From Mytilus edulis (taxonomy: Eukaryota): 64,000 nucleotides of DNA. The position numbers and the translations under genes are program-made. Below are positions 1-64,000 of this stretch, piece by piece (position 1 is the stretch's first letter; every line of letters starts with the position of its first letter). Location of the stretch: assembly GCF_963676685.1 (NCBI RefSeq), contig NC_092348.1, forward strand, positions 96,534,001-96,598,000. Direction: 5' to 3'. The notes beneath the pieces were generated by a model, which was given only the letters and a program-made list of their open reading frames with translations, did not search any database and was not told the DNA's origin.

Positions 1-66
1 GAATTTGACAAACCAGATGAGACCGAGGCAGAAGAGAAAGTTAACCTGACTGACAACAGATACTGA
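1..66 (+). CDS. Terminal coding exon (partial) of an upstream tandem paralogue of the LRR-TM receptor: EFDKPDETEAEEKVNLTDNRY*
   Basis: 1-53 is identical to 23791-23843, the last exon of the LRR gene; TGA at 64-66; followed by the same 3' UTR. Confidence 0.8.
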   Translation, partial: EFDKPDETEAEEKVNLTDNRY

Positions 67-1105
67 GTGACACAGTGTCAACTGATCACATGACTTGGAA
101 AGTTCAAGACACGACTAAGCATTGCAGACATTGTCCGTTGCATTTCAAGTTTATGTTGTTGTTGTAATTAACATTGATGAATAGCTGTAGTTTCGTTGAT
201 TTGTTTGACTAGGGTACATATTGTCCTCTATTTATTGTGTTTCCCAAAAAAATCAGCTTCCGTGTATCAGTGAGTCCGAAAAAAATGATTTCCGGAAATA
301 ATCTTTAGTTATGTTTTTTTGCCCCCTTAAAACAAAACAGGCTATTCTTAGGTAACTACAAATCAAGAAAGGATGCACAGCGTGGTGTCCGTGATCAATG
401 GGTCAAATTTGAAGGTTGCTGCAAAAAATAAAATCTTCAGCTTCCGTGGTTTTTGGTAAGAAACTATATTAAAAATATCAGAAAGGGGGAAGTTTATTGA
501 TTTTGTATTTTGTTAAAAACATAATAAATCAGGATTGCTTTATCAAAAATGAAGAAAATAAAACTACTGATTTTAAAGTTTTAACAGCTGCATAACATAG
601 GCTTAAAACATTGAAATATGATGTGTGTTTTCCCTGGAAGATGTTTCTATGTACATCTTATGCAAGTGGTAGATAGTAGGAAAAGGTCAATGCTTGTTAA
701 TTTTAAACCTAAATGTCATAGGTTAAAGCAATAATTTCACAAATAGACATGTATTTATGGAATGAAATTTCATAAAATCGTGAAACTCTTATTTTTGGGA
801 TTTAATTGTCAAAATATACCAGCCAAATTAAACCTTGACCAGAATCTACAGAAATTTTCTGAATACACATTTTTCAGCAATGTTATATGCCTCCTACTCT
901 CCGATTCCTGATAAGATCGTCAGTTTTTTTTATGTTGATGCACCAACCAATTTTTTTTTATGTTTTCTGCTCTTTGTTGTCTTGCAGACATATCTCTAAA
1001 ATTCACTATGTTACCAAAACACAAATGAACAAAATGGATTTTCAAATAATTTAAAAAATATATTTTTCATCTTTTTCTTTCCATTTTACCGTCAACTTAT
1101 ATTTT

Positions 1106-1616
1106 AAAATTGAGAATGGAAATGGGGAATGTGTCAAAGAGACAACAACCCGACCAAATAAAAAACAACAGCAGAGGGTCACCAACAGGTCTTCAATGTA
1201 GCGAGAAATTCCCGCACCCAGAGGCGTCCCTCAGCTGGCCCCTAAACAAATATATACTAGTCCAGTGATAATGAACGCCATACTAATTTCCAAATTGTAC
1301 ACAAGAAACTAAAATTAAAATAATACAAGACTAACAAAGGCCAGAGGCTCCTGACTTGGGACAGGCGCAAAAATGCGGCGGGGTTAAACATGTTTGTGAG
1401 ATCTCAACCCTCCCCCTATACCTCTAACCAATGTAGTAAAGTAAACGCATAACAATACGCACATTAAAATTCAGTTCAAGAGAAATCCGAGTCTGATGTC
1501 AGAAGATTTAACCAAAGAAAATAAACAAAATGACAATAATACATAAATAAAAACAGACTACTAGCAGTTAACTGACATGCCGGCTCCAGACTTCAATTAA
1601 ACTGACTGAAAGATAA
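1106..1616 (-). mobile_element. Retroposon-like insertion (~511 bp) with 9-bp TSD, present only in copy 1
   Basis: TTATATTTT at 1097-1105 and 1617-1625; empty site at ~24877-24885. The same family end (GAGAATGGAAATG..TGTCAAAGAGACAAC) recurs at ~41190 and ~35860. Confidence 0.8.
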
Positions 1617-2139
1617 TTATATTTTGCATTGTTTTAAAAGTGAAAACTGTTTATTCAATTCATACCAATAACATTTTTTTTACAATTATTTCATTTCATT
1701 TTCTATTCTGAGCAATCAGATTTGATGAAAGTACATTTTAAATGCATAAATGTCTCTTTACGAGCACGCAGTGAATCTTTAAATATTTTAACCGCATATA
1801 AGAGTGAAAGTCTATGCACATTCCTTCCGAACATTTCTCTTGTCATAAACATCTAAAACATTATTTTGTTGAGCGAGTTTAAGCTGGTATCATCTCTATC
1901 TTTGTTGGTCAATTAAAATATTTCAATCTGCATTTGTAGTTCTAGTTCTTTTATACACTTGGTTCATTATAACAGTGCATATTTAAATCAGAAACGGTAT
2001 TTGAGAATCCAAACACTTATTATATTCGAGCTATAATTAGTGTTCTTTTGATGTAAAGTGTTTGAAGACCAAAACATTTCAAGTATCATGAAGCAATCTT
2101 AGTGCTGTCGAAAAATCAATCCAGCTCTTTGAGGCATTA

Positions 2140-2430
2140 AATGATGACTGTTTGCTGCTTATTGTTCAACGGTAAATTAAATGCATATTTAGGACGAGCA
2201 CATTTTAATAATGTGATATGAATATTCATCCTACATTTTACTAGACCGACACGGTGAGCCGGATTGATAATGTGTTAGTTCACATAGTAACAGTCAGCAA
2301 AAAGGCATATCACTCTGCCCGGAAACATTATTCTTACTTCAAGCCAATCAGTCATTGCACTTACTTATTTTTGCTTAGCGGAGTAGCGGCATTTTAACAC
2401 AAATTTCAAAGTCGAGACGAGCACGCTACA
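2140..2430 (-). mobile_element. Degenerate tRNA-derived SINE-like element (copy 2 at ~25436-25732)
   Basis: Copy 2 minus strand begins CTCGGTGGTTTAGTGTAGCGTGTTCGCCTCG, an A-box/tRNA-like head typical of bivalve SINEs. Confidence 0.45.
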
Positions 2431-2437
2431 ACTTAAC

Positions 2438-2863
2438 TTCTCTTGTATTCACTAACGGAGAAAGTCCTCGTTCTCTTGTATTAACTAACGGAGAAAGTCC
2501 TCGTTTTATTGTATTCACTAACGGAGAAAGTCCTCGTTCTCTTGTATTCACTAACGGAGTAAGTCCTCGTTCTCTTGTATTCACTAACGGAGAAAGTCCT
2601 CGTTCTCTTGTATTCACTAACGGAGAAAGTCCTCGTTTTCTTGTATTCACTAACGGAGAAAGTCCTCGTTCTCTTGTATTCACTAACGGAGTAAGTCCTC
2701 GTTCTCTTGTATTCACTAACGGAGTAAGTCCTCGTTCTCTTGTATTCACTAACGGAGTAAGTCCTCGTTCTCTTGTATTCACTAACGGAGTAAGTCCTCG
2801 TTCTCTTGTATTCACTAACGGAGTAAGTCCTCGTTCTCTTGTATTCACTAACGGAGAAAGTCC
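2438..2863. repeat. 33-bp minisatellite, 13 copies (TTCTCTTGTATTCACTAACGGAG[A/T]AAGTCCTCG)
   Basis: Units counted directly; explains the 11-aa periodic ORFs 2426-2881 and 2481-2891. Confidence 0.95.
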
Positions 2864-3044
2864 AAGGGGTGTACCGAACAATAAAGACCATTTGTCGCTC
2901 TCTTCAAAACACGTAGGAAAGTACCATCAGTAAAAATATGAAAACTGATCGACCTCTTTCGATGTGCTAGAAGAGAATATATATTATGACACGTTTGTAT
3001 AATCTAATATACTTATTGAGACTCTACAGAGTAATGTCTTACAA

Positions 3045-3590
3045 AAGAGGGGCGAAAGATACCAGAGTGACATTCAAACTCATAAATCGAAATGACCACG
3101 CCATGGCTAAAAAGACAAAGAGACAAACAAAAGCACACAAGACACAACATAGAAAAGTAAAGACTCAACAACACGCACCACACCAAAAAACGGGGGATGA
3201 TTTCAAATGCTCCCGAAGAGTAAGTAGATCCTGCTCCACATGTGACACCCGTTGTGTTGCTCATTTTAGTACAAATCCAGACATAAGTCTAGTGGAAGGT
3301 CATATTCGTGAGGAGGGAACGGAATTGTAGTTAAGAATCATATTCGCTATCATCTGTGAAACGGATATTCCATAACGATCAACCAACTCATGATGGAGTC
3401 CGTAAAATTTACGAATGGATGATTTCAACTTAACTATTTGGAACTCTGTCGTTTAATACTTCCATGTGAGTAGCAACCCTCTATCAAGTAAATCATGTTA
3501 GGAAATACCGGGAATATCGTATACATTCAGAGAAATATACATCGTATGCAGGTGCTGCTGGAATGTTGCTACATAGCAATTGAAAGTTCA
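3045..3590 (-). mobile_element. Decayed Penelope-like retroelement 3' part (RT C-terminal region plus 3' sequence); copy at ~25993-26540; related 3' fragment at ~61740-62080 (+)
   Basis: Minus strand reads CSNIPAAPAYDVYFSECIRYSR..HDLLDRGLLLT with frameshifts, matching the SNIP..AYGVYISQLIRY motif of mollusc Penelope-type RTs. Confidence 0.6.
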
Positions 3591-4759
3591 TAATTTTGTC
3601 ATATAAGAATGTCTTTTCAGAAGTTTTTATAAGACTTCAAAATTGCTAATACAATTTTTATTTACAAGTAATAAACATAGCATGTATTTAAGAAAGGTTA
3701 ACATATTTGAAGCATACAGCGTCTTGCATCAGTTATTTCTATGGAGCAAGGCCAAGCACATTACCAGTTATAATAACACACTGCGAGACAGTCATCGGAC
3801 CACCATGTTGTAAGCAGTAGGTCATGGCGAAACTACTTCATAATTCTGAAACATTTTTAATTACTTGTTATATTATTAATCTTGAGACATACATATAAAA
3901 TGCAGCATTACTAGATAACATATTCTATTTTTATGGTAAAATAATAATAATATATAAAATAATTTAATTTTGAACATAAGGCGTCTTCTGATTGCCTGAC
4001 AGTTTGTTGTCTATCAGACATAATTTGGCATGTGCATATGATTGTGATGTCATCAACGATTTTTCGTGATTTATTCCGGCTTAAAATTGGATTTAGAATT
4101 AAAATATAAGGCATGACTGTATTTTTTTTTCAATCTATTCCAAATTACATCGAAAATGAGGTGCACACTAAAAAAACGCTACGCAGGTTGCTCAGTGTCC
4201 ACCGTTATTTGTTCATAGACATAAACAATATTAGTCATTCATTAAAATGATAATTGTAGAGTTTTGTGTGTAATTCCGGAACATACATAGTACATATTTA
4301 ACACAAAACAGTTCCACGCATGGCTGTAACTTTCAAAATATGTAGATTATTTTGGTTATTTATTTTTGTCAAATGAAAGCTGAATGATAATCTTTGAAGA
4401 ACAATATTTGACTTTCGAATTTTGATAAAAAAAAAAAAATTATGTGTATTTTAAAAGGAGTGTTCATTTTCCCCGTGTGTCATATTTGAAGTACTAGTAC
4501 CTTCTTTGGTAATTCCTACGTTCTGGGAACCATTGCTCTCTTACATGCAATTATAAAGTTAAGTTGATATTTGCAATACAAGACACTATAAAAAGTTGTT
4601 TTTGAAATGTAATGATTGCGGGAATGATTGTCACTTTATTTGAACTAAAGACAAAAGAGCTTTGATTGCTTGAATGAGAGGAATTTAACATAGACAACAA
4701 TGAGGCGATGAGTAAGGGATGTTCCTTCTCGAGGGCAGATCTACCAGTTTCGCTACTTT

Positions 4760-5118
4760 TCAAGACTCGGGGCGATTTAAAATCATATTATAGGCACCTG
4801 TCTTAGAAGTTTTAGAAATACTTTCATATCTCGGTGTCTTGATAAATTGTTTTAATTGCTGTCTCATTGACAAATACCATGTAAAACCCATATAATAATT
4901 TAAATTACAAAATAGAATGCCAAAGAATCACTTACTGGTATTAGCATCACTGTCGGCTATCACTACTTCCGGTTGCTGTCTTGTCGTCTGCTTGATAACC
5001 TTAGCATAGATTTTATTAGTATTTTCACCTGTTTCTATTGACTGTATGCTGGGTTGGTTCTTATAATACATTGTATTACTTGTATATGCAGGTTCTATTG
5101 GTCCAAAGTCTTCAATGG
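4760..5118 (-). pseudogene. Orphan duplicate of gene A's two cytoplasmic-tail exons (5118-4936 and 4797-4760)
   Basis: Intact splice sites and open frame IEDFGP...KIYAKVIKQ...ANT|SAYNMILNRPES*; no upstream Ig or TM exons found between 5119 and 14800. Confidence 0.7.
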
Positions 5119-6748
5119 CTGTTAAAGTAATTCAAAATGAAAATTATTAGAGAGTATGGGGGATCAGTAAGTTTCATGTGGGATGAAGAAATTTACTTAG
5201 CCCATATATATCGCATTAGCTGTAACTAATAATATTTTTACAACAAAGACACAAGGACTGCATTAGACAGTGTCATAAATGTACCTTGTGGAAGTTATTC
5301 ATTAAGAGCAATTCTCTGTAACCACCAACCTTTTTATATAGGGGGTCCGGCACGCATAGTCACCGATTTTCATGAAACTTAACCAAAACATGTGATCATG
5401 TAAAAAAGTAAGAAAAATGCCCACCCAAATGTTGCTAGGTCATGGTTGCCATGGCAACCGAGTATATCAGATTTCCCGCAAATTTTGAGGAATTTAGCAT
5501 CGAAAAAACAACTACTTTGCAGTCATTCGTAATCAAAACTAGGTTTTATTTAATGATATTTGTAAATATTTTTTAGAAACATGAAACTTAACAAACAAAA
5601 TAGCAATGTCATATATACAAAAATATTAGGGCTGAATATTGTCACAACTGCAGAAGCAGAGGTCATTTTTCAATATAGTTCAGAATACAAATTTTACACA
5701 TTTTGTATGAAGAAAATAGACATTTTTGCATCCACCTCCATTTAACCTGTGGTTATGAATGAAAAGTATCGATGTTTCTCATCAAAAAATTATAACAAAA
5801 TGTATGGGAAATTAGGTTCTAGGATGGTTGCTATGGAAACAGAAATGTGTCATTTTTGCCTTTTTACCTCTAAAATTTAGCCATTTAATTAAAATAATCC
5901 ACAAAAAGTAAATATTATTGAATGACTATGATGTGCAAACTATTGGCAATTTAATTACCAATAATTTGTCCAAAGGTCAAAGGTCATTGATGACCTGGAC
6001 CTTTGATCTGATGAATATTTCTTGAATTTTGAAAGGAAATATAATAGAAAGCGGCTACTACTAAACATGGAGAAAATTATCAGGATGTTTGAAGCCCCTT
6101 TTTATCAACATATGAAAAATAAAGAGTCAAGGTCATGTCAAAAGTGCTTAGCAACCAACCTTATTTGATAAAAAATGTGCCTAGTAACCATACATGATTT
6201 CATTCAGGACTATATAAACTATTACATAGACCTAACTTCAAAGGTCTAGAGGGTCTCATCACATAAGTTGTAAACAATCATTCATTTAAAGTGTAAAACT
6301 GACTAGCAACCATTTATTTATATTAGGAAAATGCCTAGCAACCATCGATTTATATTGAAAAAGTGCATAGCAACCAATAAATTATTTAGAAAAACTGAAC
6401 AGTTTATTTTAGATTTCATAGGACAAAAATTAGATTTTTTTTTTATAAAAAACACATTTCTAATCCGGCTCATTTGAAAAAAAAAGTTTATTAAAAAAAA
6501 TAAGGATAATTGTTTTTTTATGAAATTTATGTTGCTAGATTCATACTTCAGAGGACACAAATCACAATTTATTAACCGTTGCTCAGGAATGGAATTTTTC
6601 TGTTGCTAAGTAGTTGCTAAGCAATTTATGAACTCAAATTGAAGTGACTATTCATTTGTAACTTCAAGTTATTCTCAAACCAACCATCTTATCTGGAAAA
6701 TATGGTTATTTGTACAGATACATTAATTTGTATGTGCTAATTAGAAGT

Positions 6749-8747
6749 AACCAGATGCAGGGCGCAGCTTTATACGACCGCAGAGGTTGAACCCTGAACG
6801 GTTGGGGCAAGTATGGACACAACATTCAAGCTGGATTCAGCTCTAAATTTGGATTGTGATTAAATAGTTGACACAGCATAGGTTTCTGACACAGAATGAA
6901 TGTGTTCTAATGAACTTAAAATTTTTGTTTTCTCTTAGAGCAATTCACTATGCTGTTGAATATTAATCCTCTCAAAAAAATGTTTGAAGAAATTTTCTTT
7001 TTTATTTATGAAATTTCAAATGAGAAAAATTGAACCCAATTTTTTTAATTACATCCCCCTTTCCCTTATTCCAAAACTAATCTCAATTAAAATTTCTAAT
7101 GGAGTTTGCAACAATATCTACTCATTTAAATACATCATAAAATATTAAGATGTAAAAAAACTGCTTGTTATCACTGAATGGTAAAGATTATTTTAATTTA
7201 TCAGTTGGTAGTAAAAAGTGAATATACATTGTATATTGTATATAACAAAGATTTAAGTTGATTCTGGACAAAGAAAGATAACTCCAATTAAAAAAAATTC
7301 TTGCTATTGCACAATATTTTGCAATTAGATATTTCTTGCTTACTATTCTGGACAAAGAAAGATAACTCTAATTAAAAAAAAATTTGCTATTTCACAATAT
7401 TGTGCAATTAGATATTTCTTGCCATTGAGCAATACTGTGCAATTGAAATGACTTGCTATTGCACAATACTTAATATAATAATTTTAGATCCTGATTTGGA
7501 CCAACTTGAAAACTGGGCCCATAATAAAAAATCTAAATACATTTTTGGATTCAGCATATCAAAGAACCCCAAGATTTCAATTTTTGTTAAAATCAAACTA
7601 AGTTTAATTTTGGACCCTTTGGACTTTAGTGTAGACCAATTTGAAAACAGGACCAAAAATGAAGAATCTACATACACAGTTAGATTTGGTATATCAAAGA
7701 ACCCCATTTATTCAATTTTTGATGAAATCAAACAAAGTTTAATTTTGGACCCCGATTTGGACCAACTTGAAAACTGGGCCAATAATCAAGAATCTAAGTA
7801 CATTTTTAGATTCAGCATATCAAAGAACCTAACTGATTCATTTTTTGTCAAAATCAAACTAAGTTTAATTTTGGACCCTTTGGACCTTAATGTAGACCAA
7901 TTTGAAAACGGGACCAAAAGTTAAGAATCTACATACACAGTCATGACAGTTGGATTCGGCATATCAAAGAACCCCAATTATTCAATTTTGATGAAATCAA
8001 ACAAAGTTTAATTTTGGACCCTTTGGGCCCCTTATTCTGTTGGGACCAAAACTCCCAAAATCAATACCAACCTTCCTTTTATGGTCATAAACCTTGTGTT
8101 TAAATTTCATAGATTTCTATTTACTTATACTAACGTTATGGTGCGAAAACCAAGAAAAATGCTTATTTGGGTCCCTTTTTGGCCCCTAATTCCTAAACTA
8201 GTGGGACCTAAACTCCCAAAATCAATACCAACCTTCCTTTTGTAGTCAATAACATTGTGTTTAAATTTCATTGATTTCTATATACTTAAACTAAAGTTAT
8301 TGTGCGAAAACCAAGAATAATGCTTATTTGGGCCCTTTTTTGGCCCCTAATTCCTAAACTGTTGAAACCAAAACTCCCAAAATCAATCCCAACCGTTCTT
8401 TTGTGGTCATAAACCTTGTGTCAAAATTTCATAGATTTCTATTAACTTAAACTAAAGTTATAGTGCGAAAACCAAGAAAATGCTTATTTGGGCCCTTTTT
8501 GGCCCCTAATTCCTAAAATGTTGGGACCAAAACTCCCAAAATCAATACCAACCTTCCTTTTGTGGTCATAAACCTTGTGTTAAAATTTCATAGATTTCCA
8601 TTCACTTTTACTAAAGTTAGAGTGCGAAAACTAAAAGTATTCGGACGACGACGCCGCCGACGACGACGACGATGACGACTTAGACGACGACGCCAACGTG
8701 ATAGCAATGTACGACGAAAATTTTTTCAAATTTTGCGGTCGTATAAA
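6749..8747 (-). mobile_element. Helentron-associated interspersed element (HINE) with internal tandem repeats and (GAC)n microsatellite
   Basis: Sub-terminal IR TATACGACCGCA / TGCGGTCGTATA, terminal hairpin ~8709-8745, microsatellite ~8644-8692, internal ~120-130 bp repeats. Sister copy at 31092-32017. Confidence 0.7.
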
Positions 8748-8795
8748 AATGATTGCTAGGCAACCTTCTTTTTAGCGGAACAAAAAAAATCATTT

Positions 8796-10062
8796 TTAGC
8801 TCACGTGGCCGAAAGGCCAAGTGAGTTTTTCTCATCACTTGGCGTCCGGCGTCCGTCGTCGTCCGTTGTCGTCGTCCGTCGTCGTCGTCCTGCGTTAACT
8901 TTTACAAAAATCTTCTCCTCTGAAACAATCATCATTGGGGTATCTTGTTTAAAAAATGTGTCCGGTGGCCCGGCCAACCAACCAAGATGGCCGCCATGGC
9001 CAAAAATAAAACATAAGGGTAAAATACAGTTTTTTGGCTTATAACTCAAAAACCAAAGCATTTAGAGCAAATCTGACGGAGTAATATTGTTAATCAGGTC
9101 AAGATCTATCTGCCCTGAAATTTTCAGATGAATCGGTCAATCGTTGTTGGGTTGCTGCCCCTGAATTGGTAATTTTGAGGAAATTTTGCTGTTTTTGGTT
9201 ATTATCTTGAATATTATTATAGATAGAGATAAACTGTAAACAGTAATAATGTTTAGCAAAGTAAGATCTACAAATAAGTCAACATGACCAAAATGGTCCG
9301 TTGACCCGTTTAGGAGTTATTGCCCTTTATAGTCAATTTAACCATTTTTCGTAAATCTTAGTCATCTTTTAGAAAAATCTTCTCCTCTGAAACTACTGGG
9401 CCAAATTTAACCAAACTTGTCCATAATCATCATTGGGGTATCTAGTTTTAAAAATGTGTCCGGTGACCCGCCCAACCAACCAAGATGGCAGCCATGGCTA
9501 AAAATAGAACATAGGGGTAAAATGCAGTTTTTGGCTTATAACTCAAAAACCAAAGCATTAAGAGCAAATCTGACAGGTAGTAAAATTGTTGATCAGGTCA
9601 CGATCTATCTGCCCTGGAATTTTCAGATGAATCGGATAATTGGTTGTTAGGTTGCTGCCCCTGAATTGGTAATTTTGTGGAAATTTTGCTGTTTTTTTGT
9701 TATTCTCTTGAATATTATTATAGATAGAGATAAACTGTAAACAGCAATAATGTACAGCAAAGTAAGAACTAAAAATAAGTCAATATGACCAAAATAGTCA
9801 ATTGACCCCCTAAGGAGTTATTGCCCTTCATAGTCAATTTTTAACAATTTTCTTAAAATTTGAAGATTTTCAATAACATTTTCCACAGAAAGTACTGTTA
9901 TAAATAGAGATAATTGTAAGCAGCAAGAATGTTTAGTAAAGTAAGATCTACAAACACATCACCATCACCAAAACACAATTTTGTCATGAATCCATCTGTG
10001 TCCATTGTTTAATATTCACATAGACCAAGGTGAGCGACACAGGCTCTTAAGAGCCTCTAGTT
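8796..10062 (+). mobile_element. HINE / pearl-like element
   Basis: TTAGCTCAC..GTGAG 5' IR, (GTC/GTCC)n microsatellite, ~470-bp internal repeats, 3' GGTGAGCGA subTIR, AGGCTC-TTAA-GAGCCT palindrome, CTAGTT end. Confidence 0.85.
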
Positions 10063-11907
10063 TTAAAAGTTTCTATACTAAAGCTAGCAATGGTTTGAAT
10101 GAAGACTTCTTTTGAGAGGGGGCCGAAACGCCCCTTTTTATAAGTACCTTCTCCGTTGTTGATTTAGGCAAATAACAAGACCAATTTGTACTGTGATTGT
10201 GCAATCCAAGATGGCGGTATACCATGAATCTAAGGTGAATCTACCTTAGATTCATTTGATAACCCCTAATAAGAGTAAATACCCTTTAAAGTCAATTTGG
10301 GGTAACTATCGTTTATGTAAGTATTTACATAATTATATTAATATACAATAAGCTATACATGTATAGCTACAAGAGTAACTAAAAAAGAGTACATAATTGG
10401 GATAAGGAAACAAGAAAAAAATGCTGTTATTTGAATTTTTCTCCTTAAGTACTAGTACTAGTATTCATTAAAAGGCAAAACGCCTATATGGAGTAAAATG
10501 AAATTTTCGAATATTTTGAGTAAATGATTGAGTCTTGTTGGTATTTTTTACTTTTAAATTGTTCATTTATCCATATAAGTTTCAATAAAAAAAATGTTTT
10601 GTTACATAACTTTTTTACATGCGTTGAAGATTCAAGATTAAGAACATAAAAGTTAAACACGAGCCGCCTAGTAAATGATATAATGATTCAACTGGTATTT
10701 TTTCGTAATATTGATGAAATACTTTTGAAAAAAACAGCATTTGAAATTTAAGTAAGAACAGGATACAAATTTGCTGGCGATTAACTGAAATTTACATGAG
10801 TACACGCATGTATGTGAATTATTAAAGAAACAAAATACATGTTCTTTAAAGAAATTTGAGAGTCTAAATGGAAGAATGAATTAAGTTTTTAGTAAAGCAC
10901 CAATACAAGGATGGTTGCTATGCATTTTCTGATTATATGAGAATGGTTGGTATAGTTTATGTTGAAAATATTGACCCCTCAACTTTTTATTAGGATGTAT
11001 ATCATAGTTCGTATCAATCTGAACCCAACTATGCATGGTTGCTAGGTACTTTTAAATCAAGTAAGAGTCGTTTCTATGAACTTTTAACATGAACTTGACC
11101 TCTGGTATTTTGCTTTCAAACAAAATGTAAGCAAAATTTTGTCTAAACACTTTTTCTAAATACTTTTGGGGTTTATTTGATAAAATTTCTAACAAAATTA
11201 GATAAAAAAAGACCAAAGGTCAAAGTCAAGGTCATAAATAACCTTTGACCTTGAGTTCAACTTTCAGGTCATTGAATGCACAATATGTCCCAAGTAATTT
11301 TTATTTTGTATTTGTCACTGTTTTTGAACTATTTAAATAACAATGTCAAAATGTTTCTTCAAAATACCAAAAATGACACTTTTATGTTGCCATAGCAACC
11401 ACCCTAGCTACCTATTTCCCAAACCTTTAATGATAAATTATTCCTAGGCAACAGCCATAATTTACATTTATCACTGTAGTATAATTGGTTGTGGATGCAA
11501 AAGTGTGAAATTATGTCATGCAAAATGCCTATTATTTGCCTTTTTGAATACATTAAAAATTCCACTTTTTGAACCAGTGCTGCCCCCTTCTTCCCCTTTT
11601 TTCAGAAATAATTTTTATCTTTCATCTTACTCATAAAGTGTTATCTTTTAATTAATTATAGTCAAAATATTCATAAAACTTGAAATGTCTGCATGATAAC
11701 TGCTTAAAATGGGTCATTTTTGATCCTCAAAATATGCATTTTTGAGGCAAAATCCAAGGGGACCCATAACCATGGCAACGGGGGCATAAACAAATTTTTT
11801 GTCAACATTTTTCTTGTTAGTTTATCGATAGCTACCGACAGACCAAGTTTCAAGAAAATCTGAGACTATGCGTGCCGCAACTTGGTTGGTGGTTACAGAG
11901 AATTGCT

Positions 11908-12692
11908 AAAATAAAAGAATCTGCCGTTCTTGGTGTTGCAATATCGGCTTCAGCAAGACAACATGTCTATCCCTTATATTACGCAATATATCACCCAGAG
12001 TTTTATAACAAGTCATTTCAATGTGCAATTCACCAAACATGACGATACACTTATATTTTCCTTTCAAATCAGGCCATTCCTACTGAATTTGCTTAGGCAT
12101 TTCCAAAAGTGGCTGATCTGCAGTAACTTTTGATGTTTCTCCAGATTAACTACATTTTCTCCATAACCATCGAATACCTGATAATTGCCTGGTAGTGCAT
12201 ACAAATCGCTCTTGATGTCTATAAATAGTTTGCACATGCGCCAAAGTGTGAAACACATGTGTATTATAACATTGAAAAATATTATTAAACCAATTCATAA
12301 TATCATTAGAAATCCGAAAAACACTAAATATATAGCAAATAGTTCAAATGTTTTTGAAAGAATTTTATTACATTTTCGCGCATGCGCAAATACTGTATAT
12401 GTCAAATATTCATTTTTAATAAATATGTGATGTAAGGAAGATAGCCACCAAACCTGGTAATTGGTTTCTACTAAAAGAAGTTCAAAGAAAAGTTTTCCAG
12501 AAAAATCAGTATTTTCAAACTAAAGAAAACAGCCATTTTAGAAAATGGCCGTGGCCATCTTGAAAAAAATATTTTTTTAATGACCAGCAGTTATTTCACA
12601 AAGTATATAATAATGATGCTTTGTGGTAATTTTCATGCTTGTATTATCATTTGCACAATTCCCTCGATTTTGCTTGCTAATATCTTCCACTA
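11908..12692 (-). mobile_element. Academ DNA transposon remnant: 5' terminus plus internally deleted, frameshifted transposase fragment
   Basis: Minus strand VTADQPLLEMPKQIQ*EWPD..IVMFGELHIEMTCYKTLGDIL..G*TCCLAEADIATPRTADSF matches the Academ transposase motif (DQPL..KQIQW.WP..VMFGGLHIEM..SGW..TADSF). Terminus TAGTGGAAG at 12692 fits Academ TAG..CTA ends. Confidence 0.8.
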
Positions 12693-14856
12693 TAATAAAC
12701 TTTACAAATTATATTTAATAATTTCAATTCTTTCGATCACTGCATAGTATTACACTAAAACTGAGGGAAACGCATCAAATATAAGAGAACTACGACACAA
12801 CAGAAACACAATATTAAAATGTAACACTCACAGATAACAATGGCCATTTCCCTGACTTGGTAAATGTTTGTTTTATTGTGATTAAGATAATAACACGTGT
12901 TGACTGCTGTTAAACTATTTTAAACATTTTTACCTATTATATATATAAAAAAAGAAGATGTGATATGATTGCCAATGAGACATTTCTCCACAAGAGACCA
13001 AAGGACACAGAAATTAACAACTATATGTCTGTTTGTTTTGTTCACATATCCTTGTCAATAAATTGGAATTTCATGCAACTGTCATAAACTTGAGAGGTTT
13101 AGCTAGCTATAAAACTAGGTTTTATCCACCACTTTCTACTTTAGAAAATGACTGTACCAAGGCAGGCATATCCATTTGTTTGATGTGTTTGAGTGTTTGA
13201 TTAGGGACTTTCTGTTTTCAGTATTTTTGTGATGCTACTGTTTATCATTCCTGTATTATCATTCATTTTCACCTCAAGTTCAAGTTCAATCTTCTCTATT
13301 TCGTCTTACCAGATGACAAACAAATAATCATTGGACTGAAAATCAATAAAAATTCAACAAATCAATATCTGTTTATAACATGTGAGAACATCATACGACC
13401 TTAGACACAACTCTCAATGGTTTGAATAATTTCAAAACCAACTTGGACATTTAAATACCAGACCTAACTTCTCGAACTATAAAAAAAAAATAAAAATGGA
13501 CTATTTAGAACTAGACATGTTGTGTGGAGACCTCTATGTGTTTGTATACTCAGACTGTATGTTCATATTTCAGTCTATAAGTTTGAGTCTGTGTCTTTAT
13601 TGTTGTGTTAAGTCACATAAAATATCCATATCCTTCTTGAAATTTTATACGATTTTTCTTCTACTTCATTAATAATAAATAAGAAAAATTATAGATTTAA
13701 TGTATCTTATTACAATCGTATTTCAAAAGTTTAGGTATACTATGGGAACAACATTGCAGTCTATACTAATTCATGGGATACAATGTACTTGATATCACCT
13801 ATACTTAAACAAAAACTGGCAAACTGATAATTGCAATATATATATTTCACAAATAAACCGACCATTTTAAAATGAATAGATAAATTTGTAAAAAAAATAT
13901 TTAGAAAATGTTTATCCCTTTTCCGGCCTCTCATTTAATTTGTCAATGATATTTAGTCAATAGTTCTGCAAGAGCGTTATTGTCAAACATTTCTTCATGG
14001 TAAGTATTAGTATTTTAACGCAGAATAATTTATTTGATAATAACAGTAATTCAAGTTTATGAAAAAATCAAACTATATCAGTGGTCATTTCTAATATAAA
14101 AAAAAGAAGATGATGTGGTATGATTGTCATATATATCAGCTTACAAAATTGTCTAAAATAATGAGGAGATGATATCAAAAGGCTTTCACGTTATCAGACA
14201 AAGAACGACAGACAGAACTAAAATCATCTTGAACAACAAATAAAAGCAAGATCAACTATGGATAGATATTTTTTTCCTTCTTATAAGATTTTTTGTTGTA
14301 CTAGAAACTAGTTTTTAATATGGCAGGTGTTTCCTCCTTCTGAATAACTGACACATTTGCAACCTGATTGATACTTAAATATGAAATGACCAAAAGTATT
14401 ATCTATTATGATGGCAGTCCCCAAATATGTGCATAATTACCCATCACACCGTGTGAAATTACAAATGAGGCTACGTGTTTGTTTATACGCTTATTACAGC
14501 GCCATTAGGATAGTTTTATATTACGTCCCCTTTCCCGTGTGACCACCGGACGGAACTTTGAACCCATAAAAGCGGCAGGTTTGGCAGGCACAAAAACAGG
14601 TTAATTTTTTCTTTAAATGTCCTGAACCAAGTCCGGAAAATGGCCATTGTTATATTATAGTTCGTTTCTGTGTATTTTACATTTTAATGTTGTGTTTCTG
14701 TTGTGTCGTAGTTCTCCTCTTATATTTGACGTGTTTCCCTCAGATTTAGTTTGTTACTCGGATTTGTTTTTTTCTCAATCGATTTATGAATTTCGAACAG
14801 CGGTACACTACTGTTGCCTTGATGTAATGTATTTGAAATAATTTTTAGAACATAGG

Positions 14857-17800
14857 ATGAACGACAACGTACGTTTTCTGTTTAAACGTATCTTTTTTGG
14901 ATGCTCGGTTTTGCTACATTTAGCGTGGTACACGTGGTGTGCAGTTGATTGTGACGACGAAAATATATGTCAGTGTAATGCAGGAACTGGCGGGAATCTA
15001 ATCGTAGATTGTTCTCGAAAGGATCTGTTAAAAATGCCGAAAGGCATGCCAATTTCGGCATATGACTTGTGAGTATGTTGAACAGCTAAAACACCAAGAG
15101 TTTGTTGGCATACATTATTCGAATAGTAAATTATAATTACAACATTCCCTTACTACATGTAAATGTGTTTTAAAAAATAATGATTTTCAATTTATTTGCC
15201 AGCTAAATTTCTCTAATAAACGTAATTAATGTTTTAAGCTTATTTCTCTAATTCTATAGAAATATATCCCTTTTCGAACCCATGGTATAAAATTTTTTAA
15301 TTAACGTATATACGTATGGTTGCCAGTGATCTCAGGAGATGATTGGCTGAGTCAAAGGGTCATAACCTTTCTCAGCTTCCTGAAATGATCAAAATATTCT
15401 AACAATATTATTTTATTTGGTATAAATATTCATTGCCAGCCTATTACATAGACTTGTGTTTCTGAAACCTTGATCCTCTTTCATACAACTTTACTCAGTA
15501 CTTGGAGTAAAACAATTGTGCTCGAAACACAAAATCCATTAATTTGATTTATTGATATCTAATTTTGAGTGCGATAATCGTGCTCGTCAGTTTAGATATA
15601 TGATCGCATGGCCAAAAGGGTTACCATTGATTTATTTCCTTTTGTCAGCATACATGTCTCGTCCTTTGATTCACCTTTTTATTTTAATTCATCTCGTTGC
15701 TTTCAATTTATCACAAAAAAGTATAATTTAAAAAATACTGAACTCCGAGGAAAATTCAAAACCGAAACTCAAAAGCTCAAACACATCAAACGTATGGATA
15801 ACAATTAACTGTCATATCATGACTTGGAACAGGCAATTTCTTTTGTAGAAAATAGTGGATTAAACCGAGTTTTTAGCTAGCTTAACCTCTCACTTGTATG
15901 ACAGTCGCATCAAATTCCATTATATGACAACGATGTGTGAACAAAACAAACAGACATAATGGGTAAAAATGTCAAAAAAGTACTACAGTGGTCATAATTG
16001 TGTTATAATCTTAATCACTATGAAAACAAACAAAGATGTAACACAGAAGCACAAAAAGTCTTATAGACAAAGCACATTAGCAACAATTTAAAAAAGAATT
16101 CTGAAATTTACGTTAACATAATATCACAATGACGGGCTGTACAAGTACAGAGTCACGTCATATGTATCAAAGAAACACCAAAAGGCATATAGGCAAAGCA
16201 CATTAAGAAAAACTACAGGTTCAAAAAAGTCTGTGTCGCTCACCTTGGTCTGTGGGAATATAAAAAAAGCATACTTTTCAACATTATAAAAGAGAATAGA
16301 CCATGACAAAAACCTCTGTTTTGTTGATCTTGTATAACTGATCGTTTAGTCTGTTTAATTTCTTTGATTTATTAATAGATCTTGCCTTGCTGATAATTTT
16401 TGTGATTTAAAGTGTTTTTTATCAATCATAATTAGGCATATTTGATACAAAAAATGTTTGTTTCTAAATATCATAGTTTTCATGATATATTAAATGGCAA
16501 AAATGAGAGAAAAAAATAGCGTAAAAGGAGTAGGTCCGGTAAGACTCCTTTTTGGCCCCAAAATATAACAGTTTTACAAAATTGTTAAAATGTAAACTTT
16601 TAGTTATTTATTGGACAGTTGAATGCTTCTGCTACATAAATATGCGCTGTTTTTGACAAAACAATACACATATATCGGGTTGTAGCACCATTAAGTCATG
16701 CTAAATTACTGAAATCTTCAAAATTCTATCATTTTAGTTAAATTTTAGACGGTTTCCTTGTAAAACGAAAGTGGCCGCATTCGTGTTCATTCTTAATATT
16801 GAAATGTAAGTTGTATTTTATGATAAAACATAACATATATTAAGGTTGTGGATGAACACGGATGCGGCCACTTTCATTTTTGACAACAACCATCTGAAAA
16901 GTGACGTTTTTTGGCATATTTGAGAGATTTTTCATATTTGAGCTTGAATCGGATCGTTTTTAATGACTAAATCAGTTAAAATCTTTCACTTATACTAATT
17001 AAATTAAGTGAAATAGACACTTAAGTCTTCAAAAAGTGGTCAAAATCTTTCGTCAGATGAAACTGAAATTTGAGGCCAAAATGAGTCCTTACCGGACCTA
17101 CTCCTTTGTCATTTATTGGCCATAACTCTTATAAGAATTTGTCTAACAGTTTTGACATATATATTCACAATTAGTAGAGCTCATTATTCTAAACGAATTT
17201 GTTCCTTTCAGATTTTCTCTATTTATAACGATTAAAAAAATAACTGATAATACTTGCTTTTTACGCCTATGTTCTACTTTTAGCGCTGTCAGCCCTGTTG
17301 ATTGATATGGTTATCTGACATTTTTTACACCAGATACCTTATGATGATTGTGGCTAAGTTTGGTTAAATTTGTCTCAGTAGTTTTTAGAGAAGAAGATAT
17401 TTGTAAAAGAGTACCAAAATTTACATTTTTTCCCCTCCAAAATTGACTACGAAGGACAATAACTCCTACAGGAGTCAATTGACCATTTTGATCATATTGT
17501 TTTATTTGAAGATCTGACTTTACTGAACAATTTTGCTGTTACAGTTTATCTGTATCTATCATAATATTCAATATAAAAACCAGAAAATGTAAAATTTCCT
17601 TAAAATTACCAATTCTGAGATATCAACCCATCCACAGGTGACATCTTCGCCAAGTGATGAGAAAAAGCCCATTTTGCCCTTTTAGTACAGGTGAGCTAAT
17701 AAAAGACAAAAATACAAAAAAACTATCATAGAACAAATCACGATGACGGGATGTATCAGAACAGAGTCGCGTCAAATGAATACAAATGTATCACCAAAAA

Positions 17801-20800
17801 CAGACTATACCACATCTTCTTTTCTTATATAAACAGTAAAAGTAATATGCAAAAAGAAAAAGAAAAGAAAACCATAACACCTTTTTACGATGATAAACAA
17901 CGTCAGTATCAAATATCGTTGTTTTTTTTCTCGTGCAAACGTCTCGTGGATTTTTTTTTTTAACTTTCAGGCTTGCACCAACATGTGATTCGTTGATATG
18001 ATTTGTCTTTTTTTATCGTGCTTAGTTTGGTTTCTACCACAGGTTTTGTGTAATTACATTTCTATTTATAGGAGACTTGAAAAGAACGATATTGCAAAAG
18101 TTCCACATGGTTACTTTGACAAACTAACAGAATTAACATATTTGTAAGGTCATTTATAGTCACCCTTTATCAATTTTTTTTTAGATACACATGGATTAGA
18201 AATTGGGACCTCAGATTTGTGTTTCTTCTCCATGAGACTCGTCAGTGGCGATCGAATCAAAACAAGACGTTGGAAAGATAATTCATTGAAAAAAGTAAAA
18301 ACACAGGGAGAACCAAAAATCTTGAAAAATTATAAAAAATACGGCTGAAATTAAAAAAGACGTTTGCTGCTTAGCTTATATGTTTCCCTTTTTGGTAAAA
18401 GAGTTCGTCTATAGGTTGACTATCAGTCCTCCAAGGTCGACTGTTATTGGTTTAATTTCAAATTGAATAACACATGTGTCTAATACATACCAAGTTCAAT
18501 AATGGATACAAATTTCGTATTCGTCTAAGGCAAAGTTATCCGTAAACGGTTGCGTGTTTTCTTTGTTATAAACGTTTCAGTTTGTTTTTTCTTCATTTTT
18601 TAATGTCGGGCCTTGTTTAGATTGCTATGCAATAATTGACTTTGCTCGTTGTTGAAGGCCAAACGGTGACGTCAATGTTATTTGGTCTCTGGTAGAAATT
18701 TGTCTTCTTGACAATCATATCACATCTCCCTACTTTTATAATAATTTGTGGGAAGGCGAAAATAGGATTTCAGAAAATAAGATGGAGCAGCTCAAATTGT
18801 TGTCATGATTGTAAAATCTTAAGAATTAAAATTTCAAACATCTGTGAAGAAGGGGCATGATATAAGGTTTTTACTATGTTGTGGTTCTTATCAATCATCT
18901 ATGAACTAGGGTATGATATAAGGTTTTTACTACGTTGTTTTTCTTATCTATGAGTTTGACTATCACTCTGGTATCAAACATCTGTGAAAAATTGATGTGA
19001 TATAAGGTTTTTACTATGTTGTGGTTATTATCAAATCCTTTTATCAACTTTTATACGATTAACATTTTGAAGCTGAACACATTTACATATAAAGTCATAA
19101 ATATTGGCATCATCGATGTCACGGATACCATTAGACATATCTATATTTTTTACAGAAAAATAAACAACAACAAAATAGCTGTGCTGCCCGAGGGACTATT
19201 TGACAACGCAGTTAACCTAGTAGAAGTGTAAGTAAGCTAAACTTTGGTCAAAGATTTTATTGGGAAAAAAAAGTTATAAAGGATTTCTTAGAACCCTTTG
19301 TCTCGCCTGCGCTGGCTTTCGTCAGTGGTAGTATTTAATGTTGACATATTAAAACTCTGTACATAAACTTAGTTTGAACGCGACATTATGAGGTACTACT
19401 GTACATAACCTTTAGTTTATGCTAGAGTGATATAAGTTATCTTAATGTTGTTTTTGAGTGTTCTCAGATTAATAATGATATTAAAAATATTTATTTTGAC
19501 AGAAACTTCAACTACAACCTCCTTACAGAAATACCGGATGGACTGTTTAGTAACATGCCAAAATTAAATTGGTTGTAAGTAGGGTTTTTACAAATCATAT
19601 TCACACTGGTTTTAACTTTTTCGTGTATTTTAGTTTATCAATCTTAATTCACATACAGTACGGATGCCACATTGGGAGAAGGAGCTACTAAACCGTCTGT
19701 AGCATTATCATTGATAACCTATTTATTTGCATCATAAATTTTCATAGACTTTATATTTTTCGTAATGATAGAAATTTGTTAATTGTGTTTGTCATTAAAA
19801 TAAACAAATGTATTACATATACAGAGATTTATTATTATAGGAAACTGTATGGTTTTGTCCTACAAAATAGACATCAAAGTTACTTGATTAGAATTTATAA
19901 TTTTTAATAATTTTCTTTGTCATTTTTAACTCAGAAGTCTCTATAAATGAATCCATGTGACTGTTGTTCCGTTACTAGTATTTGATTAACATTTATAAAC
20001 ATAGTCATTTCTATGTCAGATTTGTTGAAGGAAATCCATTAGACTGTAGTTGTCCAGTAGAGAAGTTCCGAACTTGGCTATTATCTCTAGACCAATCCAT
20101 CACTGTTGATGCTGAGTGTGAGACTGGAGAGAAGGTAGTCGATATAGCTGGGGCTTCGTTCGATGTCTGTATTGGTAAGGGGTTACTATTTATTGTCAGC
20201 TTACACTTTTTAAAACATATTTTCTCATTCTAAACATTATTAAAAATAATATTCTTACTTTACTATAAAAAAAAAAACAACCTATTAAACTAGCAAAGCA
20301 AATCAAATAACGATTTTAAAACGATCAAAACTAATAGTTATTGAAGAAATATAATAATCATGATCAATAAAGTAGTGCATACCTCACAAAACGGGTAAAT
20401 TGAAGGGGATTTTGCGGAGGACGGAAAATAATAAAAAGGGCAAGGCAATCATGTATTTTTTCGTACATGCTAAGGACAAATAAAAACACGTATCCAAGGG
20501 TTCGTGTGTAAGGTCATTCTTTGACCTTTAATGGTAATACTATACTATTTGGATTGAGAGATGTTCCATTGGTTATCATACCACGTTTTCTTATATCTAT
20601 ATAACATAATACGCTTCGTATGTTTTGCTTTCAATAGGTGTCATTAGATGCATGGCGTATCCTATTTATAGGGCACAATACTTGTTTCATCTGGTCGAAG
20701 AAAAATTGAAGGTTTATCATTCAAAATGCAAATCAAAGACTTTACAGGTGTTACCGTGGTACCTTTTTGACATAATGTGATAACAGGTAAATAAAAGTGT

Positions 20801-23800
20801 AGGTTTTTTTAATCATAAATATATGTGAAAATTTAATTGTTCAAGCAAGTTTTTTCAACAGTGACTACAACTTCTACAACAACTACTACGACAACAACGA
20901 CAACAACACTTCCTCCAACAACGACAACAACAACCACTACAAGCACAACATCGATACCAACAACAGAAGGTAAGACAAAAATAGGTAGTGGTACAATAAC
21001 AACACCAATACCCAGATCAGAAGGTATCACAATAGTAAGTAGTGGTACAACAACAACACCAATACTCAGAGCAGAAGGTAACGCAATAGTAGGTTGTGGT
21101 ACAACAACAACAACAACAACAACAACAACACCGATAATAAAACCCACAACCGAAGTTATGAAACTATGAGGTACTGTTACAACAATAGCAATACCAACAA
21201 CAGGTGGTAAGACAATCTGAGGTACTGTAACAATAACACCACTAATACCAACAACAGGTGGTAAGACAATCAGAGGTACTGTTACAATAACAACACTTAT
21301 ACCAACAACAGGTGGTAAGACAATCAGAGGTACTGTTACAATAACAACACTTATACCAACAACAGGTGGTAAGACAATCTGAGGTACTGTAACAATAGCA
21401 CCACTAATACCAACAACAGGTGGTAAGACAATCAGAGATACTGTTACAATAACAACACTGATACCAACAACAGGTGGTAAGACAATCAGAGGTACTGTTA
21501 CAATAACACCACTAATACCAACAACAGGTGGTAAGACAATCAGAGGTACTGTTACAATAACAACACTTATACAAACAACAGGTGGTAAGACAATCAGAGG
21601 TACTGTTACAATAACACCACTAATACCAACAACAGGTGGTAAGACAATCAGAGGTACTGTTACAATAACAACACTTATACCAACAACAGGTGGTAAGACA
21701 ATCAGAGGTACTGTTACAATAACACCACCAATACCAACAACAGGTGGTAAGACAATCAGAGGTACTGTTACAATAACACCACTAATACCAACAACAGGTG
21801 GTAAGACAATCAGAGGTACTGTTACAATAACAACACTTATACAAACAACAGGTGGTAAGACAATCAGAGGTACTGTTACAATAACACCACTAATACCAAC
21901 AACAGGTGGTAAGACAATCAGAGGTACTGTTACAATAACACCACCAATACCAACAACAGGTGGTTAGACAATCAGAGGTACTGTTACAATAACAACACTT
22001 ATACCAGCAACAGGTGGTAAGACAATCAGAGGTACTGTTAAAATAACACCATCAATACCAACAACAGGTGGTAAGACAATCAGAGGTACTGTTACAATAA
22101 CAACACTTATACCAACAACAGGTGGTAAGACAATCAGAGGTACTGTTACTATAACAACACTTATACCAACAACAGGTGGTAAGACAATAAGAGGTAGTAT
22201 TACAACAACACCAATACCAAGAACAGAAGGTAAGACAATAGGAGGTACTGTTACAACAACAACACTGATACCAACAACAGAAGGTAAGACAATACGAGGC
22301 ACTATAATAACACCAACATCAATACTTACAACAGAAGGTTAGACAATAAGAGGTAGTGGTGCAACAACAACACCAATACCCATAACAGGAGGTTAGACAA
22401 TAGGAGGTACTGTAACAATAACTATACTAATACAAACAACAGGTGGTAAGACAATCAGAGGTACTGTTACAATAACAACACTTATACCAACAACAGGTGG
22501 TAAGACAATAAGAGGTAGTTCAATAATCTAGGTATGAACTATGTCTATAACCATGTTAAATTTATTACCGGTATGCCAACAAATTTAATATGTTACCATG
22601 TCAAATATCGTACCGTTAATTCAACAAACTAGTTTTGTTACCATGCTAAATATAATACCGGTAATACAACAAAGTTGGTTAGTTAGTATAATGTTTAATA
22701 TAGTACCGGTTTTTCAAACTTGGTATGTAACCATGTTATATATAGAAGCGGTAATTCAAACTTTTTATGTTACCATGTTAAACAGATTGCCGGTAATTCA
22801 ACTAACGTGGTATGTCACCATGTTAAATATAGTACCGGTAATTTAACAAACTAGGTACGTTACCATTTTAAATATAGTACCGGTAAATCAACAATCTATG
22901 TACGTTACCATGTTAAATATAGTACCGGTAAATCAACAAACTTGGTATGTTACTTTGTTAAATTTAGTACCGGTAATTTAGAAAAAAAACTTGGCACGGT
23001 TACTATGTTGGATGTAGTACCGGTAATTTAACCAAGTTGGTATGTTACCATTATATATTACCAGTAATTCAACAAACTTGGTATGTTACTTTGTTAAATA
23101 TAGTACTGGTAATTCGACATTTCATTTGAAAACTTGACCTTGTAATAACCATTAATTACTTTTTACTGTAACTTTCATGATCTCTCTGATTGTGTTGATC
23201 CTCATCGTGTTATTTTATTATTACAAATGACATTGTGTTTTTACAGTGACTTTCGTGATCTCTCTGATTTTGTTGGTCATCATTGTGCTGACCTGCATTG
23301 GTGTACTCGTCCTAAACTACAAATACAGGAATCTACTCAAAATCCAACAGGTAATTTCGTGTTAATACCATAAACAAGTATTGGATAGCAGATTTTAAAG
23401 ATGTTGTGACCGAGAAAAAACACACTTATGTCTTTCTGTAGCACAATTCCACATTCAGTAACAGACACATTTACGAATCATATACCGTATAGCGGGTTAT
23501 TTTCGCGGGGTGCAAATATTCTCTTATTTTTGTGGATAGATCAAAATTGCCACAATGAATTCCGCCAATTTAAAACGGCACATGCAAAGGTATTAATAAA
23601 AGTTTTGAAACCGCAAGAATAATAACCGCAAAAATATTTCGTATACCTTATTCAATGAAAATCGCGAATTTTACAACCTCGAAAATAACCTTCTATACAG
23701 TATATCAGAATTTAAAATTTAATTCATCAGCCTATTGAAATGTGTCATTGTCCTGTAAGTACTATGTTATAATTGCAGGATAAAGAGGGAGAATTTGACA

Positions 23801-23847
23801 AACCAGATGAGACCGAGGCAGAAGAGAAAGTTAACCTGACTGAATGA
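14857..23847 (+). CDS. LRR type I membrane receptor, ~287 aa. Exons 14857-15068, 18072-18143, 19156-19227, 19503-19574, 20020-20174, 20862-20969, 23247-23350, 23779-23847
   Basis: All introns GT-AG with matching phases (2,2,2,2,1,1,0); total 864 nt. Signal peptide; LRRNT (CDDENICQC..VDCSRKDLLKMP); LRRs LRLEKNDIAKVPHGYFDKLTELTY, LKINNNKIAVLPEGLFDNAVNLVE, VNFNYNLLTEIPDGLFSNMPKLNW; LRRCT GNPLDCSC..W..C..C; poly-Thr stalk; TM VTFVISLILLVIIVLTCIGVLVL; tail DKEGEFDKPDETEAEEKVNLTE*. Confidence 0.9.
16220..17702 (-). mobile_element. Degenerate HINE (family of 8796-10062), reverse orientation, inserted into another interspersed repeat (~15725-17930) and interrupted by a MITE
   Basis: GTGTCGCTCACCTTGGTCT at ~16233 and AGGTGAGCTAA at ~17689 are the reverse complements of the HINE ends. 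Confidence 0.65.
16524..17107. mobile_element. MITE with TIR AAAGGAGTAGGTCCGGTAAG and an internal ~30-bp inverted repeat
   Basis: Perfect 20-bp TIR at 16524-16543 / 17088-17107; internal IR GAAAGTGGCCGCAT.CGTGTTCAT (~16767) / ATGAACACG.ATGCGGCCACTTTC (~16852). Confidence 0.85.
20930..22520 (+). repeat. 54-bp minisatellite (~29 units) derived from the exon 6 / intron 6 junction of the LRR gene
   Basis: Unit GGTACTGTTACAATAACAACACTTATACCAACAACAGGTG|GTAAGACAATCAGA; encodes GTVTITTLIPTTGGKTIR in frame with exon 6. Confidence 0.95.
22530..23120. repeat. ~45-bp degenerate minisatellite (ATGTTACCATGTTAAATATAGTACCGGTAATTCAACAAACTTGGT)
   Basis: Direct repeats read by eye; source of the periodic ORF 22598-22846. 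Confidence 0.85.
23485..23700. mobile_element. Tc1/mariner-type MITE with TA TSD
   Basis: TA|CCGTATAGCGGGTTATTTTCG ... CGAAAATAACCTTCTATACAG|TA imperfect TIR. Confidence 0.7.
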
Positions 23848-26800
23848 CACAGTGTCAACTGATCACATGACTTAGAAAGTTCAAGACACGACTAAGCATT
23901 TGCAGACATTGTCCGTTGCATTTCAAGTTTATGTTGTTAATCAATTGTTGTAATTAACATTGATGAATAGCTGTAGTTTCCTTGATTTGTTTGACTAGGG
24001 TACATATTGTCCTCTATTTATTGTGTTTCCCAAAAAAATCAGCTTCCGTGTATCAGTGAGTCCGAAAAAATGATTTCCGGAAATAATCTTTAGTTATGGT
24101 TTTTTGCCCCATTAAAACAAAACAGGCTATTCTTAGGTAACTACAAATCAAGAAAGGATGCCCAGCGTGGTGTCCGTGATCAATGAGTCATATTTGAAGG
24201 TTGCTGCAAAAAATAAAATCTTCAGCTTCCGTGGTTTTTGGTAAGAAACTACATTGTATATTAAAAATATCAGAAAGGGGGAAGTTTATTGATTTTGTAT
24301 TTGGTTAAAAACATAATAAATCAGGATTGCTTTATTAAAAATGAAGAAAATAAAACTACTGATTTTAAAGTTTTAACAGCTGCATAACATAGGCTTAAAA
24401 CATTGAAATATGATGTGTGTTTTCCCTGGAAGATGTTTCTATGTACATCTTATGCAAGTGGTAGATGGGTAGGAAAAGGTCAATGCTTGTTAATTTTAAA
24501 CCTAAAGGTCATAGGTTAAAGCCATAATTTCACAAATACACATATATTTATGGAATGAAATTTCATAAAATCGTGAAACTCTTATTTTTGGGGATTTAAT
24601 TGTCAAAATATACCAGCCAAATTAAACCTTGATCAGAATCTACAGAAATTTTCTGAATACACATGTTTCAGCAATGTTATATACCTCCGATTCCTGATCG
24701 TCAGGTTTTTTTTATGTTGATGCACCAACCAAATTTTTATGTTTTCTGCTCTTTTTTGTCTTGCAGACATATCTCTAAAATTCACTATGTTTACCAAAAC
24801 ACAAATGAACAAAATGGATTTTCAAATAATTCAAAAAATATATTTTTCATTTTTTTCTGTCCATTTTACCGTCAACTTATATTTTGCATTGTTTTAAAAG
24901 TAAAAACTGTTTATCCAATTCATATCAATAACAGACTATAAAAAATGCTTTTTTTTACAATTATTTCATTTCATAAATCTGTTCTTAGCAATCAGATTGT
25001 ATGTACATTTTAAATGCATATATGTCTCTTTACGATCATGCAGTGAATCTTTAAATATTTTAACCGCATATATGAGTGAAAGTCTATGTACATTCTTTCC
25101 GAACATTTCTCTTGTCATAAACATTTAAAACATTATTTTGCTGATTTAAAACATTATTTTGCTGAGCGTGTTTAAGCTGGTATCATCTCTATTGTTGTTG
25201 GTCAATTAAAACATTTCAATCTGCATTTGTTGTTCTAGTTCTTTTATACACTTGGTTCATTATAACAATGCATATTTAAATCAGAACCGGTATTTGAGAA
25301 TCCAAACACTTATTATATTCGAGCTATAATTAGTGTTATTTTGAAGTAAAATGTTTGAAGACCAAAACATTTCCAGTATCATGAAGCAATCTTAGTGCTG
25401 TCGAAAAAATCAATCCAGCTCTTTGAGGCATTAAATGATGACTGTTTGCTGCTTATTGTTCAACGGTAAATTAAATGCATATTTAGGACAAGCACATTTT
25501 AATAATGTATAATATTCATCCTACATTTTACTAGACCGACACGGTGAGCCGGATTGATAATGTGTTAGTTCACATAGTAACAGTCAGCAAAAAGGCATAC
25601 CACCCTGCCCGGAAACATTATTCTAACTTCAAGCCAATCAGTCTTTGCAATTGCATATTTTTGCTTAGCGGAGTAGCGGCATTTTAACACCAATTTCAAA
25701 GTCGAGGCGAACACGCTACACTAAACCACCGAGATGGCATTTGAAGCACTGTGGAGACAGTTTTATGACAAACCTAAACCTGAAGTAAAAACTTAGAAAT
25801 GTATCGTTCTCTTGTATTCAATAACGGAGAAAGTCCAAGGGGTGTCGCTCTCTTCAAAACACGTAGGAAAGTACCATCAGTAAAAGTATGAAAACTGATC
25901 GACCTCTTTCGATGTACTAGAAGAGAATATATTATGACACGTTTGTATAATCTAATATACTTATTGAGACTCTACAGAGTAATGTCTTACAAAAGAGGGG
26001 CGAAAGATACCAGAGTGACATTCAAACTCATAAATCGAAATGACCACGCCATGGCTAAAAAGACAAAGAGACAAACAAAAGCACACAAGACACAACATAG
26101 AAAAATAAAGACTCAACAACACGCACCACACCAAAAAACGGGGGATGATTTCAAATGCTCCCGAAGAGTAAGTAGATCCTGCTCCACATGTGACACCCGT
26201 TGTGTTGCTCATTTTAGTACAAATCCAGACATAAGTCTAGTGGAAGGTCATATTCGTGAGGAGGGAACGGAATTGTAGTTAAGAATCATATTCGCTATCA
26301 TCTGTGAAACGGATATTCCATAACGATCAACCAACTCATGATGGAGTCCGTAAAATTTACGAATGGATGATTTCAACTTAACTATTTGGAACTCTGTCGT
26401 TTAATACTTCCATGTGAGTAGCAACCCTCTATCAAGTAAATCATGTTAGGAAATATCGGGAATATCGTATACATTCAGAGAAATATACATCGTATGCAGG
26501 TGCTGCTGGAATGTTGCTACATAGCAATTGAAAGTTCATAATTTTGTCATATAAGAATGTCTTTTCAGAAGTTTTTATAAGACTTCAAAATTGCTAATAC
26601 AATTTTTATTTACAAGTAATAAACATAGCATGTATTTAAGTAAGGTTAACATATTTGAAGCATACAGCGTCTTGCATCAGTTATTTCTATGGAGCAAGGC
26701 CAAGCACATTACCAGTTATAATAACACACTGCGAGACAGTCATCGGACCACCATGTTGTAAGCAGTAGGTCATGGCGAAACTACTTCATAATTCTGAAAC

Positions 26801-27710
26801 ATTTTTAATTACTTGTTATATTATTAATCTTGAGACATACATATAAAATGCAGCATTACTAGATAACATATTCTATTTTTATGGTAAAATAATAATAATA
26901 TATCTAAATAATTTAATTTTGAACGTAACGCGTCTTCTGATTGCCTGACAGTTTGTTGTCTATCAGACATAATTTGGCATGTGCATATGATTGTGATGTC
27001 ATCAACGATTTTTCGTGATTGATTCCGGCTTAAAATTGGATTTAGAATTAAAATATAAGGAATGACTGTATTTTTTTTCAATCTATTCCAAATAACATCA
27101 CAAATGAGGTGCACACTTAAAAAAAACGCTACGCAGGTTGCTCAGTGTCCACCGTTATTTGTTCATAGACATAAACAATATTAATAGTCATTCATTAAAA
27201 TGATAATTGTAGAGTTTTGTGTGTAATTCCGGAGCATACATAGTACATATTTAACACAAAACAGTTCCACGCATGGCTGTAACTTTCAAAACATGTAGAT
27301 TATTTGGTTATTTATTTCTGTCAAATGAAAGCTGAATGATAATCTTTGAAGAACAATATTTGACTTTCGAATTTTGATAAAAAAAAAAAATGGTGTGTAT
27401 TTTAAAAGGAGTGTTCATTTTCCTCGTGTGTCATATTTGAAGTACTAGTACCTTCTTTGGTAATTCCTACGTTCCGGGAACCATTGCTCTCTTACATGCA
27501 ATTATAGAGTTAAGTTGATATTTGCAATACAAGACACTATAAACAGTTGCTTTTGAAATGTAATGATTGCGGGAATGATTGTCACTTTATTTGAACTAAA
27601 GACAAAAGAGCTTTGATTGCTGGAATGAGAGGAATTTAACATAGACAACAATGAGGCGATGAGTAAGTGATGTTCCTTCTCGAGGGCAGATCTACCAGTT
27701 TCGCTACTTT

Positions 27711-30700
27711 TCAAGACTCGGGGCGATTTAAAATCATATTATAGGCACCTGTCTTAGAAGTTTTAGAAATACTTTCATATCTCGGTGTCTTGATAAATTG
27801 TTTTAATTGCTGTCTCATTGACTAATACCATGTAAAACCAATATAATAATTTAAATTACAAAATAGAATGCTAAAGAAGTCACTTACTGGTATTAGCATC
27901 ACTGTCGGCTATCACTACTTCCGGTTGCTGTCTTGTCGTCTGCTTGACAACCTTAGCATATATTTTATTAGTATTTTCACCTGTTTCAATTGACTGTATG
28001 CTGGGTTGGTTCTTATAATACATTGTATTACTTGTATATGCAGGTTCTATTGGTCCAAAGTCTTCAATAGCTGTTAAAGTAATTCAAAATGAAAGTTATT
28101 AGAGAGTATATAGAAATGGCTTATGTCTTTATTGTTGTTTGTCTTTTCGCCTATTGTGGTCACGATGTTGTCTGTTTTATATTGATCTAATAATTTTTTA
28201 ATTAATACCTCATTTATATTAAGTTGTGCTATCCTGTATATGTCTGTTCCATAAGCCAATAGAATTTATTTTACCTCCTATATATTTCAAGCAATTTGAT
28301 TGATTAAAAGCGACCTCATGGAGACCGTGTATATTTCATATGGGGTTCGAAGCCGTTTTTTTTTTAAACACGGTTAGTAGTAGTGTTAAGTCCCATTATA
28401 CATTTATCTATATGTATAAAGATAAAAACACGGCGTTGAGGAAAAATCTGAAACGTTTTGATCAGACAACAGATGAAGAAATTGACAATGAACAATTGAA
28501 AAAGATGCAAAAACACATTAAAGCTAACAGGTTGCTATTGCTGGCATTTGCTTTTGTTAAGACCAATGGAAGTAGGTTCTTTATACTGAAGACTTGATCA
28601 CTTTAATAGGTCACTGTTCTAAATGTCACATGTTAATATCATCAGTAAGATAAATTCGTAACTCAGTGTGCTAGTGACCTAATACGATATATATGTGGGA
28701 TGATGGAATTTACTGAACCCATATATATCGCATTAGATGTAACTAATAATATTTTTACAACAAAGACACAAGGACTGCATTAGACAGTGTCATAAATGTA
28801 CCTTGTGGAAGTTAGTTATTCATTAATTAGGCGTTTAACCTCAGAACTCCAAGGGAGTCTTGGGAGTCAGTAGCCATAATTTTGAAACATTTTTTTTGTT
28901 TTCAAACAATTATAAATGAACTACGAGTTTCTTCACAAATGAATACAATTGACTGAATTATTTGTTTTATAAATTGTAAATATATATGACCACCTTATAT
29001 TCATTTAATGTCGAGTATATTATCAAATGCAAATACTCACGATTTTCTTTTATAATATCATCTATATCCTTTGAACTGAAAAAAAAAGTTATTTGGTTGA
29101 AGTTTACTTTTGTCATACAGATTTAAATGTCATCTTATGTGAGAAAATTCAAAGCAATACCAAAAAATGTTGATTTATCCAGTTCCGCATTTCCCCCAAA
29201 GTTCACATTAAGATTACCCTGGTTATGTTAATTGCGTTCTTCCATAATTTGAAAAAAAAATCTAATGTTTTAAAGAGCCAGTCTGTGATAAAACCATGCA
29301 AAATGGTCCAAATCCAAAATATTCCAATCAGACTGATATTTTGTATTTTAGATACCTTATATGTAATAACTATTTGTGCAAAATATTTTGAAAAAATATT
29401 CAGCCATTATTTGTGTATGCCGAACATTCGATAATTGTCTATTTCTGTACTGACAAATGGCCATTTCAAGCCTATTTTAGGGTATTTTAACCTGATTTTT
29501 TTTTGTTTTATAGAAAAAATACAGCTTAATGATAACAAATATCTTAACTAACAACTTAAAATGAAAGGAAATTATGATTATTCAAAAAGTTGTGAGATTT
29601 CTCAATACCCCTACTAATAGGTTGAAATTGCATGGTTTTGAAAAAGTGCCGATTCAGCAAAATTTGTATATTTTTAAAGGCTTGAATCTTGTAAGATCAT
29701 GTTTTATTTTCAATAAAATGTAATATTTCATGAAGCTTATATATTTATCTACAAAATGCAAGAAAATGGTGCTCGGCAAATGATACCTTCTTACGGGAAA
29801 ATAATAATTAAAGATAGGCGTGATGGCCATTTTGCCGATTTTTTGATTTTTTGTTCTGTTTCATTAGAATCTTTTTAAAAGTATGTAATAGTCAAAATAT
29901 AAGAAAAATAATGACTGAACTAATGTTTACTGGTTATATTAATTGAATAAACCAAGTTTAACTTAGTTTAAATTATAAAATATATTAAAGGAGTAAACCC
30001 GGGAAAACCGCTTTTTTGCATTTTTTGCCCCTAAACTGAGCATTTTTACCATATGTTTAAAATCTTAACTTATTCAAAAGTAAATTACTTTAGTAACTTA
30101 AAATGGGCTGTTTTATTTACAATACTATGCACACTCATCAGGTAATATCATCATGAGTTCTTCACAATTTTAGCATTTTATAATAGTCTAGTTTTTAGAC
30201 GCTTTTTTGTCTAAATTCAAAGTGGCCGCAATTGAGTTCACTCTTAAATTTTTAAAACATGTTGTATTTGATAATGATTCATAAAGCTGTTTAACATATA
30301 AGAGATAGAGACTCAACATGAATGCAACCCCTTGCAATTTAGACAAAAATACTATCATAAAAGTACTAAAAATTCTAAGCACGTCTCCTTCAGATGAAAT
30401 CAGGGTATTTTCTTTTCTAAAATAGTATGAAAATGTAGACAAAATTGTACAAACTGCGCAGCCTTGTACATCCATGTTATCTATTTCCAGAAAAGAGGAA
30501 GATTTAATAGTTTTGTGAATTTCATAGAATTGTGCCTTACCTAGAAAAGTGCTATATTTTGTATATTGTGATAAAGCTTTATGTCAAATATAAAGAGACT
30601 ACTCCTTGTAGTTCCTGATAAAACTGAAACTGAAATTTTGTGACGCTGACATGAACAAGTTCGTTATCCCTATGTCAATTCTGGGAGAACAGTTGACATA

Positions 30701-33700
30701 ACAGTAATGTTAAGTTTCCTCCTAGAGTGTAATCTCTAACAATTTGAGGCTTGGGAATAAGACATGTAATAAAATAAACGGTATCAATTTTCTTGCACCA
30801 GATGCGCATTTCGACAATACATGTCTCTTCAGTGATGCTCGTGGCCAAAATATTTGAAATCCAAAGCTTATATAAAAGATGAAGAGCTATAATCCAAAAG
30901 GTCCAAAAAGTATAGCCAAATCCGTGAAAGGAATCAGAGCTTTGCATGAGGGAGATACATTCCTTAATTTATAATAATTTCTATCATTTTGTAACAGCAA
31001 ATTTTAAAATACAGATGGCCTATTACTACCAGCTGAGACAAACACAAATATTTCAAATTGCAATAAAATTTATTTCATAACCACATGTAATAACCAGATA
31101 TTCCGCAGGCTGCAGCTTTATACGACCACAGAGGTCGAACCCTGAACAGTTGGGGCAAAGTATGGACACAACATTTAAGCTTGATATAGCTCTGAATTTG
31201 GATTGTGCTTAAATAGTTGACACAACAGAATGAGTGTGGTCTAAGAACTTAAACTTAAAAACTTTAAAAAAATTAATTTGACATTTGCCTATTATGGTCC
31301 AATATCCAAAATCTAAATACATGGTTAGATTCAGCATATCATAGAACCCCAAGAATTCAATTTTTGATGCAATCAAATTATGTTCAATTTTTGACCCCAT
31401 TAGACTTCAATGTGGACCAATTTGATAACCGAGCCCAAATATTAAAAATTTAAATACATGGTTAGATTGAGCATATTGAAGAACCCCATTTATTCAATTT
31501 TGTTGAAATCAAACAAAGTTTAATTTTGGACCCCGATTTGGACCAACTTGAAAACTGGGCCCATAATAAAAAATCTTAGTACATTTTTAGATTCAGCATT
31601 ATCAAAGAACCCCAAGAATTAAATTTTTGTTAAAATCAAAATAAGTTTAATTTTGGATCCTTTGGACCTTAATGTAAACCAATTTGAAAACAGGACCAAA
31701 AATTAAGAATCTAAATTCACTGTTAGATTTGGCATATCAAAGAACCCCAATAATTCATTTTTTGATGAAATCAAACAGTTTAATTTTGGACCCTTTTTGG
31801 CCCTTAATTCCTAAATTTTTGGGACCAAAACTCCCAAAATCAATCCCAACCTTTCTTTTATGGTCATAAACCTTGTGTTTAAATTTCATAGATTTCTATT
31901 AACTTATACTAAAGTTATAGTGCGAAAACCAAATATCTTAGGATGACGACGACGATGTCAACGGCAACGTCATACCAATATGCGACCAAAATTTTTCATT
32001 TTTTGCGGTTGTATAAAAACAAATATACACAGATAAATGGTTAAACTGTTGAGCAGACAATTACAATTACCCAGCCACGTCCACTTGTATTTTTGTCCAT
32101 CTGATGAGTTAATCCTTTTTCAACTGATTTTTATAATTCGTTCTTATGTTTTACTGTTATACCACTGTCCTAGGTTAGGGGAGGGTTGGGACCCCCCGCT
32201 AACATGTTTAACCCCGCTACATTATTTATGTATGTGTCTGTCCCAAGTCAGGAGCCTGTAATTCAGTGGTAGTCGTTTGTTTATGTGTAACATATTTGTT
32301 TTTCATTCATTTTTAGCTCACCTGGCCCTAAGGGCCAAGTGAGCTTTTCTCATCACTTGGCGTCCGTCGTATGTCGTCCGTCGTCGTCCGTCGTCGTCGT
32401 CCGTCGTTAACTTTTTACATTTTGAACTTCTTCTAGAGAACCACTGAATGGAATGAAACCAAACATGGCATGAATGTTCTTTATGAGGTGCTGACCAAGT
32501 GTTGTTACTTTGTAGCCGATCCATTATCCAAAATGGCCGCCAGCGGGGGACTTAGTTTAACATAGGACCCTATGGGAAATGCATACAAATGACTTCTTCT
32601 AGAGAACCACTGAATGGAATGAAACCAAACACGGAATGAATGTTCCTTATGAGGTGCTGACCAAGTGTTGTTACTTTGTAGCCGATCCATTATCCAAAAT
32701 GGCCGCCAGCGGGGGACTTAGTTTAACATAGGGCCCTATGGGAAATGCATACAAATGACTTCTTCTAGAGAACCACTGATTGGAATGAAACCAAACATGA
32801 CATGAACGTTCCTTATGAGGTGCTGACCTAGTGTTGTTACTTTGTCTCCGATCCATCATCCAAGATGGCTGCCAGCGGGGGGCTTAGTTTAACATAGGAC
32901 CCTAAGGGAAATGCATACAAAAGTCTTCTTCTAGAGAACCACGGAATTGAATGAAATCAAACATAGCATGAATTGTCCCTTCTTTATGAGGTGCTGACCA
33001 AGTGGTGTTACTTTGTACCCAAATTTCATCTGTTTTTATATGATTTCAAAAACCCAAGTAGAGTCAGGTGAGCGATACAGGCTCTTGAGGGCCTCTAGTT
33101 TATATACATAAGGCCTTTAGTTTTCTCAAATCCCTCCCCCCCCCCCCATTTATTGAAACCCCCTTTGAGAATAATCCTTAAACACAATCCCATCCTTTCC
33201 TTTTAAATATAGAACCTTGTAGTACAGTTACAGAGAGATCGATCCATATACTTAAACCCAAGTTATTCTTTGGATACTAGAAACATGTTTCTTTTTGGCC
33301 CTTTTTTGGCCCCTTATTCCTACATATTTTGGACAATTAATCCAAAACTAAATCCCAACCTCCCCTTTGTTATATGGAGCATTGTGGTGCAGTTTGAGAG
33401 AGATCCATACAATTACACACAAGTTATTGTCTTGAAACTAGAAAAATGCTTGTTTTTTGGCCCCTTTTTGGCCCTTTATTCCTAACTTTGAACCCATGAC
33501 CCCTTTAAATGAATCCAAACCTTCTACGTGTGGTTTTAAACATTGTGATACAATATCAGAGCAATTGAAATACTTATACACAAGTTATTATCCTTAAACT
33601 ATAAAATGCTTGTTTTAGGCCCCTTCTGGGCCCTTAATTCCTAAACGGTTGGGACCATCATCCCCAAAATCGATCCAAACCTTCCTTTTGTGGTATTGAA

Positions 33701-36700
33701 CCTTCTGAAAAAAAATCATAAAGATCTATACCCTTAAACTAAAGTTATTGTCCGGAATATAAGTCTACTTTGATCAGTTTTAGTTAAAATATTAAGGGGC
33801 AAAAACTATTACAATTAGTGCATGTTATAGATATTTGGGAGCATTTTTTTACCAATTTTCCAATATTTGCCAGGCTAAATTTTTTTACTTGTCTTAGAAC
33901 TGATATGCACCTTTAAAAAAATCCTAAAAGTTGACAAAAATAAATATGATCTTGAGAGAAAACACCTACTGAGTACATGTACTACATGCAAGTTATCTAA
34001 TACATCTGTTGCACGAACCTCTCTGGCAACCTGCCAAAAGGTAACAAAAATGTCAAAATGCATTTTTTCTTTTTTTTTGATAATGTTCTTTGCAAAATAT
34101 AACAAGATAATGCTATATTTAAGAGATATATAAATTATCCAGACCTTTAAAAAGAACCTAAATATGGTGATTTTTTTGCATTTTTTTTTTAATAATTCAC
34201 AAATATGCAAATAAGGCTGTAAAATGAAAAATAGTGTGAATTTACAAAAAAAAATTTTTTTATCTTAACTCCTAAATACCCAAAGATTTTGAAAATATAG
34301 ATAATTTTGCCCAGTTATAACTACCAATTTGGACGAAATTTGAGATTTTGCATGGTTTTATGGCAGACTGGCTCTTAATACCTTGATCTCCATGATCTCT
34401 TGCGTTGTTTTTCTGCAAATAAAAAAACAAAAAAAATGGTTAAAACTTAAAACATTTGTTTTAAATATGTCTTAGTGTATAGAAAGATAAAAATAAGAAA
34501 ATGAAGTATGCGTGTCAATGAAACAACTCTCCATTCAAATTTAAAAATTGTAAAAGTAAACCATTATAGGCCAATGAACCATTTGTCAGAAACGAAAAAA
34601 ATAGTACTAATTCAAGTTATTTGAGAACCATATTGGGCTGCTTAAAATGTCAAAATTACCAGTCAAATTTAAAACATTAGATGAACCTCACTATCTGCTG
34701 AACACTTTTATTATTATTTTAATTGAAAGTTGGAATACGGTTATCAAAATTCCCGGATATTAGTTTAGTTCTAATTCTTGAGAGACGGTGAAATGAAGAA
34801 AGAGGTGGCAAACATTTTAATAAATCATGGTAAAAGATTACGTGACAATGGAAGTTTACAGTTGTTATATCATCACCATCCCCCTAAAAAAAGAGAGATA
34901 AAAGTCCCCATCCCCCTAAAAAAAAAGAGAGATAAATCCCCATCCCCCTAAAAAAGTTTTTTTTTCATTGTAAACCGGGGAATCTGTACACTATCGCTAT
35001 TCGAAATTATTCGATACTTGTTGAGAGATTTTTGTTTTTCTGAATAAAACTTCATCAGTACTGCTCAAACTCAAACAATGAAAACTGTGTAAGTATTTAT
35101 TTACCTTTCTTTTGCTTTTTTCTGTAGCAGTTTACTACACAGGCAGCTAATATAATGAACACAACAGCACCGAGAACACCAGCTACAATAGCTTCTACCT
35201 TCACGGAAGATTCCGAATGAGGTTCTACAATAATACAATTGAAAAAAATGTGTTAGAAAGTCAAACATGTCAAGTTGGAAATAGGCATATGCAATTTGAA
35301 CGTTGGAAATGTCCACTGAGAAATGTATAATTTAATCTAAAATATGATAACTTGGAAGTGAGTAATGTCAAGTTGTCCTTTCAAACAGAGAATCAGAATA
35401 TCATTCCCGGATATGGATAAAGCCAGTATGGATATTCTTTAAAATATTTATACTGGAAAAGAAAGGATATGAGGTATCTTTTGATAACACGAAGTCACAA
35501 TAAAAGCAACCAAAGTCAAATGGACGGTACTTCCATCACTGAACGCATTCTAAAAGTCAGCATTTCCTTCGACATTAAGAAACACTCTAACCGTATCTTT
35601 AGTTAGTTAGATAAGTGTATGTTTATCAATTTCATCACTTTTCAGTTTTATAAGTGTGTTCTTTCCTCATAGATGACAAGTTCATACAACATAGACCAAT
35701 CAAATAATATATCACAACCATAATACTATATCTATAAAACGAAAGAGGCAAGTCATGTTCTTACAAAAAAAATCTCTAATAAAATGACAAAACAGTTGTT
35801 ACATAACATTGCATATCTCTGCTGCTTACAGTCAAACGTAAACTTATACGTTTGATATATGTTGTCTCTTTGACACATTCCCCATTTTCATTCTCAATTT
35901 TATTATAGTATAAGTGTCTTGTAATATATGCGGGATAATTTAAAGAAAATGGAGACATACGGATTATGCTTTTATTAGACCAACGAGTTGTTCTTTCACG
36001 TGCAAAGAGATTGTAAATAATTACACTAGATTCAGTGTTAAATATCTCCATTCCGAATGGACGTGGCTTCTTACTTATACATCCCCAAGGAAATGGTATG
36101 CCCTTCTTAAATGTGTGTACATTGGGAGACGTAGAAGTTTACCATTTGTTTCTGTTCTCTTGCAAGATTATCTATCGTCTATCGTTTTTAATTAATGATT
36201 TCATAAAACCATAAAACAAGGTTCAACCAGACATTTTTTTATACAAATGTCCCGTACCAAGTCAGAATATTGCAGTTATCAAATATAAAAAAGAAGATGT
36301 GGTATGATTGCCAATGAGATAAATAGTCTGTTTCTATATATATTGGCGTTTGTTTCTGTTACAGTTTCATTGTTTCTGTTCTTCCTTGTTTGTTTTTTCT
36401 TAATGTTTTTCTCGGTCTTAGTTTGTAATCGGAATTTGTTTTCGCTTACTATTGAATAGCAGTACTGTTGGTTCACTTCCAATTTGAACACTTACCAATT
36501 ATATTTACAGTAAAACTTGTATTGTCTTGTCCTATCGAGTTGCGTACCATAAGAGTGTATTGACCACTGTGTGAAGAATTAGTTTTTCCTATGGTTAGTG
36601 TCAGTAGATGAATTGCGTCATTACTAATATCAGATATCAGAACATTGTTGTCTGAAATTAAGATCCGATTGGTCTGAGAGCTGTTGGATCTGAAATACCA

Positions 36701-39700
36701 CGTGATGTTGGGTTGAGGAAAAGCTACTATCTTAGTTTCTAATGTAAACATCCCTCCAGCCTCGATAGAGATCTCGTCCCGGTTGTTTGTGCTCTGATCT
36801 TTGTGCGGTGAACCTGCGATATTTGGTATTGAGAATAACTTAGACATACAAATCCATTCAAGAATTGTCAGATGCATTAAGTAGAACATAAAAAGTATAT
36901 ATAAATGATGCTGAAAATAACTTTTCGTTCTAACGAGAGTGGAATTTCAGTAGATGGTAGTTAATTAAGCGTATAACAAAACATAGTAGCTAGAAAAGAA
37001 ATGAAGTTATTTCTTGAACATGCAAACAATAAAAAGTACCTGCATGACCCGTTGTCGTTGGTATGTTCGTAAGACCTTAGTGCTAAACATGACTTATTTA
37101 TTCTAACAGTTATTTTAAGAAATACAAGTTCACTAGCAGGGGTGAACCCTGAGAAAATTAACCTTATGACACAGATTTCAGTATCATATGCCAATGTCAT
37201 AATGAAGAGACCATTTATATCAGGCCAATATCGGAGCATGGACTTCTTGGGGAAAGTTTACTCGGGTTTACGCGAAGCTATAAAGACAAAGTTATGTAAA
37301 TAAGTTGTGCATATTCAAAAGTAATTTTCTTACAGAAGACACTTAGTCTGAAATGAAGTCTGTCTGGCTGAATGAGACCATTATCGACAGAAACCGTATA
37401 GTTTCCTGTGTCCTCACACTTAGAAGTCATATTCAGACTGCTGTTCGTGACGTCATTTTCTGTCAGCAATATGGCGTCGGTTCTATCTCGTGTCCATGTT
37501 ACGTTAGGTAGAGGTTTGCCTTCTACATCGACATAAGCTGTATATGTTTGTCCTTCTGTCATAGATGTATTTGTAGTGTTGAACATCAAGACTGATCCTT
37601 TATCTGAAAAGGACAAGTACATGATATTTACATACTTTACTCAATACAAGATACGAGATGCAATATATGTGTTCCAGACCGTATGAGGATTTTGACCGTA
37701 CGCGTACGGTCTGGACCGTATGCGTACGGTCTGGACCGTATGCGCACATTTTCAAAGTACGCGTACGGTCTGGCTGATATTAAGAAGTTGGTCAAGTTTA
37801 TTAAATAAAAATGTAAATAACAGATCAACAAATCTTATATCTCAAATTAATATAAAAAGTTCAATTGATATTGAAATGAAAACATAATATTTTAACTTTC
37901 TAAAAAGGTCACGCTAGTTTAATCTGTTAATCTCCTGTAATTAGCATGTCAGTAGACATGTTACGAAAAGGTATATTCTCGTCGCTGAGGTTGACAAATT
38001 ACCCTTTTTTGGGGACGGTGTCAAAACATTGATTATAGATAAAAATTAAATCATGTGCGTCTTGGTGAATTCAAATCACATTTACGTAATATCCTAATAT
38101 TATGACACTTGCTTTTGTGATATTGTTGACTATCAAACGACTTGAAAGTTGTACGCGTGTAATAGTGGGTGGGATAGAAAAAGGGGGGCTGAGAGTTATA
38201 CAAGTTCATTCGATTCTAGATTGATTATATATACATAGTAAGCCAGTTAGATAATAATTTTATTGTTGTATTACAGTTCTTCTTCTTCTTATGGTATCCA
38301 GTTATCCATCAGATTTTTGATGATTACTAACTGCTAAATCAGTTCCTGAAAAAGTTTAACGTATGGCTTTATTAATCCCACACAACGCGCTATTGTCTGA
38401 TTGATTTCTTCTCTCGGGTGTCTCCATAAGCTTCCATTGACTCTGAAAGTTTTGAAACGCCTTATATCGTGTTCGACATATACCCGCCACTCTTATTTAC
38501 ACAAATTCATTTTTTTTACATTTTCTTCTTTCTGCTCGTCGTTTAGCTCTTAGTTGATGCCTTTTTCAAATCTAATCCTAGCCCCCTCCCTCTCCCTAAA
38601 AAACCAACTGGTAGAGTACACATCTATAAAACGCCATAATAATTATTTTAGGAAACCCCTAGCATTGTTAGCTTATATAGAGGAAAGACCCATCGGCCAT
38701 CGGTGTTAATTTTCCTATTGTCATTTTCTTATGAAACGGTTGGCGAATTTCAACCAAACTTTCCAAGAATTTGAAAAATACAAAATATCTGCATAAGGTG
38801 GTGTTAAGGTGTAGATGCAAAGTCATTATGTAATGCTTTTGAAACTCTGCGGGAATGTTCAACTGATGAGTAGTGAGTCATATTTTACACAAACCTCTTA
38901 TCGTTCTAAACAGGCATTAAATATTTGCCACTGAACGTTATGTAACCAATAATCAATCAATCACAAACACCTTATAAAGAAAATACAAATTGAGCTGAAA
39001 CTGTTTAAATTAAGACAAAGTTGGAAGAAAATAAAGGAAGAAAAGTCATGCCCTCGAAGCTATGTGACCGGGAGTATAAATTTTCTACATTAGAATGCAA
39101 CATGATTCGAGTTGAAATTGTATAAAACTCATGTCTATGTGTTTTAAAACAGACCCCGTCAGATAAAAATTTAGGTGGCAAACAACTGGATCAAAATACA
39201 TAAACTTCTTTGTTTGCTTTTCATACCTATATAAAAATGACCGTTACATATATTCACGAGCAGGTATTTGTAAAGCAGTTTATAATAATTAAGATTATTT
39301 GCAACTTCTATCAATTTTGCAAGGGCTCGACCGAAATATTTACACACGCATGTACCCCGTGTATCCGTTGCATTTACATGACCGCTCCCTCCCCCCTCCA
39401 AATATAATATTTCAACGGGGAACTTTAAAAAAAAAATGAAAAAAAGAAAAAGAATGCATATGCAAAGGAACATGCATGAACTGCAAACATGTAAATGTAA
39501 AATAAAAAAAAAACATTCCTTGTGGTAGTAAGTGTCAACTTGAGCGAGAGTACAAAAATAGGATTCAGATATATAGAATTAAACAAGCCGACCGTGCAAG
39601 GGCTGTATAGCCAGTCAAGGTCGTTAAAAACTTCCATTTGTTAAATTAAACAAACATTTAATTTTAATTGTACGCTTATTCATTTTATCCATCTAATGCA

Positions 39701-42700
39701 AAAATAATATAGATCTAAAACTACAAATTTTTGGAAATTGTTTTTTTTTTTAATTTAAGCCATATGATACCAAAACATGTACGGTCCAAATACTCGTATG
39801 GTCTGGAACATATGTAATCAGAACTATATAAAGCTTCATCTCTTGCCTTTCTGTAAGGATTAATGAAAGCAGAAGCTAGACTATTACATCATGTCTTCAT
39901 TTTATTCGGTTGTTATATGAAATAAAAGATGTTGAATCATTAAAATTTGTAGACATGGTATAGCGTAAACAATGGTTAACAATCACGTAATTTTGAACGC
40001 ATATCCGCCTAGACGTTAGCGGCGTTCGTTTTATTTTCAACGAGACGCTAGTAATTAATGTAAACTATAATGGCGGCGACCTGTGGACCGTCCCTAAATT
40101 GAAGGCTGAACTGAGCATTATTGGAAAACGCATCTACTCGTCCCTAGTACAAATACTGCGAATAAATTACTCGGGTATGCATCCTAAAAATGTGTTTTTC
40201 TATTGCGTATTATTTTCTGTGACATTTTTCTTTTCAGGTTTATGTACCAACCCTTCATTGGATTTCACTAGTTTTGTGTTCTCTCTAAATTGACATTGCT
40301 TTTTTTAACACTAGAGAAATGAAAATGTAGTTTGTGAATCAAATAATGAACTTACATAAAACATCCAGAAAGACGTAATTTGTTGTCGGATCTCCGATGC
40401 CATTGGTTGCATTACATGTGTAGTTGTTAGTATCGGTTCTGTTTAAATTATCTATAGTCAGAATATTACTGGTTTGTTCGGAAATCAGTTCTGAATTAAT
40501 AAACCATCTAAAATTGTTGACTGTAGGATTACTGTCCAGGATTAAGCAGGATATATTATATTGTTGAGTTCCTTCTATTGGGATTCCATTTGGATAAACA
40601 TCAATGTCCGGGGGATCTAAAAGAAAAGTCAATGAACAATAACTCTAGCGACGACAAACTCGATGCTAACAATGTGAAAATAAAAGTTTATTTCGACTTA
40701 TTTTTCTTTAATAAAGCAGATAATGGTTTATGTTCAAACGAAAAGTTAACACTTCATTATTATGAACACTATCACAAAAAATGACGTCTTCACTATCCAG
40801 ACCATGACATAATCAATTTAAACAAAATGACATCAACAATATAAGTCATATAGCGGGATGGTCATCTGAATGTTCTTTTTTGGCGGAGAGGGGTGGTTAA
40901 GGGTGGAATATACAGTTTCACCTGTTACTAAAACGGCTTTTTGTTTCTTTACTTTTTACGCATATAGTTTTTACTTTGTGTTGTGCAGAATATACATGGT
41001 CATCTTGTTTTAAAAAGTTTTTTTTAGTTCTTACCAGTCCAAAATATTCATTTCATTCTAAAACGTGTCACCAGTATGACAGCATCACTTTGACAATATT
41101 TCTGCTAAAAATTGCCAAGATCCTTCAAACACTTTGACAAAAACCCAACTTAAGTTTTCAAAGCTTCTTAAAGTTCGCCAAATTAAATTAAAATTGAGAA
41201 TGGAAATGTGGACTGTGTCAAAGAGACAACAAACCGCTCTAAAAGCAGAAAACAGCCCAAGGCAACCAATTAGTCTTCAACACAGCCAAAAAATATCGCA
41301 TCCAGAAGCGCGCTTCAGTACAAACCAACAGTGTGTCTACCCTTTCCAACAATTTTGCTATGATTACAACCAACAGTTCACATGATTCTTATTTTCAAAA
41401 CAATTGACAAGATTCACCTCTTACAATTACTGCTGTCAACTCTCCTATCTAACAAGTATGACATGATATCTTTTAATTGTACACCCTGACACCTTTCGCT
41501 ATTTAGGGAGATACCTTCGAAAAGTTCCAACATATATAAAAATGAGATATAAGATATACGCCAGCAACCAAACGATTAAGATAACCAAAGCAAATCTATA
41601 ATATCTTACATGTAATTGATAAGTATATTCTAGATGATTCTTCCTGTTCTTCACCACTCTCCGCAAAACAATACAATCGCTCCGAATTATCGGTCCTGTT
41701 CCCTGTATACGTTAGCGTACTGGTTCCCGATGGTCCTGTTTCATCAAACGTTGTTATTGTATAATTGTCATGAATCTGACGTCCAGATACGAACCATGTA
41801 AAATGTGGTAGAGGACGACTTCTAGCTGAACACGTGACATTGACTTCATCTTTCTCTTGTAGAGTTATGTTTTCTTTTATTTCCATATCTACAGCAACTA
41901 ACGGTACTGTTACATAAAAGAGTTTATATATTTAATTACTTTATGTAAAACGAATCGGTTTGCTTAATTTTTTTTTTAAACCAAAACGGTTTAATGTACG
42001 TGTGGATGTGTGTTTTTTTCCAACAAATCTTTTTTTCATGGGGAAATCTTTCCCGGATAATTGATATAGACATCTTACCCGGCCACGTCCACTTATATTT
42101 TTGTCCATCTGATGAGCTAAGCCTTTTTCAACTGATTTTTATAGTTCTTTCTAATGTTGTACTGTTATACCACTGTCCCAGATTAGGGGGAGGGTTGGTA
42201 TCACGCTAACATGTTTAACCCCGCCACATTTTTAAGTATGTGCCTGTCCAAAGTCAGGAGCCTGTAATTCAGTGGTTGTCGTTTGTTTATATGGTACATA
42301 TTTGTTTTTCGTTAACTTTTTTATATAAATAAGGCCGTTAGTTTTCTCGTTTGTATTGTTTTACATTGTCATATCGGGGCCTTTTTATAGCTGACTATGC
42401 GGTATGGGCTTTGCTCATTGTTGAAGGCCGTACGGTGACCTATAGTTGTTAATGTCTGTGTCATTTTGGTCTCTTGTGGACAGTTGTCTCATTGATAATC
42501 ATACCACATCTATGGCAAGCCGTTGTGTAATTTATTCTCTTTAAGAATAGTAAGAATAAACAAAACTTTTTCAACTTGTAATTTTTACAATAATTGGCAG
42601 ATTGCCGGATAAAAGCAGGTGTATCGTAGTATTTTTGTTATTCATATTTTCCACTGAACTGATTCAGCTACATGCTTGCAGTAACGTATAATCATCGTAT

Positions 42701-45424
42701 ATAAAAGCGCTCAAACTACTCTTATATATAGGTGGCGTATTTGTTAATATTAGAAAATGATTTTTTTAATATTGAAAAATCAACCTGAATATTTAATATT
42801 AGATATTCATTTTTAATATTAAAAAATAAGACCATTTATTAATATTAGAAAATGATTTATTAATATTAAAAAATGATTTTTTAATATTAATAAATAGGAT
42901 TTATTTTTAATATTAAATATTATTTTTTAATATTAAATATTATTTTTTAATATTAAATATTATTTTTTAATATTAAATATTATTTTTTAATATTAATAAA
43001 TCGAATATTTAATATTAAAAACTGATTTTTTAATATTAAAAAATAAAACCTATTTATCAATATTAAAAAATTAATATTTTTTAATATTAAAAAATAATAT
43101 TTAATATTAATAAATGATTTATTAATATTAATAAATAGGGAATAAATTCCACAACGGCTTGCCATACACATCTTCTTTTTTATATCTTAAGTTTTATTAT
43201 ACTGTTTGTATCACCCTGTACCAAAAGATATGGTTATAATGATGTATTAACACTGTCTGTCCGTCTGTATGTCTATCCGTCAGCCCAATGAAATTTCCGT
43301 CTGTTTGTCTAAAAAAAAATCCGTCCGTCCAAAAAAATCTCAATGCTTTTCCCTCAAGAACTGCAATATTGTAAATTATTGACCATGGTACGGTGACCTG
43401 TAAAAATTATTTAATCTTCGACATTTGATCAGGTCCGAATTGTTGTTTCATTGGCAATGATACGAATTTTTCTTATTTTAATATGTTTAACATTTTTGTC
43501 GCATTTTTCTAGAGAACTACAACTAATAGCTTCCTTTTACTTGTTATCAGACTTCGTGGCATCCTGCAGTACTAGTTTGTGGCGTGGGTTTCCGATTCAT
43601 CGCTTATCAAATTCCTGTTTACCAAATGCTGTTAAATCATTCTGACACATACTGACCGTTGATATATAACAACCGTAACGAATAAGAGTTTCTGAAACCT
43701 AAATTACATTTCTAACTTGTGTTTTTTCCGAAAGTTTTTTTTTAAATTCCTTCTTTCTGCTATTTTTTTCGTACTTAATTTTTTACGAATAACGGAACAT
43801 CATTACCACAGTTAAACAGATGGTGTTAATGTAAGAGTCCCCCCCCCCCCCTCCTACCCCAAACCTCCTTTATGTAACGATGTCGATACATGTGGTATGA
43901 GTGCCATTAAGATAAATCTCCGGAAACGACCGTCAGATACATAAAAAAAAAAGAGATTCAGTCTGAATGACAGGGAATTAGTTAAGCAACAATACGTAAA
44001 CACTATGAAAGAAGCCTACATGACAAAATGTGAAACAATGAATGTCCCTGGAGGAAGTTTCAATATCTTTCAGTAACATTTATTTAGTTCTTTTACTAAT
44101 AAGATACTATAATCAGTCTCTAACATACTTTCTTACCGTTCACATCAACAGTAATAAAGCCTTCCGAAAAATCCGAAACATCCCCACTATACAAAGCTTT
44201 ACATGTGACGTTATTTTGATGGTAAAAAGACAAAGCTCTTAAAATAGTCATAGAAAATGTTAATGATGGCCAGTCACAAGAGGCATCGAACACGGTTCTA
44301 TTTGGGTATTGAAATGGTTCACAAGTGTTATTAATTCTCCAGCTAGCTATTTCAATATCTAAGAACGACGATTCGAAAGCAACAAATCTCGGAGTTCCCG
44401 TTACTACACAAGTGAAATCTATGTTGTCTCCTTCTATAACCGGAAGTGTTTGGTCTACAGTCAAGTTGACTGTCTTTGATGTTGTTCCTGTAAAATACAA
44501 TTTGCTTTAATACAACATTCAACCTTGCTACATTTTGCTTGGATCAATGTGCATATTAATAATTTTGGTTATTCGTTCTGTTACGGATTTTTTTTCTTAT
44601 TTTTAACTTAATTGATTTGTATTGTGTTAATGGTCTAATGAGAATGAACAAAGTTTATTATTTAGGCGTCTAACTTCTTCCAAACATTAACAAACTATTT
44701 ATTGTATTCACTTATAACAAAGAATATAGAAAATGAAGATGTGGTATGATTGTCAGTGAGACAACTCTCCACAAGAGACAAAAATGACACAGAAATTAAC
44801 AACTATAGGTCACCGAACGGCCCTCAACAATGAGCAAAGCCCATACCGCATAGTCAGCTCAGTATAAAAGGCCCCGAGATGACAATGTAACACAATTTAA
44901 ATGAGAAAACTAACGGCTTAATTTATGTACAAAAAAAAACGAAAAACAAATATGTAACACATAAGCAAACGACAACCACTGAATAACAGGCTCCTGACTT
45001 GGGAAAGGCACATACATATATTAAACATGTTAGCGGGATCCCAACCTCTCCCTAACCTAGAACAACTGGTATAACAGTACAACATAAGACAGTTATTTTT
45101 TTATATAGACCATAAATTTTCTGAATTATTTCATTTGTACTTTAATATGCTCTACATTTGCGAGTTCTAAAATTAAATGAAGGGTATCGAAAAACATGTA
45201 TTTATTACGAAACTACTGGCATAATCTATCAAATTTGTCGTTAGGCTTTCTTAATTTTCGGGTTTAAAAATGTGTTTTAAAAGATAAAACATACTGAATA
45301 TTAAAAAAGTCATCTTAAACATTATCCACAAACTATTCTGACATAAATTATTAATCAATTAAAACTTACTTTGAAAATAAACAAAACAATACACCGAAAT
45401 CCAAAATATGTTCCTCCACGCCAT
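27711..45424 (-). CDS. Gene A: IgSF type I receptor (5 Ig, TM, Tyr/ITIM tail), ~630 aa. Exons 45424-45370, 44487-44137, 41906-41610, 40616-40356, 37603-37334, 36813-36496, 35224-35105, [34412-34382 cassette], 28070-27888, 27748-27711
   Basis: All introns phase 1 and GT-AG; 1893 nt in frame without the 31-nt exon. Signal MAWRNIFWISVYCFVYFQ; one Ig domain per exon (e.g. CSARSRPLPHFTW..LYC; CLILDSNP..FRW..DTNNYTC); TM AIVAGVLGAVVFIILAACVV then RKKQKK; tail with KIYAKV and SAYNMI (S-x-Y-x-x-I ITIM consensus). Confidence 0.85.
30795..30838 (-). ncRNA. Type I hammerhead ribozyme, family 2, intact, inside a ~240-bp repeat (~30770-31010)
   Basis: GCAUCA CUGAAGA GACA-UGUAU-UGUC GAAA U-GCGC-A UC^ UGGUGC: full catalytic core, stems I and II paired, minimal palindromic stem III. 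Confidence 0.85.
31092..32017 (-). mobile_element. HINE, same family as 6749-8747
   Basis: Shared ends AACCAGAT..GCAGCTTTATACGACC and TTTTGCGG.TGTATAAAAA, (GAC)n tract and internal repeats. Confidence 0.75.
32313..33100 (+). mobile_element. HINE with ~3.5 internal 166-bp repeats, inserted into the T-run of a SINE-like repeat (~32072-33128)
   Basis: TTAGCTCACCTGGCCC..GGGCCAAGTGAGC, (GTC)n, units starting 32427, 32593, 32759, 32925, end AGGTGAGCGA..AGGCTCTTGAGGGCCTCTAGTT. The host repeat is uninterrupted at this point in its copy at 42080-42350. Confidence 0.85.
37668..39812. mobile_element. Non-autonomous TIR element
   Basis: TGTTCCAGACCGTATGAGGATTTTGACCGTAC / GTACGGTCCAAATACTCGTATGGTCTGGAACA; subterminal CGTACGGTCTGGAC repeats. 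Confidence 0.7.
42511..43166. mobile_element. IS3EU-like MITE with 6-bp TSD and AT-rich internal tandem repeats, inserted in a SINE-like repeat (~42080-43187)
   Basis: TIR TATGGCAAGCCGTTGTG / CACAACGGCTTGCCATA; TSD CACATC at 42505-42510 and 43167-43172. TAY..RTA ends with a 6-bp TSD fit IS3EU. Confidence 0.8.
44730..45090 (-). mobile_element. Abundant SINE/PLE-like interspersed repeat (reverse copy of the 42080-42510 family; related copies ~47080-47505 and ~55636-55760)
   Basis: Shared GTTGTCTCATTGGCAATCATACCACATCTTC and CCCAAGTCAGGAGCCTGT blocks. Confidence 0.7.
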
Positions 45425-45643
45425 TTTGGACAAGGTCCTTATCGAAGTAAGAGAAATAATTTCATACAAAACAAATTACAGCTATCTAAGACAAAGTCAT
45501 AAAACTATAAATTGTGTTGACTTAGAATATTTACAAATGTAGGGTGGGTTTTACAACGGTTATAATCAAGTGTTAGTCCGTATGTTGTCGTTAAGACAAT
45601 AACTTTGGCAGTATGATGGAAATGTAACACGAACAGTACACAG
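45425..45643. promoter_or_regulatory. Candidate bidirectional promoter and 5' UTRs between gene A (ATG 45424, -) and gene B (5' UTR exon ending 45643, +)
   Basis: Divergent ATGs with 362 nt between them; donor CAG|GTATGT at 45643/45644 and acceptor TTCAG at 45771 define a gene B 5' UTR intron. Confidence 0.55.
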
Positions 45644-45786
45644 GTATGTTACTCAACAAAACTTGATAATGTTGTCATATTTTATTAAAAAATTAATCAC
45701 AAACATCAAATTCGTAAATTTCTGGTATACATCAGAATTTAATAATGCAATGCTGTTTTATGTCTATTCAGGTATATAGAACTGCA

Positions 45787-48700
45787 ATGGTTGGTACAAG
45801 GTCATCACGGCTGTTCGCTTTAATGGTGATTTTACATTTAACAGTTTGTGAAGGTAAGCTTTGATAAAAAAAAAAATAAAAAAAATAGAGATGTGGTATT
45901 ATGACCAAAGTCTTGTAAAGGACGAAGATGGGACGGTTACAGGTCACATGACAGTCTTCAACAATGAGCAAAACCCCAACAGTATATTTAGCTATAAAAG
46001 GCCTCGACATGACAAAACATAAATCAATTTAAAAGTCAAAAACAACTACAACTTTAATCGAACTACTTTTATGGCAGACCTTTTAAGTAGCTATAACTAC
46101 TGGATTACATCTTCCAGATTTTGGGTATACGTATACGTATTACTATTTGGAATGTAGCAGGGATGACCATGATTATTTACTTAACACTTCCCCTAACAAG
46201 TACCGGTCTTAGAATGCTCGTACTTACTAAAAAGTTCTAAAACGAATGTCCATAAATGAATGAACCATTTTCTACAAGACTTTAGATCACTGTACGGCCT
46301 GTTCATTGTACAATGAAAAAAAAACCAAGCCGTAAAGTATTATGGTAATTTATATCTATATCCTAACATTTATAGATCCGCACACACTAAACAAAACCAA
46401 ATATTCGTTTTTTGTTTTTCAGGACAGCTGACTTTTTCTACGGGTTATATCATTGAGGGACAGCCAATAACAATTTTCTGTAGAATACCTGATTTTAATG
46501 GCATAGCTCACTGGATTAAAGATGACGAACAGTTCACAGCAACAACTTGTAGTAATTCTGGTTTTTGTAAGGTAGAAAATGAAGGCACGAGATACAGGTA
46601 TGCCAGTAATGTTTCTGGTATATCTGTGACCATTAGTAATATAGCCAGAAACGAAGAGAGAGATTGGAAATGTGGCCATCCTGGATATGATTCAACAGTC
46701 TACAGAATACGGTATAATGAGAATGTTTTCAGTAAGTATAATCAAAATCAATACTCTGATATTTTTGCTGATGATAGCACTATTCCTGTGATTGGGGAAA
46801 ACAAGTTGTATAAGTCGAACACAAAATAATATATATTTTATTCAGATTTTTTTTTTATTCTGAAGGAGTTTGGGGAGGGGCAAAAAAGATTCATCTTTTT
46901 ATTTGTTCTACCTATTAATTTCATGTAGTGTAGACGTTTTTTTTTTCAAAAGTGATTATTTTCTTTAGAAGGGTGGTTAAATATTTCGCGGTGGTGTCTT
47001 GTCAAGGCTATTTTTTGCCTTGTTTGTTTGCTTTTTGGCCTTGAATGTGTGTCCCTTATATTTTATTAAGTATGTATTTGCATTCAGGTATCGCAGATCA
47101 AATGTATTCGTTTATAGTGTGTTGATTTACCTTTTTTGATTGAGTTAAGCCTTCCAATTGATATTTTATCGTGTGTTTTTCTATGTTGTGTGATGGTGTA
47201 CTATTGTTTCAGAAAAAGGGAGAAGGTTAAAACGTTTAATCCCGCTGCAAATGTTTGCACCTGTCCTAAGTCAGGAATCTGATGTACAGTAGCTGTCGTT
47301 TGTTTATGTAATTTATACGTGTTTCTCGTTTTTTATATAGATTAGACCGTTGGTTTTCCCGTTTGAATGGTTTTACACTAGTAATTCTGGGACCCTTTAT
47401 AGCTTGTTGTTCGGTTTGAGTCAAGGCTCCGTGTTGAAGGCCGTACATTGACCTATAATGGTTTACTTTTATAAATTGTTATTTGGATGGAGAGTTGTCT
47501 CATTAGTTTAAACAATATTTTATTCAAAAAGTGCATGAAATATAATTATAGAAATGTGTAAAAAAACGTTTAATAGGTTAACATAATCAAAAAAAGGGGT
47601 TACCCAAACCCTGGTATCCTATATTTTTCCTATTCAAGGTATACCAGTGTATTTTCATAGATCTCCGTTTTAGTAGAACTTATATCGAAATAATGCATCC
47701 AAGCAAATTTGATTTCGTCATTATCCGAATGAGTTTGCCTCCATGGGGTAAATCTGCAACTTCAGTTTGATTTCAGGCTTTATTCTTCTCATTTTACATG
47801 TATACGCGATTGTTCTGGAGTCAAAAATATATATGAATTTGTTTTAAAGCAATCACATTCTCTCTAGTTTTCTTCATGACATCTTTAAATATAAATCACG
47901 ATCTCCAATTCTCAAAACGTCCATTGTATACGCGCGTTTGTTATCCGACCCCTCATCCGGGACACTTTCAGCGCCACATGACACTTTTATTGGTATTAGA
48001 GATTTGCGCATCCGCAAACGGAAGGCCGGACGAATAGGTATGGATTGTGTCATCCGAACTTACAAAGTGATAAGAGTTAAATGCTATGCTTCAACTGTAG
48101 TTTACACATACTTTATTGTCCAAAAACATTGACAATAGGGTTAGACACAAGTTTTGCGACTTTGAACGTCTTCTTCACGACTGTAATAAATAAGTGAGAG
48201 GTTTGGTTCCGTAGAATATATATGTGGTCTCTATATTATTATGTATACAAACAACATATGAAACCATTCTTGAGTATAAGTGTTATTTTTTTTTATTGGG
48301 CCTGGGACTTTCCCCATTACGTTGATGTAATTGAACTTTTGAGGTTAATTTGTCATTGTTTTTCACATTTTCGAGAACTTTTGTCATTTATTTCCCAAGA
48401 ACTTTTAAATATCAACTTCAGTAATTTTGATTGCCCTTAAACACATTTGATACTCTTCTTTATTTTAAACTTAATCCAAGCAACATTCCCACATGTATTT
48501 GAAAAGTTATCCATGTCTTTATCTGAATTACAGTTATATCCGATAGTGTAGTAGTAGATGGATTGGACAGGAATGTAACACTAGGAGATGATATACCCAC
48601 TGTTACACTAACTTTTACTACGGGATGTATGCATCCATATCCAACAGTTGCTGTTTACTCCAAACAAGTAAGTATTCCATGTAATGTTAGGGAATGTAAC

Positions 48701-49872
48701 ACTAAGAGATGATATACCCACGGTGACCCTGACTTTTACTACGGGATGTATTCATCCATATCCTACAGTTGCTGTTTACTCCAAACAAGTAAGTATTCCA
48801 TGTAATGTTAGGGAATGTAACACTAAGAGATGATATACCCACGGTGACCCTGACTTTTACTACGGGATGTATTCATCCATATCCTACAGTTGCTGTTTAC
48901 TCCAAACAAGTAAGTATTTCATGACTGTAATAACTGAACATAGGAGAGAGGTTTGGTGCCGTAGAACATGTTAGGAATGAATAACGTGTAAGGGTAAGCG
49001 TTAATGAGACAGAAAAAAACATGTCACGTTTAAGTTAATTTTATATGCTTGAAGCTGCGTATTTTGTTAAATATATTAATTGGAACTTTTGCCGTTGACA
49101 CAGCAGATCTGATATAGGTCACAACTTTTGTTATTTTAACACAATCCAGCGGTGTAAAAGTGACTACCTGTGAACCTAAAACACACTGAAATATTCTACA
49201 AAGTCATCTCTATGAATGAACACTTTTTACGTAAATGATTTTAGATTTTCTAAATATTCACAGTAAAACTATTCAAAATAAAACAATAACATACAAACTA
49301 TACAATTGTATATAAGCTAGCAAAGTAACATAAGAAATATGCACCTTTAAATCACGAAAAATATCCAACAATTTTAGGCTTCGTGTACGCCATGCGCGTT
49401 TCATCTACAAAAGACCCATCGGTGACGCTTAATTCAAACATCTTAAAAGGCCAAATAGTGTACGCAGTTGAAGAACATTGTGGGACCGAAAGTCCGAAAG
49501 TTTTTGCTGAATTCAGCAATATAAGAATTTCAATTGTAGTATGTTGACACGTGAAATAATACTTTACATGATTCAAAAATGAACCTGTACTCAGGTAAGG
49601 TACTTTTTAACAATGGTTAATAAAAATCGGTTTCTTTTTTCAACAGAACACTAACGCATCAATCACTTCAGAAATAGACTATGTGAATGTGACAAGTACA
49701 ACGTGTACGGTTCCTGAAGCTGGTTATACAGGGGCGATAACTATTTATTCAGATACCACTTGTAATACTACACTCTTCCCACGATTGCTGATTACGCCGA
49801 CAGGTTTACCATTGGAGTATACTACAACTGAATGGATGTCCAGTCATTTCATAAAGTTTCCTACTTGTAAAG
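45787..49872 (+). CDS. Gene B ectodomain exons: signal 45787-45853, Ig V-like 46423-46731, second Ig-like domain split over 48534-48667 and 49647-49872
   Basis: MVGTRSSRLFALMVILHLTVCEG | QLTFSTGYIIEGQPITIFCRIPDFNGIAHWIKD...VTISNIARNEERDWKC; phases 1,1,0,1 all compatible; GT-AG throughout. Confidence 0.85.
48570..48920 (+). repeat. 121-bp tandem triplication of an exon 3' part plus splice donor
   Basis: Copies at 48570-48667, 48691-48788 and 48812-48909, each followed by GTAAGTATT. Confidence 0.95.
49387..49428 (-). ncRNA. Degenerate hammerhead, family 1 (core CCGAUGG, cleavage triplet damaged); further degenerate minus-strand copies at 18209-18250, 59474-59515, 59683-59719 and 57587-57631 (family 2)
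   Basis: Alignment by eye to the 60875-60918 and 30795-30838 motifs and their flanking repeat. Confidence 0.6.
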
Positions 49873-52800
49873 GTAAATGATGTTTAAATCTATTAGTCGC
49901 TGTAATTTTAGAGCAGATTTTACAAAACAACGAATGTTCAATGTAATGACCTACATTCTACATCTATTTTATAGTTTATATTCAGGTTCTGTGGATTTGG
50001 TGGCTGTAATTTATTTAAAGATAATACGCCAAAATCAACATATATTGCACCAGAGATTTTCAAGAAACTGTTTCGTTTTGCTTTCCCTTGTACTGTAGCC
50101 GATTGTCCACATATTCGCCACCAATATAGGATATCATTCAGACAGGCACCTCATAAACTTCCTTCGTACGTTTGCTAGAATTCACTTGATTAAATCTACG
50201 AAACAATAAGATATCCCTACCCTGTTTGCAACATGAGAGAAATTTTTTGCAACATATCAGTCTTGATTCTTAACTGATCATCAAGAAATTGAGAACTGTT
50301 GTACACGGTTATTAAAGATATATTTTACTCATGATGTCAGCATCTAAAATTGTTCCGAGAGGAGAAAGGAATTTACCTAACTCACCCTTTGGGCCACCTT
50401 ATGGATAAATACATATTAATAATTTATTTCAGTCGACGCTCAGATGCTTTTTTTGGTGTAATACCAGATATCCAGTGCATAACATTAGATCTCCGATGTT
50501 ATGTATTTTTCATAAGTCTACAATGTAATAGGACAGAGATTACCTGACGAGAATAGGACAATGAAATATAAAAATAACCAAACTTTTCTACAGAAAACGA
50601 AATTAAGAACTTTAAAAAGATATTTTTGCTTAATGCTTTGATCTGTATTGCATATACTGATTTAGGGCTAAATTTTATTTTATTTCATTTTATATAATAT
50701 TGTATTTCTAGCGGTACGTTGTTGTTTAAACTTTTTTTTCAGTTCTTTGTTATATTGTATAATTGGACGGTTCCCCTGCGAACTATCTGAAGACAGACAA
50801 ATATTTCTCAAATCTAAGATTATTAGTGTTTAGTTTTCGGTGGAAACTTTTAAACTTGGAAAAGTATTCGATCTATTTCAAAGCCGTTTTATATATTATG
50901 GGGTACCGGTTCCAACTTATGCAAAAGCTCCCAAAAGAAATTCATGCGGCATAACATGTGCCCCCCCCCCCCCCTAATCCCTCTCGATCATCATTTATAT
51001 TGTTCCCTGGACAATAAAGACAATGTTGTTGAAAATTCAATTGAGGCATGCCATTTATCAAAATGAATATAGATTAAATGAACTAAACATCAATTTAGTT
51101 ATAAGAAATACTATGCATTCAAAAGTTGTTACTAAGGAATTCTTAAGTAGACGTTATTCAGTCAGGCAAGATTTACAAGAAGTAAGAAAAATAAATAGAA
51201 TAATATTCTCCCTTAGATAAACTTTAAATATCAAAGACTTCTCACAGATTTTGTAATGACCCAATATTTATTTACCCTGAGAGTTGTAAAATTTAAAGGC
51301 GACACTGTTACTTTTAGTTGTATGATGTGTTGTTTCGTATCTTGTTAGTTTACAGCCTTACACTTGACTCCATCCAGGGGTCGAGGGTTTGATAAGTAGG
51401 GGAAAATTTATTCGGTTTGGTATATTGGATCATAAACATTTGTCAATACACATACTTTGCTTAAATCTATACTGTTATTTGGTATTTACATTTTATGTTT
51501 AAATGTAAAGCTTGAAATTGAAAGGAATTTATTACGTTAAAGTAAATAGATATATCTAACCCTAAATTTGGATTTTCATGTTTGAAAGCATGAAATATTT
51601 AGAGTGGAATTGATTTATCTAGTTTATTTTACCCCAATTGAATATGAAGTATTTTGCCTCTTGTGTGTACAGTTTGCTGTGTCTTACAGAATTTAGGAAG
51701 ACATAAATGATTTCCTAAAGGTGCAATGTCCGTCAAAAGTGTGGGTGAATTGATATTAAATTAATTCCCCGTTCCTGATTAAGGTAGTCTTACTGACAAT
51801 AACATGATTTGTAGGCAATCGGCTGTACCAGTGTTAAAACTAGTGCAAGATTGTAGAACATAGCTACAAAATTATATCTTAATGCCCCCTTGACTATACT
51901 AACTGATTTTATTTATATATATGTGAATGTTCTTACGATTTTTATTTCTCGTTCATTCAAAGACAAATGTAGGATAGTACAATATGTATTAATGGCACAA
52001 GATTTTGTCTTATCATGTGTATTGAGTTTGGTGTTTCCTAAAAGTTAAGGAACACGACAACAAAAAAGTAAACATTTGAATAAGATGTGGATTAAAAAAG
52101 ATTTACATGAACGAATGCCTTAGATATGATACTAATATAAGGATAACAGAAATTAACAAAACTATTGAACAGTAAAACATATCACAACAATAACAAAACA
52201 ATAAAAACAACCAAATCAAAATACAACTAACATTATCCGAAAAAAGTAAAATCACAAAAATACTGAACTCAGAGGAAAATTCAAAACGGAAAGACCCTTA
52301 TCAATTGACAACATCAAAAGATAAAACACATCAAACGAATGGAACCGATAGAGAGACTCCAGTTGACTCAAAGTTCGTTTTATTGTATATGGTTTCAACG
52401 AAAGCTTTTGAAAAGTTTTTTAAGAACATGTTGTAACAAGATATCGGCTTCCAAGTAATCTCCTTATTAAACCAATGATCGGGGCAAATTATTTACAACT
52501 ACTCAAAATAGATAGATAATTGAATACTCAAATTGCTTTGTCGTTTATGATTCTTAAACTAAATTTGTTTGAGTATGTATTTATAGATATTCTAGTCCAT
52601 AAAACGTCATCTTCATATCTATTAAATTTAAATTTTGTACTAATTTTCCGTAACTTCGACTTCAGATTTGTATGCTGAAAATTATCAAAAAAAAAGCATA
52701 TGATACATATTTAACATACATGCACTATAATTGACCGTTTAAATCTATAGACGATAATTTACATAATTGCGTGTTTCTAACGGCCAAATAATGTTTTCTG

Positions 52801-54862
52801 CTGAAGTTTAATTTTAACTACAATATCAAATATAACATGTATAATGATGTGGGAGTCGGGGGACATCATCATAATGACAGAACATGCAGGGCTAGTCTAG
52901 GAATTAGAAGGAGAAATCGAATTTATTTATCAGCAAAAACCTAAAATTATTGAGTCAGTTAAAAATGAAACAAAGATTTTAGTAATGTTTTAACATCAAA
53001 GATTACTATGAAATAAGGTTCTGTTTCCTTCGGATGAAGTTGACCATACCTGAATTTGGCTTTTATTTTGTGTCCCACTAGATCTGTACCACTGCTGATG
53101 GACTATTAGCCTCAAAGGGTATCATCAGCTCAGTAGTCAGAGCTTCGGTCATTACATGGTTTATAACACAAATTCTCAAATTCCTCGTTGAGAAATCATA
53201 ACATTAATAGAAGCTATATGGCCAACTTAACTTCCGATTGCCTCAGTCAAAATTTACCTAAGACAAATTTGGTTATTCTTTTTCATGTTTGTTTTTGGTT
53301 ATACAGCTACTTACGTTCATTCCTGGATTACAAATGGTTATGTTTCAACGTTCCTAATGAGGTTTATGCTAAGTATGTCAAAGGGAAATTTGAAGTAGCA
53401 TTGAAAAAGATGGTATATTGAAAAAAGACAGAAATTTTACTTAAAATTTGCAATAGACAAACTATACGATCCAACATAGGTTTTTTTTTTGTTAAATGAA
53501 TATTACACATTACCAAATCGTTTTTTTTAATTTATTTTCAAAAACGCTAAAACCCTTACTTTTAAAAGCAAGGACATATACGTACTCGAGTTCATGTAAC
53601 AATCTTCCGACACGAGGAATCGTATATGAATATAAGTCTTCCATTTACTGAAGTCACTGACATTGGAATGGCGGCAGAAATTAGCAAAACAAAAAGCAAT
53701 GCATGGACTACGAGTCTGAAGTTTTAACTTAACCCGATTACAATCTGACGAGGCTATGTATTTATGCATCTTTTTATTTGAGTTTAGCAGCCTTGTTTCA
53801 AACTTATCAATACATTGTTTTATTTTGATTTTCAAAACTGATTTTTTTATGAAGTATACTAGAAATGACCAGCACGTTGGTATATGTATGTACTTGTTAA
53901 ACAGTTGTCAGTCTCTGGGACTACTTATCTGTGTAAACCGCATTCTTTTGCATAGCCGATATCCACATTATCCAATTTAATTATTGTTTCTCGAAAACGT
54001 CGCAATTTTTTGTAACTGAATATACATTGACTTAAAAACAAAACTTTCAAGAACCGGAAATAGTAGACAGTAACGCAGTGATATTACCTTGCCTTGGTCA
54101 TCTGCGAATTTTATCATAGAATACCTCGCGTATCAACATATTATCAAATACAGAATACTTGATTGTTGCGCCAATGTGCCCAGCGATTTGTAAAGGAGGA
54201 ATACAAGTGTGTGCGTGTAGTAAGGATTTGAATTGTAGAATTGTTGTTTCAGACGAACAGATGGAAGAAAAGATTATTAGCATATCAGCCACGGCGGGGT
54301 ACCATACAATGACATGTTACTACTTTTACGGCAATTCGAACCCATGTAAAGTATTTCAAATCATTTCATACTCTTAATATAAAGATTGTGTGATTTCATG
54401 CGACGCTTCCCTTTCCGACCCATCTGATCTGTATTCGTTTGGAGTTAATGCGCTTCCTATTTCTTTTTTGTCGTCAAGGTAAATGGCAATCGTACCCTTT
54501 TTAACATCGGTACACCACTGTTGTCGTTTTTTTTATAAACTTCCAACTGTTTCTGTCAAAAATCTATGACTCGACGTACAGATGACATTCAAATAGTTAT
54601 AATATAGGTGTTCAAACCAAAACCAATCATTTAGACAACACGATCCTGTTTGTGAAGAGGACTTACATAGGCTTTGCCTGTTGCCCAATCCAATTCAATT
54701 TATATGAATAAAATACTGTTTAAACTAAACGATCCCGTTTATTCATGTGACGTCAATGTCAATGTAATTCATATAAAGACCCATAAACCATATGATTAAC
54801 TCTGTTGTAAGTATAATGTTTGTCCAAACGTTATTCTTAATCATGTGTTCAACTTTTAACAG

Positions 54863-55479
54863 ATGAACAAACCAGTCCTGGATTGACGCATTCTACTCAG
54901 TCTGATTACGTCACAACAACTGTTCATTACGTCACGACTCTGTCTGTGAACGACTCGACTACTCAGTCTGTGGACGACCAAGCTACATACCAGGAAATGT
55001 CATCGTCTAACGAGAAAGTCGAGATGGCTGTTGGAATATCCATTGGCTGTGTTGTCCTTCTGATAATTGTTCTGTACATTGTTATTTTGGTGTTCAAACG
55101 AAAGAAAAGTCATGACCAAAACCTTTTTGATAATCTTTCACAACCTGAATCGCATACCCAATCTTTGGTGCCATCTATTATATCTGTAGATCAGTTCGGA
55201 AATGATTATGATGTTAACTTTAATTCTAAATTGTTCTCTGGAATGTTGGAGAGTTCTAATCCTACCTATCAGGTGGAAGTTTGCAATAATGAAATGAGAA
55301 CATCTTCTGAACATGAACAAATGGCAAGTTCTGAATTAATTCTTTCGCCGGAATCTCTGTGTAAGTCTGCAGATAAAACATCCTCTTATTCCAACGAAGC
55401 AGATACAAGTGTTCGCCAGTCTGATCCTGATAGTAGTTCTAATTCTGGAGACGAAATAACATTTGTACTCAAAATGTAA
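54863..55479 (+). CDS. Phase-1 terminal exon: Ser/Thr stalk, single TM, Ser-rich tail with NPxY (gene B isoform or a separate decayed gene)
   Basis: Acceptor TTTTAACAG at 54862; open to TAA at 55479; TM MAVGISIGCVVLLIIVLYIVILVF then KRKK; SSNPTYQV; AATAAA at ~55547. Confidence 0.75.
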
Positions 55480-57453
55480 ATGCTATAGAAAAAAAAGGAT
55501 TTGTTGTGCAGATTGTTGTTGTAATTGAAAAACGAGAATTTTTACAAATAAAATGTATAGAATATGTTAAGTAAACTTTTTAATGTACCCTAGCCGATAT
55601 ACATGAATCCAAAATTTTACATTAAATGAATGCTTGGTATGGGCTTTGTTAATTGTTGAAGGCCGTACGGTGACCTATAGTTGTTAATGTATGTGTCATT
55701 TTGGTCTCTTGTGGACAGTTGTCTCATTGGCAATCATACCACACCTTCTTTTTTTATATTTAGTGTTTGTTTTATTCTCCAAGGACCCAATTGGTAAATT
55801 CACTATACAAGGTCCTGGCATATACATGGAAATAATATACCGATAATCACAGAATATGTACAAGAGAAAAATGACGGATTACTTTGTAAAGAACGAAGAG
55901 TTCCTAACTTTCCGGAGTTCATCTCCAGATTTGGTTAACTATAGTTTTCTACGAAGTGTAATTGCCACAGTTATGATATCTTTTAGGAACGACATCAAAA
56001 GATCAATGAAGGATAAAAAACTTTATTCGAATAGTTTGGGATGGGGGGGGGGGGGGGGGGGGGTAAAAATTGCTGCAAGTTTTGTTTACTTGATATCGAT
56101 AACATATATCCCTATTGGTCAATCAATTTTCCCCAAATTAAGTTAAGAGGGGGGAGGTCAGTGAAAAACAACGTGATTTTTTTTTTTTATCTAAAATTGA
56201 ACTTTTTATGTCGTCCCTAATAGCATTGTGTTTTCGTTCATGATATTGTATATCTTCGACTTTTTTAATACCACTAGTATCGCTTTGCTATTTCACCGTA
56301 GAATTTTTTTAAGATACTAATTGTAGATGATATTTATCAAAGACTAATATTTCTGGCTAATATCCAGTGTGACACCATTCTGACTTGTCAATTGATATGT
56401 ATTGATAACTTGCCAGTGTTTCATCAATATTGTCAGGTTGCATCTGGTTGCCATTTAGTAAGAATCCCATCCGGGTTTCAAAACATTTGTATTTAAAAAT
56501 AAAAGGAAACTTAGAATAAAGTCTACACTGTTATAAGTATACCGGTGATGGTGTTCAGTAATATCGTTTGATATTATTGAGATGAAACAAACCACAATTT
56601 TTTATAAGTTATATTTTGAAGCAGGACTAAACTTGTTCCTATTGTGTTTGTCATTGAAATTATATTCCCTTTGGGGATCGTGTGTGATTTCCTCAACTGT
56701 TGGGGACCTAGCTTATAGAAAATAAATGTTGGACTCAAACAAAGAACATAAATCAAATGTACATCGAGTCTTGAAATGTACGGGAAAAAACTTAACATCA
56801 ACACTAAGCTCGTTAAAACACATAAAATATACACACAAAAGACCGACAAACCATAGAGGAGGTTCCAGATAAAGTGCTGTCATATTATAAATAGATACCC
56901 AGTAATGTTTATACGTATAACAGTTGTGCAGAATTATGCTTTTTTTACGCGAATTTTCCATTTCTGCAAAACTTTGGCTATACTTTTTGTTCATTTTTGG
57001 TTTATACGTTTTGAATTTTCTAATATTTTAGCCTTGAGCATCAATGCAGACATTTATTTTCGCAATTCTCATCTGGCACAGAAAATTGGTACCGTCATGA
57101 TGTTATACATTTGTACCTTCATCTCCTTTTGCGTATACACATTACAGCAGGTCAATCTGAACACTGACCTATGTCCAGTATACAAACCTCCTCAATGGTT
57201 ATGTTAGCGTTAACTGGTACCATTATGTCTACATTTTATTATTGAACTGTTGTGATCACCAATAAGACTGTCGTTCTCAAGTGAATTTTTAATTATGAAT
57301 TTAACGATTAACAAAAATTTGAATTTTTGAAACACTAAGGCTTTTCTACCTCAGGAATAGATTACCTTAGCTATGTTTGGCAAAACTTTTAGGAATATTT
57401 GATCCTCAATGCTCGTCGACTTCGTACTCTATTTGCCCTTTTCAACACTGTTA

Positions 57454-57497
57454 GTGTCACTGATGAGTCTTGTGTAGACGGAACGTGTGTCTGGCGT
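57454..57497 (+). ncRNA. Hammerhead, family 1, core GAAA mutated to GGAA (probably inactive), in repeat ~57290-57540
   Basis: GUGUCA CUGAUGA GUCU-UGUGU-AGAC GGAA C-GUGU-G UC UGGCGU. Confidence 0.7.
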
Positions 57498-59112
57498 AAA
57501 TATAAAATTTCAATCCTGGTATCTATGATGAGTTAATTTTCACTCTTTCGAAAATATATGCATAACATTGAGATATATATTTTTTTGCACCAAAAGTGCA
57601 TTTCGACAAAAAATGTATTCTTCAGTGATGTTCGAGTGCAAAATATATTAAAATCCAAACATTCATCTTAGTGCCTCATGCTCTGTAACGCAATTTTGAC
57701 CACTGCCAAAGTTTACTCGTAACATATTTTGGCTAACACAAAGTTCTTGCAAAAGACACAATACATGGTTCTGTATTTATTAATCCCGTCATTGTGTTAT
57801 TGTTCTATGATAGTTTTTGTATTCTTCTCTTTCATTTTTACTAATGTGCTTTGTCTATATGCCTTTGTGTGCTTCTTTATTTACATATTTGCTTTTACCG
57901 TGATTAAGATTATAACACAATGCTGACACCTCTACCCTTATGTTTGACATTTTTACCTATTATGTCTGTTTATTTTGTTCACACATTGTTGTCAATATAA
58001 TTTAATCTAATGCGACTGTCTTACAAGTGAGAGGTTTGGCTAGCTATAAAACAGGTTTAAACTCCCATTTTCTACATAAGAAAATGCCTGTACCAAGTCG
58101 GGAATATGACAATTGTTATCAGTGTCTGAGCTTTTGATTTTGCCATTTGATTAGGGACTTTCAGTTTTAAATTTTCTTCGGAGGATTTTGATTGTATATT
58201 GTATTATGCAGTACTTTATGTTTGCTATTAAATGTTCTTATCATTCGATTTTGTATGTCCATACTCCTGTACACATAAACATTTATACAAACTGAGTGAT
58301 GGTAACATAATTTTGTTCTACTGGAGACATAATACAGAATAAGTGATGCCAGTCGTCTTTTTTCATATACCCGAGACAATGTGTATTTGACATAGATTTA
58401 GATTTGATTTACGTACACATGAACAAACCTGGTCTACGATGATTATGGTACACCCCCAAATAAAGGACCAATTCGGGTTTGTGTAAGGTAAACTGCAGTA
58501 ATGTTTTGTGTTGGTTGGTTGGATTGTGTTTTAAGCCATTACTTTCTCTTTGTTATATTATGGTGTTCCGTTGATATTGAAGCCGGAGTACCTGTTGTGA
58601 ACCAAACACTATTCATTTGATGTGTTTGAGCTTTTAATTTTGCCATATTATTACGGACTTTGCGTTTTGAATTTTCCTCGGAGTTCGGAATTTTTGTTAT
58701 ACCTAATTACACGTAGAAAAGCAATCATTTTTTCACTAAGACCGTAGTCGCAACGACCGGGGTAATCTCTCAACCTCAGTGTTGTTAATTTTGCTTGCAA
58801 TTAAGTTCAAAAATATCGTATAGTAGTAGTAAGTATTATGAAGAAAATCACAAACATACTGAACTCCGAGGAAAATTAAAACGGAAAGTTCCTAATCAAA
58901 TATCAAAAGCTCAAGCACACCAAACGAATGGATAACAACTACCAAATTCTTGTCTTGGTACAAGCATTTTCTTATGTAGAAAATGATGGATTGCACCTGG
59001 TTTAATAGCTAGTTAAACATCTCTTGTATGATAGTCGCATCATATCCCATAATATTGACAACGATTCGTGAGGATTTCTCCAGTATAGAATTCCTACTCT
59101 TGTTGTTTATAG

Positions 59113-62100
59113 CTTTGGGAAGATTGACAACAGAGGAAGCCTTTGGATATGCTGTTTTGTTTTCCTTGGTGGGCATGGTTATTGGAGGGATTTTAATACT
59201 TGTATTGTACAAGATACTATTGAATTCAGGGAAACTATCCTTGTTTGTACTAGGTTAGTATGAACATGTAATTTATGTAGGTTTCATGTGTAATCCCGTT
59301 TGAAGCGTCAATTTCATGAGATTCACATGATTCATTGATTCCAAATTTTTGTGAAATGTCTCCCTTCGTGGGACACAAATAACAACAACAAAAAGACAAG
59401 TGCCAAACAATCTTAACAAGAATAACTGAAAACAGACATCCTCAGTAAAGATATCAGACACTTATGATTAGGTACGGCAGACGTGCGTTTCGTCTACATA
59501 ATTCTCGAGTGGTGCTCGAGTTGAACCAACTAGAAGGCCAAATAAAAAACAAAGTTAAAAAGAATGAAAACAGATCTAATACTGAATTGTTGTTTTTAAG
59601 CGTTTGTTTAACACGAATGAAAGTCATCACCAATTTTTCTTGCATTATTTGCCTTAATAGTTCTCAAAGCTTATAATTTAATACGCCATACGCGCGTTTC
59701 GTCTACACCTCAGTGACGCTCATATCATAATAGTTAAAAAGTCAAACAAGTACAAAATTGAAGAGCACTCACCATTCAAACTATAATACTGTATAACTGA
59801 TGTACTTCTTCATCTTTTTAACACTTGTTTAAACATGTTTATATGGTCATGTTTAATCGTATTTTACAGAGTCTACGCACGAATCCAGTACAAAACTGAA
59901 GCTGTACATGACGTCTGCTCTTATAACAATCCTTCTCTGTTTTGTTATCGCTGGCATTGTGGTAGCACTGGATTGTGGAAATACGGAATGTTTAGGTATA
60001 AACGAAACTGATATATAATATACACGGCAGCATACATCAAGACGGCCAAAGGCTAAGTTGACCATAGATGAATTCTTGTTATGCCTGTTTTAGTAATAAT
60101 TTTTTTCACGTTTTTATGTTCCTTTACTTGTATATTCATAGTTTTCAATGTAAAGCTTTTGGGCTTTTCAAATGTAGATATACCCAGAATAGACTTTGGC
60201 AAGCAACTAAAATATAGTTTAATTTTCATCTATAGGTTATATACAATTTTCAACAGTAAAAGTTTCCATCAAATATTTCACGTTGCAAATAAGTTAAAAT
60301 ACAAACGACTCTTCTATATCATTACGCTAAGTTCATACAAAACAAGGAAATTGTATTTTTTTTTGTCCTAAGCATACAAAATGCAGAATTGTCAAAGAGT
60401 ATATCCCTATCAGCAGAATGTTTGTTTCCATTTTGTCAAAATAGGGGTTTTTTTTTTAATCTAAATTGAATGCTTATTTTTGTTGTTTCTCTTTTTGGTG
60501 TGTAATCCGGATTTGTTTTTTTCTCGATCAATTTCATACTTTTGAACATCAGTATTCTACTGTTGCCTTTTATTTATGTATTATTGGCTTTCAATAATTC
60601 AACCTCATTTGAATCTATATTCATGCGACCTTCAACTTGAACTTAGCTGGAGATGGGATGTTTATGTGCTAATCAAAGTTACATGAGTTATCATTGATAT
60701 GGTTATATTTTTAAATTAACTGTTTACAAAATTTAGAATTTTTGAAAAACTAAGGCTTTTCTACCTCAGACATAGATTACCTTAGCTGTATTTGGCAAAA
60801 CTTTTAGGAATTTTGGTCCTTAATGCTCTTCAACTTTGTACTTTATTTGGCCTTTTCAACTTTTTTGGGTTCGAGCGTCACTGATGAGTGTTTTGTAGAC
60901 GAAACGCGCGTCTGGCGTATATACAAAATTTAGTCCTAATATCTATGATGAGTTTATTTACCAGGATTATAACAGGATTATTATATAAGGGATAAGAAAA
61001 TTCCTAGTTTTTCGTGATTAGTAATTATGAAATAATTAAATAAATGACTACATTGACAAAGAAAGAACAAGGAGCTACAGGGCAGAGTTTAAAATAAAAT
61101 ATGAGAACTTTAGTCAAATCAGTGATCCTGAATTTGACAGGTAATGTCCCTTGAAAGGTGCATTATCTGTAGGAGTAATGTTCAATGATGTACCCCTAAT
61201 TCTCATTTCTGATTTTACTGAAAAGTATATAAAAAATAAACAAAAGTCACAAAGTAACAATTGACAACATATATGTATTCTATACTTGACGCCATCTAAT
61301 TTTGAGATGACTTCCGCAGACTTTCGAGGGTCTGAGCAATATCGTTTTACTAGAAAGATGAACTTGTGTCATTTCAGAAGTAACTATTGGAAGATCTGTA
61401 GCATTTATAGTACCTGGAACCTTGTTACAGTTACTGAGTGTGTGTATGGTAGTTTATATGTTTGTAAGATGTTTCAGTAGAGATAAACGTAAGTAATTTA
61501 GTTAGTGAGTGTCTAGAGGTTTTGTGTGAGATCAAGTTAACAGTCGTACAAATACTCCGTTTAATTATTTTTATGAAATGGTGAAGTTAAAATATAAGTT
61601 GTTATTTCCCCAACATTCCAAGGTTTGTATTTCATATCATGATATTCTTGAAGCCATTAAACCAAGAGTTCCAAAAGGTGAAGTTGAAGTAATCCCTTTT
61701 TAAATTTTACGGATGAAATCATAATCAGGTTGACCGTTATTGAATATCTGATTCACAGATGATAACAGATATGTTCATAGTGTCGTTACTACAATTTTAT
61801 ACACTTTCCCGATCTACCGAATTACAATTGTTACCTGGTTTGTAATGATATAAGTACCACGACGGGTGCCACATGTGGAGCAGGATCTACTCACCCTTCC
61901 TGAGCACATGAGATCATCCCAAGTGGTGGGGATCGTATTGCTTATATTTTTTTTCTATGTTGTGTCTTTTGTGTAATTTTTTTTTGTCTTATGATCTTTT
62001 TTCTTTTCTGATCATGGCATTGTCTGTTTATTTACTACTTAATAGTTTGAATGTCCCTTTGGAATCTTTCATTTCTCTTTTAGAATAAAGGGGATGGTAC

Positions 62101-64000
62101 CTTTAGCATATTTCAAATAAAAGAATAATACCTTCCTCTTAAACTAAGTCATTTTAAAAAAGAAACGGTAAATCTCTTGTAGATTGAGGTATCATTTTTT
62201 GAATGACCTTATGATATGTTTCTCGCAAACAAACATAGTTATCATGTCAGAAAGGAAAGTGAAATAGTTTTCTTTCAGTTCTGCAATCATTGTTTTTAAT
62301 ATGAATACTGTTGGCACAACTTTTTAAAATTTCGGGTCCTCAATGCTCTTCAACTTTGTACTTGTTTGGCTATTTAACTATTTTGATCTGATCGTCGCTG
62401 ATGAGGCTTACGTAGACGAAACGCGCGTCCGGCGTAGTAAATTATAATCCTGGTATCTCTGATAACTAATTAAATACAGTAAAAATTTATGAGGTATTCC
62501 AAACAGCACTACAGAGGATGTTAATATTATATTTATTTCAGGTGGAGTAAAACGAATGGAGGAGTAAGTATGACTTAAGATAAAATTTCCATTCAAACAT
62601 TACATCAAGTATTCAAGATCATGGAATTTAACTACTCAAGTGATCATAATTGGTATTCAGATTCTGTCCAAATTAGTGATTACGACTTATTTTTGCAATA
62701 GAATGACAACATATAGAACAAAATGATCCATTTTTGTTAAACATGCCTTTTTAAGCAGATAAGGAAATATCAGCTTTCAGTATGCGAGATCAATTCTTGT
62801 TATTGTTATCAATGCATTGATAATTCTCTCGATAAACTTTTCTCTGTTAATTTGAATGACGATATTTTATTCGTACATATAGTTTATTTATGTAGCAATG
62901 TATTTACAGAGATCACGTGGACAATATTTCTCACTATGGTAGAAGATCGGTAACCATAACACCGTCAGCTATTGATGTGTAAGCACTTTACAATCTTATT
63001 CTGAGCTTAGTTTTGTATCTAACAATCCATGTTAGTTGATATGAGCAGAAAGGGATTGGCTGATGTTGGGTGCATGTGTCTAAGAAACAGCAAAATACTA
63101 ACAAAAGACACATGAGACATGTAGATATGTTTTTACGATTTGCACAGAAAGCAGAAAGATAAGATTATATGTCTATCACGTGATATAATGACTTTGATGG
63201 TAAATAAGGGGTGTTAATTTGTAATTCAGACTTGGCTAGGACAGTAGAAGGTTCTATAAAAATAATAAGATACATTCAGATTTTTTGCTCGTCTGAAAAT
63301 ATTTTAAATTTTTTTCGGTGATCTTCGCTAGGTAGCTATTTTTATTTTGTCTAATTTGATTTTTATATTTTTGCAGTGATAATGTTGGAAATTACCATAA
63401 CAATCAGGTTTACAAACAGAGTGAGAACTTTGTCAGCTCTAACGATTCCAAAACTCGTACTTTTGAAACATCTCGACAGAATGCCGGAAGAACATTAAGT
63501 GAAAAATCTGAAGACAGTTTGAATCTACATTCCGACCGCGGATTCGTTAACAAGTCTTCAAGAACGAATACACAGCTTCCAAGGTCATCACACAAGGTCA
63601 GGGATAACAGCGAATCTGAAGTCAGTATTGATCTCAAATCTGACAGATCTGTCAGTAAGTTACAAAAAGATGAACATCGAAAGCTAGAACCGTTAATAAG
63701 CACGCCTTTAAAAGAAACTGGTTTGAACAGAAAACAAGGTGATAGCGGGTATAATTCGAAGAACCCTGGCAGCATCTCAAGTGTTGAAAACAAAGATGCT
63801 GTTTTATTAAGTGGCAAAAGTAGCACAATGACACCTGCAAACCAGCCATCGGATAAACAAGAAGTTTATAGTGACAGCAGTTCCAATTCGAGTGACGAAT
63901 CAATCAAAGATGGTGGCTTAAGCCCGGATATATATAGAACAGATCATACACGGAGCGGATCTAGACCAGAAGTGATTCGAAATACGTCAACGCCCGCTAC
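59113..64000 (+). CDS. Three-TM plus long cytoplasmic tail exons (probable 3' part of gene B), partial: 59113-59253, 59870-59995, 61378-61488, 62542-62563, 63377->64000
   Basis: Phases 1,1,1,1,2 chain with no stop: ..AFGYAVLFSLVGMVIGGILILVLY.. | ..LYMTSALITILLCFVIAGIVVALDCGNTECL | EVTIGRSVAFIVPGTLLQLLSVCMVVYMFVRCFSRDK | RGVKRMED | DNVGNYHNNQVYKQ... The last exon is open for 624 nt to the window end. The TM1 donor choice (59253) is less certain. Confidence 0.75.
60875..60918 (+). ncRNA. Type I hammerhead ribozyme, family 1, intact core, in a ~270-bp retrozyme/PLE-like repeat (~60690-60960)
   Basis: GCGUCA CUGAUGA GUGU-UUUGU-AGAC GAAA C-GCGC-G UC^ UGGCGU; one stem II mismatch; cleavage predicted after 60912. 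Confidence 0.8.
62393..62434 (+). ncRNA. Type I hammerhead ribozyme, family 1, intact core, in repeat ~62310-62470
   Basis: CGUCG CUGAUGA GGCU-UACGU-AGAC GAAA C-GCGC-G UC^ CGGCG; compensatory G-C for A-U in stem I; one stem II mismatch; cleavage predicted after 62429. Confidence 0.8.

Follow-up and report, generated by a model that had tools for sequence, protein, structure and literature searches.

In vertebrates, SIRPalpha carries a V-set domain followed by two C1-set domains, CD47 has one IgV domain, five transmembrane (TM) segments and a short tail, and the genes for the two are unlinked. In Botryllus, FF, which combines Ig and sushi domains with three TM segments and a short intracellular tail, and FcoR, a multi-Ig protein with an IgV, a sushi and two C2 Ig domains, a TM segment and at least two YxxI/L/V motifs, are encoded head-to-head and are co-expressed (PMC12582321, PMC12065747). 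Both partners of the polymorphic Botryllus pair are variable, there are dozens of FF/FcoR pairs, with gene-content variation that involves entire pairs, and a HECT ligase gene lies alongside. A working model of fester and FcoR as partners in cis has been proposed and is itself unproven. For SIRPalpha/CD47, the available part of one source describes a receptor with a polymorphic N-terminal domain and a near-monomorphic Ig-multipass partner (PMC11188633). The Hydractinia Alr proteins, as far as the accessible part of their source goes, are polymorphic members of the Ig superfamily (IgSF) with allele-specific homophilic binding (10.1101/2022.03.04.482883). Closer to mussels, a passage of a review gives the oyster receptors CgIgIT and CgIgIT2 five Ig domains, one TM segment and a tyrosine motif, which it calls an ITAM while the title that it cites says inhibitory.

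We analyzed a window of 64,000 nucleotides of Mytilus edulis (NC_092348.1, positions 96,534,001 to 96,598,000), which holds two real IgSF genes in head-to-head order, here called A (minus strand) and B (plus strand). The original prediction had placed only 362 nt between their ATGs, and this is confirmed. Judged by this distance alone, the two genes likely share a bidirectional promoter; candidate 5'-UTR splice sites in both genes speak against it. As proposed, A encodes a receptor with five Ig domains, one TM segment and a tail, here 642 aa long with a signal peptide and with canonical GT-AG at all 9 internal introns. Pfam matches on its orthologues are I-set, Ig_3 and C2-set_2, the last at the second domain (E of 5e-12 and 1e-14), and the same orthologues gave no C1-set match at E<=0.1 and no FN3 match. 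The motif KIYAKV is there as well, and its IYxxV core is conserved in 8/8 Mytilus models of A. In M. edulis, the RefSeq models, 252 aa and 184 aa long, leave both genes broken; Table 1 corrects the annotation. A literature search that covered neither gene identifiers nor subscription journals found no paper on this pair.

Table 1. Features of the A/B locus, in window coordinates
Feature	Position	Strand	Basis or remark
End of ~15-kb tandem duplicate	1..5157		Window -11380..5157 versus 12999..28109, 89-98%
LRR - mucin repeat - TM gene	14857..23847	+	One of a tandem array of three; lies tail-to-tail with A
A last coding bases, annotated isoform (...TKL)	26786..26793	-	4/8 models, including all 3 RefSeq
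Originally proposed SAYNMI "exon"	27711..27748	-	Intronic in annotated models; acceptor without support
A tail exon with YxxV motif KIYAKV	27888..28070	-	Motif contiguous in exon
A short cytoplasmic exon	29041..29075	-	
A short cytoplasmic exon	34382..34412	-	
A transmembrane exon	35105..35224	-	Hydropathy peak 3.05
A D5, I-set Ig	36496..36813	-	Pfam, gene structure
A D4, Ig	37334..37603	-	Pfam, gene structure
A D3, Ig	40356..40616	-	Pfam, gene structure
A D2, C2-set_2 Ig	41610..41906	-	Pfam; two allele lineages common to several species
A D1, atypical 4-Cys Ig, hypervariable	44137..44487	-	Cross-species comparison; X1 contigs
A exon 1	45370..45424	-	ATG (45424) and signal peptide; N-terminus same in VDH89955, XP_063442852
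Spacer between ATGs, putative bidirectional promoter	45425..45786		362 nt, 29.6% GC
B exon 1	45787..45853	+	ATG (45787) and signal peptide; XP_071176640 N-terminus
B D1, V-type Ig fold	46423..46731	+	Structure model; cross-species comparison
B second ectodomain, first half	48534..48667	+	Contigs; followed by 121-bp tandem repeat triplicating donor
B second ectodomain, second half	49647..49872	+	Contigs; domain with 4 Cys
Candidate in-phase Cys-rich cassette exon	54154..54345	+	Occurs once; absent from all models; possibly spurious
B alternative terminal exon	54863..55479	+	Stalk, single TM, tail with NPTY, stop
B TM1 exon	59113..59253	+	Contigs, models
B TM2 exon	59870..59995	+	Contigs, models
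B TM3 exon	61378..61488	+	Contigs, models
B short cytoplasmic exon	62542..62563	+	Contigs
B optional cytoplasmic exon (isoform X1 vs X2)	62910..62978	+	Contigs, RefSeq
B last exon	63377..64000 (to 64319, beyond window)	+	Ser-rich tail, conserved DSGYNS, polybasic C-terminus

Gene B encodes 715 aa, with a V-type Ig domain, a second ectodomain, exactly three in-phase TM exons matched by three hydropathy peaks, and a tail of ~345 aa, in agreement with the RefSeq models of M. galloprovincialis and M. trossulus and with the predicted Ig ectodomain and in-phase TM exons. Hydrophobic open reading frames near 60095-60236 were considered as a fourth TM exon and rejected, being in no model. The three-TM form is transcribed: six exon joints of B are seen in contigs of X1 and X3, two runs that are RNA by conjecture. 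A single contig of 866 nt links the Ig exon to TM1 over a 9.2-kb intron. The long intron also holds an in-frame alternative terminal exon that was overlooked at first, with 79% identity to the M. coruscus model CAC5387545 and an X1 contig over 55052-55236. It likely yields a single-pass isoform of B; no joint from exon 4 to this exon was seen in reads. The DSGxxS in the tail is presumably a degron-like motif. The predicted D1 fold matches CD8alpha (Z 12.4, rmsd 2.4, 97 aligned); the ectodomain model resolves D1 only and the full-length prediction has a mean pLDDT of 30. For the second domain, with no Pfam match and a model pLDDT of about 35-40, the Atlas leans toward a C2/C1-set Ig (0.84), which is a lead only. 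Relatives of parts of B (D1, both halves of the second domain, TM1, TM2 and the tail) occur in sequence records at 38-56% identity. A search of 1.84 billion representatives gave 25 matches, 10 of which were inspected, and the 3 with a species name were all bivalves. For the three-TM segment together with the tail, no relatives turned up beyond Mytilus models and fragments without a species label.

A and B carry neighboring accession numbers on a single contig in each of M. edulis, M. galloprovincialis and M. coruscus, and in M. trossulus they share a contig. Linkage inside one genus is the default expectation, and two metagenome scans for relatives of B, aimed at linkage outside Mytilus, found nothing. 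On its other side, A lies tail-to-tail with a tandemly repeated LRR receptor gene, as had been noted, with about 2.9 kb between the stops; the tandem duplicate carries a copy of the A tail exon at 4936-5118. No HECT ligase gene of the kind found beside FF/FcoR was present among open reading frames of at least 75 aa in the 29 kb past B, a search that short exons would escape.

The predicted inhibitory motif was not confirmed. SAYNMI is contiguous in no frame and requires a splice from 27887 to 27748, across an intron of 139 nt, whereas the shortest of the 18 introns with support measures 346 nt. Its acceptor ranks 15th among 64 AGs (score -2.7), while the acceptor leading to the KL end ranks third (+2.5). 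Neither SAYNMI nor any strict ITIM occurs in the 8 Mytilus models of A: four, including 3/3 RefSeq XP_ models, end in ...ANTKL (acceptor 26793), three read through to ...ANTSK and one ends otherwise. KIYAKV itself fails the consensus [ILVS]xYxx[ILV], with K at -2, and the consensus arises by chance within 20 aa of 93 of 3002 random YAG sites (3.1%). From the sequence and the models, SAYNMI is probably a mis-splice and the ITIM is probably not made in the real protein. A minor SAYNMI isoform may nevertheless exist, since 2 of 19 true acceptors score below -2.7 and the 3' end of A was judged from gene models and acceptor scores, its 3' junction having no direct RNA-read view. A search with the tail exon returned one fragment, which reads through into the intron and may be DNA.

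Variation differs sharply between the two N-terminal domains. Between Mytilus species, D2-D5 of A are 87-93% identical and its tail exon 92-98%, but A-D1 reaches just 71-75%, and A-D1 stands apart from the other regions with Fisher p values of 9e-7 to 9e-5 in three comparisons, which took in four full D1 sequences only. B-D1 is 97-99% identical in the edulis complex and 90% in M. coruscus, so that the predicted hyper-polymorphism of the N-terminal Ig domains applies to A and not to B, where the domain is conserved. X1 contigs on A-D1 show 18 differences in 237 nt. The D1-D2 sequences of A form two allele lineages, each with members from M. edulis and M. galloprovincialis (support 96/96 and 99/96), and two sequences from each of these species are split between the D2 lineages, whereas the D4-tail tree splits by species (support 100/99). 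Monophyly of the edulis complex is not rejected for D1-D2 (p-AU 0.19-0.43). The four cysteines and the frame of A-D1 are all kept, and dN/dS against the nearest paralogue, a comparison of paralogues and not of alleles, is 0.38. The second "allele" models of A could be paralogues in other individuals.

Thirty megabases away, at C5:66.63-66.65 Mb, the two Ig-domain families meet head-to-head again in a second pair, with an A-type D1 on the minus strand and, 5.7 kb from it, a B-type D1 on the plus strand. The A-type D1 of this pair matches a profile built without that sequence (E 3e-9), and a naive estimate puts such a pair at 0.1-0.4% by chance, an estimate made post hoc that ignores the clustering of Ig genes. 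Identity between the families of the two pairs is 21% and 31%, which suggests that the head-to-head order is old. The B-type gene of the second pair is single-pass, so the three-TM layout is not repeated at that locus. No TM exons were found when the sequence behind this gene was scanned, a result that says little, as the control regained only 2 of 4 known TM exons. No sign emerged of a direct inverted duplication connecting A-D1 with B-D1 (hhalign probability 1%). Taken together, the pairing of the two IgSF genes is real and looks non-random.

Among published layouts, that of fester/FcoR appears closest and seems a better analogue than SIRPalpha/CD47. The genes are likewise head-to-head, FF and B share a signal peptide, a V-type Ig, a second domain and three TM segments, and FcoR and A are type I multi-Ig receptors with YxxI/L/V "core" tyrosine motifs, of which A has one. 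Variation focused in the first Ig domain and alternative splicing are also common to both. This likeness points to partners on the same cell and not to a receptor and ligand in trans. The differences are clear: no sushi domain came to light in either gene, A comprises five Ig domains with a C2-set_2 Ig in second place, the tail of B is not short, there is one three-TM gene in place of dozens of pairs, only A is variable, and mussels have no known fusion/rejection trait. No homology to FF/FcoR was detected among the matches of B that were inspected. Other systems match less. Alr proteins, in the accessible part of the source, resemble A in their tyrosine motifs, in distal domains that are polymorphic and in atypical Ig domains that Pfam does not recognize, yet their genes, about 41 in one cluster, code for single-pass proteins that mostly have a membrane-proximal FN3-like fold, whereas here two unlike genes, A without FN3 and B multipass, form a pair. 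In genome G000, A is single and its D2-D5 occur in one copy, and no Alr-like cluster is present. Within bivalves, CgIgIT and CgIgIT2 resemble A in having five Ig domains, one TM segment and a tyrosine motif, and the review passage describes no partner gene. Hemicentin-like and nephrin-like type I receptors (e.g. Potamilus KAK3608745) resemble A over the Ig domains and also match B-D1 with their D1 (E 8e-7 and 4e-9), but are single-pass unlike B.

Our preferred reading, to which we give a probability of roughly one in three, is an old divergent pair, likely co-expressed and likely under one bidirectional promoter, in which A would serve as the variable receptor for recognition, with B beside it on the same cell as a conserved three-pass partner. 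A-D1 would bind a variable outside ligand, microbial or non-self, driving its diversification; phosphorylated IYxxV would signal to an SH2 protein by a route other than a canonical ITIM; and B would join A in cis, contributing an invariant V domain and a long regulatory tail with DSGxxS. Ranking just behind is the possibility that A and B are co-regulated bystanders whose promoter region is shared or crowded and which are inherited together while their proteins do not interact, A being a variable receptor or adhesion protein that acts alone and belongs to the large nephrin/hemicentin-like family of bivalves, and B doing something else. Overlapping promoters alone can keep head-to-head gene order, C5 is rich in both families, and most members are unpaired: only 2/8 A-type loci are paired head-to-head, while at 6/8 A-type and 8/10 B-type loci examined, 19 kb or more of upstream sequence is free of a partner. 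Unionid receptors that stand alone also align with A across D1-D5 (E 1e-13 and 2e-17). Against bystanders speak the pairing of the same families twice at such low identity and the parallel with FF/FcoR. Expression is divided: run X1 has contigs of A-D1 and of B, X3 has B at a depth of about 60 without clear A (A-D1 bin depth 0.42, on the D1 exon only, where a divergent allele may drop under the 90% threshold), and raw RNA runs X21 and X23 have neither. Complex prediction for A-D1 with B-D1 without alignments scored 0.00 twice and is uninformative either way.

The original prediction, that A is an ITIM-bearing inhibitory receptor for a "self" ligand B on other cells, as in SIRPalpha/CD47, is the least probable of the readings. 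One would expect a ubiquitous self marker to be expressed in X21 and X23 and not to share a promoter with a cell-type receptor, and SIRPA and CD47 are unlinked. B is not CD47-like, with three TM segments, two ectodomains and a long tail, which makes this reading weak, and A, with five Ig domains, lacks both a C1-set match and a supported ITIM. For B, no CD47 family of Pfam was matched at E<=0.1 (P0014, P0005), no CD47 chain was among 5 PDB sequence matches at E<=10, and no CD47, SIRP or sushi chain was among the best 50 matches listed for its ectodomain model. What survives of the SIRPalpha/CD47 logic is the polymorphic N-terminal Ig domain of A beside a near-invariant Ig-multipass protein with a V-type domain, much as the accessible source describes (PMC11188633); the possible minor SAYNMI isoform and the "inhibitory" of the reference title for CgIgIT2 also favor it. 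Unlikely, if less so, is a polymorphic homophilic or allele-specific adhesion receptor (Alr1/Alr2-like) or a gamete or tissue compatibility factor, B not being its ligand. The membrane-distal variation of A, its old allele lineages common to species and the Alr precedent (10.1101/2022.03.04.482883, as far as accessible) fit this, but A is a single gene without FN3, mussels are solitary, and mixed mussel haemocytes gave no allorecognition in one study, by its available part (PMC12956514). Hardly more probable than the self-ligand model is that relaxed constraint, gene conversion with paralogues or wrongly assigned paralogues account for the divergence of A-D1, and that A and B are neighbors by chance. 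A 68%-identical D1 paralogue does lie elsewhere on the same chromosome, and so few full D1 sequences leave room for it; the intact cysteines and frame, the one D2-D5 copy and the second pair argue otherwise.

New here are the variability of A-D1 against the conservation of B-D1, the second head-to-head pair and the likeness to the fester/FcoR layout. By analogy, a self-recognition role of A/B and a partnership of the two proteins are both putative. It is doubtful, if conceivable, that mussels independently built a fester/FcoR-type unit, in which a head-to-head gene pair encodes a cis heterodimer whose A is under long-term balancing selection, for self/non-self discrimination. If true, such a unit would be the first candidate receptor for non-self cells in bivalves and could govern susceptibility to transmissible cancer and gene flow in Mytilus hybrid zones. 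Recognition of foreign cells matters in these animals because mussels exchange haemocytes and carry contagious cancers, as the available part of one study reports (PMC12956514). The pair offers a concrete candidate: next to an invariant three-pass Ig protein stands a single-copy receptor with a tip domain in which close relatives among the mussels differ at a quarter of the residues. The only invertebrate allorecognition receptors known to be encoded as head-to-head pairs have this same layout. Should A and B not interact, A-D1 would still be a strong candidate for pathogen-driven balancing selection.

The two genes that diverge from each other in the window are both real, and the separation of 362 nt between their ATGs given in the original prediction was found again. 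Gene A, on the minus strand, consists of ten coding exons and a last exon, with introns that are all GT-AG and in phase, and its 642-aa product comprises a signal peptide, five Ig domains (D1 to D5), one transmembrane (TM) segment and a tail of ∼90 aa. Its Pfam matches are I-set, Ig_3, and C2-set_2, and among PDB sequences FCRL5, SYG-2, and Dscam match it best (E of 5e-13 to 7e-11). Unionid type I receptors called "hemicentin-like" can be aligned with it (E of 1e-13 and 2e-17), and orthologue models were found in five Mytilus species. D2 to D5 are present as one copy in this assembly (G000), and two further A-type D1 exons on C5 occur without the other domains of gene A, possibly as a decoy or conversion donor. 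A Thr-rich stalk-like exon follows the nearer of the two.

The tail of gene A retains the proposed KIYAKV, present in the window sequence, and its IYxxV pattern is kept in all eight gene A models. The ITIM also assigned to it, SAYNMI, was probably a wrong call. This motif is absent from every reading frame of the window and is formed only by joining donor 27887 to an AG at 27749; under the ITIM definition taken from the part consulted of 10.1101/2022.03.04.482883, a strict ITIM occurs in none of the eight models. Four of them, including all three from RefSeq, take an acceptor 1094 nt away and end in TKL, three read through to TSK, and one has a different end. RefSeq models draw on RNA evidence. 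With a scoring matrix trained on 19 acceptors of genes A and B, the SAYNMI site ranked 15th and the KL site 3rd of 64, two of the 19 true acceptors scoring below the SAYNMI site on leave-one-out. The intron required would be 139 nt long, shorter than all 18 supported introns, and among 3002 YAG sites of the window, 93 produce a chance ITIM consensus. A minor SAYNMI isoform is nevertheless possible since the 3' junction of gene A is absent from the reads.

Gene B, on the plus strand, has ten exons and encodes 715 aa in the order signal peptide, D1, a second domain in two exons, three TM exons, and a tail of ∼345 aa in which an ITIM was not found. Contigs or reads of 4 of 24 sequencing runs (X1, X3, X21, and X23) were placed on the window as transcript evidence, X1 and X3 being presumed RNA. 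Contigs from the latter two place at least six gene B joints at GT-AG or off by a base or two, and a single 866-nt contig runs consecutively through D1, both D2 exons, and TM1; gene B exons had no depth in the raw RNA runs X21 and X23. The same three-TM protein is given by RefSeq LOC143078654 and LOC134720608, in agreement with the Ig ectodomain and in-phase TM exons originally described. B-D1 is predicted to fold as a V-type Ig domain (pLDDT of about 90), and the model compares with CD8alpha at Z 12.4 and rmsd 2.4 over 97 residues. Beyond D1 the gene is single-copy, and 25 matches were found among 1.84 billion representatives searched, with matching fragments at 55% for D1, 46%, 54%, and 38% for D2, 56% for TM1, 48% for TM2, and 48% and 46% for the tail. 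DSGYNS and the polybasic end were conserved in all five three-TM-type tails checked. Along the tail (window 63377-64000 and L011:1000-1319, a further stretch of the assembly), DSGYNS, IISVPTG, and a terminus that is rich in lysine and finishes with III or IIV are kept in relatives that are <50% identical; we take DSGYNS to be degron-like (DSGxxS).

An M. coruscus model (79% identical) uses the terminal exon lying inside an intron of gene B, and an X1 contig touches this exon. An alternative single-pass isoform is likely, and the number of TM segments encoded by gene B may alternate between one and three. The RefSeq gene B model for M. edulis ends within the 121-bp repeat.

Features located in and around the pair. 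Unprefixed positions are those of the window (G000:C5:96534001-96598000); L-numbers are further stretches of G000.
Feature	Position	Strand	Remarks
LRR-mucin-TM gene	14857-23847	+	faces gene A 3' end; LRRNT E 1e-4
Tandem duplication, ~15 kb	-11380..5157 vs 12999..28109 (in-window 1-5157 vs 23791-28109)		89-98%
121-bp tandem repeat, 2.9 copies	48570-48923		triplicates end of a gene B exon including splice donor
Candidate Cys-rich cassette exon of gene B	54154-54345	+	precedes 54863-55479 exon
Terminal exon of gene B	54863-55479	+	inside 9.2-kb intron; 205 codons, one TM, NPTY
Intronless 1042-codon ORF	L012:2239-5364	-	~11 kb past gene B; long acidic run
Two A-type D1 exons	G000:C5:83608000-83615100 (83.61 Mb; L018, L019)		68% and 38% to A-D1
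Second pair	G000:C5:66626000-66647000 (66.63-66.65 Mb; L040-L042)	A-type -, B-type +	head-to-head

The LRR receptor described as tail-to-tail with gene A and tandemly duplicated is an LRR-mucin-TM gene in three tandem copies, two of them at L014:468 and L015:6627; its mucin part is made of 54-bp repeats, whose number varies among copies, and its tail is short and acidic. The ∼15-kb duplication carries this gene and an orphan copy of the gene A tail exon. The two tail-exon copies are VIK and VVK variants that both segregate among gene A orthologue models, making an uncollapsed haplotype possible. The RefSeq gene A model for M. edulis is truncated and has the variant of the distal copy. On the other side of the pair, the 1042-codon ORF has no convincing family in Pfam or NCBIfam, its C-terminal stretch gives us the impression of being nuclease-like, and a broken LINE reverse transcriptase adjoins it.

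In three species A and B have neighboring accession numbers on a single contig, and in a fourth both lie on the same contig; such linkage is expected within a genus. X1 contained both genes and X21 and X23 neither, and X3 contained B with hardly any A-D1, of which a divergent allele could escape detection. Possible short 5'-UTR introns are seen on both strands in 45425-45786 (for B, donor 45644 with acceptor 45771; those for A are weaker), and their use would bring the start sites even closer. The second head-to-head pair on C5 has an A-type D1 that matches a profile made without it (E of 3e-9) at 21% identity, with four of four Cys kept, followed by eight further Ig exons, an exon judged by eye to be FN3-like, a TM segment, and a tyrosine-bearing tail; its small partner combines a B-type V-Ig D1 (31%) with a single TM segment. 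The distance is 5.7 kb between the D1 exons and 2.1 kb between the candidate ATGs. Counting both pairs, pairing was seen at two of eight A-type and two of ten B-type loci (at least 19 kb examined upstream), family counts that are lower bounds. The chance of a second pair is 0.1 to 0.4% under a uniform null, which is post hoc and assumes no gene clustering; the estimate used 11 B-type exons, and 10 were found on C5. At G000:C14:59088000-59134000 (L050-L054), at least seven B-type V-Ig exons stand in tandem on one strand, either as one gene with repeats or as a cluster. The A-B pairing is real and probably old; a description of it was not found among the papers listed by our literature searches.

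Variation is unequal between the partners. A-D1 is 75%, 74%, and 71% identical to its counterparts in M. galloprovincialis, M. trossulus, and M. coruscus, D2 to D5 are 93, 91, and 87% identical, and the tail exon is 97, 98, and 92% identical, the excess divergence of A-D1 giving Fisher p values of 9e-7, 2e-5, and 9e-5; B-D1 is 99, 97, and 90% identical. Seven gene A D2 sequences form two lineages, both M. edulis and M. galloprovincialis being represented in each (99/96), and the tree of D4 to the tail gives the species split (100/99); protein models P0001 and P0010 were excluded because domains were missing or duplicated. Uniting the two M. edulis D2 sequences was rejected (p-AU of 0.014, for a group picked after the distances were seen), and edulis-complex monophyly was not (p-AU of 0.19 and 0.43). 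This sharing of lineages fits a balanced polymorphism of long standing, or introgression; some sequences may also be paralogues carried by other individuals.

The original prediction drew on SIRPalpha/CD47, in which the N-terminal domain of SIRPalpha is polymorphic and CD47 monomorphic according to the part consulted of PMC11188633. The variable A-D1 and conserved B-D1 match this pattern, but the gene A models have no ITIM and the architecture of CD47 is not that of gene B, and a similar pair acting in trans is the least probable of the explanations that we weighed. From published descriptions, the closest layout and better analogue is Botryllus fester/FcoR: in the portions consulted (PMC12065747, PMC12582321, PMC11507803), fester (FF) has a signal peptide, a V-like Ig, a sushi domain, three TM segments, and a short tail, FcoR has a V-Ig, a sushi domain, two C2 Ig domains, a TM segment, and ITIM, hemITAM, or core YxxI/L/V motifs, and the genes are head-to-head and co-expressed, with a heterodimer proposed. 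The mussel pair resembles this architecture but is not a member of it, since no sushi domain was detected in gene A, the tail of gene B is long, and homology was not detected in the database search. The oyster receptor CgIgIT2 combines a tyrosine motif with five Ig domains (PMC11999971, as far as consulted).

That gene A is an Alr-like homophilic receptor is unlikely. The single-pass genes of Hydractinia Alr form a cluster (10.1101/2022.03.04.482883, in part). An allorecognition role of any kind is disfavored by the lack of response when haemocytes of different mussels were mixed (PMC12956514, in the portion consulted). Relaxed constraint plus chance is if anything slightly less credible. A stronger candidate than these, and only a little less probable than the reading that we favor, is that A and B are co-regulated bystanders; the recurrence of the arrangement elsewhere on C5 stands on the other side. 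Given the observed gene structures, spacing, variation, and second pair, we consider it most likely, at a probability of roughly 0.35, that A and B are a divergent and likely co-expressed pair, perhaps sharing a promoter, in which A would be a variable sensor of some ligand, signaling through IYxxV, and B would be its conserved binding partner in cis.
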